Positions 1-64,000 of a stretch of 64,000 bases of DNA are shown here, piece by piece. The stretch is from Amoebophrya sp. A120 (lineage: Eukaryota; Protista; Dinoflagellata). The stretch lies in the NCBI GenBank assembly GCA_905178155.1, contig CAJINV010000001.1:2964265-3028264 (forward strand). Direction: 5' to 3'. A model generated the notes under the pieces. That model made no database searches and was not told where the DNA came from. It saw only the letters and a list, made by a program, of their open reading frames with translations. The first letter of the stretch is position 1; the number at the start of each line of letters is the position of its first letter. The position numbers and the translations under genes were made by a program.

Positions 1-3000
1 GTCGACGTGGTGCCGCCGCTTGCATCAGAACGGTTCGTCAGAGGTGTTTCCCTTTCGACGATTCTGGGAGGTGGAATTTCGTGAAAGATTTGCCTGACTT
101 CCCTACCACCGCTAGTACGTGGGTATGGAGGGGTTTGTGAAGCTTGTGCACGACCCCACCTGTTGGGAACCACACTGGTGTTCGTACCAGCGTGTTGCCC
201 CGGCGGCAGTTCGAATTCTCGCAGTGCGCTTTCGGGAACAATGGGATAGCCGGTATAAGCCGCGACTGGCGTCATCGCTTGTTGTGCCTCTTGCTCCCCG
301 GTGATGTGTTGAACTCCGGTCGTCCCTTCTCCACCTTCGGCAACCGCTCGCGCCAGCAGCGCTCCGAAATAAGATGGGCCGCCGCGGCCGCTCGGGTGCG
401 GCTGCCGCGTTGCCGGCGGACTTGGTCCTCTGGGTGGTGCAGCCGTGTCTCCCACAGAAAGCCCCCCGGATACGTCGCTCAGAGAGGGCGACGCTGCAGA
501 GGAGCGCGAAGCGTCGGACCGCGTCGTCAACGCCGGTCCGACGGAGAACGTGGTCGTATCCACTGCCCCTTCCTCTCGAAGATGATCTTCCCCGGCCGCC
601 GCGGCGGCGGAACAGGACATATCCGCGTCGACCTTGCTTCGCTGCCTCCTCGGCGAAGAGCAACGGGACCGCGCCGGCGAGGACGAGGGCACGGGCGAAG
701 CCACGGACGACTCCGTCTCGGTGGGCGTTTCTGCCTGAGAGAGCGGCTGCCGCCGCAGCAGCAGCACTGGAAGATGATCCTTGCTGCATCAAGAAGGTCG
801 GCGGGCCGAGGCCAAATTTCGAGGGCTTCTTCCTTTCCTCCACCTCCGCAAGCTGCACGGCGAACGGGTAGTGTTCTTGTTTCTGCGTTTTGAAGAACTC
901 GTAGGAGATAGACGCGGTGGGGACTAAAGCTTGTCCAGCAGAAGCTTCAGCCGTAGATTTGTTTCCCATCAAAACGTCGGCGGCGAAATTCTCGCTGTGC
1001 ACGAAGGAACTGTGCGGCACCCGGAGACGCGCGTGGTGCAGCTCTTGCGTTACCGACACACCGGTCTCGCGCAAGTCGTAAAAATACGGGTCGTAGTCGT
1101 TGTCGTAAAACATGACGTGGTACAGTTCTTTCCCCTTTTTGTGCTTCCTGGTTGCATTCACCTCCTCCGCGATCCTCAAGACCCGGCAGGGCCGGAGGGT
1201 GTCGGTATCGGTAGGGATTGAGCCAGCACGGACTTTTTTGTGAACGCAGTACGGTGCAGCTGCTGCAAAAGGACCAGATGAAGATGAGGAGCTTGTTGCG
1301 CCACTAGTACTTCCATGAGCTCGACACGACGCCGCCCGTCTGCGCGCGGCCTTGCTTGGCTTGCCCTGGGCGGCCTTCGCAACCATCTTCGCGGCCGTTT
1401 TCACGGCTTTAAACGCTTTCATTGGGGAACTGGTGACGGCTTTCTGAATTTTCGTCAGAGTAGACTTCTTTTTATCGTTTTCCAAATCCACGGCCTTGCA
1501 CATGTACAGGGGCTCCACGTGAGCTTTCGGAAGCTTTCGCTTTTCCATCGCGTCACGCTGGAAAGCGACGAGCGTGTGCGTCAGCGGGAGTCGATCGTCG
1601 CGGAACACCATGCGCCGGGAGCACTTCACCCAGTCGTGGTGCTCGCGCAAAATGTGTTCTTCAGCCCGCCAGCACCAAGAATCCATCGAAAGCTGCGCTT
1701 CCAGGGACAGAACCTGCAGCTCAATTTCCCACGCCGCGCGCATAGCGTTCATGTGCATCGGCAGCACCCGCATGGTCAAATCCCACTCGGATTTTGGCGC
1801 GGCGGTCTCAGTGGCCGCTAGCTTTTTGCTCTTCTTTGCCGCGGTGCCTTTCTTGCCTTTACTGCTGGTTTTAAGAGCGCCAGATGTTGTAGGTGCGACG
1901 GGAGGCACGAAGGGAAGCGTTGCATTGATGGGCTTTTTTGTGATTGGGTGCAGCTTCAGGCCGGGGTTACTGGTGCTTTCCAGCGTTCCCTCCGTGTTCA
2001 TGATGGACTCCACGCATTCCTCGCAAAAGAGGGTCGGGTTCTGCTGGACGTTCAAGCCTTGGAACGGAATCTTCATGCTGGTTTGCACAGAACAAGCTTG
2101 ATGCGGCTTGTTTTGTGCCTCAGCCTCTTGCGCAGTTCTCACGAGCTGCGCCGGCGCGCGATCCACGTCCTGCGACGGGTGCTGGAGCCAGGTTCTCGGA
2201 ACGCCGTGATTGAGGTAAATGTCTCGCTCGGTGGACGGGGAGTTTCCGGATAGCCGCGCCCTGCTGTTGTCTTGCGTCGTGAGCAAAATGTGCATGAAGC
2301 GCTTGTGCGACATGCAGACCCCGCACTGCGGCGTCTTGACGTGGCCGGACCTCGTGGTCAGCGCCACTAGCTCCTTGTGCTTGCGAATCATCTGCTGGCG
2401 CACCCACCACCGGAGCCAGGCCTGCGACATTTCGCTTTTAGTACCCTGCAGGGCCGGCTGGTCTTGAAATCTGATCCAGCGCATCGCCTCGTCTTTGGTT
2501 GGTAGTGCCCCCGAAGCTTCTTCTTCTTCCGTGACTGCGAAGGGAGCAAGACGGAGCCTGACCTGTCGCGGCATCATCATGCACGCGGTCGCAGGCTCGA
2601 AGTCACCGGGCAGCTTCGGGTAGTTTCCACCCTGGTCGAGGCGCCCCGTGGGATCGTAGAAAGGGATCGCCTGAACGAAAAAATTCCCCTCCGTCGCATC
2701 GAAAGCGGTTCTCCGCGTATAGACATCCCCTCCGGAAGATGCAGCCGCTGTTGCCCCTGATGTCGGAGCAACGGGCGACCCCGCTTTTGGCGGCATCGAC
2801 GTGGTCCCGAAGCTGTGCTGTCTACTACTAGGTGCACTGCCCCTTGAGCCGATCCGCGCGGGCGGTAGTGATCGAGCACGCGGCCTACTAGTCGTTACAG
2901 CTCTTCTCGCGGAGCTTCCACCAGCGTCAAAGGCCGTGCCACCTGCCCCGAGTGCAAATGCTTCCTCACCGGGCTCCCACACCCCTGCGCCGGCTTCAAG

Positions 3001-4153
3001 TTCCAAGCTTGCTGTTTCCGCTTCGGTAAATGGCAAAGTCTGCTTCTTGCGGTCACCGTTTTCCGGTTTCCGGAGCGGGTAGTAGGTCGTCAGAATTTCG
3101 GCGGCATCGTGGCCGTCGAGCAGTGTATACGCATCCCTCAGTCCCGGGTCGCTGGCCCGTCTCCGCGGAGTCAGAAGCCCAGCGCGGGCGGCTTGACGGG
3201 GCGGTGTTCGCTTGGTTGGAACCTGAACGGGCACTCGACCCACACCGTAGATCTCTGTGCACACGACACTGACAGAGAACCTGATCACCACCTCCTGTGC
3301 GTAATTCCTGCGGGCATTTTCCAGAGCCTGGAGTTTGTCTTTGTTTTTCTGATCCCGAGCCATTAGCACTTTATTCTGCACCGCCGCGACGTAATGCTCG
3401 CCCCCGGGAATGCCGTCAAAGCTAGGGGTAAAGCTGCTGTGGTCCGACGTCTCGAAAACGGATTTGCGTCCCTTCTGCAGCACGGCTGATTTGTTCATGA
3501 TTCTCGTCGTTGTCCCTCCTGTAGAGAAATATTCATCTGTCGGTGCGTGGGAGAAAACTTTGAAGGTGTTCGCGACAGATTCCGTGTCAAGATTCGCGGC
3601 GAAGGGCTTCGTACGATAGAGCAATTCCTGCCCCGGCCTGTTGTCCTTGTTCCGACCAGAATTTTTGTTCAAGTAGAGTTCCGCGTGATACCATAACGAC
3701 AGAGAACTTCCGTTGGGAAACAAAAGGCAACGGCGGCCGGTAGTCATCCAAAATGCTGCGGCTCGGCGCCTCGACGTTGTAACAGAGAGGAGGATTGTGC
3801 AGGAACAGGCTTTTCCAAGTGAATTCCTGCCCGTCGCTGGACGAAGAACTGGACGCCTTCAAATCTCGCCAGTACTTGGCCTTCGGGAAGACTTTTCGTA
3901 AGTCGCAGAAATACTGCATGCCCGCTCGCTTTTCCAGCTCCGTCGTAAGCACGAAGGTGAGGTCATCCTGTGCTTCCTCTGCGGAGCTTTGCCGCATCTG
4001 ATGATGATCGGTCGACGATGCCGCAGTGGAGAGTGTGGCGGCCGTGATCTCCGTCGAATTTTCTTCCGTGTCGGACCATAGGCTGCGCGCGGCTGGCGCC
4101 GGAATCCCCTCCAGAAACAACCATGAAAGCGAAACTGCAACTGCGATACGCAT
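1..4153 (-). CDS. Large hypothetical protein with a signal-peptide-like N-terminus and a split RING-like Cys motif; two frame discontinuities; runs off the window start
   Basis: ORF 3587..4201 has the hydrophobic start MRIAVAVSLSWLFL. ORF 112..3747 carries CGVCMSH...FCEECVESI...HPITKKPI. A third frame is open from about 735 to base 1 (SQAETPTETESSVASPV...). Confidence 0.6.
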
Positions 4154-5370
4154 TTTGTTGATTGGATTGATCTGGGCAGCGGTAGAAGCGCCACAGTTCA
4201 TGTCACTTGCGGAGGACTTCTAGAAGATCGAGCGATAAGATATTATGCGACTTCCTACTAAGACGGTCTTAGAAGGTAGGGTTTCAGTTCCGAATCGGAT
4301 TCGGAGTCGCTTTCCAACACGACGTACAATTTCTGAAAAATCAATGTTGTAGCTGTAGGATCGGTCCAGTCAGTTTCACGGTAAGGCAAAGGCTCGGCTT
4401 CGGAGACAAGCTAGTCAATGTCAAATTTTTTCCTAAGTACGTTTCACTTTTCCTTGTTTACTGAGCAGAGCTAAAACCAATACGGAAAACAATATCGATA
4501 TCTTTGCCGGGCGATGGTAGACTTTTTCAATAGATCGTGTCAATTTCCTAGTTTAGTTAAAGATTTTGTGTAGATGAAATTCTTCAACCTAGCGGCGTTG
4601 CTCGTTGTGGAATGCTTTGGGGAAGTTGTCTATAAACTTTCTGGAGATCTGGTGAGTGGTGAGTGGGAGGAAGAGGGATGAGTTTCGATCATGCTTGAGA
4701 TTTCTTTCATCTTTGTAGCCTCGCCATAGCAAGGACATCGTAGTGAAGATGCTGTGACACTACTAAACCGAATCAAATTCGAAACCTTATTTTCATTTTG
4801 CCTTTCGATCAAATAGGGTGAGCGAATTTTTCTCCTTCAGGCATTTTCGGATCATCAAGGAGAAGGACACCGAGGCTTTGCAGATCTCATTTTCACATTA
4901 GTCGTTAATCGAGTGCGAATAATTCTCACAAAGAGGTAGAGCGCGCACTGACTATGACCGAGGACCGACTATGCGAGGTTTCGTCGAAGGAATGTGAGTG
5001 CGGGATGAACATCAATGATTTTCAGAATCGCAAATACAAGGAGCACGAAATCATACACTTCTTTTCGACATACGAAGGCAAGGCTTCTTTTTGTCTCATG
5101 TTGATGATGGCAATTTCTCAACATGCACTCAAGGACGTAACGGAGACTCGTGTTACTTGTCTGGATTTCAGAGAATGAGAAAACAGCGTAAGGGAATGAG
5201 TATGGGAATCTTAGGAATATGGGAACTAACTTTAATCGCAAATTTAGTGTTTCTATTTCTTTACGAGAAAGTACTGACAAGGGACATTACTAAAAAAAGA
5301 GCGATGTCCTCGCAACTACCGGTGCAAGCTCGAGGACTTGATCAAGAACCGAATGAGTAGTTTTCCTCCA

Positions 5371-8300
5371 TCATGAAGCAGCCGCAGGTGCCGAGGGAGC
5401 AGCGCTACCACCAGCAGCACCAGTGGACGGACTAGTAGCACCTCCGGGCGCCGCTGCGTTCGCCGCTCCACCACTCGTAGCTGCATTACCGCCTTGCTGC
5501 TGGATCCGGCTGTTAATCCACTGGTCGTTTTGATATTTGCCTCGGATCCGCTGTTCGGTCACGGTGGCCGCTTCCAGCCACCAAGTGTACCGACTGTTTA
5601 GGAACGGGTTTGACTGGATCAGATCTGGGTACGTGCCTCTTCTCCTCTCCATCTTCTCACACCAGATATCCAACGCGTTGCGGAACGTGGGACTTATCCG
5701 CCGGCCGTGGTACAAATCGTGCAGCAAATGCCACACCGCGTCCGACCCGACCATCGTTGCCGGGACGACTTGCGCCTGCTCTAACTCCACCCAGGTGGAA
5801 TGGGAGATTTTCGCGCCCTCGAGAATACGCTTCAAGCTGGTGAAATTGTAATTGACCGTCCTGGTATCGCCGACGACGGACTCGTACAGCGTGTACATCT
5901 GCTCGCGGACCTCCTCGACGAGCAAATCCGGAAGGGTTTCTTCCAACTCGTAGCGGTGGCGAAGTTTCTTGCCCGTGTCTTCATCTTGCAGACGGCGGAG
6001 GATCAGCACAAACTCGCCCCAGCTGTAGTGTTTTTGGGACAATCGAAAGATGAAGATCACGACATCGTCTTGCTTCAACTTGATGCTCATTGACAAAAGT
6101 AGAAAATCAGACGCATACTTAGACGACATTATTCGGTACGTATGTTCCGTTGGCATTCACAGAGCAAGTCAAAGCTTCCTATAAAACCAGAACAGGTCGA
6201 AAAACAAGCAACAACGCAATACTCAGTGCAGCCGTCTTGATCCAGGTCGCATTCCTTAACCAACTCAACCAACGAACGCTGTTCGTCTTGCGTTAAGTCC
6301 ATCCCGAGCTTTTCCAACAGCTCAAACACCTTCTGCGACCGCATTCCCTGGGCGTTTTTCCCGGCAAATTTGTTGAAGCCCGGGCGGATCAAGTCGACTT
6401 CTTCCTTTTTCCAGCCGCCGTTGTCTAACCCCCGCATCCACAACAACCGCGTGATTTCCAGAATCACCACCGCTACTTCAAAGTGCACCTCGGTTTCCGC
6501 ATCCCGGAGGTTCTTCGTTTTGCACAAAGCCCCGGTGAGAGCCGGGATGAGTATCAAATGCAAAAATGTCTGGGTCTGGAAGATTGCGAGATTTGTCATG
6601 CTGATCTGGCATGGCCCTTAAATCTCTATTGCGTGGCCACAAACAGCCTTTCTCCGCGCCTGTCATGCAAAAACGCAGTTTCTCATGCGGAATACGCAGC
6701 ACAGTCACAGAGGCACGAAGCAACTTATCATGCTTGGCGGCGCATTACAGCGCATTTGTTTTTGACTGACTTGCATCACAAGTTTCCAGACCCAGACATT
6801 TTTGCATTTCATAATGAAGTGGATCAAGCCACTGATGTGCTCGCGGACGGTTGGATACCGGATTCGCAAGCACTATGGAAGCGTCAGGTTTGAAATCGTC
6901 AAAGTTGAAATAATCTGTAATGCATAAAATGCATGACCCGAGGCACGTGTGTTGCAGAGCAGGCCAGTGAGGCCGATTGTAAGCCTGTTTGGGGTTACAG
7001 CTCGAGCTGCTGAAGTAGCATGAGAAAATCACTCTTTTTTGCCTAAACAGCATGACAAACTGGATTTAGGGACCACCGAAATTTGTCATGCGCCACTTAG
7101 AAACTGGGTTCCAACTGGCATCCATTTTATGCATGACAAATTATTTCAACTTTGTCGATTTCAACTCTGACACATCCATAAGTACTGCACGATCAGTTTC
7201 TGCAGGTGTTCTATTGGCACCCAGCCGAAGCCGGTCCAGTTCGGGGCGGATAGGAGATTTTCCAGCTCGTCCTTCTGACTGTCGACAGCCGACGCGCTGT
7301 TCATCCGCTGCATAGACATACTCCCTTGCTTACCCTTCCCCTTCATCCCTTTCGGTTGGGGTGTGGGTTGCGGGGTTGGCGGCGGAGGCTGAGCGGGCGC
7401 TGTTCCGTTCGCGTTTGTAGTAACTATGGTGGAAACCACACCGGTTCTGAGCAAAAAGTACATCATGAACTGATCGGAGAGCCAGTTCAGATCTTCTCTT
7501 GGGTACAGCAAAAGCATCTTTTTCCATGTCCACCCGTACTCGGACACGGACCGGAGTTGCTGACTCGCCAGCATTGTGATCTTCCACCGGGAAAGCGCGC
7601 TGCCGAGATTGCCCTTCACCTGCAGTGGCTTTCGCAAACGGAAATTCGCGATCAAAGCGAGTTTCGTGACGGTATTGGTCCCCGGGTGGTTTTCCTCGGC
7701 GCCCGTTGTCTTTTTCGGCTTTCTCGTGCCGTTTTTCTGCACATCCATGGGGGGCGGTTTCGCCGTACTCGGTCCGCCGACGGAGTTAACCCTCTCGTTG
7801 GCCTCGTTCACACTGGCCGGGTTCGGGGGTGGCGGACTGGGCGGGGGTGGCGGTGCGCGACCGCCCAGTAAACCGAACAAACCGCCGCCCGCTGTTGCTG
7901 CCGGAGGCGTTTGCACCGGCTGGTCCTCTTTTTCCTCCAATTCACTGCTGTCGCTGCTTTCGACTTCGTTCTTCAAAACGAAAGACGGGTGCAAGTGCTT
8001 GTTCGCGTGCGCGACGGTTTTATGGGGAGACACGACCGCCTCGATGCCCTGCCATCGGCTGCCTAAAGTCAAACCTTCCTTCTCTCTTTTCCCGACCATG
8101 AGCTCCTTCGCTGCCTTCCGGTACGCCACGAGCAGACTCCGCCCCCACTCAGAGGACTCAACGGTCAGATTGTTGTCTTGGTCTATGTCGATCGGCTTCT
8201 CCACGACTTGCCCGGGTTCCACCGACGGGCCTGTCCTTGGCGGACCGTCCTCGTCCACCTTGGCGGGTGTTGCTGTGCCGGAAGTTTGCGCGGTGGTGTC

Positions 8301-8540
8301 GCCGCCGCCTTGTTGGTCCCCGTTTCCGCCGGGGGATTTCGTGCCGTTCTTTTTCTTCTTCGCCAGCCGCTCGGTCTTCTGGCGCTCCATGTCCGCCACG
8401 AGGCGCTGCGTGGCAAAGTCCGCGATGTCCTGTCGGCTGGCCAGGGGCATTTTCTCCACGAGCTGGATCAAATCTCCCATGCGCGTCCGCACGTACTGAC
8501 CCAACATGTGGGCCTCCTTTTGCTCGGAGGCGGGAGCCAT
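5371..8540 (-). CDS. EF-hand-containing protein, 4 exons (two TIR introns, one GT-AG intron at 6023-6222); paralog of the gene at 10074-12875
   Basis: Removing elements 6874-7180 and 6552-6813 (each plus one TSD) gives ...IVQYLRIRYPTVREHISGLIHFIPALTGAL.... Removing the GT-AG intron gives the EF loop DLDQDGCTDWGE followed by FVLILRRLQD. Confidence 0.8.
6552..6813. mobile_element. TIR introner, family B, 262 bp
   Basis: TIRs tatcaaatgcaaaaatgtctgggtctggaa / ttccagacccagacatttttgcatttcata; flanks atgag/atgaa (4 of 5 match); removal restores the frame. Confidence 0.9.
6874..7180. mobile_element. TIR introner, family C, 307 bp
   Basis: About 60-bp imperfect TIRs (tatggaagcgtcaggtttgaaatcgtcaaagttgaaataat / attatttcaactttgtcgatttcaactctgacacatccata); flanks agcac/agtac; removal restores the frame. 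Confidence 0.9.
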
Positions 8541-8867
8541 GTTGACGTCAGAAGCTAGTAGGGTCGAAACAAATTTAGATCGAGTGAATGATCAGATAAT
8601 TGAATGGGAACAAAAAGACTAGGAAGTTAGTAGCGTCAAGACGAAGTCGTAGATTTCTGAATGTTGCTCATGGGTATTGTGAAGCCAGGGGTACTGACAA
8701 ACACAAGTAGGGTAGCCTGATCCTGTGTTAATTTGAAACGGAAAGCGCTGCGGTCGACTGCAGAAAGCAAAACGTTTCGACTTCACGGGCAGGAACGAAA
8801 ACGCAGGACGAATACGAATTAGCACCAAAGTTCAGGCTCCGCTTTATCGGTTTAATTGCCAAATATA

Positions 8868-9585
8868 GCCGCCGGGGCGGGGGTAGTGAGGTCGTGGGCG
8901 TTTTTTTGCCGGCCGCAGCCTTGGCCGCGGCTTTGCTTTTTACGGGCTCGCCATACCACCGTGAGTAACGTTATGCCGCACGGTATGGCGGCCACTTGGG
9001 AAACGTCGCAAATTTTGCCACATTTCCAAAATTCCTTTCCGAAAGCCAGCCCCGATGCTATGGGGCCGATCCGGGTGCCACGGGGGGCGCCCCAAAAGCG
9101 AACAAAAACCGGGCCCATAGCATGCGGATTGGCTTTGCGCGTCTGGTGCGCTTTTTATTTTTCGCGTTTTTATCTTTCACGCCGGCGCTTTTTGCAAAGC
9201 TTCCCAGGCTCTAAAACCGGCGAAAAGGCGGCCGCTTTCGCGGCCGCCCAAAATGCTCCGAAATCGCGGCCGTGCCATGCTGTTTCGCTGTTCTGATTTT
9301 GGGCGCGTTTCTTGCGCGCCCCTTTTGGGGCGCCCCAAATCGCCAGAAACTAAGGCGGCGGGCGCCTCAGAAGGGCGCCCCTTTTGCCGGCTCCCCTGCG
9401 TCGTTTTATCAAGCGGGAATCGATAGTTTTCGACCGGGCTTTTTTGTTGGCAAAGCTCCGGCCGCTTGATAATTGAAAATCTTTTTCGTCAAAAAACACT
9501 CCCGCCCGCTTGAAAACTGCCGGTCGTTTTGCTGGCTGGGTGTCAAAAAAACTCCCCGGTTAGAACCGTTCGGTGACCTCACTAC
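8868..9585. repeat. Candidate intergenic MITE-like element, rich in homopolymer runs and palindromes
   Basis: 11-bp inverted repeat gtagtgaggtc (8883) / gacctcactac (9575-9585); atata at 8863-8867 and 9586-9590; recurrent gggcgcccc palindromes; composition differs from the flanks. Confidence 0.45.
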
Positions 9586-10073
9586 ATATAATTTCAATTT
9601 GTCGAATGGACGACTACCGACTTCACTGTGCCTGCAAAAATGCAGCACGACGGAGCAACCGTAATCAGGACGGAACGATGATTTTTTTAAAATTATGGGA
9701 CCGACGAATACGAATCCGTCATTGGCATCAAGGTCAACCGAGTGGGACTGAATACTGGCGAAACACGAAAATTGCATGAAAGGGTAACCAGAAACAAGGA
9801 TGGCATAAGCCGCATGCGCACATCCTTGTTGGCGGTATTCAACTCAAAGCCACGATAAAAGTTGATCGGCGTCATCAAAAGTCAATCGCGTTTGTGAGTA
9901 ACCATGAAAGGGGATACCTAGTGCAAGAGAACAAGAAATTATAGAATAAAAATCACGGGTAGGTACAAATGAAATTGTGAATGCGTGCTGATGAAGAGAA
10001 TGAAAACAGCTTTGCGCGGACTCGGCTGAAGACGGAGGTACAACAGCGACTGAAGGGGTTCTTCGTGAGTTTC

Positions 10074-12875
10074 CTACTTTTTCTTCATCTTGCCCATCAT
10101 CTTTGCCGCCATGCTGGCCTTCTTCATCAACGCCGTGCCCTTTTTGGTATAGTTCGCCTTTTCGCTCTCCCGGGCCTCCCTTTCCATGGTGCGCTGGATT
10201 TCCTTGCCCTTCATCCTTGCGGCGAGCCAGTTTCTCTTGCGGATACTCTTCATCATCGCACCGATGATCTTACGCGCGTCGTGGACCCAGGCGGAGCTCG
10301 CCAGGTACTTTCGGAACTTAGTTTCGTCCATCATGATGTGCCTGTCGGACCTGAGGTTGTGTTATTTCACGACGTTTTCGTATAATAATATAATTAGTCC
10401 GTTTGGCGTAGTATATTCTTTTACACGACCAGCTTCAAAAAACAAAGAGACACCACAACAGATCAACTACGCGAAAGAGAAAGTATACCACATATCCACG
10501 TGCTCTTTCATAGTTGTCGGTCTGATTTCCTGCGGAATCGGCACATCCTCCAAGCCCTTCTCAATCACCGGTGGCGGTTTCGAAGCCAAGTACTTCGCCC
10601 ATTCTAACAGTAAATCGTCGTGCTCGTCGTACACCCTTGCCATCAACCGGCACGCTTGTTCCCGATCAAAGTCCGACGGGAGTTGCAGTTCCAACCGACT
10701 TAATTCCAGCCGCTGGACCACCTTCCGCAGGTTTTCGAAATCGAAGGAGGAGCAGATCGTGCGTAAATCGAACAAGTTGTACATCTGGACGATATCGTGG
10801 TCGGTCGCTTTTGGTTCCGCGTCCATCTCCAATAAGTATTGCCACTCCTCGACGAAGACCGGAGGTAAGTGTTTCACGTGCGTGTTGCACTGGACCATCT
10901 GCGTGGTTAACCGCTTGTCTTGGAACCTTCTCAAAATGTAGAGCAATTCCTTGAAGTCAATAAACCCATTCGCGTCCTGATCGCACTGCCGGTAGAGCAT
11001 CGCGAGGAGCGCCCGCTCTTCGGGTAGAAGGACAAAACCTGCTTTTTCCAAGACATCGAAAATCCTCTCCGCCCTCAACCCGCCGGACTCCATCTCGTCC
11101 ATGTCGAAACTGTTGAAGATTTCGGATAATTCGCCTGTTTCCGCCGCGTCGAAGCCGCAGTTTTCCGCGTACTGCAGCCAGTAGAGCCGGGAGACCTCGA
11201 GGACGACGCAAGCGACTTCGTACGGAACCCTGCGGATGCAGGACCGGACTGCGGAGGGGGTTTCGCTGAACACGATTCGCAGCACGTCCTGGAACATGTC
11301 CGTTTTGAAGCACTGCAACGGGGAAAGGAGGTCCGCTTTCGGGTAGAGCATACGGAGGTAAAGTGGTATCCAGCTGCTCAGCGTCGACAAGTCCATCCAC
11401 GCGTAACTTAATTTTTCCGCGTCTTCCGTCGCGCCGTGGCGTTGAAGTTGGTCCAGTTGCGAGATGTAGTTGCAAATGAAAAAATCCGCAACGAGGTTGA
11501 GCTGAAAGGAGTTGAAAAGGGATTGCAGTCGTGACCACAAATCCTGGTACTTCAGGAAGCTCGATTGTTGCCCCGCGGCCAAGCTGACCCGCTGCCATCG
11601 CGTGATTTTCTCCTGAGTAAGGACCCCGAGCGGATCCTCGAAAATTCCACACACGTAGTCCGCGCGGTCCAGTGGCGGCTCCATCAGGGTCGGATCGGGC
11701 AGTTCTTTCATCTTCGGTTGCTCCTCACCCCCGTCCTGCGGGTTCTCCGCCTGTTTATTGTCCTTGTCCTTCTTGGATTTTTTCTTCTTGTTTGGATCTT
11801 TCTCCTTGCCCGGTCCTTTTTCCCCGGTAGTTGCTCCTGTATTCGCTGCGTCTATGTTGCCTTCCGCATCCGCCGGCTGGTCCGTCAAATGCCCGAACTC
11901 TGCTTGTGATGCGCGAAGCTCCCGCTCGATCTGGTCTTCCAGCGTCTCGGCGCGCTGGTGGTTTTCAACATCCGCGAACGATATCCGCTTGGACTTTTTC
12001 GGCGTTCCACTGCTCGCGCCGGACTCGGACTCGCTGCCTGAGGACGACTCCTCTACCTCTTCCGGCTTTTTCATCGCTCGGCTCAGGGTCGCCCACTCGG
12101 AAAGATTCGAGCCCGTAACTTTGCTCTTGCCGAACAACTCCACAGAGGAAGTGACCGGCGCGACCCCTGCGTTCAAAGCCCGCTCTTGGAGTTCGGACAA
12201 AGACACGCCTTCCGGCAAGCCCAGCGAGTCTTTGTTCCCCCCGATGGAATAGTAGCTGTCCATCAAACTGCTCGCCGCCAGTGCCCGATTGTGTTCGGAG
12301 TCGAACGCGTTTCCGCCGGCCTTGCTGAGAAATTCGAAATTCACAATCAAGTTCAGTTCTTTCACTGTCACCGCGGAAAGATGGGTTCTGTCCTCCATAT
12401 CGGCGGCTTCATCGTCGTCTTGCCGCTCCGTCCGTCTCGTCATGAAACCGCCGGCCGCTTGGCGCAGAGCGACAACCGCCGCGACGCCCTTCCACTGCCC
12501 GCGATGGCTCCAGCCGGCGACCCGGCGCAAAGCCTCGTCCCGCCCGTTGTGCACGTCTTTGTAGCCTAAGAGCAAGTCCCGTCGCCACTGCATGTCGAAA
12601 TACTCAATGGCGCGAACCAGCTGTTTCTCCTGCTCCAGGTCCTCCGCCGCGCCGAGCGCGCGGAGTTTTTCTTCCCGCTCCCGTTCCAATCTGCGGATGT
12701 AGGACCGTGCTTCCGGGACCAAGATGCGAAATCTCTTGCCGTCCTCGTCGATCGAAAATAACTCAAACTGCTCCTCGGACCGGATGCCATTCTTGATCGC
12801 CTCTTTGCGGTCGCGTAAAAACCCGAGAACCTCGAGGTCCTCACGGACGAACCCACGACCGCGGCGGCGCGACAT
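10074..12875 (-). CDS. EF-hand-containing protein; long exon plus a basic terminal exon
   Basis: 802-aa ORF with the EF loop DQDANGFIDFKE. A GT-AG intron joins HVDMW to SDRHIMMDETKF... (ORF 10074..10334). Confidence 0.8.
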
Positions 12876-13687
12876 GCTGGGCGGTGGAAATTATACAGGC
12901 TTTTGGGAGGTTTCTTGTACCTGTTACGGGACGCAAAATGGAGTGAATGCGATGTATGTATTTGTTTTTCGGTGAAATAGAAACGCAAATGTGAAATAAC
13001 TGAGTACAACTATAGATTACTTTTACTGCCCAAAAAACTCTCGTCGCTGGGGTACAGCCTTGGCGAGGTGTTTGAGGCTTGATAGCGATAGCCCGAAAAA
13101 GATTCGGCTCAACAATGGGTTGCGGTGTTGTTAAATCGGAGTACGGGTTTGCAACAAAGCTGCTGCGGGAGAAGAATTTAAAGTTTCAGAAGTTGAAGTT
13201 CACGGCTGTTACAACTACCATCTAAGCTTTATAGTTGACGTGCACAATGACACATCATCATCAATTGCGTATCGGACGAAGGATAGAACGAACAAAACGA
13301 GAACGAGAGGAAGCAACAGAACGACAAAGATACCGATTGTAGCATGTGCTGGACGATTCATACGATATTCGCTTGCGCAGCATAGATATGCACGTACAGT
13401 AGCGAATGCGAAATTAATATAAATATCACTATCAGCTGGGAGAGGGAGTGCAATACCAGCTGCCATTGATTGAACGAGGCATATATCTATGCGACCGACG
13501 TTTATATTCTGTTTTGCACATAACGGAACACAGGCGGGAAAGGAACGGCTACCTTGCTCGACGAGCAAGCTCAACAAGTAGGAGCATTTATCATTTACAG
13601 TTTTGCAGAGCCACCTCCACCTGATTGTGCAAATACAAAGAGTTGCAGTTGAGGTTTATTGCGTTTTGTCTGTTCAAAGGAGATGCG

Positions 13688-14800
13688 TTACCACATCGCT
13701 TTTCTCGGCCTGACTTTTTCCGTGAACCCATTTTCGTAGGCCTCCTTTCGGTAGTGGTAACCCGCTCTCGGCCCAGTCCCGGTTTCTGCGTCGATGAACA
13801 ACGTTCGGTTCTGCAAGGCGAACTTCCCGGCGGATTCCTGCAAAATCTTCTTCGCCGTGTCGTGACTATCGAACTCGATGTAGCAGAAGCCCTTGCTCCG
13901 CCCCTGCTCGTGGCCGACGCGGACGGTTTTCACCTTGGGTTCCCCGCCGAAGCATTCGGCGATTTCCGCCTCCGTGGCGGTGTAGGGAAGGTTCTTCACG
14001 AAAAGCGTTTTGCTGGACTCTGGCAATGATTTCTTCTTTCCATCTGCTGCGTTACTAACTGTTGACTGCTTCACCTCGTTTGCGGTTTTCGCTTCCAAAT
14101 ACCGTTTGCTGTTCGGCGGCGTGAACCAATGTAACTTCTTGATCGCCATTTTTGCGTTCTTTTCCGTGTCGAATTCCACGTGGCAGTACCCGCGCAGCCG
14201 CCCGGTGTCTTGCCAGGTTGGTGCGCGAATCTCGCCGAAGCCCTTACATGCCTGCTTCGTCAAGAGATTTTTGATCTTGTCCAAATCCCACACATAGGGG
14301 AGGCCAGAGATGAAAACCGTCCTCGGCGCGGCTTGCTTCGACGCTTCCTGGGAAAGCCGCTCGGTGTAGGGGAGGTCCTTACTAGGGTCGAAGTCTTCGT
14401 TGAAAGAGGTTTTTTCTGTGTTGGTGGCGTCACTTTGTGCAGCTCCGGTGCTGTCTGGCATTTCTGCATCAGATGATGCCTCATCGTCCTCATCGTGTTC
14501 GTCGGCGGTTGTTTGTTCTGGCGCAGGAGCGACCTTGTTGAGAGCCTTGTCTTTCAGCTTTTTCGCTAGTTGCGCCGTCGCGTCCTTCTTAGAAACAGTG
14601 GATTTCTTCACTTTTTTCTTCTTCTTCACCTTTTCCACGGAGGGAGCGGGCTCCGTTTCAGAAACTTTCGTTTTCCTTGTCGCTGCATCCGATTCCTGAT
14701 AGTCGGCTTGACGCGCAACGACAGCGTGGTCTGCTGCCTTGCTAGACGTCTTTTTCACTTTCTTTTTCATTTTTTTGGGTAGGTCACCAGTCATTTTCAT
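13688..14800 (-). CDS. Nucleolar-type RNA-binding protein with two RRMs (nucleolin/Nop13/RBM34-like)
   Basis: Lys-rich and acidic N-terminus; RNP2/RNP1 motifs VFISGL...RGYCHVEF and LFVKNL...KGFCYIEF. Confidence 0.9.
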   Translation of the reverse strand: MKMTGDLPKKMKKKVKKTSSKAADHAVVARQADYQESDAATRKTKVSETEPAPSVEKVKKKKKVKKSTVSKKDATAQLAKKLKDKALNKVAPAPEQTTADEHDEDDEASSDAEMPDSTGAAQSDATNTEKTSFNEDFDPSKDLPYTERLSQEASKQAAPRTVFISGLPYVWDLDKIKNLLTKQACKGFGEIRAPTWQDTGRLRGYCHVEFDTEKNAKMAIKKLHWFTPPNSKRYLEAKTANEVKQSTVSNAADGKKKSLPESSKTLFVKNLPYTATEAEIAECFGGEPKVKTVRVGHEQGRSKGFCYIEFDSHDTAKKILQESAGKFALQNRTLFIDAETGTGPRAGYHYRKEAYENGFTEKVRPRKAMW

Positions 14801-15345
14801 TTATTTCAGCCTAGTTCGAATTGGTAAAATAAGCAAGGAGTACGAGTCGAAGTTGTCGTCCCAGAAAAGCAAACTTGTATTTTATTTCTTTTCAACTATC
14901 TTTCTCAGCGTTGCCTTTCTTTTAGCAGCCTGACTTTAGATATTGATGCGAACCGCAATCTGGTTTGATGAGGTATAACAAAAAACAAAAAGCTAAAGCC
15001 ACCGAAGAACCACTGTGGGTTAAATTGTGTATGATTAAGATGATCATTAACATCATTTGATCGTGGCATATTATCTGGTGGCGATCTTCTCACAACACAA
15101 TGATCCGTGGCAAAGAGCCTGATTTTGAACCTGTCCCTGTGTTTGAGATCTTGATCTTCCATGGACTTTCTTCTGTCAGGATCAATGCGCAACCTGCTTT
15201 AGGATGATCCTAGACCTAGAACAGAGGACTAGGCTACATGTCGATGTGCTCCATGTTCATCATCGCACATTGATTTGCAACTTTGAAAAAATGTCAAAAG
15301 TACTGCATTCCTTCGTATTTCTCGCGAAAGGAAATCGTAAATGCC

Positions 15346-16662
15346 TCACTTCCACGAAAGCGAAAAGGGATGCCTATCGTAAGTTTGAAACAAGTGGTTC
15401 TTGTCGCATTCGAATTTGATACCATTCTCCGCTTCAAAAAAATTCCGCATGACTTCGTGGATGAGATTCTCGTGGAATTTGAGTCCTGTCAACCCACCGC
15501 AGCGTACGGGCTTGCGCTGTTCTTTTTCTTGTTCCTGCAGTTGTCTCCATCGAAGCGAACACACTATGTTATTTGTGGCGCCAACGTCCCACTCTTCAAC
15601 CTCTTGAACCAATGCACTTTGGTCCGCGTCGGCAAGGCGGCCCGTTCCATAATAACCCGAAAAGGCTACTGTAGGTTTGATATTGCGTCCGCGATCGAGA
15701 AACAAGATTCTAGATTCGGCCTGTCCAACCAGCGACGAAGCCCCTGGCAATTGAGAAAAACGGAACGAGTTGCGTTCGTGCGCGTTTCTTTTTCTTAAGG
15801 TGGGCAAGTAAAAGAAAATAAAAAAACATCCCGAAACAGAACAAAACTAAAAAAACGCGCCGGTGACCTGCAAACCACAGGCGCCCGGCCTGAAATTATT
15901 GGCACAGCAGACACACCACGGCGCCAGTATCTATGTACCTTCCGCGGCCTCTTCTTCGCACATTTGCAGGAGGTATTGCATTTGCGGTCGCAGCTGTTGC
16001 GCTCGCGCCGATCGGGCACGGCGGCAATAGCTCTCTGCGTTCAGGAGCACATCCTCAACAGGATCGCTCAGGAACGAGCTTATTGCTACGAAAAGCTCTG
16101 CTGCCATTGTCCGCGTGCAAAGCGCGGGCACTGCAGCGATCCACATCTCTAGGATTTGGTCCTGTCGGAGGCTCTTGCTTAGCGCGTCCCATCCTCTGCT
16201 CTTACTCCAGCCAGCACCCACAGGAAGAGCCTGCTCACGGAGTTGGTTATTCGTGTTGTCTCGCCCCCACGCTTCCAGAATATAGGCACTCGCCACCTTG
16301 CCGCTTGCTGATGTCGGCACTGCTTCTACCCACGATACGCCGACAATTTTCCAATTTCTTTTGAAGAAATCGCCGCGACTTAAGTCTGCAGCCTTCTCTT
16401 CGGAAATTGCAGACGCGCCCCGGTCAGCTGCGGCCTTCAATACCGTATGGCTCTGAAGATCGGCCTCCACTTGCGCAAGTTTCTTGCTGATGCCAGATAA
16501 CTGGCGAAGCGTCTCCCCGTGACGAGCAAACGGGGGCCCTCGGTTTCCGGTGTTCGCGATCCTCGTAGCAGCCAGCTGGTCTTGGAGCTGCGCTTTCGTT
16601 GCTCTGAGGTCCGCGACGCAGCGTGCCGCGCGCTGCTCTACCCACCGATCAAATAAGGACAT
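15346..16662 (-). CDS. Hypothetical protein, probably two exons
   Basis: Adjacent minus-strand ORFs 15931..16662 and 15346..15807 with protein-like composition, separated by a T-rich intron-like gap. Confidence 0.55.
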
Positions 16663-17261
16663 GACCAGGAGAGAACTTGCTGGGACGAGACCACAATTAA
16701 TTTCAATTACTCAAAAAAATACTTTTCGAACAAGAATCGAGATCGACAGCTTGATGTTGATACGAAAAACTTACAGAGGCAGATGCTGGATCGATCCGGA
16801 TAGAAAAGGTATAACATAAACCTGAGTAGCAGGTGTAAGTAGAACGGTTACGTCACAGCCGTGATCGACATCGTGGGTGTGGAACCACCATAAATTTTTG
16901 TGGAACTTCTCGGGTATGATCTCTCGATCTTCATGCTTATCGCAGAAAAAGAATAGCAACAAAGTGACATCTTCTTTCGTTTTAGGTCAACATCGCTTGG
17001 GCTCGTTGTGTCTATACTGCATGGCCCCCGAGCAGCTGTGCCGTAAGCCAAGACGGTAAGAGTGCTTCAACACATGTAGTTGGCGACTGAGAAGTTAGCT
17101 GAGCTTTATTTGACGTCGAATTGACCGTCGGACACACCTTCCGTTACATCGCCTTTTGATGTCAACACCGAAGCAGAAAGATCATTGTTTTGCCGTTGCC
17201 ACCAAACAAAAAACCAGAACTAAACAACGAGAAAAAAATTTCATATTCATCGTCCCACTCA

Positions 17262-18230
17262 CTATATTCTCTGATTCACCGGCGAAAGTGATCTCGACAT
17301 CTTGGCGTTTTTATTCCTGACACTTTCTCTCTGCCGGCTCACAAATTGCGACTCCGGGATCCAAAACCGTTCTGGATCGTTTCGCTTCACCTCGGCGTGC
17401 GGGTACCGGATGCGCATGAAGTTTTGAAAGGTCTGCAGCCTTTTTTTCTCGGGGAAGGTCATATCCGCGAAGATTTGCTGCCTGAACATTTGGTGAAACA
17501 GCATGTCCTTCGGCCACACGTCGGATTTGCGGAAACCCTCGGGATGCGGGTCGTTGTCAGACTCGATCGCTTCCTCGTAAAAATTATCCAGGAAAAAACA
17601 CCCATCCCCATCCAATTTGTCACGCAAAACATGCATAAAATCCACTATTTGTCATGCACAAAATGGATGGGGATGGGTGTTTTTTCCTGGATAAAAATCC
17701 TTCGGAAGGTTCTCGATGGCTTTCAGCGTACTTTCCTCCAGAAGTTGTTTCTTCTTAGCGAGTAGTTCCTCGTGCTTCCTCAGATGCGACAAGTAGATCC
17801 GTCGCTCCTTCTCGTACTCTTCCCGATCCGCCTCGCTGTCGTTTGGCGCCGCTGGGCTGTAGATCAACTGCAGCAGGTTTTTCACATTTTTCTCTCGTCG
17901 AAGAAAACTGGTGGTCAGTGCGACGAGCTCGCCGGGGAGAAAGGGGAGCAGTTTGATGAGGGTGGAAGCTTTTTCCTTTTGCGCTTTCACTTTCACGAAG
18001 CTGAAACTTCTGGATTGGAGGTGATGTTCGTGTTGTAGTTGGGTCTCCGCAGTTTTTCTTGTTGCCGACATTGGCTGGAGGACGGGCACCAAAGACGTGC
18101 GCGTGCAAGCTGCACCATAGCTATGGACGAGGACGCTTCGGCTGGAGCTCGAAGACCCTCCGGAGACGAATAGCCCGACAGCACGCGCACGCAGTGTAGG
18201 TACGACGCTCGTTGCCATGGCACGCGACAT
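17262..18230 (-). CDS. Mitochondrion-targeted protein, probable mitoribosomal mL40-like; split by a TIR intron
   Basis: R/S/A-rich presequence ending RSFS. The joined sequence LLEESTLKAIENLPKDFYEEAIE resembles the mL40 helix. The frame is restored by removing 17585-17693 plus one TSD. Confidence 0.6.
17585..17693. mobile_element. TIR introner, family E, 109 bp
   Basis: TIRs tatccaggaaaaaacacccatccccatcca / tggatggggatgggtgttttttcctggata; perfect TSD aaaat; has an in-frame stop if retained. Confidence 0.92.
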
Positions 18231-18612
18231 GCTCAGGTGCTAAATTTCCCCTTCGGTGATTCTCTTTTTCTATCTAAACTCGAAATAGAAAACTGAAGCC
18301 TCTGGAGGTATTTTTACAAAAGAGACCGAGCTAGATTGTGGTGCTTCTGAAAACCAGATCTGAGGGGTCTGTGCGGTGCTGGCCGCCAATGTGAGATATT
18401 ATTAGCTCAGCACAAAAAGCTAAAGCAAAGGCAAACGAACATTACATCAAACCCGAAAGCGGCGAGACGATGCGCAACGCCTTGCTATAGTAGCACAACC
18501 ACAAGCATGTCCTTGATGGTCGATAAAAATGCGCGTAGACCAATAATGTGGCGTCAAAATCGTCCTTTGATCTGCAGTGCAGTCCTACAGTACACAAGAA
18601 CTCTGCTTTTCT

Positions 18613-21600
18613 TCACATCCCTGAATCCAGCACGGACGTCAGCAAATGCTGCGCCTTCCCGCCAACCCGGTCGCTGGTCGGGAATCGTTGCATGACCTTC
18701 ATCACGAAACTCACCGCCAGTTCGCGCTCCGACTGCTTTTTCTCCTCCTCTTCTTCTTCGTCAAACAAGCCTATTCCGCCCATCGGCTCGTCCTGTTTTT
18801 CCAGCGATTTCCGCTTCAACTCGTTGCTGGCAAAGGCGTTGGCGCACGCGGCGACGAGGGACTGGGAAAGGACGCGCTGGACACTGGAGTCGATGGCGAG
18901 CAGGTGGAGAACGGCGTTGAGAACCGTGGCCGTGTATTCCTCGTGGAGGCTTTCACGAATAGAGTCGATCTGGAGGTGAGATGAAGTATGTATTTTCATG
19001 TTCGGTAAGAAAAAAATCATGTGCATGGCAAAAACGAACGCCCCACGTCCTCCATGCAAATGCAATGGCACACAAAATGGAATAAGCTACTTACGAGCGG
19101 AGACACAAACATGTTTATGGCGCATTGACAAAACTATACCAGAACAGCCACCAACATCACCACCAACGGTGTTTCTTTCCCAGGATTCCAGTACGACAGC
19201 CTCGCGATCGCGCGCAACACCTCCATCTCGACCGCGAGTGGAAGCAAGTTCGGAATCTTCTTTTTCCCACCACCTCCTCCAGCTCCGATCTGCGCCTCGC
19301 TTTCGTAGTGCTGCAGAACTGACAAACACAGTCCGATGCTGCTGGCCTGGTCGAACAGCGCGGCGAGCGTGCGTCGCAGCCGACTCTGGAGGTCCAGTGA
19401 AGGGAGTTTCTGGTGCAGGTCGACCAAATTCGTCACGATGGTCAGGCGGAATTTGTTCTGCGACTCCAGATTGCTGTTGCGACTGCTCGCTGGAGCGCCG
19501 GAATGATGCAGAAATTCTGTTTCCTCGACGAAAAAGTCGCTTTCCTCCATGGCTGAGCAAGCCAATTCGACGAAAAACGGATTTTTCTTCGATTCGACGA
19601 AGTGCACGAGCGAGAAGAGACAGATCTCGGAACTCTTTTTCAACAGAACCTTCATGCAGTCCTGCGCGACCAGGGTGAGACTCTCTGTTAGCAGGTTATG
19701 GGGCTCTCAAACGTTACATTCTCAACTGTTACATGATTTGTCATGCAAAAACGCTATCACTTCTCACAATTTCAAACCTTCTCCGCATGACAAGTTCTCG
19801 ACGCGCTAGATAGCACTGTAATCTATTCCAAACCTGTAATGCAAAAGGCGCAACCCTCTCCCTTTCACTATTGCCATTCTTGCATTGCAAATTTATGTAA
19901 CAGTTGAGAATGTAACATTTGAGAACACCATACAGGTCGGCAGGGACTTCGAAAAGTTCAAACAGCCGGTCCATAAACCCCAGTGCAATCAAGTGGTCAG
20001 GAACTACACTGGTCGTGGGCAGCTGCGTTGGAGTACTTCTATTTGGTGCAGCTTCTTCATCTGCGTCTGGTCCTGCGGCCCCCGCTTTGCTGATCCTGCT
20101 GGTTGCGTCCCAGTGGTCCAGCATGGTCCTGACAATCTCCAGACTGCTCTTATGGCGTTCTCAAACGTTACATTCTCAACTGTTACATGATTTGTCATGC
20201 AAAAACGCTATCACTATTCACACAACCAAGCCTTCTTTGCAAGACAACTTCTCGACGCGCTAAATAGCACTATAATCCGTCCCAAATCTGTAATGCAAAA
20301 GGCGCAATCTTCCTCCTTTCACTTTTGCCACTCTAGCATTGCAAATTCATGTAACAGTTGAGAATGTAACAGTTGAGAACGCCATAGCTCTCCAGCACGG
20401 GCCACCACTTCGTCGGCAGTTTCAGTTCGTGGAGCGCGATATCAACTGTAAAAATGTCTGGGTCTGGAAGGATGCAAGATTTGTGATGCAGGTTTTTCAT
20501 GACCCATGAGGTCTGGAATGCGAGACCCAGCATGTCAGATTCTTTGAGGTCTCTATCATGCCTTTCCTGCATGAGAAACTCCCTCTCAACTTGGTCAAAA
20601 GCGGACACCTTTTGGTACTCACGCAACACAGATTTTTGCATCATTCAGATTTGGCATGACAAGTTCTAATCTTCCAGACCCAGACATTTTTACATTTGAT
20701 ACGCGAGGAGAAATGGTTCGACAGCAGTTGAACGTGAGAGCCTCGGGCAATATTCGCGATTGATTTCATCTTCCTCCTCCTCCTCATTGTCACCGGGGGA
20801 AAGTGATTCTCTCAGAACTCGAAACTGCATGACCCCGTAGGGCAAATCGTCCTTCTCGCATTGGTCTACGCATTCGAGCACAGCTTCAAACAACTCCAGC
20901 AGCTTCTGAATTACCATCGCGGAATCCAGTTTCAACACCTGCAGGCGAAAAGTCCCCGCACTCATTCGCGGCAGTGCGACGGCCCAGAGGAGAAGGTTCT
21001 CGGTTACTCGGGTCGTGTAGGAGGAGGCGGTGGAAGTAGGTGCCTTGCTGTCCAGAACGACTAGGGCAGACGCCCATGCGTAAAGGTCAGAATACAGCTC
21101 GTCTGATGTCTCTGTCGGTGCGGGAAAAAGCGAACTGGCCGCTGTTTTGTTTGTTTTTTGCTTCCGAGCGGTGCGCGTTTTTTCAGAAATAGGAACGAAT
21201 AAAACGGTAAGAAAGTTTTCAGTATCGTGGAGCTTCAAACTTTGAGTTTCAGGTTTCAGTCTCTAAGAAAAAAGAACTTTTTACCACTTGCTTCCGCATG
21301 CTGTACGCGTGCTGCAGCACCAGCGCCGGTCTGCAATAGAATTGTCGGCGCAGCAGCTGCTGCGCGCTCCACTTCTGGACTGAGGAACAAAACTCGCAAC
21401 GTCAGTTGGCTGTCCTGGAATAGCTTGTCTAAGATGCGCAGGCACCCAGCTTCCGCTTCCGCAAAGTGTGGCTGGCCCGACACAAAGGCCGCGAGTATCT
21501 GCGGACCCGCGAGGCCGACGAAAACGCTTGGGGACAAAAAACCCGTTTTCAGCAGGTCATCGAGCGTCTCGACCACGATTCGCTTGATCGAAGCGATGAC

Positions 21601-24081
21601 TTTCGCCTTTTTCGACGTTGTCACATCATACGAATCTGCTATCACTGCTTCTGCCGGGCCACTGTCTTGATCAGCCGCGTTCCTACTTGTACGGCCGTCA
21701 TAAAACTCTGGCCCGCGCATCCGGAAAAACGCATAGAAGATGAGGCGCAGGTTTCGGCAAACCAAGGAGGTCAGGGTTTTGGTCAGCAATTCTTTCGTGG
21801 TCGCGGATTCAAGGTCTACTTGAAGGTTATCTGTGGCGATCTGCGTCAAATCTGAGGCAGAGGCTTCCGGCGAACCGCACTCGGTCTCGATCAGCAATGT
21901 CGTCAACAGATCAAACAACGCCGCGTTCTCGGCGAACTCGTCCTCTAAAAACCCCAATTCCAGCAGCATCTGGCATGCGCGCCGTTTCTCCCCGACAAAA
22001 ATGTTGTCCGTCAGTGCGACTTTGCAGAGCGAGTGGACTTCCTTGCGGAATGCCTTGGCCTCGGGGAGAAAGAGCTTCTTTGCTCCCCTGCTACGTGTCG
22101 GGGAGGACGAACCGGCTGGAGTGACGTCCGGAGAGGTTGTAGTCGCGGCGACTGCAGCATTTCCATCTCCCGCCTCCTCGATTTCTTCCTTGAGAATCGC
22201 TAGATTGTCCAGCATCGGGCGGACCAGCAGCCGTAAGATCTGCAACCGTAACTCGAGCAATTCCGTCTGCGGCGTCCAGATTTCGTTGTTCATCAGTACG
22301 CGCACGTGTTGGGCCAGATCCTGTGGCTCGACGACCGTGTCCAGCTCGGAATGCTGATGCACGAGTTGCCAATGCAGCAAGAGAAACTGCAGGCTCACCA
22401 TCCGTCCCTCCATTTTCCGCTCCTTAGCGACGGGATCCTCGATAACAGCGAGGCACAAGTTGGCGACAGTGTTGCGCAGCTTTATCCCGCCCGCAGTTGT
22501 CGGGGAGAGTGAAGGAACTGTTGCGTCGGGGTCGTCTGAAACTACAGGTGCGGGGGCCGAGGCAGTCGCAGTTTTGGCCGAAGTTCCTTGTTGTGCGGAG
22601 AAAATTTTGCATATTTCGGAAATGAACTTCAGGCGCCGTGCTTCCCTTTCCGCCGGATCTTCCTCGTCTTTACCACCTACTTTTGAACCCCGCGACGACG
22701 TTGCGCCGCCACCGCCGGAAGTTCCTGGTTGCAAGAATGCTGCAAAAGCCGCCCCAACGCCACTTCGTCCTGAAGGTGTTGCGAGTTTCGCCTCGGTCGC
22801 TGCGTCCGTTTTATTCGCAGACGACGACGAAGATCGCTCAGTGCCTGTCTTAGGCGGCGCCAGCAGTTTCTCCGCTTCCCAGAGTAGCTGCTGTTCTGGC
22901 GGAATTTTGGTTTGCGTCGCCGCGTTAACCAAAACTGGTCTGGCCTGCAGCCGCTGCTTTAAGACTGCGTTCTCCTCTCGCAGCAGTTCCACTTGCTGCC
23001 GCAAATCTTCGTTTTCCATGCTGATCCGCTGCAAAACGCCCTCTTCAAATTTGGATGACGGCGAAACCCGCACGGCGCCAGCTTCGCAGTTCTCGTGCGT
23101 GTTTTTAGAAGGGTCGTAGTCCTCTCTCGGCGGTGGGATGTCAACATCATCTTCAGGAGTGGCTCTCTTTGGTCCGTCGCCAGGATCGTGATCTAAGACA
23201 GGGCTGGCGATTTTGTCTACGTCTATCGTGTGCTGTTCCGTTTCGACAAAAGGACTCGGTGTACCTTTGGTATCGTCATCGACAGCTGGTGCAGAGGATC
23301 GCTTCACTAATTTCTCCTCCGGTCGTTCTCCTACATTCGTAGGTTCCACAGGTTCACGTCCACCACCTTCTGCAAGGGTATGCGAGACCTCCGCAAGCTC
23401 CGCTTTCCTTCCAGAGCCGCCGATAATCGGTCTAGGTGAAGACGAGGAGGACGAACCTTTTGCCGCCGAGGGCGAACTGGGAACTACAGGATGCACCACC
23501 CCCGACGTGGACTCGGCCGTCGAGGTACTCGTGCCGGCCTGCTTGGAACCGCTGGCCTTCGAGGTTCTCGTGCTGGTCACTGCGTCCTCGTCGTCTTCCA
23601 ATGCAGTTGTGAGATCGACAGGCACGGCTCCTGCACCTGCTCCACCAGGCTGGCCAAGGGCTGGGTCTACTTCTCCCTGTTCCAGAGGCTGTTGATGATC
23701 AAGATCATCTTCTACAAGAACTGCACTTGTTAGACCATCTTCTGGCCGCTCGTCCACCTGAGCTACTGGAACTTCTCGGGGACTAGCTTGTTCCTCGTCA
23801 GCGTCGACCTCGACTCCTTCGTCGGCCGACTCCGACTCGTTCTTCACCGCTGTGTACTGTGGCGATGAGGGTTCATCTTGTCCGGAATTGTCTTCATCTG
23901 CCCTCGCCGAATTGCGGTTGCCTTCTCCATCAACTTCAACATCTTGCGCTGGTGCTGGCGGGTCAAGGTCATCAACATCAACCGCTGTTCCTGCTGCATC
24001 TTCATCTCGCAGTTCTCCGCCCGCAGCTGCCGTTGGGTCCTCGTCGTCCCGAGCCTCAGGACTCGCGGGGGCGGACTCCAT
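18613..24081 (-). CDS. Large protein with acidic disordered N-terminus, coiled coil and helical (ARM/HEAT-like) C-terminal region; three TIR introns plus conventional introns
   Basis: ORFs 20690..21238, 20333..20644, 19741..20124, 19134..19655 and 18613..19071 chain in frame (FLLA|LHELK, VLES|SLEIV, PADL|LTESL; GT-AG intron 18970-19139). The junction to ORF 21256..24135 near 21180-21290 is not resolved. Confidence 0.75.
19697..19932. mobile_element. TIR introner, family A, 236 bp
   Basis: tatggggctctcaaacgttacattctcaactgttacat ... atgtaacagttgagaatgtaacatttgagaacaccata; perfect TSD caggt. Confidence 0.95.
20151..20386. mobile_element. TIR introner, family A, 236 bp
   Basis: tatggcgttctcaa ... 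ttgagaacgccata; perfect TSD gctct; highly similar to 19697-19932. Confidence 0.95.
20440..20701. mobile_element. TIR introner, family B, 262 bp
   Basis: tatcaactgtaaaaatgtctgggtctggaag ... cttccagacccagacatttttacatttgata; perfect TSD cgcga. Confidence 0.95.
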
Positions 24082-24934
24082 TGATCCAACTTGTAAATGC
24101 GAAGTGGATAGTACGATAACAAGAACGAGTGGCACCCACTGTATGTAGTGCTTCTATCAGTAGTCGACGATAAACCTAAAGCACACTACACGTAGTGAGA
24201 AAAAGTATGGTCGTGTGGAAAACTGGGCAGCGGCCTTTCTTCAAGCAAGGGCAAGCCGGCGGTACACATACAAGTACTTCAACTTGTTCATCTTTTCCTT
24301 TTAGTACGATCACGAACTGGACGCTTTCATCGCTCAAGAGCCACAACCACAGGGAAGCGCAAAGCAGTTGTGCGCCAGGTCGTGATACGCGATCACGTGC
24401 TCGGTTGTTGTAGATCCTGCATCCCGCCAAAGCCGAACGACGCAACACACATCCATGAAAAGCAAAGCAACACCATTTCTTTGACCTTAGTGCTTCGTCT
24501 TCAAAACGAAAACCACGAGGAATCAATGGCGCAGGCCTCGAAGAGCCTTTTGCAGGCCTCATGATGAGCTGATTCACTTTGCGAGTGTGAAGGGTATCAT
24601 TCATCCTCCTGGGGAGTGGTAACATTTGAGATATTTAGCCGTTAAGCAATACGTAGATTAACGTGCCATGCATGTTGTGCAAAAAAAGGCAAAATGTCAA
24701 CATGAGTATGAGATTAAGACCACTAGTGCAAGGGCAAATTCTTCAGGGCCGGGACTTGTTAATGGGTCGTGCGCCACTTCCGCAATCCCCCAACTGTTTT
24801 TCTCTTCTACTACTGATAGATTGAGTACTTACCACGAAACATATCATCATCATCATCATCTCCCGCCAGCAGGGCTCAACTGACGCTGTCAAGTGCAACT
24901 CAAAACGCCGACCACAGAGCAGCCTCTTTGTGGT

Positions 24935-26107
24935 CTACAACAACGTGCCAGCGTACTCCAGTTTCGCGAAAGTCCTCTGCCACCAGGGAGTCGCTTTTTC
25001 CACGTCCCGTTTTACAAAGGTGGATCCGACTTTTCTCGTCGCCAAATTCATCCACTGCACGATGAAACGGTCGCACACGGGCCGCAAAATCCTCCCCGTG
25101 AGGGATATCGACTGCGTCCGCGCGAACGACTCCACGAAAATCAAGCGCAAGTGTATGGCGTTCTCAAACGTTACATTCTTAACTGTTACATGATTTGTCA
25201 TGCGAAACTACCATGAGCCACCAGACGATCAAGCTACGTCGCATAACAAATTCCCGAAGGGCTAAACAGCGCCTAAATCTGTGCCAAATTTGTGATGCGA
25301 GAGCTGTAAGCTTGTCCCTTTCACTGCTGCGGTTCTTGCATGACAAATCCATGTAACAGTTGAGAATGTAACAGTTGAGAACGCCATAAAGTGCTGCTGC
25401 TGAGTCGCCTTACTATTTGCGGTCGCTCCTTTACAGTTGTGCAACCCGAGCATTTCGAAGAACAAGGCAGAGAAAACCACGGGAATGCAAACTCCAGGTC
25501 CGTTAACGAGTAAGAGGTGAGATTGGCGAAACACTGGAACCTTATACCATAACCAGAGGCATTGAAGACTGCTGGCAAAGGTGTTCCACGCACTGCTCAC
25601 CCAACCCTCGCCGACTTGCCGACTGCGCCGGATGCGGTACAGGTGCACGAGCTTTTTAGTGGTCGACGTGGGATCAGCATTTATTTGCTGTTCATCTACT
25701 TCAGGTTTATCTTTGCGTTTGCCGTCTATTCCCTTATTATTTCCCCTTTCGTTTATTCCATCCTGCACCACGGTAAATCCGTGGCGAGTGAGCAGTTTGA
25801 CGCAATACGGGTCGGAGCTTGTGGCGATGAAATGGAACTGAAACAGTGTGGGGTCGAAGCCGTCCACCAGCTGCAGTAGCTCCGATGTGTGCCCCCCACT
25901 GCCCAGCACCGCGACGCAATCGACTTTGTCCTTCCCGCCGGATTTTGCGCGGTTAGTTTTCGATGGTGGGAGGGGAATGCGGCCGATTTTGCAGACGCGA
26001 CGGAGGAAAAAACGACTGACGCGCAGCAGGAAAAGAAGCAGAGTGATCAGTAGCGCCGTGGCAACCGCCTTCAATTCCGTCTCGTACGAAGAGAGGTAAG
26101 ACGACAT
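24935..26107 (-). CDS. ALG14: UDP-N-acetylglucosamine transferase subunit ALG14; split by a TIR intron
   Basis: N-terminal TM segment and motifs VLGSGGHTSE, RIRRSRQVGE and LLVNGPGVCIP. After element removal it continues into IFVESFARTQSISLTGRIL...DRFIVQW. Confidence 0.95.
25154..25388. mobile_element. TIR introner, family A, 235 bp
   Basis: tatggcgttctcaa ... ttgagaacgccata; perfect TSD aagtg; in-frame stop if retained. Confidence 0.95.
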
Positions 26108-28373
26108 TGTTCTTTCGTATAATGCGATTTTCGTATTTTATTTTCTACGTTTTCAACCTGTTGCGATTGCCTCGAAAATACACGCGGTTGGACCACTGAC
26201 TTCCTGCTGTGAATTTTCTCCTCCAACGTTTAGGTAGTTTACTGAAGGAATGCCGACTATCATAAAGGTAAGTAGGCAATAGCACGTTAAAAAATGTGGA
26301 GCGTTGGTTGCTGGTGGAAACCAAAAGAGTAAGAGCACGAAAGAGATACATAGAAAATTGGTAGTGAAAAACTTGTGGGAGTGTGGACAACGATCAAGAA
26401 GCCATATATTTCGTCGTGTTTGCGTTTGATGTTCTTGATCTTCGCAACAACTGCAGATTGCGTTAGCGTTCTACTTGAACAACTACAACGACCTGTTTCG
26501 TGACAGTCTCCCCTTCGTTTTTGAAAAAGTCCGTGAACCTGAACAGGAAGATACTAGATTGAACAAAACCACTCAGGTGAAAGTAAAGTTGTTTTCTTGA
26601 AGTGAAGTTCATCTAGAGCAGCGGACACAGTGGATGAAAGCTGTTTCAAACCTCCACCAACGTCCATTTTTATTCTCTATCGAATAGTTTTAGAAACGGA
26701 TACTGGTATCGTAAGCATAAGGCTCTCCAATTCCATACAATCCAACAGTATCCTCACATAAACGGAATCAGATAGAAGAGTGAAGCCTGAAGCAAACTGT
26801 TTCGTTTGTATTTTTGCAGTCAGAAGTCATTTTCTATTTTCGCCCCTGGTAGTGGGGCGGGATTGCAACCAGCTACGTTTCGGAATTCTTAATACCGCAA
26901 AATTTCTATTCCTTCTAAATTGACGTAGTGAGTAGTAACTGTTGATTCAAACAAAGGTAAAGGTTCATTAAGGATAATTTTCAACATTGACATTCTGATT
27001 TTCATATACTTACAGCAAAGTATTCAACAAGATAGCACTGGTAGAAAAGTTCAACAGCAACAACATCGAAATCGGTACTGACTGAGACTCCGCAAGAAAT
27101 TTAGGGATAACAGTACAAGAATGAGCTTCTGCTTACTCGCCGTCCTGTTATCCTACTTCTCTTCAACTCGCCGTTCTGTCAGCCCGACACTGCATCTGCT
27201 TGAAGATGAAGGAAATATCCAGCGCCTACAGCTAAAGTGAAATAAAATAAACACTCATCATCACCTCCATTTTCACAAGATGACAGCACCGTCAATCTGC
27301 TCAATGCTTATTCTGTTTCTGTCAGCTAGTACAACTATGTAGTTTACTAGCTTTCGAAGACTGGCTGCTACAGGTGCTTCTGCTGGGCACGGTTGCAGCA
27401 CCAGCCTTCATCCATCAAACTTAGAATTTTCATTTCCGCGAGGAAGCAGCTATTGCTTCTCGCACGAAAATATTTTTTTCTTTTCCAGCTTGTATTTCTG
27501 TCTGTTTTCGTCGATAAGCTTTCAGTACAACAACGAGCTTTCATCATCCTCTACTATTCGGACTGGCTACGCAACCCCCTGCTGCGACAACGATTTTTCA
27601 TGTCGTGTAGCACGTTTTGATTCCGAAAAATAACCAATATTTCTCATGATTAACGTTAGTGCCAGGAAGCAATCCACAGCGACTCTACATTGTTCCTTTA
27701 TTCTTAAAAGGCGAGCGACGTCAACATCCAGATATACCTTTCTCACAACGTCAACATCATTGTTGAGGAGCTGCAGCTGCTTAGCATGTATCAAGATCAA
27801 CCACACTGGAACCACCTCGTTCCTGCGGCTTTAGTTTCTTTCTTCCGCCGGAAAAGCGTTTTCGTATCGCGACGACTAAGAGAGACGACGAGATACAAAC
27901 ACGACAAATCTTGCAAAACATGTGATGGAGGTGGAATAAGAGCGAAACGGAAACAGAAAACGAGATAAACGTAGTCAACAAATTGTAGAAGTACTAATAG
28001 ATTTTTTTTGTAGTTGTATTTCACGGTAAACTTTTTAACTACGACATCATTCGAAACAAATTGTACGTATCTCGGTAGTACGACGGTTCACCTTCTGCTT
28101 CTGCTCGAGCGCAGCAGGAATTCTGCCACCCTGCAGGTAGAAGAGTGATCCGCCATCTCCGAGGCAAAATTGACCAGTGCAAGACGGGTAGTACTAGTGG
28201 TTTTTCCAAAGATTAGTAGGGAAAGAGAATGGCGGAAAATCAAATTTTCCATATTTTCACACGCAATATTGGAATAAATCGCCAATGAATCATGAGGCGC
28301 CTATATCACATTTGAAAGAAATTCACATCAAAATTTAAATCTATATCGTGTAGAAGTTTTCCGTTTTCCACCA

Positions 28374-31300
28374 TCATGCCATGCAGGGGGGTAGACTGCC
28401 GAAGCTCGCGGATCTCGCAGGCGGTGTGCTGGTTGCGCGCCTGGGACTCGCAGAATGAGGATGGAGCTCGTTGTTCGTCCTGAGACCAGCCGTGAAGCTG
28501 ACTGACGAAACATTTTCGTTACCTGCTCCTGCTCCCTCGGATGCTGTACTAAGAACAGAGGAGTTAATATTTGCATTCGAGCTCGATGCGAACGCGTTGT
28601 CGTTTAACGGCGGAATCACGGCATTAGTCGGGTTCAGCGGATTCGTAAACAGAGGGATTAACGGTTGCGGCGCAGCCGGGGGCGGCGCCGCGGCACAGAC
28701 AGACGGCTGCTGCTCGAGCTGCTGGCGCTGCGAAATCAGCTGGCGGACGAGGTCATGGCTGTTGACCTCGGACCCGGAGAGTTGCCCAAGAGTTTCCGCC
28801 CAGCAGACCGAGGGGGCCGTGGACGTCGTGGTGTTAATACCCTGGTTTGTCTGTTGCTGATGCTGGTGTTCCACTGCGTTGTACATGTTGTTGTGGGCTG
28901 CAGATTGCTGGTGCCCGTTGGAAGTAGACACCAGTCCTGATCCAGCTCCGCCATTATTGAAGTTCAACTGCAGAGAAGGACAGTGCGAAAGAGGATTTTG
29001 GTTTGACGCTGTTCCGACGAAGGATTGGCTCGTCTCCATAGGAAGCGGAACGAGTTGCTGGGTCGCTGTCGTGCAGCTGGTCGTGTTAGAAATTACGCAA
29101 TTATTGTTTCCGGAACTCGCACAGGTGTCGGCCGAGACAGAGCTCAGCAAATCGCCGCCAGTTGTACTCAGTAGATGATGGGCACAACCATTCAGGTTCT
29201 GTTGCAGGATTTGTGCCGTTTGTTGTTGTTCCTGCTGGCCATTCGTTCCAGTCGTGGCACCAGCCGCCCCGACAAGCTGCAGATTCGTGGTCAAGGGCGG
29301 CATACTGGCCGCAAAGCTCGCGAGCTCCTGCAGCTGCTGCTGCGAAAGCTGCTGGGGTTGCTCTGCGTGGGGGGTACTGGCTCCCGTATTGCCCAACCCT
29401 AATGCCGTGCTGATCGTGTTGTTCGCCTGAAGCTGCTGCTGCTGCTGCTGCTCGGAAGCGGAGTTATTCGGTGTTTGCATGATGCTGTTCGCCAAAAGAG
29501 TTGTCGACGCCGGCGCCGGTTGGTTGCTGCCCGCAAGAATGCTACAGCTCGCGGTGTTCGTGGTCGTCGAAGCTGCGCAGGTTGTGGTTCCAGAAGTTGC
29601 ACCGATGCCAGTGGTGCTCGATCGTTGCAGAATTTGTTGCAAGGACGTCAAATCAATAACGTTGGTAGTTCCATCCATGCCGTTCGAAGAATTATTGCTG
29701 GACGTCGTCGTGTGAAACATCAGATCCTGTCCCAGCTGGCTTTGGTTGAAAGTCCTGTGGTTTGTTGTCCCGTTATTTGTCGTGGTGAAAAGCTGTAACC
29801 CTTGGCCTCCACCGCCTTGGTCTAGCTCGATTAACTGCTGTTGCACAGCAAGCAGCTGATCTCCTTGCACGATAGCTGGCGAAGAGTGCGCATGCGCGAA
29901 TGCTGGGGATGGCACAAGAACTGCAGCTCCAGTCGAGGAAACTACCGAGTCCAAGCCGTTCATCAGGTTTGTCGCCGGTGTCGTCGCCGTGCCGAGAAGT
30001 TGCTGCTGTAAGGCGTTGGTACTGGTGGTCGTGGTCACACCAGCAGTAGTGGTGGAAAGAGCTCCTGTGGCTCCACTTAATAGCCCACCAGGTCCTCCGA
30101 TCGCTCCGGCGCTCAAAGGGCCGACTACACCAAGAAGATCGTTGCAGCTGCCCTCGTTCGCGGCCCGCACGATGTTGTTGATCGAGGTGGTCATGTTCCC
30201 GGGCGGGTAGTTGGTCTCGTTGTCCCAATTGATTCCCAAACCGACCGTGCCTGCGGTGGAGCTGCACGCAGAGAGCGATTTGCTGTCGATCAGTGTGAAG
30301 TGTTGGTCCGAGTTCATCGAGTTGGGTGTCGCCCCGGGCCAAGCCGGCGCTCCTCTTGCGCCGTTGTTCCTCCCGCCTTGCTGGCTCCCATAGCCAGACT
30401 TTTCAAAGGAACCGTGGTGACCGTAGCCGCGCTGGAAGTTGTTGTTGTAACGGCTGTTCGATGTGTGTTGATCCCGACCGCGAGCTTGATGCTGTTGACC
30501 GCTGTGGTTCATCCCGTAGTGATTGTTTCGGTTGTTGTAATAAGCAGACCCAGAAGTATTGTTCCCAATTATGCCGCGTTTTCCGTGTTGAAGCTGGTGC
30601 CCGTGGTACGGCTGCCCGTGCTGATTATAGCCGTAGTCATTGGTACTGTTGTATTGCGAAGATGAAAGGTTGTTTCGGTGGTTGGAACTGTTGCTGCCGG
30701 TTCCGCTCCCTGCATTGTTCGCAGCTCCTGTAGCGCCTCCACCCGCATTGGAAGATGCACCGCCAGCAGAAGCAGCCCCTGCAGGCGATGCGTTCATCCA
30801 TGGCTTAGCCTTGTAGATATTCTTGGAAGATGAAATACCAGTAGCGGAGGTCGTGTTGGTGTTAGCAGTGCCGAAGTTGTCGTGCTCCCCGTCGGACGGG
30901 GAGAGCGTAGTGTCAGCCCAGGAGTAGGTGTTTGGTCCTCCAGTGGTCGTTCCCTTATTTGTTCCTGATGTACTGTTAGTTGTAGCTCCTGCTGCCCCCT
31001 TGGTCGTGTTGTTCTCGTCAGCCGTGCCCGCTGCAACTCCCGCAGCAGCTGCGGCAAAAGAGTTGTTCAAATTTCCTCCCAACAGCGAGTTGTCCAGGGC
31101 ATCAGCAGCCTCCTGGTTCATCATCTTTTTCTTCAATTCGCGCGAAGTTTCTAACGACATGTAGCCTCGGCGCCGGCCGCTGCGCCCCTCGGATTTCCGG
31201 GTCTGCACAGCGCTGGTTTCGGCAGGATCGCGGTCTACAAAGCACAAAGTCTCTTCCACAGTGGGGATAGGGCTGTTCCCGAACAGAAGCGTGCTCGGCT

Positions 31301-31379
31301 CCTCGGAGAGAAAGCTACCTGCATTTTTTGTATTGGTTTTTTGACTTGCACCACACTCACACACCATGATAAAGATAAG
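28374..31379 (-). CDS. Long N/Q/T/S/G-rich low-complexity coding region; its own gene or the distal part of the PIG-L-containing transcript
   Basis: About 1000 open codons. The first ~100 aa of ORF 28374..31679 are read from inside the 734-bp element and are probably not real. Confidence 0.7.
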   Translation of the reverse strand, partial: LIFIMVCECGASQKTNTKNAGSFLSEEPSTLLFGNSPIPTVEETLCFVDRDPAETSAVQTRKSEGRSGRRRGYMSLETSRELKKKMMNQEAADALDNSLLGGNLNNSFAAAAAGVAAGTADENNTTKGAAGATTNSTSGTNKGTTTGGPNTYSWADTTLSPSDGEHDNFGTANTNTTSATGISSSKNIYKAKPWMNASPAGAASAGGASSNAGGGATGAANNAGSGTGSNSSNHRNNLSSSQYNSTNDYGYNQHGQPYHGHQLQHGKRGIIGNNTSGSAYYNNRNNHYGMNHSGQQHQARGRDQHTSNSRYNNNFQRGYGHHGSFEKSGYGSQQGGRNNGARGAPAWPGATPNSMNSDQHFTLIDSKSLSACSSTAGTVGLGINWDNETNYPPGNMTTSINNIVRAANEGSCNDLLGVVGPLSAGAIGGPGGLLSGATGALSTTTAGVTTTTSTNALQQQLLGTATTPATNLMNGLDSVVSSTGAAVLVPSPAFAHAHSSPAIVQGDQLLAVQQQLIELDQGGGGQGLQLFTTTNNGTTNHRTFNQSQLGQDLMFHTTTSSNNSSNGMDGTTNVIDLTSLQQILQRSSTTGIGATSGTTTCAASTTTNTASCSILAGSNQPAPASTTLLANSIMQTPNNSASEQQQQQQLQANNTISTALGLGNTGASTPHAEQPQQLSQQQLQELASFAASMPPLTTNLQLVGAAGATTGTNGQQEQQQTAQILQQNLNGCAHHLLSTTGGDLLSSVSADTCASSGNNNCVISNTTSCTTATQQLVPLPMETSQSFVGTASNQNPLSHCPSLQLNFNNGGAGSGLVSTSNGHQQSAAHNNMYNAVEHQHQQQTNQGINTTTSTAPSVCWAETLGQLSGSEVNSHDLVRQLISQRQQLEQQPSVCAAAPPPAAPQPLIPLFTNPLNPTNAVIPPLNDNAFASSSNANINSSVLSTASEGAGAGNENVSSVSFTAGLRTNNELHPHSASPRRATSTPPARSASFGSLPPCMA

Positions 31380-31384
31380 TAATT

Positions 31385-32118
31385 TACCAAACGAAAAAAT
31401 GGGCCACAGCCAAACTTTCAAAATTTTGTTTTTCCGATTAAGATGACCAATGTGAGTTCTCGAGATGGAGCACTTCTGCCAGTGCGTATTTTCCCAGGCC
31501 GGGGCGAGGATCACGGGTTGGCGGGCCTGCAGATGGCCTCCACCTCCGACGTCGCACCACGGTAATATCGGCGACCTATTGAAGTCAAGTACTCTCCATC
31601 TGACCTGCCTGATGGCAAGACTATTGCTGGCTTCTCGGTCGGAACTCCAGGAGAGACATCTGGGCATCACTGAAGGCACCCCCCTTCACGGGGTGCTTTC
31701 AGGGGGTGCCCTTCGTTGCTGTGGCAGATTTTTCGGAAACGGCCATACCATCGGTGGAAGGGGTTTCCGAAAAATCGGCCACAGCAGCACAAGGCAGTCA
31801 ATTTCGTGGCACCCCTCTGTCCTGTGGCCGATTTTTCGGAAGTGGGCGGCTTCTGCAGGGAAAACGCCGAGAATCAGCTCGCATGGCCCCCCCGCCGGCG
31901 CAGCTTTTCCCAGCCGGGCAGCGCCATAACCCAACGCCCCGCCTGGCCGAGGGTTGCAGAGGATAGCGCAGAGCCGCTTTGGCTGCGGCCTGCCAACGAT
32001 TGCCGCCTACCGATATGCGCCTCTTCCACCGCGGGAATCCGTCGGCCCCGGGCCTGCGGGCCGGCCCGTCCGGGAAAAATTTTGAAAATTTGGCTGTGGC
32101 CCATTTTTTCGTTTGGTA
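31385..32118. mobile_element. 734-bp TIR element (MITE/introner, family F)
   Basis: About 43-bp TIRs taccaaacgaaaaaatgggccacagccaaactttcaaaatttt / aaaattttgaaaatttggctgtggcccattttttcgtttggta; perfect TSD taatt; internal hairpins. Confidence 0.9.
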
Positions 32119-32173
32119 TAATTGATAAGAATGAGTCACGTCCTCGCTTGTAGACAAACTGCATTCATCATCA

Positions 32174-35100
32174 TCATGTACTGGGCTCATTTTCGCTTGC
32201 GGAGTAGGCCCAGAAGTCCTTGTTTTTTTTCCCGAATTTTTTGTTGTCGATCTTGTTCTCTAAGGCCAGCCAACAATCCGTCTTCGCCGCTTTCGTTACC
32301 GCCAACGAGCCTTCATGTTTAATACATCCGGAACTACCGACACCTCCCACCTTGGAACCGATCTTGCTATCAACAACTGCACTCAACCCGCCGGCGGCGC
32401 TCTGGCCGATGGTACCGTACTTACTCGTCATTTGGGACAAAGAAGCAAGCTCCTTCGAGTTGGTTCGTTTTTTCATCTCCACATCCTGGTAGCCTCCACC
32501 ACCCCCGCAGGAGGGCAGCTTCAGTTCGCTCATTTCTTCCAGCGAAGTCGTTCCCGGCAGCACTTCCGCCATCGGCTCCAACGTCCAAGACTGCGAGTGT
32601 TTCAGCGAGGAAAAAATCCCTTTCTTGATGTCCGATTCGTCGCTACCTTTCCCGTGCTTTTTCTCGATCGGAGACCGGCGGCGCTCGATGGGGAGCTTTA
32701 ATTTGGGTCCGTCCATGATGCGGTCCGCGATCTTTTTGATGCGCGAAACACTGCTGTTCATCTTGTCGGTATCCAAATCCTCGAGGCAAGATCCATCCTC
32801 AAGCGGGTTCTCGTCGTTATTGCGGCTCAGCAATCGGTCATTTTCATCCATCTGCATTTCCATGTCATTTTTGTTGTCCTCTGCAACTTCCGGCAGCTGT
32901 TCATTTTCCGTAATGTTGATGTTTAGGAGATCATCAGCGCCCTCCGAGGTTGTAAGAGCGTCGTTTTGTTGATCCTCTTCTTTGGCTGAGCAAGACGCGT
33001 CTGCTTGCAGCTCCTTCTTACTGTTCTTCTTGTCTGAGGACTTGTCGGAGCAAAGCTTTTTCTTTTCCGCTGCAGCTTCAGTGTCTGCCACTTCCGTGTC
33101 TTCAGAAGTGCTTTTCATCGTGGTCGTGGTGGTGACGGTGGAAGAAGATCTCCCGGATGTGACTGTCGGGACAAGAGAAGTCGGTTTGGACAGCAGAGCC
33201 AGAGCCTTACTCTTTTTCGCCTTTTTACCGCTCAACTTTTTGTTCATCGTCGTGTGGACTTGTTGATTGGTGCGGCTTGCGGTTCTGCTACAACTAGTAG
33301 TACCGGTTATTTGCTGTTCTTCATCATCTTGCTCCTCCGCGACTCGATCGAGATCCTTTTTGTTCGCAACACCTCCGATTATAACCCCGCCCTGCAGATC
33401 AGCAGAACAAGAAGGCATGACGACGGCCACGGGAGCTCCTGCCACGTCAAGGATCGGCGACACGTCTTCGGTCAAATGCTCGACCAGGTCAATCAGAGAA
33501 TTTTCGTGGATCGAAGAAACGTCACCAAACTTCTCTTTCTGGATCTGCTCCCGCCGCGGAGACGCCTTCTTTTTCTCCTGCGACTGCAAAGTTTCAGTTT
33601 CCACAGTGCTGGTATCTTGACCATCCCCGTTGACCAGAGGACCACTCGGACCACGACCATTTTGGTCTTGTACTTCGCCGTCTTTGTTCAACAATACATG
33701 CTTACTCCCCGTCTTGTCCGCTGTCGTAGCCATCGTTGTGTCAACGTCGTCGAATTCCGGTTGTTGCTTCGAGGAGGTTCTCGATCGGGCCGCGGGCATC
33801 ACCGCGTGCGTACTGACGTCCGGCTGGTGGGCCGGGGTCGCTTCGAGGTCCTGTAAAACATCTTCCGCAGATGAACAATGCTTCGTAGGAGTACCACCAG
33901 TCTGTGTAGTAGTTCCCTGCTTCTCTTTTTCCGGCGACGAGGCATAAAAATTACTGTTCATCGCGTGCAGCAGTGGCCCAGCGGTGGAAGTCGAGAGCCT
34001 TTTGGTGCGATTGTGGCAGGACGCCGGGGTGAGGCCGAAGGTGTTGGTGGTGGTTATGGCTTTCTCAACTGTTACGTTCTCAACTGTAACACGATTTGTC
34101 ATGCAAAAGCAGCATCATCATCCTCACGATCAAGCTGCTCCGCATGACAAACTTGCGAAGGGCTAAACCGCGCCTAAATCTGTGCCGAATTTGTAATGCT
34201 ACAGGTGCAACCTTCCCCCTTTCCCTTCTCCCAATTTTGCATCGCAAGTTCATTTAACAGTTGAGAGTGTAACATTTGAGAACGCCATAGTGGTCGTGGT
34301 GAGGCAACTGGTATCGGTGTCCGGCATGTCCGTGGTGCTGTCGTCGGTGTTGTCGGTGCTGGAGTCGTACTGCAGCGAGCTGTCGTGCTCGTATTCGTTG
34401 ATATCATTCACGATATTGCTGTATTGCGGAACAGCAGCAGCGGCCGCACCAGGAGTTGCTGCTGGCTGAGCAGAAGCATGATCTGCAGCAGAGGCAACAT
34501 TTCCTTCGCCAGTAGCGGAAAATTCGCACGTCGACCCCGTTTTCTCGCCCCCGACGTTAGCGGGCAGTCTTTCTTCTTGGTTAGGTGATTCGTTTTTTGG
34601 TTTCCCGTGGTCACCATCGCATTTATTGTCCATGTTGTTTTCCTTCTTTTTATTTCCGATCGAGCTGTTCTGCGCCGCATTGCAGTTCTGCTCCTGGTTG
34701 TCCTCCTGAAACACTGGTGCGCCGCCCACAGTCCCGGACGACACCGCCTGCTTTGATGCACCGTCTCCGGCAAGAGATGAAGCGACGGCGTTAATCTGGC
34801 TCGTCACGCGGCCAATTGTGCTGCCATTCTTAGTAGTACCCGAAGTAGATGAGCCGGAGCCCACTTTCGAGTTCGAACGCTTGCTGTTTTTCGCAGTCGA
34901 AGTAGAAGTCGTCGAGCCCCCACGACGCCCTTGTTTGCCGCTATTGTTTGAAGACGTTGTTAGGCTCGTAGTTCCGGAAGTGTCACCGAGCGGCGGTGCC
35001 TTCAGTGACTTCTGCACGGTTTCCGCGTCAACCCAGGCCACCTTGTTCACCAGAAAATAACTGGAGAAACAGCAATACAGGTAGCGAAACCAGACCAGCT

Positions 35101-36348
35101 GGGACTTGTGGACAGCGAGAAACTTGATGAACGTGGACGGGTAATCGAATCGTGAGTAGACTTGCAAAGCCGCTTCCGTCAGTTGCTGAGAAATCGGGAG
35201 CGTGAGGGAGACTTGCTGACCGAAGCTGCTTCCAGCACCGCAGAACAAAGGGCTGTCGAGTTGTAGCTTGTGTTTGTTCGCATTTTTACTGTTCACGGCA
35301 GCCACTTTCGCAAGGGAACCAGGCTGTTCGTGGTCACCTGTTTAGGAGGTTTTTTTCCAAGTGGAGGCCGAGGCGCAAAAACTGCCAGAGACTCAAAATG
35401 TTCTAATTCTGATTGAGCAATCAACAACACTAGCCGTAGCTACGGATATCAAACTCCTGCACAAGAAGTTTTCTCATGTCTTTACCTGCCAGCGCCCGTA
35501 GCTTGTCACAATTTTCCACCACGTAGTATTCCAGCCACCCAGCGTACTTCCGCCAAATCGGCACGGTTTGCAGGAACCCGTAGTGCTTGACCGTTCCGAC
35601 CGGCCCCGTCGTCAGCAACGCCTCCACGGCACGACAACAGGCAATGTGGTCCGGGTGCGAGGAAACACCGAATTGGTCGAAGGTGAGCAGCAAATCGAGT
35701 TTCTTCCCGGCCGCGAACTTCTTGACGCTGTTGACCAACTGCAACTTATCACTCGCCGTTTTCCCCACGGAGCCATCTGCGAAGTCCCCGATCGTGCAGG
35801 AGGCGAGGTGGAGGTACTTACACGATTGCCGCAGCTCCTTCTCCCGGACGGGGCCGAGACCGTCGAAATTCCCATTGGTGACACTGTACAAGTGAATCAC
35901 GTGATTCGTTTCCAGCAAACGGATGATAGTGGGGAGAAAGAACATCACCTCGTCATCCGGATGGGCGATGATCAACCCCACGTGTTTTGGTTGCGGGGCC
36001 TGTGGAATTGTTTTCATCTCTGAAAGTGAATGTGATCGCGCTTATGTTCTTGCCCTGGTTGTAGTACTAAAACCAAACAAGAAGACGAGTCAACTACACG
36101 ACTCGTCTGCTCATGCACGAGTACTACGCTGTCATGCAACTTGTCCTTGTGCATTGAAACAAAATTACCTTTTTTCCAACCCTGGGCACCACCGCAGTCG
36201 GTGATAGAAACGATGCGGGTGGGTCGCCCGGCGACAACACATACCCGGTCCAGGAGGCCAGGAACTTGTAGAACAGGAGGAGGTTCACTACCAGCAGAAT
36301 CAACCAGGTACAGTCGCCGAAAATCTGCGAGACTGCGTCCTGAATCAT
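32174..36348 (-). CDS. PIGL: N-acetylglucosaminyl-phosphatidylinositol de-N-acetylase (PIG-L) with an apparent long low-complexity C-terminal extension
   Basis: TM exon (ORF 36124..36348); motifs IIAHPDDEVMFF, GNFDGLGPVREKEL and TFDQFGVSSHPDH. A GT-AG intron at 35338-35485 leads to HKSQLVWFRYLY..FSSY..VN. The frame stays open through element 34055-34289 to 32174. Confidence 0.85.
34055..34289. mobile_element. TIR introner, family A, 235 bp
   Basis: tatggctttctcaa ... ttgagaacgccata; perfect TSD gtggt; removal joins ORFs 34250..35305 and 32174..34102 in frame. Confidence 0.95.
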
Positions 36349-37930
36349 GATGACAGTGTATCGCTGAATAGCGGGGCGTTGTGCGACACAACTAGTGACC
36401 TGGCTCTCTTTCCGGTCCTTCTTGCGGTTTCGTGTCGGTAGCTACCAGATAGCCCTCCAAAATACTACCGGCTCGTGCTTTGACAGAGACCAGTAGACTT
36501 TCTGTGCGGTTTGTAGAAGATGAAAAAGAAGAAAAAGCAACTAGAACCTACCACACCAACGCGCGAGCACACGGGTGACGCGACCAGGTGAAGCTGGTTC
36601 CAAGAAACGACCGGAGAAACAACCCGCGGATGGGTTAAATTTCTCTGTAGCAAAATAAAAACGACGAGGAGGACTGACGAAAGAAAAAGATCTTCTCTGT
36701 AGCCAATTTGGTCGACGCCCGGACTGTGCTTTAGCAATCCTCTATTTGGGCCTTAGGAAGACGGACAACAGTTCGTAATGGGTTGGTATTTCACGTTATT
36801 GAACAAGAACGACGACCAGACGAGGCAAAAAAAATAGGGAGTAACCAGCCCGAGCTTTAACTTGTTATTGTTACGCAGTCTCACGTTTGAACAAAGAAGG
36901 GTCTAGTGACGAGCGATGAAAGCTTTGTTCCCACCTGAAATTCTTCTTTCAAGATGAAAACCAATCTCCGGTAAAATTGCTTTCTTAGCTCCGAATTAAT
37001 CGTAAAGAAAAGAGAATGATAAAGAAGATGAGGACGCAGATGTTGACGTAGATAATGACGCGGTTAAGTAGTAAGTAGAGAATTCGTGCAACCGAAACCG
37101 CACTATTCCGACTTACCGGCTTTACGCCACCGACGCAATAACTACTTTAATACACCTTCAATCTTCGTCTTCCTACTCCTTTGCAATATAGAAAAAGCTT
37201 AATTTTTTACAAGTGATTCCTTGATGTGACCAAAGCGGTTCTCTTCTGGATCGACTAACAAGAGAAGAAACTGAACCAGAAAAGGAAAACGACGACGAAA
37301 GCAAAAACAAAAACGAAAACCAAACCAAAGGAAAAAACCATGCATCCGCTCAAACCACTGTAGCAGGAGGTAGCGTCCTCTCACGTTCGCTCAACAAAAA
37401 AGTACAACTTGCGCACTTACTGTCTCTGTGCTGCCTCAAGTGGTTTGAAACTCGCACTTTCGCTCGGTCTCTCTTCAGTGAGCTTAAAATGAAGCAGGAC
37501 AGGAGAACAACTTCTTGTTCTTCTAATCAAGGATGCAAAACAAGTTCACATCAGTCACCACCCACACCCATAAGTAAGCGACAGGGGCAAGGATGCGGCC
37601 GAATTGTTTCGATTTCGTCAGCGAGCGGCCTCCAGTTCGTCATCATACAAGTTTTCGTGTTTCTTGTCTGGAATAATTCTCTTCCGCAATGGAAAACCAT
37701 TGTCACCACGCACTCGACCTATCCGCCAAGTACGTGATGCCTCATTGCTTTTATCTGAGATTTTGAACGAATGGCTTTGCGAGCCATTGTTGGCAACAGT
37801 TTTGTAACGTAAGATTTTGAACAGTTTGACAGTTTTCCTCTTGAATTTGAAGCAAATTTGATACAATTCTCGATAAGCAGCTCACGACCACGACTGTGCT
37901 GGTCAGCTAAGTACTAGAGCGCGGACCAGT

Positions 37931-40618
37931 CTACTTTGGTTTGCTCGCCTTGGTCTGATTGCCATCCCAAATCAGGCCGTGCCAGTAGACGTTTGATTTC
38001 GAGCCCGGCTTGGGCGCCTCCTCCGTGCACTGCACGTCCGCGAGAAACTGGAACACGGTTTCGTTCCTGTAGGGGTTATCCGTGCACTCCATCTCGTGCT
38101 CATACTGGTCCCAGCCGATTTCCACGATGATTTTTGCGTCCCCGGGCTTCCCTTCGCCGACAAAGGACCACCGAAGGGAAAAGTCGGGTGGTGGACCTGA
38201 TAGTGTTGATATTACGAACGAATTGAGGTGATATTGAGCTGCAGAATCCAATTTTTCCGTCATCCTCATCACAACTGAAAACAATTCCAAATCGAAATCT
38301 GCTTCGCACACACGTGGTTGTCATTGTCTACTTCAGTTCATCAACATTATACCTTTCTTCACCGTCTTTTCTAGTCGCTCTTCCACTACTCCTGTTATCA
38401 AGCCGTCCCCCTTGACGTACGCCTCCACTCGGTAGGGGTACTTCTGGTTCATGTTGCTCGCCGGGAACTCGCACATAACTTGTTCGCCCAGGCCTATCTT
38501 CATCGTGCCCTTTATTGGGTAGTCACCCTTCTTGTGGACGAGGTCTTCGAAGTCCAGGACGCCGGCGCGTTGACCTGAGTAAAGGTTAATGAAGTTACAC
38601 GGAAATCTAATTTGATGTTGATCAGGAAAAGAACAAATTGCATACGACTTGCACAGCTACAGGACAGATAAAGGAGCAAGAAACAATAACAAAGCATAAT
38701 TGCACAAGAAAATAAATACCGCTCATTTTCTTTTGTATCTCCTCGATCTTTTCCTCGTCTGTGATGACTTCTACTTTCTTACACCCTGCGAGCAATGGTG
38801 CGACGCGGAAGTTTTTCACCCACAGTTGCTTTACACCCGTGGATTTGTGGAAGGTTTTGAATACGTCACGGAGTTCGTCACCCTCCTCGGGGAGAAGCCT
38901 GAAGACGGGATCCGTGGCGGAGGCGCGGTAGAAGAGCTGTATTGGGTTTTCATGAAAATTCACTTCGTTTTGCAAAATCATTTGGATTTGCAGTCCTACG
39001 AAAGCGCAGCAAAATACTTAAAAAAAACTACAGAAATCCATATTTCAGAAAGACGACAAAGCAGTAGAACACCAGCTACTGGTACTGGAGGTCAACGTCA
39101 ACCAAAATGAAGCCATGAAAACGACAAGATACCGACATCTCCGTGGCGTAGGGCAATGCGAGCTTTATTGCTATCATCTGCTTGATGTCTCGTGCGGTTT
39201 TCATTACGACAGGGTCAATCGCGAGCTCTGTTATCTCCTCCCAACCATCACAGCTTTTTGCCTTTTGGTTGGGGTGCTGCCATTCCTGTGTTGAAAGATT
39301 GATTCAATTCACAAATGGCGTTCACTACGTTATGACACCTACACCAACACCAGCGGAGCGCGAACCTAGCTGCACAACAACATCATCACATGTCACCAGC
39401 TTGAAACAAGGAAAAGCTGCAGCTAATATGGTACGTTTTTTCTATTGAGCACGACATCGGGGAAGGCAGCAAAGAGCGGTAGTTTTATCATTCGCTGTGC
39501 ACTTCCGGTTGGGACCATGCCCAGGAGCTGCTTTAGTATTTCCTCGATTTCGTCTCCGGAATACTTTTCGCCAAAAGGCTCGAGTACACTGTACATGAAC
39601 TCCATGAATTCATCCGGGTCGATGTTACCTGGTGAGGAAGTTGTCAAAACTTGTACTTGAAATCAACATGCCATCTTCGATGCTGTTGATGAATACAATC
39701 ACGGAACAAGAAAAAACCGTAGCGCGCTAGCGCTAGTTGGGTCATTTTCCTAACCAAAGCTTACCGTCCCCAGAATCATCCGCGCCGTGGTATTTGCTCA
39801 TGTCGAGGTCCTCTGTGTGCGTGAGCTCCTTGAGCCCGTCTGCTATTACTTTTGTCGCCACTATCCACTCCTCGGCTTCTATCTCGCCGCCGTCTGTATT
39901 TCGATTTTGCGTAAGTGTAGACTGAGTTCGTTTTACTTTCATGTAAAACCACTAAACTTGAACTTCTACACATACACAGGTGGAATAGCAACGAAACACG
40001 AGCAGCGTGCAAGCAAAAAGAACGAAAAAATACTATCTGCGTCGAAAGCGCGGAATAACTTCTGGATCATGCACCTTATCCCGTAGTGGTAGTTCAAACC
40101 CATGAGTTTTCGCTCGGATACTATCATGTTGATACGCTCGTTGATTTTCTGCACGAAGATTTCTTCTGACAAGGAGGCCATGTGCATGATTCGGATCATC
40201 CTTGTACCTGAGAAGCGGGAAAAAGACTATTTTTGGCAAAAAACTGATGACGATGATGAACTGACGCACATGCATCCCTTGTTCATGTTTGGAAACCAAT
40301 GCTGCGATCCAATGATGGATGAAGCGAATATTTTCAGAGATGAAAAGCCAAACCCTCAATTGTACGAAATTGGTCGTAGAAAATGGTGCCGGCTGGATCC
40401 GCATCGGCGTCCATGCCGCCCAGTCCCCACATCTTGCTCGCTTCTGAGGATTGCACCTCTAACCTAACCTCGATTTTGTTGAACTCGGAGATGTCGATGT
40501 CTCCATTGCCATCGATATCGTACACGTCGAAGAACGCGGCGAGCCGCTTCTCCAGATCCGGACCGATGGTCGGCATCGTGCTGTCGTGCCGGGTCCTTTT
40601 TGTGCCTCCCTTGTCCAC
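37931..40618 (-). CDS. Multi-exon EF-hand calcium-binding protein with an extra C-terminal domain
   Basis: EF loops DIDGNGDIDISE, DADNGGEIEAEE (after splicing) and DDSGDG|NIDPDE across successive minus-strand ORFs. Downstream ORFs 38622..38981 and 37931..38311 are inferred to be further exons. Confidence 0.75.
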
Positions 40619-41878
40619 CTAATAGGAAAGCGTCAATATTGACGTGGTGGATACGCGGTGGCCGCTTGTTGCAGTTGTTCCTCTGTAGTATGATCTTCGC
40701 TTCTTTGCGAGCAACCTCGCTTGCTCTGGTGTTCTCGTGTTCGTTTTATCACGCAAAGACGATCACTACGCCGTCAGCTCAAGAAGACCTGCACACGTCA
40801 CTGTGCATGGTCGCCGTGGCCGCATGATTTCTCAGCACGACAAGCTTGTAGCTAGCTGAATGAACCACGAATCGAGTCTCCAGTTCGCTACAGGGAGGGG
40901 CAGCGGGACTACAACGTTAATGCATTAGCCCGTTTTAGGTGCAAGCCAAAGCCTGGTGGAGCTGTAGAAGTGGTCGAGAGAAGATTTTCAAGTGCGTAAA
41001 GGTAAACGATCGCACTGAAACGAGAAAACGATCCCGAAGACGATGAATATGGCACCTCGTCGCTACCTATGGTCATTTGGCTGTACGATATAACTGGCAC
41101 AACGAGCAGTAGATGCTTTATTCCCCTCGTTGGTGCTGACACTCGACGCTCAATCCGACTTTGCTTTGCTTGCGAAAAGCTGAAGGGCGAACAAACTTCC
41201 GAGCTCAACTTTTGCGCGCAAGTTCTCATGTCGGCTGAAGATTTCGTACTCCTTGCTAAGATTTGTACGCAGCCTGGTGAAGCCTGCGAACGGGGCTACG
41301 ACTAGAAGATGTGCGTAAAGCTGAAGGCGCAATATGAAAATTACCTCATCACAACGCTTTGCGGTCTTTCTCTTTTCATTTTGATTCTTTGTCATTGTCA
41401 GTGGGTGGCCAGATAGGTACACAGAAAAGCAGGCGTCAATTATATTCCCCTCAAGTCATCATTGGAAAAAATTCAGCGCGGCAGCTGCAACATATACAGA
41501 AAGACAAAGCTGTTCAAGCAAACAGTGAAAAAAACTGCAGTGGAGAGGCAAAACAGGTGATTGTCAAAAAATTAAAGGGCAAAATGAAAGTTAAAGTCGT
41601 TTTTCCCATGCGCAAAAAGACGTCGAGGATCTCTGGCAGTATTTTCACTGCTCAGATTCTTGTTCTTCTATGTACAAATAGCATTGGTTTTCCCATTCTT
41701 CGAAAGATATACCTTTGTTTCTCATCACTTTTTCGACTATTCTCATTCATCTCTCGTTAAAGTTAATACAGTGTGGCGACGTTTTTTCTACATTCGATTG
41801 CGAATGCGTGGGTGTGTCAGTTCACAAAAAGACTCGAGGACGACGACAAGGCTCGCAAACGCAACACTTTCGTCACAA

Positions 41879-44800
41879 CTACTCCTCGTCCTCTTCCTTA
41901 ATTTGTTCCAACGTTTCCTCCGGCGTGTAGGCCAGCAGCGGGTCCATATTGCGGCCGCGGATCCAGCGATAAAGGTCGTGGCGCTGCGTGAAAATCGCGT
42001 TACTCAGCATGTCCGGGGCCTGCGCAATTTGCTCTTGCAAGCTCACGTGCGAAGACTCGTCGAGATCCTGCTTCGGAGGGTGGTAGTTCGCGGGCATGCG
42101 GACTTGGTCCGTGATGTTGCGCCGGTCCGGAATTTGGGGGTCACTGGTTTTTGTTTTTTCAATTTGGTAAAAACTACGGTGAGACTTCTGAGAAGAAGAT
42201 CCTCGCTATGTAGATCATCTTGCAACACGGGCACTTCTATCGATCTAGCAGGAACAAGAAGCAGCAGACCGCCACCGGGTGCTTGAAAAGAGTGAGTTCA
42301 AGTACTTTCTCTGCCTCGCCGCAGCGTAAACGTGGTTTCTCTCCAGAGGTGGCCGCTTCGGAATGCGATACAGTACCTCCTCCCCCTCGATCGCGTTCTC
42401 GGGCGCGGGAACCTCGTGGTGCCGGCCATTGTGTTCGAACCGTAACAGCGTTTGCTTCGTGCAATTGGGCGGGACTGTTAACCGCACCCGCGAGCCCTCT
42501 CGCTCCATTTCATCCAGCAAATAGAGCATGGTATCGTGCTGCGCAATGCTCGGCTCCCCGGGCTCGGGGACCTTGTCTCTTTCTCGCTGCAAGCGTTCGT
42601 TGACGGCGGCTAACGCTAGCGCATCGTGGTCCAGGTCACCGCTGGTAGTGGTGCCGCTGCCACCCATCATGTCGTTATTCCCGTTCGGCGCAGCTGACGA
42701 AGCACCAGACCCGCTACTCTGGTTGTTTCCCCTCTGGTGCAGTGCGCCGAGCGGCCCTCGTTGCGAATTTGACGAGCTGGAGGATGAGGCACCAGCTCCT
42801 CCCTGCAAGCCGCGTGTAGTACCTCCTAGAAGGCTCGGCATTGTCAGCCCTGTTGGGGGTAGAAGCTGGAAGGAAGAGGTAGATGAGGCGGAAGCGGATC
42901 CCTGCTGTGCAGTACCCTGGGCGGCCTCTTTCCCCTTTAGTGACTGGAAGCTTGGTCCTTCATCTGCAGTTTTGTAAATCCACTTTCATCAGCATTTTGG
43001 CAACGCAGTTCTTCACTTCAGTACTGCGTCAGTATGTTCAAAATGAAAGTAAAAATTTGCAAAAAAAAAGTTCCCGAATGAAAAATGAATTATACCAGCC
43101 GGCTCCGCATCTCCCTTATCCTTCATCTCCATCTTTCTTTCGTTCTCCAGCTGCTGCATACTTGGCACGAGCGACATTCGCCGCGGCGGCGTGTTTTGTT
43201 CCTTCTTCGGCGACCACTCCCGGTCGATTGGCTGGGTTAAGTCTAGCTTGTCCACCACCGTTTCCGTCACCCGCGGCGGCGTCGAATGTTTCACGTCGGG
43301 CGAGCAAGAGTGATCCGTAGTTCCGGCAGGTGGCGGCGGCGGCGCGGGCCGGTCGGCGAAGGTCGCCTTCGCGACATTCTCCCGGCTGGTATCCAAATCC
43401 TCTTGCGTACACGCCTCTGTGGGCACGAACTGCGCACGGACACGCTTCACCGAAGTTGCATCGTGATGTAGCCCGCTCCTGGTTCTACTCGTCGGCTCAC
43501 GGGACAGTGGTCTGGTTGCGGCTTGTATGCGTGCTAGTTCCTCCTGGGTCGTGCTCATCGCACTGCTGGTGCTGATTTTGTTCGTCGTCTGCACCACGAC
43601 AGACGGGAGGACAGAGGGAGCTGCAGCAGCATGATCTTCCGCTGACTTGTTACTCCCGAGAGGACCCCGAGCAGACGGAAGATTGTTGTTCCCCACCTCT
43701 TCGATGGTAGTCGAGGCAGATTGCGGCACGATTCCCCCTCGCCCGCGCTGGATCACCTCGCTTCTTGAGAGCGAGGAGGAGGGCTGCGACAAAGAGGAAG
43801 ACACGTTGGAGCCGACGACTGAGGACTCCGTGGGTGAAGCAGCAGTGCCGCCTATGTTTGGCGGCCGGTCGGGGGCAGGCGGAAGAAAACCTGCTCCCGA
43901 GGAAGATGTTGAGCTGGAAGATGGTGTTGCGCCCGGGCGCCGGGCGGGCGGCTTCGAGGTCCCGTAGGTGGTGCGCGGCGGTCCTGAATGATCCAATTTA
44001 TTGGTGACAGCCGAGGAGGAACCGTTTGGAATTGGGTCAGCGGGATCTTCGTCGACAATGAACTCGTCCTCGTCGCTGGAAATAGGTGGTGGCGGCGGGG
44101 CCGAGCGACGGTTGGAGGTCGAATACTGTTCCTCATCGGCTGCATTTGCCACCTGGTTTATTGGCAAGACCTGCTGCATGCATGTATGTACTAGTGCTAC
44201 CAGAACCAGTGTAAATTATAGTATGAGAACATATGCTTATGCATATCCGGAACAACTTCTGATGTTGGTTACTTGACTACGAAATTTTTAGTTTTACCTG
44301 TGAACTGTATGCGCTCCTGGAAGGCGCGACGCTCTGCCGCGCTCCAGCTCTGGGATACGGATACGACCCTTGAAAGGACTGCGACATCGCCCGCGGTGGC
44401 GGACTGCTACCGCTGATCGCCCCGACCTCGCTGCTCGACGAGCCACTTGCACCACTGCTACTCCCCGGGTTGCTGCTTCTCCGCACCCCGGAATCCCGTT
44501 TCAGCGGCGCGCCATTTTCGACGTCGTAGAGTTCGGCCTTCAGCTGCTTGTTCTCTTGCAGCGCTGCTTCCAACACGGCGCAGAGTTGGAGCTGTATGGC
44601 GTTCTCAAACGTTACGTTCTCAACTCTTACATGATTTGTCATGCATACCCGACTGCACCACATCAAAAACCTTTGCACCGTCGCCGCAAGCAGCTTCGGA
44701 CGCAGGAGATCTAGGGTCAGAACCGCGAAAAACATCGCGCGTATTTCTTCTTCATATTACATGATTTGTCATGCAAAATCACAATTAGAATTGATATGAT

Positions 44801-47800
44801 ACGATCAAGCTGCTCCGCATGACAAATTCTCGAAGAGCCAAACAGGCTGAGAATCTGTGCCAAATCTGTCATGCCAAGCGCGCAAGGTCACCCCTTTGAC
44901 TTTTGCCATTCTTGCATCGCAAACTCATGCAACAGTTGAGAATGTAACAGTTGAGAACGCCATAAGCTGGAACTTCGTGTTGTAGGTGAAGTACTCGCGC
45001 AGAAACACGTCGTAGGTATATGACAGTGCACAACTCCCCCTCCCCCTCATTTGTCATGCAAAATACCCAATTTACCCTTTGTTTTCCTCTTAGCACTGTT
45101 TGCATGACAAGTTTTGGTAGCCCAAATAGCACTATAATCCAGTGCAAATTTGTATTTGTCATGCAAAACCAGCATTCTTTCTGATGCTTGTATTGCCGTT
45201 GATGCTATACAAATGAGGGGGAGGGGGACGGGGAGTTGTGCACCGTTATAAGGTAATGTTCGGATCGTGAAGAAAGGCCCGGTCGCTTTCGTTTTCCTCC
45301 AGTTCCACATGGTAGTTTTCTCGAATCTCGCGCCATTTTGAATGCGTGCGGTCGTCCAACTTCAGCACGATGTCCCGCAGACCCTCGGGCGCAATCTGCT
45401 GCTGCATCCGCGCGTCCAGCTCGATAGACCGCCGACGATTCGCGATGGTGTGGTCCACCACGGCAGGAGCAGCATTACTGTCGACCGGCCTGCTGCTGCG
45501 AGCTCCGGAGCCCCGTCTCCGGACGTGGTTGTTGGAGTTGCGGTTTTGACTGCGCAGGAGCGCCTCCGCGGCTTCCGCGGTGGGCGACGCGTTCGCGGAC
45601 GCCAGCGGCGTAGCTGCCGAAGACGAGGGGGAATTCAAGCCTCGGGAGTTTCGGGCTAGAGGCTGGCGCCCTCCACTCGCCCTCCCAGTGCTGTTGCCCG
45701 ACTGCTCCGTGGGCCGCTGTTGTAGTTTGCATCAAGAAATTCGATCAGAATCAATGTGTTTTTGTTCCCAGCTCAAATACTAGACACGCAAATAGCCCCT
45801 GGGCGACATCAGTCTGAATAATCACAAGTACCCGATTCGGTGGTGGAGGTTTCCGCCCTGTTGGCGCATCTCGCGACGCGGCCGCCGCCCTCGCCGCGTT
45901 CAATCTATCGACCATGTGCCAGACGCGGCCAAGACCCCCGCCCGGAGGAAGTGGTTCGCACAATTTGTCTATGTCAGCTTCGTCGACACGACCAGAATAC
46001 AGTTCTTCCTGCCTGCTTGCCCGAGCCTCGCGCTCCCGCATTTCCGCGTCTATTTCCTCTCGCAACTCCCGTCTGCTGTTTTGCAACGAATCGTAGTGAG
46101 AAACAGGCACAACACCGGCAGCCGCGCCCGCCTCTTCCTCCGCACCTGCTGCCCCGCGCCCGCTGCTCCGACCGCTGTTCCGCGTACTACTCGTGGTCCC
46201 GACGCCCTTCCCGTGCTGTCGAAAATCCTCGATGTTTTGAATTTGATCACTCTTCCCACTATTTCTCGTCGCATCCCCGCTCGGTAAAGTGTCACTGGTT
46301 TGCGACCTGGACGCCGACAGTGTGCGCTCTACTTTCGACCGCTTTTTTTCCTTTTTGTCTTTCTTCGATTTCTTCGCTGGAATCATACTACTGGCATCCT
46401 CCCTAGAATGATCAGCAGAGGAAGTCAAGGACGTCATCGCCGAATGAAGGGTTTGTTGTTGATGCTGTGGGGGAGCTGCAAATCCGCCCTGCACTGTAGC
46501 GTGCAGCCTGCTAGTACTCGAAGAGGACCCGCCGACCTGGTGCTGCGGTGATGGTGCCCCTTGCAGGTGGAGCTGTGATGTAGTAGTCGCTAGCATGCCT
46601 TGATCATGTTCTCGAGGTGGGGACCGAGCGACGTTCGGACCAAGATCTTGGAGCGTAGGCCGTGCGTAGGAAGGGGAAGAGGTCGGCAGCAGCGACGGAC
46701 TTTCTGCCCGTGGTTGAGAAGTCGCTCGTGCGTGTTTGTCGCTCGAAGTTCTACTTGCGGTATTTAAGTGGAGTCGACCTGATGTGATGTCGTTTTTCAT
46801 AATTTTTAAAAAGGTTCAGGGTTTTCTCGAAGAAAAACGGAAATGACGCCAGCACTACCCAAAAGACCATCGAAAAAGTGCACTTCGCTTTACGAAAGCA
46901 AGAAAACGGTTCGCACCTGTGCTCAGCTGGAGTCCAAAGGGCGCTTGCAATTGGCACGGCGACGTGTTCAATGCGTGTTGGTGCTGCTGGATGTCGATCG
47001 AAGTGGGCGACACTGCGCCCGGTCGCGAGAGCCCCGCTCCGGGAAAGACATTCAACCGCGTGGCGCCCCCCGCTGGCTGGGCAATTACCCTACCGATCGC
47101 GCTCTCCCCGCGATCCACGCTCCATCCGCGCTGCTGCGCAGCAGACAGGTTTGCGGCCCCCGCGCCGCCAAGCTGGGCCCCCGAAGTGGCTGCGTTGTTG
47201 GTCGCTCCTGCACTGGGACCAAAGGCGGTTCTGCCTCTGCTGCTGCTCGTGCTGGCGTTATTGTTCCCGGAATCTTGGTGCTGTGCGCCGACAACTGCAC
47301 CACCCGCCCGACTTCTGTCCGAGGGTGCAAACCCAAAGCTGGAAGCCGTCTGGTTCTCGTCAACTGTTGGTGTAGAAGGCGAAAACGCCGGAACCTCCGC
47401 ACTTCCACCACCACGACGCGAAGATGAAACTGCTAGAGAATGCTTGCTAAACGGATTAGCTGTAGCGGTCTTCAACCCCTGCAGGGTTGGGATCTGTAGG
47501 CCTGCGCCTGCGGGTGGGCGGTGCGCCAAAAAGGCATTTCCGGCAGAATATGAAAACAGAAAACGGATCTGGGCGAGGTTCTTAGTGTAGAAAGGCACGA
47601 AGTTGCTCTTGCGCATGACGCCTGTAACATCTTCGGTAGATGATAATCTTGCGTGACTCCTACAAAAGGTTCTTTGGATGATTCCCATCCTATGTTAAAG
47701 CAGTAGTCTGTTTCTGCACTTTCATTGAAAATTAAAAATGCCGCATCGTTTTTCATTTTACCAAAGGATAGCTTGAAACCGCTTGTAGTTCCACCACCGG

Positions 47801-48164
47801 CGCGCGTAGTTGCATTTGCAGCGACGCCTCCCACACCCAACCGCGAGGAGGAAGCTGCACCGACGCCAACTGTGGAAAAAGATGTTGACAACCCGGGAGA
47901 GGTCGCGCGTTGCTCCGCGAAGCTGGTCGCGGAGGCCGAGGATCTGGAGGCAAAATCAATGTTTTGCTGGCCGCCCGGCGAAAACGGTTGGGCTACCGGA
48001 ACGGGTTGTGGCGCGTCCACTGCACTGGTCGCGCTCGAAGCCGGTCCACTTGTTCCCACTTGGTGACTGGACGAGGATCCTAAACCAGAGTTAGAGCGCT
48101 GGTTGGTGGTCGTTGGCTGCGGTAGTGCGCCCGAAAAAGCCGCGCCAAACTGAAACTGATGCAT
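41879..48164 (-). CDS. Large multi-exon S/A/G/P-rich protein with a short coiled coil and an ordered C-terminal domain (possibly more than one gene)
   Basis: Chain of minus-strand ORFs. Junctions checked by hand: PPNR|RPTEQ (GT-AG), PNIT|YDVFLREYF and TKFQL|QLCAVLE (TIR introns). The other junctions are inferred. Confidence 0.6.
44595..44964. mobile_element. TIR introner, family A, expanded 370-bp copy
   Basis: Family A TIRs; perfect TSD agctg; internal 19-bp direct repeat ttacatgatttgtcatgca at 44627 and 44757. Confidence 0.93.
45019..45250. mobile_element. TIR introner, family D, 232 bp
   Basis: tatgacagtgcacaactccccctccccctcatttg ... caaatgagggggagggggacggggagttgtgcaccgttata; perfect TSD aggta. 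Confidence 0.93.
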
Positions 48165-49639
48165 TGGAAGGGTGTCGTACTGTCGTTACGCTGTTGTTTA
48201 TCTTTACTTCTACTTCTTAGGCCAGCAGTGTCCGTTGCTTTACAGCTGACAGTTGTCGTCCAAGCCACGAATATTTTTCGGCTGTCAGTGATCAACTTGT
48301 ACCTACATTGTCTAGTAATGAAGCAAGTGTTTCACACTGTCACTGTACTATATTCACTGTACTTTCAGGATTTCAGAAGATTTTCCGACTCAGGCAAGTG
48401 CGAATAAGGTGCCTCCGAACGAGGGTTATAGCAATAAAGGCCATACGCAATCGTCATATACATTTAGATTTATGAGCGTATGTACTAGCAACTGAAAACT
48501 ACAAGTGGCACCATTTTGCTGTACTGTCTTCACCGTTTGTTGTCCGCCCCACACTATTTGCAACAGAAGTGTCAAGTTGCATTCTTTCTCTCGGAGTCAG
48601 GCTAGAGACAGTCAGAATTACACTGAGACTGAAGGCGAACGAAAGAATGAAAAAACTGAATGTTACAACCACTAGACCTGCTGGCTGACTATGGCACCAA
48701 CACGCCTATCGCAATCCTTAAAAATGCTTCGACTTGAACCGAAACCGACGATGAAGTTCTAGAACATGGAACTGGATGACCACGGCGCACAACGCTGATA
48801 CCTGCCGGCACCTGCCTTGCTGTCAGTGTGAAGACCGCGTCACTACTGATGAATCGGTAGAGGTCGAATTTGTATCGTTGCCTCTCCCTTGTATTGATGT
48901 AGTTATCGACGAACTACGACGCCGCCTTGGGTTTGTACATTCATTTTTTTCATAAATCACAATATATAATGCGGCCGCCTTGATGCAAAGGCTTGAGAAT
49001 CACCACGAATCCTCTGTGTCAAGTTTTTCTTTCCTGGTGTTGGGGTACTAGACTGCGTCCTGATATTCCGATTCCTCGAAGTCCTGTCTGCTTGAGGTTG
49101 AGTGAAAGTGAAATGTTCCTAAAAATAACTGTAGAAGTAATCTTCCTGATCCTGCCTGCTTCTTGCTTTTTTTAGTGTACTGTTCTCAAGTGTAGTGAGT
49201 GTGGGAGTACTTACTTGATGTGCAAATTCCTTCGTAAGAAAATCTTCGCGCTGTCCCTTTTACCTTTTTTGCATTTGCGTAATCCTGCCATATAAGATGC
49301 TGATGCTGAAGCCTTGCCTTGTTCCCCGTTTATTTGCAGCGCCACATTTAACACCTGAGTTGTTACCGGTAAGGTTTTGGTTTTTTACCACGAATGTCGT
49401 GTTTATTCATAGGGCAGAGTACTCAACTATTCCTTACCTTTGTCGCGTCGGCTGTGGTCCCAACAAAAGGTCCAAAGTTGACAGGTTGAAAAAGTTCAGG
49501 TAGCAGTTGTAGCTGCACTCGCCTCGGACTCGAGATCAAGATGAAGATCATCATCAAAACGTAGCACACGCTGCTATTAGCAGCCTGTACAACTACCAGC
49601 AGCATCTCGATAGTGACATAATTTCCAGTACCTGTATTC

Positions 49640-52237
49640 CTACCCATACGCCGACTGCGCGATGTAGGGCGAGCTGCTCTGGACGTAGTACCTCGGAGAA
49701 AGCGCCGCTGCAGTTTGCGCTGGTAGCGACTGCGTCAACTGGCCACCAAAGTACGGCACACTGGCCGCTGCGTAGGACTGTGGTTGTGCCATAGATTGTG
49801 CAAGTTGGGCGGGAGCCGTTTGCGGCATCATCATCTGCGGCGCACCTGCACCTCCCGCCGCGGGACCGGGGGAAAGGGACATGGCAGGTCGGAGGTAGGG
49901 GGACGCAGACGCAGTGACGTACTGCTGGGAACTTATCCCGGGCGTTGTCGCAGGCATTCCCATGACGACCTGCTGTGGTTGCTGCTGCGGCGCAAAGGGC
50001 GACATAGAGCGTACGGGTTGCGGGGTCAGGAAGGGGGAAGCAGAGGTTATTGTACGCGTAGTTGGCTGGGGAGAAAGCTGCAGCTGCATCCACGTTGCAC
50101 CGGCCGCTCCGTCGTCCAAGCTGCCGCGACGGCGTGGAGTCAAAGACGCAGATCTTCGCATTTGGTTTTGTGCAACTAAGTCCGCGTGGTTGACTAAGGA
50201 AGGCACCCTCGGCGCCGCGTCGGCAAAGGGATTCTTGTTTGTGCTTGCCCCGGTCGCGCTTTCCTTCTTTTCCCCCGCCGGGGCCCACCAATCCTCGTCC
50301 TCCGAATCCCTGCGCTTCAAGCTTGACAGCCGGTTATTCTGTGCGAGAACGATGTTCCGCATGTTGTGTAGCGCCTTCTGTTGCTGCAACAGCTGCAATT
50401 GCAGTTGCGCGTGCTGCCTCTGTTTCGCCAGCGGCGTGGCGTCCAGGCCCAGGTCCTCCGCCCGCTGGAGCGCCCCCGGGGATCCCGGCCCGGCGAGCTG
50501 CGGCTGCGGCATCGCCAGCTGAAGATTGGCTTGTGGTTGCACGTAGGACAGAACCGGTGCGGAACTGGCGACATTCGGGGGAGGCGATGCTGTTCCTGGA
50601 AGAACAGTCAGCGCGTTCGGTGTCGTCATTGGCAATTGTCCTCCCGCAGAGGCCGCGGCAAATGCGGCCGCTTGCTCCTGCAACATAGCCTCCTGCATCA
50701 AATTGTTGTAGTAAACCTGCTGCAAGTTTGGATTCAGTGGCGGCGTCGCGGGGGCGGCTGGTTGCTGTAGTGCACCAGTTCCTCCTGCCGTCGGCGTTGC
50801 CAAGCCTTGCAAGTCCGCCGCACTCGTAAAGAATCTTGGTGAAGTCAACGCAAGCAACTTGTCCTGCTCTGACATGAGAGGATGAATCACCGGTGGCAGT
50901 CCCGCCTGCTGCAGGGCGTGCGTCGGCGAGAGCGAATGCGGCTGTGCGGTCATCGCCGCGGCGTTCATTTGCGCGAGGTTGCCGGAAACTAATGGAAGCT
51001 GCGGCTGTGATTGCGCGATCTGCTGTAGCTGTTCTGGCTGCGAGAAATTCATCGCAGGGCCGCCGGACTGCTGCAGCATGGCATTCTGCACGCTCGCGGG
51101 CATCTGGAGAACTTCGGCCATCGGGTGCGAGAAGTGCGGTTGTTGCGGTGCAATCGTCTGTGTCTGTGGCATTTGCTGCATAAAATCCGGCTGTTGCTGC
51201 ATCTGCTGCGCCGCCGGCATAGACTGCTGCATTGCCATTGGCATCTGCTGCATAAATCCACTCTGATCTACAAACCCAGGCTGCTGCTGCTGCTGTTGCC
51301 CCATCATGTTCATTTGAGACTGCATCATATTTTGATGTTGGGGTGGCATGCTATTCTGCATGTTCATTTGTTGCTGGTCCATTTGCATCTGCCCCGGGCC
51401 GATGGTCTGCGAGGGTGGCATTGACATCGACATATTGTTACCCCCGTAATTCATCTGCGGCGGCATGCTTTGCTGCATTTGTGGTGGTGGCATGGATTGT
51501 TGCATTTGCGCTGGCATGGATTGATTGTACATCATAGACTGATCCTGATTTTGCTGCACCTGCGGACCACCCATCGACATGTTCATGTTGCTCTGCATCA
51601 TCTGCGGTTGCTGCTGTGGTGGTTGGCTCATCATGTTTTGGTACGGCATGGATTGCTGCATCGGGTCTACTCCTGGACCGCCTCCCATGAAGGACTGCTG
51701 GGGTGGGTTGTTCATCATCTGTGGTGGCATGCTCTGACTAGGGTTGTTCATATTGTTGTTGATTGGTGCACCCTGCTGGCCGAAGTAGTTGTCACTTTGT
51801 GCTGGTGGAGGCTGCGAGGCGGAGATACCTGCCATGCCGGCTGGCGCGTTCATGGACTGGCCGAGGTCGGAGGATTGCGGAAAATCGAAGAACGAAGACA
51901 AGTCCGGCACCGTTGAGTGATTGTTGGCAGCTGCGCCGCCACTAGTACCGCTGCCTCGCTTTGAACTCTTTTTCGAACTTGTCCCTCCGTGGTCGCGCTT
52001 GGAAGACTTGTGCTCCTTTTTCATCTTGCTCGAGTGTTTACTCTGTTGTTCCCCACCTCCACCCCCACCGCCGCCGCTTTCCCGTTTGTACTTGTCTTCT
52101 GGCGTGTCGAGGAGGTGGTTAATCGCGCGGTTCATGTCACTGTCTGCGCCCTCCCAGAGCTCCTTCAGCCATCCGCGGGAAAGATCGTTGCCGCCCATGG
52201 CGGTGGCCGTAGCCACGAAGTCCTCGAACTTTGCCAT
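49640..52237 (-). CDS. Protein with an N-terminal CUE/UBA-like helical domain and a long Q/M/P-rich low-complexity region
   Basis: 865-aa ORF. MGGNDLSRGWLKELWEGADSDMNRAINHLL resembles CUE/UBA helices; QQSMPPQM-type repeats follow. Confidence 0.75.
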   Translation of the reverse strand: MAKFEDFVATATAMGGNDLSRGWLKELWEGADSDMNRAINHLLDTPEDKYKRESGGGGGGGGEQQSKHSSKMKKEHKSSKRDHGGTSSKKSSKRGSGTSGGAAANNHSTVPDLSSFFDFPQSSDLGQSMNAPAGMAGISASQPPPAQSDNYFGQQGAPINNNMNNPSQSMPPQMMNNPPQQSFMGGGPGVDPMQQSMPYQNMMSQPPQQQPQMMQSNMNMSMGGPQVQQNQDQSMMYNQSMPAQMQQSMPPPQMQQSMPPQMNYGGNNMSMSMPPSQTIGPGQMQMDQQQMNMQNSMPPQHQNMMQSQMNMMGQQQQQQPGFVDQSGFMQQMPMAMQQSMPAAQQMQQQPDFMQQMPQTQTIAPQQPHFSHPMAEVLQMPASVQNAMLQQSGGPAMNFSQPEQLQQIAQSQPQLPLVSGNLAQMNAAAMTAQPHSLSPTHALQQAGLPPVIHPLMSEQDKLLALTSPRFFTSAADLQGLATPTAGGTGALQQPAAPATPPLNPNLQQVYYNNLMQEAMLQEQAAAFAAASAGGQLPMTTPNALTVLPGTASPPPNVASSAPVLSYVQPQANLQLAMPQPQLAGPGSPGALQRAEDLGLDATPLAKQRQHAQLQLQLLQQQKALHNMRNIVLAQNNRLSSLKRRDSEDEDWWAPAGEKKESATGASTNKNPFADAAPRVPSLVNHADLVAQNQMRRSASLTPRRRGSLDDGAAGATWMQLQLSPQPTTRTITSASPFLTPQPVRSMSPFAPQQQPQQVVMGMPATTPGISSQQYVTASASPYLRPAMSLSPGPAAGGAGAPQMMMPQTAPAQLAQSMAQPQSYAAASVPYFGGQLTQSLPAQTAAALSPRYYVQSSSPYIAQSAYG

Positions 52238-53124
52238 CGTGCCGCAGTTGTCGTGAGCGCTCCCTGTCGTGTACTTCTTGACGAGGTTGGAGAGGAAGCG
52301 CTCGTGCGGTTGGTACTAGAGGTGGTTCGAGTACTACGTACAACAGGAATAGCCTCGCTGTCTCAGATATTTCCGACCGCTGATCTCTACCTCGAACCTA
52401 CCATTAGAATCTTGTTCTTCTTCGACTTCGCCCTCTTTACTCTACAAACATTGGGTGCCCATGATAAAGAAAAAAACAGGATTTTCAGCTAGCCCTCAAG
52501 AAGAGTGTCAACCGGCTACGATCAAGCCATCGGTATTTGGGGAAGGGGGTTCATAGAGGACGGACCATGTTCGTACGTATATTTTTGACCTGGAGTTCGT
52601 AAAAGGCGAACAAGCACGACGTTGAGATTTCCATTTTAGTAACCCCATCAACACTTCTACTTCATCAAGATGAAGATGACTCGATTGGGATTGTTTTTTT
52701 TTTGTACAACAATCTTCCCGCCCAGGCCCACTTGACGTTGTGAAAGAGCTTTAGCTTCAGCTGCTTCTAGAAAGTGAAGAAGTAACATTCGTTTTTTTTT
52801 TTTACGTACACGCAGGTTTTACGGTGCAAGATATACTGTGCTTCTCGGCTCTCACGACGTTTCGAGGACATCCCTTTCTCTCACGAAATCTATCCCTGGC
52901 GACGTATGACTTGATCTAAACTAGCACTTTGGAACACGGAGCAGGCTTCGATTTGACGAAATGCCCCTCTCTGGTGTAGCGCACGACTGTAGAGTTTGAT
53001 AGAACTAGAAGATCTCAACATTGCAATTTTTCAACCACTAATAGCGCGATGTTCCTCCATTTTTGCCTTTGCGTTGACGCGTTTTTTGTCTTGCATGAAC
53101 CAGCACAAGAATCCTCAGTCACTG

Positions 53125-54579
53125 TCACGACTGTCCGCCAAGCAGCAGCGACCCAGTTGTGTTCATTACCCCTGCCTGCTCCGACTCGCGGACTGCTTCT
53201 TCGATCGCGTGCTTTTTCCGCGGGACCAGATTCCGTTCCAGAAAAAGGCGGAGCAGGTCCAAGCAGGCTCGTCTGGACCTTTCTCTTATCAACACGTCGA
53301 CCATGACCGCCGCGTCGTTCGTGTAGAGAAAGTGGTTCCTCGTGTCCGCCCGGAGGATGCGAAGGAGCATGTGTGACGCTTCACGGATGTGCGTTCGCCG
53401 GTTCAGGAGCTGGAGCTGGTTTTATATTCATTTCCAATAGGAATAGGAGGAAGGAAAATCGAAATTTCAATAGTTCGTGCGGGTTTCTAGTTTCCATTAC
53501 GTGTCCCGTTTAGTAGAAAGCAACAAAAACATTTTGTTTCGCCGACATTCATCATCTCAATGTAATTTGGGGTGGCAAAAGTGCATTCATACCAAGTGCT
53601 CTCCCCACACCCTGCCCTGCGGGTGCTTGAGTGCCAGGGACACGAGCGCCTCCGCACACTCCGGCGGCCCGTGGTCGAAAAGTTCCAGGATTAACGGCCC
53701 GAGATATTCGTCGATTTCTCGCGGCGCGATTTGCGTCAACAGCTCCAGCAGGACGGGGCAGAGGTCTGCGGTGAAAACGACGGTCATGGTTTCCAATTTT
53801 TTCCCCTGCTCTAGCTCCTTTTCGCTGTCCTCGCGAATTTTTTCCTTTTGCAATTCCCACAAGATTCGCGTCGCGCGCAGCCTGGGTTGTGCTTCCGGGT
53901 TCAGCCCCCCGCGGGGGCTCCTTGACGTCGAAAACGAACTCAACGCTCCCGTGTGCGGATCCTGCTCCTCGTCGATCGCGATTCTTTTCAGGATCTCCAC
54001 CAGCCCCTCCCCCCTGCTCGACCGGTTGCCCTTCATGTAGCGCACGAAATAGAAGAGAATGCGGAGGAGGCAATCCCGCATGTCCGCATTGGCAGCTTGC
54101 TGCAGCATGTCGGGCCACTTGCTCGAGAAATCCCGGTCCAAGCTTCGCGCCCAGGTGCTGTATTCCCTGCTGGTCCGGTCCACCGAAGGAGACTCCAGCG
54201 TCTCCAATAACTGCCGCAATTCCACGAGTGAGAGCTCGAATTCCTCGCCGCTAGAGGTGGAACTGCTAGTTGTACCGGGAGCAGCTGCGCCATCTCTAGT
54301 ACTACTTCCGGCGTAGTCTCTATTTATTTTTGCAGAAGCTGCTGTAGAGGAGCTGCTGCCTCCGCCCGTAGTCGTCCCCGCCGCGACGAGTGGTGCGTCG
54401 CGGTCGCCGATACCCCCACTTCCATGAACATGATGTTCGAGTTTGGTTTGTTTTGCTCCATGGAGGTCCTCGTCCTCACTGCGGAATCGCTTTCGCGATG
54501 CCTCGCTTGTTGTTCCAAGGGCCGCGCGAGCCGCTTCAGAGCGTCCTGCTCGCGTAGATGATGCCCAGGACGTTGCCAT
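53125..54579 (-). CDS. SPIN90/Ldb17 (WISH/DIP) leucine-rich-domain-like protein, two exons
   Basis: A GT-AG join gives WGEHL..LLNR...FLYTNDAAVMVDVLIRE, matching the LLNR and FYTND..VLIDI..R motifs of this family as recalled. Confidence 0.65.
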
Positions 54580-55382
54580 GATTTATTCTGCAACCGTGCT
54601 GATGTTTTTTGTGCAGCAATCTACTTTTGCAACATGCGTGATCGTAAAGTGAAGAAGCAACAAGTTCACCTACAACACATCATCAAAAACACATTTATGA
54701 TTATTCGTGTCTGCTTGAAACAGAAACACCCGATCGTAAGAAAGACATCAGCGAATTGTATGTGCATCTTCTTTCGCGTCAATAACAAAACTCGTCCGTG
54801 CTTCTTCTGGACGATGCTGAAGATGATCTACAACTTGTGATCTGTTTTATCTTTTCAACAACGTAGGTCGTACAATCGAACGAAAGAAAAAGCCAGTAGA
54901 AATGCGAGCCTGGTTCTGGTTGTCGAGGATCATTGCATCGATCATGCAGCGAGTAGAGTCCAAGTCCAACATTTTTCCACGGAGCGAGTCACGAACGAAG
55001 GCTGCACTCTCTTCGAGGTCGACTACTTACATATCGACGCGTGAACATTTTTTTTTTCGGAATATTGAACCGAAGGCACAGCGGCAGCTCACTGAAAGCC
55101 TCGAAGTCAATCGGCGCTGCAATCAACAAAGCTCAAACTCTTTTTGAAGTTGAACTGTTATTCTACTTCTGAAACATGAAGAACTGTAGAACTGAAGGGA
55201 ATCTAACCACTCAATTCTGTTGCGGTGGATCGAAATCTGTCAGCGTGGTCGTGCTGCTCGGTACATTTGTGATTCGACAAGAACAAGTTTGGCTGCAGAA
55301 ACCCCATCTAATATGCGCGGCATGCTTCGACTTCTTACACCGCCCTGAAGATCTGCAAAGATAAGATGCCTCTCCCGTCTCG

Positions 55383-57942
55383 TCATCCCAACAAGCTGAC
55401 ACTGCTCGTCGCGCCCATGAGTCCCGACAGACCCCCGGTTCTCTGTCGTGAAATCCGCGTCGCCGCGTAGCTCGGATCCAACCTCACCTGACTCCACATG
55501 CCGTTGACGCACTTGGCAAAGGAGAAATGTGGCCGATTCAGCTTCTGCCGCAGACTGTACAAGACTCGCAGCCACAAGATCTTGCCCGGGGGAATGGTCA
55601 CGCAGTGCGGCGCGTAGCCGCGCAGCGTCGCGTTCATCTGCAAACCGGTTACCCAGTGGTACAACTGGTCGAAATCTTGGAAAACTAGAGACAAGTACTT
55701 CCGCTGATTAGTAGATTCCGACTGCGGGCCGTGGCTCTTCTTCGCTGCGTTTTGTTCTCCCCTAGCGCTCGCGGGGTGCCAATCCGCGGAAGACATCTGC
55801 GTGGTTGACTCCGGCCCCGAACCGCGCCGGTACACGATCGTGATTGCGTTGGTCGCGATGCGTTGGAGGATGCACCGGGAAAAGTTCGGGAAGCACGCGG
55901 GTCCGTAGATGAAGCCCAAGATGTTTCGCAAGTCCACAATCACCACCGCACCGTCTGTCCCGGCGTTCTTGTCTCCATCTGTCGGCAGGTTCGAGATGAG
56001 CGACGCGCGGCCGCGGCCACGGGACATCACAGTGTTGTACAAAGCGTTCTTCATGGTGGTCAACGCCGAGGCTCCCGACCGTCGCTCGCGCAGAGACGTG
56101 GTGCCGTGGCTGTTGAGGTGCTCGGCAACCACGTGGTCAAACGGGTTTTGCTGCGTGCCGCGGAAATAGGCGTCGCGGGACGTGTAGAGTGCGAGCACGG
56201 ACGTGGTCACCTCCTCGCTGGCGGACGGGCCGAGCCGCATCTCCCGGGAACTGTCGAAGCTGCTCGGAATGTTAATGTATTTGCGGAGAACCAGGAAGAA
56301 CCTCTGATCGCCAATCTTCTTCGTGGTTCCGGTGCTGGAAAAAAAGCGCTCGAAGAACGATTTGGGAAACAGGGTGCGAATCCCGGACGCGCCGGCAAGC
56401 AGAATGGACTCCAACAGAGGACCTTGGTCGGGCGCGAAGCCGTGGAATCGCGTCAACTGCCGGTGGTGGCGGCGTCGCGCAGCCCGTAGTTTCGCCAAAA
56501 ACCGCCGCCACTGGTACTTCTCGACGACGAAAAGCATTCTTCTCACTTTCTGCTGCATCAAGGCGCGGACGTACGCCAGGTGCCTGGTGCCCTCCTCCAT
56601 GAGGGGGCGGAGACAGTCGTCGAGGGTGGCGGGCAATGCCTTCGGCTGCGGGAAAGTCAGTGTCTTTCGCCCTTGCGCCGCTTGCTCAGCCGATATTTTG
56701 TCGGTATGTGTTCCCCGCGGCGCTGCCACGAGTTTATTATTTACACCAGCTACTTCGCCTCCCACGGAAGACGGGTCTTTATTCTTTTCTTCTACGACTG
56801 TTATCCCATGGACTTCGACCGTCTCCTGCTCGGTTGTACTTCCCGCACTCGTGCGGCTCGCGAGCGTTCGCGATCGGGAGTTCGAAGTTTCGTGGCTGAC
56901 GGTGACAACCTCGGAGTCCCGAGACGTGGCGGAATCTTGCTGCCCGGCCAGCATGTGCAGACAGGCTTCGTAAAGGCTAACTTCTGTACTAGACTTGGCG
57001 TGCTGAATACCACGGCGGAGGCACATTCTCAACGCCGTGCGGAAAACCTTGTGGTCACGCTGGAGCTTCAGCTCGGCGTCGGGGTCCTGTAATGTGGTTT
57101 TTTATTGCGAAAAGCATGTTGATTCCACATGGATTTATTCCGCCATAGAGAGCAAGAGGCCACCAGCTCAGCTAGGAAAGGAAATCCATCGGCGATATTT
57201 TCGTCTTCGTCTTCGTGCACAAAAAGTCATATGCTCAAAACGAAACAACTGGTGTAGCAGGGTGGATGAAGTAAATGAGTGAGTTGTTGTCTATCATCCA
57301 TCTTGATCTCTACATTTGAATACCGAGAAGCATCTTGAATACAAGCTGGGCAAACAGCTTCTCGTCGTCGATCAGGCCCAGTCGGTGCGCGCACGCCGAC
57401 CGCTTCACCTTGTCGCGACTGTGGGCGGCATTCAGGATTTGCGCAAGTTGCTGTCGCGCGACGACATCTTTCAGCACTCCCGTGGTCGGTAGTTCTCCGG
57501 AAGTAGATGCAAGCAAGTGCATCTTTTTGTACACCCAACTGTCCTCCAGTTTACCGTACAAATCTTGAATGGCCGCAGCGTCAGGTGGTCCGCCTTTCTC
57601 GTGGCCCTTTTCTGGCAAGAGAAGGCGGCGGTGCGCCACACTATAGGACAGGTATGGGTCATTCAAGTCGTGCTGGGCAACCTCTTGCGCTTGCTGGAGA
57701 AGAGTCTCCGCCGGTGTTGGTGCTGTGTAGTCCTGGTCTTCATTCTCCTTGTTTCGCTTGGTGGGTTTAGCATGATCTTCCGGCCGTTTCGTCTGGACAA
57801 TCAGGCGACAATATTCCAGCAGAGCTTCTGTGATGGTGCGCAACTGGTCCATCTCATCCTGGTCCGCGGACGAGGGGTATTCCGAAAGATCCAGTTCCAT
57901 TTTTCGACACTCAGACTGCGCCTGATACAAGAATCGACTCAC
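55383..57942 (-). CDS. Hypothetical protein with a C-terminal PH-like domain; at least two exons
   Basis: ORFs 57310..57942 and 55383..57032. VDLRNILGFIYG...ITIVY...LSLVFQDFDQLYHWVTGLQ is typical of a PLC-type PH domain. Confidence 0.65.
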
Positions 57943-60900
57943 CTCAACGCACTACATGATAAAAAAAATCTCTACCTGCAACAATCAATGCGATGCCGCT
58001 TGTTCGCAATCAAACGACCTTGTTAACTTCAACTGCAACTGGTCGAGCTCTACAACTCTGCCTACCGACCACAGAACAAAAAGGAAAAACGAAACCAGGG
58101 ACTAACAACTGACAGTAACTCACCAACTCAGAAAAAGACGAAATTACACGAACAAGAGTCAAGTTTCTCAAAGGAGTCACCGATGTTCGTCAGGTGCCGC
58201 CAGATATCACTGAAGGCAGAAAGTGATCAATGCCTCTTCCTTCACATGCTCAAAGCTGTATACTCCTTTTCCTTTACTCCTCATCAAGTGGCGGCATCAA
58301 GGAAAGCAGGCTCGCCCAGGTAAGCGCACGCAGGCTTCGCAGCGCCAAACTCGACAAGACAGCCAGTCCAGCACTGGCGCCTCGGCCACACACACCCCCA
58401 ATACTAATTCGCGGCGAGCGACGGGGAGAAGGCCCGGTGGTGGCGACGACAGATCTAGGGATGCTACAGACCCCCGGCTGCGTAGTCCGGGTAAGACGAG
58501 CGACCAACCACCAACACAATGAATGCCGGCAGGCCGGCACATCTTTTGAAGGGAGCAGGATGGGCCAGCGGGAGAGTGGCCGAAGGATCGGGCCAAACAC
58601 GACAGGCCCAGGGCCCGGCGCCGAGCTCGCGCCGGCGCGCGAGGCCAGTCACCTGGCGCGCCCCACTACGGGCGCGCGCGGCTGCGGAGATGCGCGCCGA
58701 GTCCGGCCGCCGGCCTTGTTGTCTTCATTGGCGTCGCGCGATCATCGCGCGGGCCGTCGTATTCGAGGACTGTGGGCAAGCTTCGAGTCGAGATGTAGAG
58801 GCGCCGGCCCATCCTCGCCGCACCGGAGGCACCAGCACCGCCAGACTTAAGCCCAGAGGACGCGCCACCGCTCCCATTTGGCCTTGGGCACGCATCTGGT
58901 CGGACGCTCATCCTCATGGTGTTTAGTGGAATGCGCGACATAAACATAAATGAGCAGGAGAGTAGGAGACGACCCTCACGGCCCGCAATGGATGCGCGCA
59001 AATTTATGTTGGTCCTACGCAGATTATATTCCAAGGACGACGCATATCCAGATAATCAAAAACAAAGTAGCTGAATCATGATCATCTTCAAGAGGAAGAG
59101 TGCACATGTCCCTCACAACATCTTATGTCCCTCCACCTCTGCTCAATGCCGGAGACGCCAGGGAGCATGCAGATGGAGTGGCTGCTCAACTGGCAAGAAG
59201 TAAGACTTCTAACTCTAAGAGTATTAAACTTTACTGAACTCTCACACGACACCAGGTAAAAAAGCCGACTAATACTTCCTCGAGAGAAAAACTAAAAGCG
59301 TTGCACTCTGTCTCCCTCTGTGATGGCAATGCGCCGATAAACGCGTCCTTGGTCGAGAGTAGAACACAGATTGCGTCGACATCTCATCTTTATCGCGCAG
59401 CAAGACCGGTCCTGACGCTGGTGCTGGCACGTAAACGCGCTATGGTTATTCTTTAATGGCGCAAAATTGGGCCCCGCTTGCTGGCTACTCTGGCACTTGC
59501 CGCTAGCTTGCATGATTCGCGGCAACGGGGGCAGTAGCAGCAGCGGGCTGCAGCTCTGTGTAGTAAAAGCGGGCGGCGCATTTTTCATCTTCAGCGCAGA
59601 TGAATGTACGTGCAGGCACATGCTCGGTAGGAGCATCACAGCGACTGCAGCAAGGCTCCCGAAAATTGCAGAAAGTAGTGTGTATGGCGCGAGGCAGGGC
59701 GCTTGCTTGCTCGTGTCGCTGGCCTTGGCGCATCATAGAAACGCGCTTCGCTTAGAAAATTCAAACAAAAATCAGCACTGCAGTGGGCTTCAGGTGAATT
59801 CTAGAATTGTATGGTGCTTCGATTTTTTTGCTAGTCCGTACTCGATGCTGTGGGCAGGCGCGTAGAGGCTGGGCTTCTATAGGCATAGTCTTAATTGGCG
59901 CGCGGTGCTTAGTTACTAGATTTGTCTCTCATCGCGGTCTCCTCTGTGGCGTGGAGTGCTTGCATTGCCCACGCATTTTTTAGTTTTGCCACTGGGCAAT
60001 TTTTTTCATAGCAGAAAAGGCAACTGGCACGATCAGAAAGGCATGTTGATGTTTTTTCGTTCCTACTTTCGTTTCGTCCACAGGTAATGCTCGCGGGCAT
60101 AGGGTACTGACATGTTGGCGAAACTGTGCTTGCAGTTTACTTCCTCCTGCTCTAGTAATAGGGCCTGGCCAAAAGTCAGTGGCAGTATTTGCCTTCGGGA
60201 GAAGTCAGAGCCCGACTCGAAAGTCAGTTTCCAGAGCAAATTGCCCTTGCGGTGGAAGAAGTGCCTCATCTACTAGTAAGTTGCGTGTAGCTGCTAATCT
60301 CATGCGTATGAAGATAATCTTCCTCCTGGTAATGTTGGTCCCTATATGGATCAGAGAGTGATTGTGATTCAGGGAACAGTAGAATATTACTGTGTGCGAA
60401 AGCAAAATGGGTGCTTCACCGTCCGTCACCTCTTTCTCAAGAGGCACGGTTCTACTTATTTAGGCTCTACATCTACCGTAAAAATGAAAAAATGTATCTC
60501 AAACTGTAAAATACGGTACTATCGAGCGAATAACGACGTCATGCTGAAGGCCGTCACGCGCTTCGAGTAGTAGGTTGTAAAAGTATGCTATAGTACAAAA
60601 ACACGTAAAAAAACTACATAACAAAAACATGGTATTCCAAAAACAAGTTTGGTGTAACAATCCTTTCTGCAGCTGCACAACTGCACAAAGCTCTTTCAAA
60701 AACTAGTGTTCATCGGCGAAAAGTACGTTGGCGTCATCTTTGGCAGTTGTTGTGCGACGTGTGTCTTCCTTTTTTACCACTGCTGCGTCGCCATCAGCAT
60801 TGGCGCGCCACTGTCCAAGAAAAGTTTTGAGTTTTCTTCAAATCTATATCACTGTCGCAGCAGCTTCTATTTGATGCAATCTGCGTCGTCGTCGTTCACG

Positions 60901-61568
60901 TTCTTTTTTTCACCTGTTGCATCAACCTCGTTTTTCACGACTATAACAGTCTTCATCTTCGTCTATTTACCACTGCACTGTAGCCATCAGCATGGGCGCG
61001 CAGTTATGCTTGAGAAATTTTGAGTCCGGTCAAAATTTGCCTTGCAAAAACTGGGGGCGGCGCGGGCAGCGACGCGGAAGCGAAGCGAGAGAGCAGACGG
61101 GGGGCGGGTGGGTAGTGCATTTGTTTTTCTTCTTCGAAGATATCGGTGCGATATCATTTGCGCCTGTCAGTAGCGAATCTCGTTCCACCACCACAACCAC
61201 CATTCTACAATCTCCTCCGCAACATCCGCTGCAACCACCTTCAGCTCCATCTCCAAAATCAATTTGTTGATTTCATTTTCGGTTTCGTTTCCTCATCTAT
61301 CATCTTCTTCCTCCTCCCTCCTCCTGCTTCCGACGAAATTGCAGTATCCACCACTAATTATTGTTATTCATACATATTAGACTGTGCATATGCATAAGCC
61401 GTTCATTAACACTAACTCTAACACGTTGGAAAAATACCAGCACTCAGCCATGCATATCCATATTTTCTCTCTCTTCGAGGAAACGGAGCGTGAATCTAAA
61501 TCTATGCAGGAGGTTGTCTTACAGCTACATGCATATTATGCAACATATCAGGCACGACAAGTTTTGAG

Positions 61569-62344
61569 TTAACTCAAAATTCTGTTTGCGTAGCAGTCCA
61601 TGCAGACATACTCGTCGTCCTTGCATTTTTTCTTGCTCTTCTTGTCTGGCATCAGGTCCTTCTTCTTCTTGTATTCGCCGGTGAATCTGTCATGCGCGTT
61701 TTTCTTGCAGATTGACAACATTGAGGCAAGTTTCCAATTAATTTGAATTTTCGTAAAAAAAAAAGCAAAAATAGTCATACAACTACAACGAAGTACATCA
61801 AAACACTCGATGAACATTCATCACAGGACGCAACAAGGACAACAGCAACACAAAAGGAAAATAAGCCAAAAGCAGCTGTTCTCAAAACAATAAACCGAAA
61901 CGCTTACGTTGATCCGCATTCGCAGCAGGTTCGCTCTTCGCCGGAACCCAAGTCATCCAGAGACGGTCCCCGTCCGGTTTGCTTCTGCTTGAAGTCTTGA
62001 ATCTCGAATTCTTCAAACAGGGGACAACAATCCATGCAGATAAACTCCGTGTCGCCGACTTTCTCCCGCTTTTTCTTATCGGCAATGGCGTTCTTCTTTC
62101 GTTTGAACTCGCCAATGATGGGTGCGCCGCACATGTTACACTTAAAACAGTTCTTGTGAAACGCCTGCCCGCCCACGTGTAGCACCTCCCCCGCGCCGAG
62201 AAGTGTCTTCTTGCAGATGCTGCATTTCCCTGCGGCCTTCTTCGCGCACTTGTTGCACCATGGCTTCCCCTTCGGACCAATGAAATACTCCCCGTCGATC
62301 TCGTTTCCGCACTCACCGCAAAAGGTGAGCTCGTCTTCAGACAT
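61569..62344 (-). CDS. LIM-domain zinc-finger protein, two exons (GT-AG intron 61687-61907)
   Basis: CSICKK...FHKNCFKCNMCG...CMDC LIM pattern plus half-LIM units; the splice gives CCECGST|FTGEYKK...YVCMDCY. Confidence 0.88.
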
Positions 62345-63894
62345 GGCCGCGTCTGAGACCGGTTGTACTAAGAGTCACAAGGGAAAAAGAAGTACAGAGA
62401 GGTTGAGGTTGTGGCACTTGGTTTTTGCTGGAACTTATGATGGTTTCAACTTACCGTGATTTGAAATGTTGTGTCTTGTACTCAAGAAAAGCTAGATAGT
62501 CTGTTTCGGATAAAAAGCACTTTAGAATAAGGAAATAGATCGGGGTCGAGATATAGGAACTGATGCGAGTTTCAGTTTAAGTGAAAAGCTTAAGTTCGGG
62601 CACTACTTATTCTGTTTTTGCCTTCTACTTTCGAGGAACGAAAAACGAAACTCAAACCAACAAGTGGACGATGACTGCACGAACGAAGCACAAACAAGTT
62701 CAAAGTTGGTGGACGGTACAGACATTCTCAGCTGCAAGAAACCGACACTGACTTTGTTTCATGAAGATATGCTGACCGAAATGTCCGCAGCTGCTGCACC
62801 AGAATTGAATCGACATCAAAATTTCGATTTTCTTCAACTTCAGAAACCGAGCTTTTGCTCTATAATTTGGTTGATATCTTCACGTACGCGCCTCCTGTAG
62901 AAGTACCGAGGATCATGCTAGGCTTGAGGCCGAGAAGTTGATTCATCAAGTTCACGAGTGACCGATTATGAAGTTCAAGTTTTCTCATCCTCCTGATTTT
63001 TGGGACCTCAACACAGGCTGACCGATGTCGACGAATGCTTCTGGCGGCACCCATTTCTTTGAGAACACTACACAAGCTGAAGGAGCCGGCAGAAATCATG
63101 TGCGCAGGCAAACGTGCGCGTTTAGCACTCCACGCAGCGGTGCTGCGACGTCTGCGCTAGGTCTTTTTATTTTTGCTGAAACTGGTAGTGCCACATACAA
63201 GTCAATTCTAACTCATGAACCGATTTGTCAATGCAGGAAAAGAATTAGAACAAAAAATCTCGGATATCGTGTGAAAAAGCTCAAGTGAAACAAATGCGGA
63301 GCAGTAGTACATAGCGTTGTCTAGTACAGCACTCGGCCCTTTTTTCGGCCAATCGCGAGACGGTGAAGTTCCTACGGAAAAGAAAAACTTAAACTTTTTC
63401 ATTTACATCATGAACTATTACTCTCCTTCGCGAAAAGTTAAAGTAGTACTAACTGAGTGTATAGTCAAGCATTTCATTCTGCATCATCATGTTGTTGTGG
63501 TCGTACGAGAAGTGATGCGACCTACAACAAAGCGGTTTTTCAGTTTTTTGGAAAAAAAAATTTTTGTTGGTACTGAGCACCATCATTTTAATTTTTTTTT
63601 TTTTAGCCTCCCTTTTTGCCCCTGCGGGGCTCTAAAGTGGTAAAACTCTGGGACGAGAGGAAGCTAGTGCACAAGGTGCGAAAACTATGAGGCCCCGCCA
63701 CAACATTGCGCCCCTTCAAGCCCTGAAATGGCTGCCCAATCCCTGTCCGGGCTCAAGGGCCATGATGGCTGTAAGCCGGTGGGCCAGGGCCCCGGCACTG
63801 CTGACAAGACCCGCCCACCAACGCGTCGCAACGATCGACACCGGAGATGGGCCTGTTTTAGTGAGGGAAAATGGACCATAGCATGCTGTCTAGA

Positions 63895-64000
63895 TATGAT
63901 GTTGACGGTTTTTTGGGGAATTGGAAAAATCCGAGGAAAAAATCAATGATTTGACGCCATCTCGAGGCCAAAAAATGCAGATCCCACAAAAACCGTCAAC
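63895..64000. mobile_element. Probable short TIR introner (family G) cut by the window edge
   Basis: tatgat-gttgacggttttttgggga at 63895, and the inverted tcccacaaaaaccgtcaac ending at base 64000. Confidence 0.65.

Follow-up and report, generated by a model that had tools for sequence, protein, structure and literature searches.

Introner elements and non-canonical introns have already been described in Amoebophrya A120, a marine parasite (Farhat 2021, PMC7789003), as the original prediction had stated for Amoebophrya. That paper reports 29,850 copies in 1,954 families, about 240 nt long, with inverted repeats (IRs) that start with TAT, then have seven variable bases and three or more A (TAT-N7-AAA), and direct repeats (DRs) of 3–5 nt, 5 bp in the example figure; the elements are read there as MITE-like, and A25 families begin with TTA. 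The authors found no transposase in A120 and argued against a general mobilisation by transposases. Gozashti 2025 (PMC12130899) lists 58 A120 families, 56 of them of superfamily "Unknown" and one Mutator-like; the automated TSDs range from 2 to 11 or none, with 5 recorded in 7 of the 58, and one family has GG/CC ends and a TSD of 8–9 bp. Family 38 of that list is a TIR DNA element with "5-bp TSD, TA/TA Termini" and LTR-integrase-like homology; compared by description, it shares the 5-bp TSD and the TA/TA ends with the elements presented here. The observation at the present locus is confirmed but largely known, the new part being the uniformity of the ends.

The window is a stretch of 64,000 nt of A120 contig CAJINV010000001.1. 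A motif-free inverted-repeat scan recovered all 11 complete elements at the predicted starts, and the predicted number of six TIR types is correct. None of the elements is assigned a strand. Type A is found at 6552..6813 (30-nt arms) and 20440..20701, type B at 6874..7180 (62-nt arms) and type C at 17585..17693 (109 nt). The five type D copies lie at 19697..19932, 20151..20386 (88% identity to the copy at 19697), 25154..25388, 34055..34289 and 44595..44964, the last with about 130 additional nt at its left. Type E is a 734-nt element at 31385..32118, and type F, at 45019..45250, has an interior akin to type D. The ends are TAT..ATA in ten elements and TAC..GTA in the type E element; nine of the 11 have a perfect 5-bp direct repeat, and at 6552 and 6874 the two repeat copies match at 4/5 positions. 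The six related type D and F copies share one orientation in this small sample, a counterpoint to the orientation blindness considered below. With candidates defined by a TIR of at least 16/20 and a repeat of at least 4/5, the window yields 11, and none appears in any of 20 Markov resamples. Terminal stems are predicted for all 11 elements (z-scores from −5.6 to −14.6, with 30 mononucleotide shuffles as the reference); these scores follow by construction from the TIRs and are no indication of function. No Rfam match is found in the window, and two TIR patterns sought in viral contigs gave 0 and 0 matches.

The window elements resemble the A120 elements of Farhat 2021 in lying inside genes, in their TAT start (10/11), 5-nt repeat and repeated copies, and in their non-GT-AG removal from transcript-like contigs. 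They differ from what the accessible sections of that paper describe: the TIRs are 27–62 nt long, compared with IRs of 8–20 nt; the repeat is a uniform 5 nt, flush with TAY..RTA, where the published DRs are variable and their border unknown; and the present data add a common subterminal box and copies in either orientation.

It had been predicted that deleting each element with one repeat copy joins the flanking frames and that retaining it introduces stops. Both hold at every junction: in 11/11 the deletion joins minus-strand frames that stay open for 45 codons or more on either side, and retention gives 1–7 in-frame stops in 11/11. The frame test alone sets the removal length modulo 3 only, +2 being equally good at 8 of the 11 elements, and in other loci it is noisy (100/196 for +5, against 52–58 for the other frame classes). 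For the elements at 31385, 34055, 44595 and 45019 the evidence is that of the frames. Nor is the test a proof of splicing, because taking out an element with one TSD copy restores the former frame in any case. The same fusion would be seen if ordinary MITE insertions had killed these genes, the joined frame being the pre-insertion sequence recreated, and most host genes have no Pfam match, which would suit such a reading. It is nevertheless hardly credible: the elements are absent from transcript-like contigs, and conserved frames are intact in the element-bearing ALG14 and RPB1 genes; for the elements covered by contigs it is largely refuted.

The contigs in question come from runs X3 and X6, which we infer to be RNA, hence the term transcript-like. 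One X3 contig omits 114 nt at the element at 17585 (109+5) and another omits 240 nt at the element at 25154 (235+5). A third is 892 nt shorter, which equals 749 nt for the elements at 19697, 20151 and 20440, each with 5 nt, plus 143 nt for a putative canonical GT-AG intron (21142..21284, minus strand) that provides an internal control in this three-element gene. The expected absence of element plus 5 nt from transcripts is thereby seen directly at two elements and by sum at three; among the contigs listed, none spans the elements at 6552 or 6874. The raw reads of a further run, X9, fall on none of the window's exons and yield no junction. Run X1, which has even coverage and is probably DNA, keeps all seven covered elements, with read-depth spikes over elements that fit genomic repetition, the type of 31385 aside. 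X3 and X6 are not on record as RNA, and their contigs might in principle represent DNA from which the elements had been excised, by a programmed process or by somatic transposition. This is very improbable, since the X1 contigs reach 24–29 nt into the ends of 7/7 covered elements without branching at the junction, and the X3/X6 contigs omit GT-AG introns too.

The gene models agree with removal of element plus 5 nt, which is the sole fit for public models P0001 and P0015 (removal lengths of −1..8 and 0..8 tried); models fit +5 alone at three elements. Two window proteins are 100% identical to public Amoebophrya sp. A120 models. The ALG14 gene (24938..26107, minus strand, 310 aa), with the element at 25154 inside its ALG14 domain, is identical to model CAD7923567.1 only after removal of element+5; its orthologs from A25 and AT5 can be aligned, with the element at a variable loop where +2 and +5 are not discriminated. 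The elements at 6552, an intron of minus-strand gene P0015, and 6874 share a host gene (5374..8540, minus strand, 796 aa, model CAD7923561.1), for which a homolog search returned the A120 model only. A representative search with the exon beside 45019 gave a single weak match (28%) and no gene model. In other contigs, the exons of an RPB1 gene (locus L074) fused by element+5 removal abut at yeast RPB1 residues 830/831 and 1068/1069, a restoration exact to the residue. Seamless loss of the element and one repeat copy is thus backed by transcript-like contigs, public gene models and RPB1 homology. The public model retains the upstream repeat copy at 6874. Where a repeat is mismatched, one gene model places the 5' cut 3 nt or more inside the upstream copy, beside the stem base, a register that we infer from this one model; the positions of mismatches within repeats form no pattern in 11 oriented cases.

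The comparison set comprises 0.48 Mb of other contigs (149 loci). Among 334 end-defined candidates, 219 have a perfect 5-mer repeat (control 0.11%), while 3-, 4- and 6-mer repeats number 8, 3 and 1; a further 79 match at fewer than 4/5 positions, and by eye many of these are inner TIR matches or cross-pairs. When no motif is imposed, the longest repeat is 5 in 134 of 475 candidates, and 127 of these 134 have TAT..ATA ends (control 1.6%). About 19 end types among 255 elements obey the TAY..RTA rule. The claim that one end rule covers all families therefore holds for the window and for these 255 elements, but not genome-wide, given the published GG/CC family and the TTA starts of A25. An A occupies positions 11–13 in 88–95% of 510 ends in other loci, a set weighted to one family; the A-run after TAT is weak in window types B, D and F. 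A uniform 5-bp repeat of this kind was not found described in our literature search.

A subterminal box, TTGTSATGC, is present in 252 of the 255 elements at offsets of 32–33 or 40–43. The window has 19 exact matches, all of them within elements (for example TTGTCATGC at 6593..6601, plus strand). The search, which did not query the letters of the motif, found no description of a common box over some 19 end types. Being common to TIRs otherwise unlike in sequence, the box might be a signal read by the splicing machinery or by some RNA-binding protein instead of a transposase site, the TIR types then being unrelated transposons selected for carrying it. This we regard as rather unlikely: the box is found on either strand and at each element end, at fixed offsets, as is usual for DNA-binding sites, and the element at 31385, which is without it, still obeys the frame rule.

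A canonical splice register is possible in none of the 11 window elements and in 7–8 of 88 other elements, compared with 10.6 ± 2.8 after shuffling, so such registers are not above chance; related neighbours in other loci are in opposite orientation in 13 cases and in the same orientation in 10. The literature search found no description of the two orientations, of the chance-level registers or of the exact RPB1 restoration, and no paper from 2022 on concerning the mechanism of hairpin intron splicing in Amoebophrya. MITE introners of Micromonas and Aureococcus are likewise non-autonomous TIR elements turned introns, but there element and TSD supply canonical sites. In the nonconventional introns of euglenids and the TIR/TSD introns of Fritillaria (PMC11282704), a TIR stem unites the intron ends, and TSD-like junction repeats and non-GT-AG ends are present as in A120, though with other end motifs and in other lineages; Fritillaria prefers AG-AC/AT ends, whereas in A120 elements the TSD gives no fixed dinucleotide.

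The lack of any excess of canonical registers and the occurrence of both orientations would also suit a remover other than the spliceosome, acting on elements of the same transposon origin: an endonuclease and ligase made of protein only, which would recognise the stem in the manner of tRNA-splicing- or IRE1-like systems. Farhat 2021 reports U1 as undetected in A120, which favours such an enzyme, but also U2, U4, U5, U6 and 83 of 89 spliceosomal proteins as present (PMC7789003); moreover, canonical and non-canonical introns coexist in the same genes. A protein-only remover is on balance doubtful, and we lean slightly towards the spliceosome as the removing enzyme.

The prediction that these are non-autonomous DNA transposons has good support from their anatomy (short, with TIRs and a constant TSD, and without coding capacity), but a transposase was not found. 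No Pfam match occurs in the three ORFs of the 734-nt element at 31385 or in a 1.1-kb element of locus L018, and no transposase in the 140 of 194 long ORFs examined in other loci or in seven long candidates. A 6.2-kb TIR-like candidate in L070 is, by eye, a cross-pair of inner palindromic ends. No empty orthologous site is seen at the DNA level. Elements of the hAT type typically carry repeated subterminal boxes. The hAT5 group resembles the present elements in its 5-bp TSD (cited in PMC12730594); the likeness is one of TSD, and no hAT transposase is seen here. According to the accessible parts of PMC10045372 and PMC12730594, IS3EU/GingerRoot elements have TA..TA termini and TIRs longer than 30 bp, the rust IS3EU ends being TAYGG..CCRTA, a form shared by 6 of the window's 11 elements. 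Their TSD is 6 bp in contrast to 5 bp here (219 versus 1 of 334), no transposase is seen here, and those parts do not report them as introns; no literature tying Amoebophrya to IS3EU was found. The mobiliser is possibly of an integrase type (IS3EU/GingerRoot- or Ginger-like) and just as possibly of some other kind; a hAT5-like enzyme is unlikely.

Taken as a whole, these elements, bounded by TAY..RTA and flanked by a 5-base repeat, are probably non-autonomous DNA transposons that hairpin-guided splicing takes out. Given the observed anatomy, the element+5 removal length and the presence in the probable DNA run, insertion and splicing may proceed as follows. A cut-and-paste transposase with little target preference would make a 5-nt staggered cut, giving the 5-bp TSD. 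It would likely recognise the TAT-N7-AAA end and the subterminal TTGTSATGC box, and one mobiliser would therefore serve most TIR types. In the pre-mRNA the TIRs would pair in either orientation into a long stem, bringing the two TSD copies together, and the cell's own U2/U5/U6 spliceosome, reportedly U1-less, would cut at matching positions in both copies; the original exon would therefore be restored in any register.

More tentatively, most A120 introner families may form one superfamily moved by a single integrase-type transposase and marked by TAY..RTA ends, a 5-bp TSD and the common TTGTSATGC box; the host reaction that removes them would be blind to orientation, independent of sequence and measured from the RNA stem's base, and would invariably take the element plus one TSD. 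If this is true, the "great diversity of splice motifs" in the literature would be artefactual, the result of six cut registers that are equivalent to one another. The class and the organism being already published, these are refinements of interest to specialists. With N5-TAY..RTA-N5 as the geometry and element+5 as the removed unit, about two-thirds of A120 introns can be annotated by one simple rule, and the fixed geometry accounts for the scatter of reported splice dinucleotides. The common box offers a handle for finding the missing transposase, and naturally mismatched repeats would show, in RNA-seq already available, which register is cut, so that U1-less splicing becomes testable.

An inverted-repeat scan of the window, run with no end motif assumed, recovered all 11 elements at their predicted starts, by which they are named here. 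The six types of terminal inverted repeat (TIR) that had been claimed are all present: type A in 6552 and 20440, type B in 6874, type C in 17585 (109 nt), type D in 19697, 20151, 25154, 34055 and 44595, type E in 31385 and type F in 45019. The four type D copies of equal length are 76-88% identical. Termini likewise follow the original prediction, with TAT..ATA in 10 elements and TAC..GTA in 31385 only. A 5-nt direct repeat (TSD) lies flush with both ends of each element; the claim that it is present throughout holds strictly for nine, the copies at 6552 and 6874 matching at 4/5 positions, and a longer flanking repeat fits none of the 11. With thresholds of at least 16/20 for the TIR and at least 4/5 for the repeat, the window contains 11 candidates versus 0 in each of 20 Markov resamples. 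All 11 elements fold into a terminal stem, as their TIRs dictate. A weak AT-rich inverted repeat at 48457-48968, which begins with TATA and has no 5-nt flanking repeat, is possibly a chance occurrence or a decayed element.

Removal of each element plus one repeat copy (element+5) opens a minus-strand frame at 11/11 junctions, while retention introduces 1-7 in-frame stops in every case, as had been proposed. This test sets the removal length modulo 3 only and is weak by itself, because the old frame returns whenever an insertion is taken out together with one TSD copy. Public A120 gene models were made from transcript alignments, according to the available text of PMC7789003, so that agreement with them is indirect RNA evidence. 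The exon adjoining 25154 matches a 310-aa Amoebophrya sp. A120 protein (CAD7923567.1) at 100%; the element splits the Pfam Alg14 match (positions 48-122 before, 124-166 after), and among removal lengths from -1 to +8 the protein is reproduced by +5 alone. The host gene of 6552 and 6874, model CAD7923561.1, fits only with +5 at both elements. Where the two repeat copies differ, this model keeps the version of the upstream copy at both elements, which at 6874, the one informative case for cut placement, puts the 5′ cut 3 nt or more inside that copy. The minus strand carries every one of the 11 host frames and every Pfam-matched ORF of the window (ALG14, RRM, EF-hand, PIG-L, LIM); the genes of window 1-64000 are a co-oriented cluster.

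Four sequencing runs were compared with window 5900-25890. Runs X3 and X6, whose contigs are transcript-like, are guessed to be RNA. Contig 11 of X3 omits 114 nt (109+5, element 17585), contig 13 omits 240 nt (235+5, element 25154), and between 19692 and 21284 contig 12 falls 892 nt short of the genome, equal to 749 nt (three elements+5) and a 143-nt GT-AG intron. X6 contigs omit two more introns with a GT-AG register, and X3 depth is zero across 9902-13236. Run X1 is probably DNA, as its coverage is even, and its contigs enter the ends of all 7 elements examined by 24-29 nt. The expected skipping of element+5 is seen, in runs presumed to be RNA and among the pieces listed, directly for 17585 and 25154 and by summed length for three more; no contig among these pieces crosses 6552 or 6874, and for the four elements past 26 kb (31385, 34055, 44595, 45019) support comes from the frames alone. 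Raw RNA reads of run X9, which carries the same species label, cover no exon of the window; they match the element end at 20615-20701 and an intergenic repeat at 9470-9531, with other flanks, and by sequence these families may be common to A120 and a divergent strain. The intergenic repeat at 8890-9590 is high-copy (X1 depth 3,500-5,600 vs ~28), includes a hairpin at 9042-9136 and has an 81% match at 168-448 of locus L072 in another contig. It was not picked up by the TAY/5-bp scan and is thus a different repeat family.

The type-A TIR 20-mer, used as query, gave 149 loci (0.48 Mb, all in contigs JACKZZ01..., with ~530 stretches estimated in the collection), in which family proportions are biased because the loci were chosen by type A. 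The longest flanking repeat is 5 nt in 134 of 475 motif-free inverted-repeat candidates (control 1.6%), 127 of these 134 having TAT..ATA ends; many of the remainder are cross-pairs between copies. With the repeat left out of the end definition, a perfect 5-mer flanked 219 of 334 candidates (control 0.11%), extending the predicted N5-TAY..RTA-N5 structure to these type-A-selected loci; the match is at least 4/5 in 255 and lower in 79, and other repeat lengths are few (3-mer 8, 4-mer 3, 6-mer 1). Rough clustering places the 255 elements in 19 end types, and TSD composition is close to background. At least 66 open codons on both sides were found in 99-100 of 196 cases for the +2/+5/+8 removal class vs 52-58 for the other classes. 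In locus L074, RPB1 exons rejoined after element+5 removal align with adjacent yeast residues, 830/831 at one junction and 1068/1069 at another; this sets the removal length at +5, with single-residue precision, in an essential gene. Several elements lie in this RNA polymerase II largest subunit gene (L074 2036-2297 and 3059-4030; L072 as well). Elements are nested at L065 3991-5021, the inner one (4319-4598) having an 8-nt flanking repeat, not 5.

The subterminal box TTGTCATGC has 19 exact matches in the window, all within 10/11 elements, and none in 31385 or in the 60.8 kb outside elements. Element 44595-44964 carries ~130 additional nt including a second left-end box; it appears from its sequence to be a composite or partly duplicated copy. 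At the other loci the box, with one mismatch allowed, is present in 252/255 elements, offset by 32-33 or 40-43 from the element end (consensus TTGTSATGC). Related neighbouring copies there are in opposite orientation in 13/23 pairs, and elements occur in both orientations relative to the ORF-inferred sense, a noisy measure; the single orientation shared by the six type D/F window copies counts against this pattern. No cut register supplies GT/GC/GA-AG or AT-AC in any of the 11 window elements, and a canonical register is possible in 7-8 of 88 other elements vs 10.6 ± 2.8 after shuffling.

The 11 elements are real, and are introner elements of A120, a published system; that the class was already described is confirmed in the available parts of Farhat 2021 (PMC7789003) and PMC12130899. 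The former, in those parts, reports that >60% of A120 introns are non-canonical, the repeated ones numbering 29,850 and falling into 1,954 families, and gives inverted-repeat motifs with a TAT start, 7 variable bases and an A-run, and direct repeats of 3-5 nt (one 5-bp example); it likens the introners to MITEs. The variable-repeat picture recurs in the accessible text of two reviews (PMC11282704, PMC11453091). Gozashti 2025 (PMC12130899, as available) describes 58 A120 families, mostly TIR DNA elements of unknown superfamily. Family 38 has '5-bp TSD, TA/TA Termini' and LTR-integrase-like homology, and is Ginger in the table and without Ginger termini and TSD in the text; one Mutator-like family has GG/CC ends and an 8-9 bp TSD. 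The largest, fam2 (9,716 introns), has 5′ ends NT in 69%, 3′ ends AN in 68% and TA in 2-4%. If two of the six equivalent TAT..ATA+5 registers were used equally often, 63%, 63% and 1% would be expected, and this fit likely reflects aligner choice. The window elements appear to work like an IS3EU/Ginger-type MITE. Available portions of PMC10045372 and PMC12730594 give TA..TA ends and 6-bp TSDs for IS3EU/GingerRoot, TAYGG..CCRTA termini for rust IS3EU and 5-bp TSDs for hAT5; the 6-bp TSD of IS3EU fails here, where the repeat is 5 bp. Our literature search did not find a 5-bp geometry constant from one end type to the next, a subterminal box common to them, occurrence in both orientations, canonical registers at chance level, or mismatched repeats used to locate the cut; Farhat figures S19-S25 and Roy et al. 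2023 may already show some of this.

In a mechanism built on the observed anatomy, constant 5-nt repeat, removal length and retention in probable DNA, the elements would be inserted by a DDE transposase whose cuts are staggered by 5 nt and which recognises the element end and the box. No transposase was found among 140 of 194 long ORFs scanned at the other loci, nor in 3 ORFs of the 734-nt element 31385, and the available text of PMC7789003 reports none in A120. The same text reports that U1 was not detected; a U1-less spliceosome has a slightly better than even chance of being the removing enzyme, and a protein endonuclease-ligase is a less likely candidate for that role. A single mobiliser combined with stem-measured removal is a tentative proposal, rather less likely than not. 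In pre-mRNA the TIR stem would place the two TSD copies side by side, and a cut at the same position in both would restore the exon in any register.

Follow-up and report, generated by a model that had tools for sequence, protein, structure and literature searches.

Non-GT-AG introners of Amoebophrya sp. A120: repeat junctions without GT or AG bias favour hairpin-guided removal from RNA

Non-canonical introner elements with RNA-seq support have been published for Amoebophrya sp. A120 by Farhat et al. (2021; PMC7789003). That paper describes a class with inverted repeats, direct repeats of 3-5 nt and TAT ends, in gene models derived from BLAT-aligned transcripts, and already suggests hairpin-guided removal. 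Its Table S4 gives 65% of 66,565 RNA-seq-supported A120 introns as non-canonical, and the nine commonest non-canonical donors all have T at +2. The authors report finding no transposase in A120. U2, U4, U5 and U6 and 83 of 89 spliceosomal proteins are present in this organism, U1 snRNA was undetected, and the repeat/hairpin layout also occurs in 15% of the canonical introns. The question is by what means Amoebophrya, apparently lacking U1 snRNA, excises its tens of thousands of introns that have no GT-AG. Our searches found no literature follow-up since 2021 that settled the removal mechanism.

Several other systems resemble this class. According to a review (PMC11282704), the nonconventional introns of euglenids share with it a TIR stem joining the ends, TSD-like repeats, non-canonical junctions, coexistence with spliceosomal introns and a proposed MITE origin. 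They differ in lineage and terminal motifs, and circular products have been shown in euglenids, whose introns are also described as having a pyrimidine/purine consensus at the junction and CAG/CTG motifs in the stem. The same review describes non-canonical introns with TIRs and TSDs in Fritillaria that are handled by a spliceosome. The introners of algae and Symbiodinium (PMC9860276) are likewise MITE-like, with TSD and TIR, and their removal restores the mRNA length, but in them GY and/or AG is supplied by the element or recruited from the TSD; the A120 repeats were without such bias. The IESs of Paramecium (PMC3464196) are unique-copy, lie between two flanking TAs of which one is left, and require nuclear dimorphism. 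They share with the A120 elements a TA at each end and precise removal from coding regions, but act at the DNA level, in unique copy and with one TA kept; the A120 elements are multi-copy and both TAs are removed.

We analyzed a stretch of 64,000 nt (the window), of which three ORFs matched NCBI Amoebophrya sp. A120 proteins with 100%, 100% and 99% identity. A scan of the window for a loose TAT..ATA pattern with a 5-bp repeat gave 15 candidates; 30 shuffled versions gave 2.0 on average. The 10 strongest were retained, and the five weak ones were discarded as chance. The elements, canonical introns and host genes are listed in Table 1.

Table 1. Elements, canonical GT-AG introns and host genes in the window
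Feature	Positions	Strand	Length	TSD	Remarks
Element	6552..6813	-	262 bp	ttcat/ctcat (mismatched)	TATCAA family; P0015 removes 267 nt, upstream base kept
Element	6874..7180	-	307 bp	gtact/gtgct (mismatched)	P0015 removes 312 nt, upstream base kept
Element	17585..17693	-	109 bp	atttt (exact)	TAT..ATA; interrupts predicted 280-aa ORF (start 18218)
Element	19697..19932	-	236 bp	acctg	TATGG family; P0016 removes 241 nt
Element	20151..20386	-	236 bp	agagc	TATGG family; P0016 removes 241 nt
Element	20440..20701	-	262 bp	tcgcg	TATCAA family; P0016 removes 267 nt
Element	25154..25388	-	235 bp	cactt	TATGG family; ALG14 gene; P0001 (CAD7923567.1) removes 240 nt
Element	31385..32118		734 bp	aatta	TAC..GTA ends; non-coding location; without shared 10-mer
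Element	34055..34289	-	235 bp	accac	TATGG family; PIG-L-domain gene; removal extends frame from 539 to 1151 aa
Element	44595..44964	-	370 bp	cagct	TATGG family; extra segment of ~135 nt and repeated subterminal motif
Element	45019..45250	-	232 bp	tacct	Another family; removal together with 44595 lets the longest frame grow from 161 aa to 280 aa
Intron	6023..6222	-	200 nt		GT-AG; used in P0015
Intron	18970..19139	-	170 nt		GT-AG; used in P0016
Intron	21142..21284	-	143 nt		GT-AG; used in P0016; missing from first-pass list
Intron	35338..35485	-	148 nt		GT-AG; PIG-L-domain gene; basis, frame and GT/AG ends
Host gene	18616..24081	-			P0016 (1468 aa); three elements and two canonical introns
Host gene	24938..26107	-			ALG14 (310 aa); one element

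The inserts are members of the already known class, and the present finding re-discovers the published introners. As described in PMC7789003, they occur in the same organism, have hairpin TIRs and direct repeats of 3-5 nt (5 bp in the example of legend S19), start with TAT and, some seven variable bases later, have a run of A, fall into repeated families of about 240 nt, and sit with non-GT-AG boundaries in genes that carry both intron types. The published inverted repeats are 8-20 nt long versus 30-73 nt here, which is no difference in kind. Beyond the published class are the junction-bias test, the independence of orientation, an internal 10-mer and a 38-62-nt spacing, which are absent from the available text of that paper. 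The range of mechanisms is narrowed by these constraints, namely unbiased junctions, occurrence in both orientations, a cut close to the 5' TAT and the shared subterminal motif.

All 11 TSDs proposed in the first-pass annotation were found at the implied places on the sense (minus) strand; nine were exact, and two had one mismatch. Of the nine elements in that annotation, one (31385-32118) is non-coding in location. This element is flanked by a stop codon near 32174 and by the next ATG at 31367, and its position between the two means that no frame argument can be made for it.

Terminal inverted repeats of 30-73 nt, with at least 80% identity, were present in all 11 elements. Folding z-scores (20 shuffles each) ranged from -7.6 to -13.4 for 10 elements versus -0.3 to +1.6 for the four canonical introns. 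The TA terminus had been taken as the only constant. Instead, 10 of the 11 elements ended in TAT..ATA, the exception being the one that starts with TAC, and the same 10 shared an internal 10-mer. In a second assembly, TAT..ATA was found in 155 of 159 elements from a search that demanded TA ends, and the 5-bp repeat had one mismatch in 22 of the 159. The 10-mer was common to different families among these 159, at 41-42 nt from the element ends, and A occupied positions 13 and 14 in 96% and 89% of element ends. The five TATGG copies in the window aligned with one another, and the window families were found again at 90 other loci. A search of viral contigs for the element pattern gave none. A requirement for lengths divisible by three was rejected, since (length+5) mod 3 was distributed 66/56/37 among the 159 elements.

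The junctions were examined for splice-site dinucleotides in every precise register. GT-AG, GC-AG, GA-AG and AT-AC were found in none of the 11 elements, and six (6552, 17585, 25154, 31385, 34055 and 45019) had neither GT nor AG in any register, exactly as had been claimed. The absence of GT-AG, which had been presented as a surprise, was not one: only 3.2-3.9% of 5-mers allow GT-AG between TA ends, so that random 5-mers would give 0/11 with a probability of 0.70, and 3.8 elements with neither dinucleotide would be expected versus the six observed. Insertion sites that are not under selection would lack GT-AG about this often by chance.

The second assembly gave the same picture. Among 125 repeats, three were GT-AG-compatible (expected 5.1), 59 contained any AG (expected 61.7) and 54 any GT (expected 56.0), and no deviation of GT or AG was detected at any single register (all p > 0.2). 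A preference for G before TAT (37 vs 37.9 of 125) and one for AG in the repeat (11 vs 8.5 of 125) were both rejected. Elements 19697 and 45019 would read GT-AG on the plus strand. Antisense use was also rejected, as P0016 places 19697 on the minus strand and compatibility elsewhere was at the chance level (4/146).

Three annotated A120 proteins (P0001, P0015 and P0016) cover six of the 11 elements, and at all six the gene models drop the element length plus 5 nt. Retention of any single element truncated the protein in all eight cases tested. For the gene with elements 44595 and 45019, the search for an annotated protein gave only a 28% match. The ALG14 proteins of A25 and AT5 aligned across the junction of element 25154, which borders a variable linker. 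The three canonical introns named in the first-pass annotation (6023-6222, 18970-19139 and 35338-35485) had GT-AG ends, and two of them are used by annotated proteins. That single genes combine canonical introns with those of a non-GT-AG class was also proposed there; the gene models support it, and it had already been published (PMC7789003).

These precise junctions might conceal canonical splicing at GT/GC-AG sites close by, which would alter the protein slightly but keep the frame, or might be cDNA artefacts. In-frame GT/GC-AG pairs lay within 30 nt of all 10 coding elements (2-18 pairs each). Given these pairs and the variable linker in ALG14, minor changes that keep the frame would escape a test by homology alone. 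The removal evidence comes from cDNA, and skipping by reverse transcriptase of a hairpin between direct repeats is a known artefact, for which the present layout would promote template switching. On the other hand, the candidate pairs varied between elements and altered 1-17 codons, and element 17585 offered only GC donors, each deleting at least 11 codons. All six annotated junctions were precise despite canonical-seeking aligners in the pipeline, and copies in the opposite orientation could be spliced in this way only with a further set of sites. We consider hidden sites or artefacts improbable.

The elements are likely cut from RNA rather than from DNA, the evidence for removal as such being the transcript-based gene models and the published work. 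A programmed excision at the DNA level, as for ciliate IESs, would take place in a somatic-like copy of the genome that is expressed, and would fit the TA termini, the precisely restored frames and the alveolate host. The intracellular stage of Amoebophrya is multinucleate, which counts in the same direction. The geometry, however, was unlike that of the Paramecium IESs, with both TAs leaving and a variable 5-mer staying, and elements were retained in open frames in two separate assemblies. Syndiniales are not known to have germline/soma nuclear dimorphism, so excision in a spore-yielding lineage would erase the elements. DNA excision is thus very improbable. None of the loci retrieved outside the window overlapped its exons, as an empty-site comparison at the DNA level would require.

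The five TATGG copies in the window shared one orientation, which prompted a test for a strict orientation rule such as a directional branch-point motif would impose. The rule was rejected: among 111 elements inside open frames, 65 were in the same and 46 in the opposite orientation (p = 0.09, so that a mild bias is not excluded). The 37 strict cases comprised 18 same, 11 opposite and eight undetermined, and at one locus (L071) a single ABC1-kinase frame held both orientations. The hairpin folded in either orientation, at -110.5 and -113.2 kcal/mol.

The cut register was constrained by the two mismatched repeats (6552 and 6874), at both of which P0015 retained the upstream base. This places the cut at offsets -2 to 0, provided that one register serves both junctions of this one gene model. 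The published pattern of T at +2 agrees with a cut in this range, but may be a product of the read aligners. Two canonical introns in the window have GTAT donors.

The absence of junction bias, the occurrence of both orientations and the shared 10-mer favour hairpin-guided RNA removal, which is the best-supported, if unproven, reading. The first-pass annotation had offered structure-guided splicing or DNA excision; the former is favoured in its hairpin-guided form, and the IES-like alternative is poorly supported by the geometry and the multi-copy nature of the elements. With slightly better than even confidence, we interpret the window inserts as A120 introners, remnants of DNA transposons, predicted to be removed from pre-mRNA by a spliceosome that reads the terminal hairpin. 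Pairing of the 30-70-nt inverted repeats would bring the two repeat copies together. The 5' cut would precede the first TAT by 0-2 nt, most probably by 1 nt (N/TAT, compare the canonical GTAT donors), and the 3' cut 3-5 nt beyond the final ATA. Catalysis may be by a U1-independent U2/U5/U6 spliceosome. An Rfam search of the window gave no matches, indicating no snRNA there.

The complete lack of preference for GT, AG or orientation is equally compatible with a spliceosome and with a non-spliceosomal route. A structure-specific endonuclease and a ligase could cut the stem in or beside the repeats, join the exons and release a circular or linear RNA. The lack of GT or AG preference in every register, the occurrence of either orientation and the strong terminal stems agree with such a route, as do the euglenid introns, which have TIRs as well as TSD-like repeats and leave as circles and not as lariats (PMC11282704). 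Against it, no candidate enzyme was identified, the A120 spliceosome is nearly complete except for the undetected U1 snRNA, and the layout shared with canonical introns suggests a continuum served by one machine. We regard this route as possible, but lean against it.

Somewhat more doubtful is a second route, blind to sequence at the junction, that would measure from the RNA hairpin, recognize the 10-mer common to element families that are otherwise unrelated, and make a fixed cut beside TAT in any orientation and at any junction, with either a transposase-derived factor or a nuclease/ligase outside the spliceosome as the agent. If this were true, any insertion of this transposon class would be an intron at once.

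Returning to the hairpin-guided spliceosomal reading, the inserts are repeated, non-coding and hairpin-ended with a 5-bp duplication, and were likely left by a DNA transposon. An integrase-like DDE transposase may have inserted them by binding the shared subterminal 10-mer. The IS3EU/GingerRoot transposons (PMC10045372) have TIRs and TA..TA termini as well, but 6-bp TSDs versus 5 bp in the A120 elements, and as the putative mobilizer they are only a lead. Among 290 raw candidates, exact flanking repeats were of 5 bp in 144 and of 6 bp in none.

A scan of the window for elements ending TAT..ATA and flanked by a 5-bp repeat found 15 candidates; 30 shuffles averaged 2.0. Ten candidates in which 12 or more of the 15 terminal bases were complementary were kept, and five weak ones were discarded. 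The eleventh element, GC-rich and sited between two genes, carried 52-nt inverted repeats and internal repeats and lacked the common 10-mer TTTGTCATGC; it is probably another transposon lineage. Terminal inverted repeats of the window elements were 30–73 nt long. Folding z-scores of the ten TAT elements lay between −7.6 and −13.4, versus −0.3 to +1.6 for four canonical introns. The genes here read from the minus strand, and all eleven 5-bp repeats named in the first-pass annotation were found on that sense strand.

Coordinates of features in the window
Feature	Position	Strand	Remarks
GC-rich stretch	~8875-9585		Internally palindromic; ends resemble an 11-nt inverted repeat; without an evident duplication; may be a further mobile element
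Two-RRM protein	13691-14800	-	Best solved match nucleolin
TAT..ATA stretch between ALG14 and next gene	24155-24818		17/20 terminal complementarity; no clear 5-bp duplication; possibly an old element
ALG14 ORF	25397-26137		Pfam assignment
Eleventh element (aatta)	31385-32118		734 bp; TAC..GTA ends; 5-bp duplication
PIG-L-domain gene	32177-36017	-	PIG-L domain, then predicted ~900-aa low-complexity tail
TATGG-family copy	44595-44964		Additional ~135-nt segment, second subterminal motif at its end; may be nested or recombined
Gaps of close element pairs	6813-6874, 20386-20440, 44964-45019

Retention of any single element truncated the host frame in all eight cases tested. With the element kept, the ALG14 frame measured 281 instead of 310 aa and that of the PIG-L-domain gene 539 instead of 1151 aa; once both the 44595 and 45019 elements were removed, the longest frame grew from 161 aa to 280 aa. 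In three annotated proteins with transcript-based gene models, exactly the element plus 5 nt was removed at 6 of 6 elements (240, 312, 267, 267, 241 and 241 nt). Canonical introns of 200, 143 and 170 nt lay beside these removals in the same models; those of 200 and 170 nt had been pointed out in the first pass. Since tools that look for canonical sites had failed, transcript alignments served as the basis of the A120 models (Farhat et al. 2021, PMC7789003); the evidence for removal is therefore indirect RNA evidence. The models cover 6 of the 11 elements; for the gene carrying the 44595 and 45019 elements, the best annotated protein found matched at only 28%.

In-frame GT/GC-AG pairs were present within 30 nt of all ten coding elements (2–18 pairs each, altering 1–17 codons), and the ALG14 junction is the meeting point of a variable linker and a conserved C-terminal block. 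Sequence and homology alone thus leave room for hidden canonical sites. Such sites combined with reverse-transcriptase skipping, a known artefact, are an explanation that we consider improbable. In P0015, an annotated A120 protein, residues Y453 and F471 showed that the upstream base was kept at both mismatched repeats. If both share one register, the cut falls at offsets −2 to 0 relative to the first TAT, as judged from two junctions in one gene model. The GT-TA and TA-AG registers of the 6874 element were excluded by the P0015 residues together with the allowed registers (two junctions, one model).

As the first pass had claimed for GT-AG, neither this pair nor GC-AG, GA-AG or AT-AC occurred in any precise register of the 11 elements, and six elements indeed offered neither GT nor AG. 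Only 3.2% of local coding 5-mers between TA ends allow GT-AG, giving P = 0.70 for none in 11; 3.8 elements with neither dinucleotide were expected by chance. The absence of GT-AG is within chance expectation. The real oddity is the tolerance of such inserts by genes.

For a larger sample, the terminal pattern of the commonest family was searched in metagenome contigs, giving 90 loci, all with prefix JACKZZ01; viral contigs gave no match. The loci carried the element families of the window at up to 94% identity, and no exons common to both were found. Pfam searches of 25 exon fragments mostly gave no match above cut-off. Exact flanking repeats among 290 raw TA..TA candidates were of 5 bp in 144, 4 bp in 6 and 6 bp in none. 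IS3EU/GingerRoot elements have similar TA..TA termini, but with 6-bp duplications (PMC10045372). Allowing one mismatch in the 5-bp repeat and removing duplicates left 159 elements, 137 with an exact repeat and 155 with TAT..ATA ends, TA ends being required by a search seeded from one family. Open frames combined with a codon model gave the host strand for 146.

Compatibility with splice dinucleotides in 125 exact-repeat elements followed expectation from the flanks: GT-AG 3 (5.1 expected), GC-AG 4 (3.0), GA-AG 9 (6.5), any AG 59 (61.7), any GT 54 (56.0) and neither 41 (41.2). No single register in the larger set deviated in GT or AG. Among 111 elements with orientation and strand, 65 were oriented as in the window and 46 oppositely (p = 0.09); strict frame criteria gave 18, 11 and 8 unassigned among 37. 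One locus, L071, with an ABC1-kinase frame by Pfam, contained both orientations. Removal therefore appears blind to junction sequence and orientation, in contrast to the GY/AG-recruiting introners (PMC9860276).

Non-canonical introns make up 65% of 66,565 RNA-seq-supported A120 introns; many have inverted repeats, beginning TAT, and 3–5-nt direct repeats over the boundaries, and they are mixed with canonical ones within genes (Farhat et al. 2021, PMC7789003). The window elements belong to this class, already known for A120 and since reviewed (PMC11453091), and our constraints beyond it are modest. U2, U4, U5, U6 and 83 of 89 spliceosomal proteins, and no U1 snRNA, were detected there, and hairpin-assisted joining with an altered spliceosome was proposed (PMC7789003). 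No paper settling the mechanism turned up in literature searches, which covered listings and the papers cited here but no subscription articles (Roy et al. 2023, for one). The biology of these elements is strange.

The best reading, to which we give slightly better than even credence, is RNA removal in which the terminal stem would guide and a U1-independent spliceosome would cut. A cut at the −1 register would read N/TAT, resembling the GTAT start of 2 of 5 canonical introns inspected; no preference for G at −1 was found in the larger set. T stands at +2 in every one of the nine commonest A120 non-canonical donors (PMC7789003), a pattern that may come from the aligner. The main rival, rather doubtful in our view, would be a nuclease/ligase route by analogy with euglenids, whose introns are released as circles (PMC11282704).

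Nuclear dimorphism of the germline/soma type is not known in Syndiniales. The IES-like DNA excision raised in the first pass is very improbable: in Paramecium each IES is a unique-copy sequence, one TA stays behind, and the process depends on nuclear dimorphism (PMC3464196); none of these traits fits the window elements.

The TA terminus had been taken as the only constant. A second was found in TTTGTCATGC or its reverse complement, which every one of the ten TAT elements carried with no more than two mismatches. All 16 exact matches in the window lay within elements (5% of its length), the last copy starting 49 nt (8/10) or 40 nt (2/10) from the 3' end. An exact copy occurred in 115 of the 159 elements, and 111 of 187 end-proximal matches started at position 41–42. 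The 10-mer is common to families whose terminal repeats differ. Such symmetric placement, fixed from one family to the next, points to a putative common transposase binding site; a role in RNA removal, as a candidate splicing-factor site, is possible. It was not found in the main text of PMC7789003, whose figures 3, 4 and S19–S25 may show it. Integrase-like TIR introners have been reported in A120 (PMC12130899).

Of 80 gaps between neighbouring elements (window and 90 loci), 18 were of 38–62 nt and only 2 were shorter, where an exponential predicts 5.0 and 8.3. This suggested either that elements insert locally, next to the end of one already present, or that exons have a minimum size.

The ALG14 ORF was 100% identical to the NCBI protein of A120 (CAD7923567.1), with orthologues in A25 and AT5.2 at 41% identity, and two further ORFs matched A120 proteins P0015 and P0016. 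The best solved match of the two-RRM protein, nucleolin, is not a core splicing factor. Long ORFs of the window (1–64000) were almost all on the minus strand, an arrangement that recalls the unidirectional clusters of genes reported in Amoebophrya.
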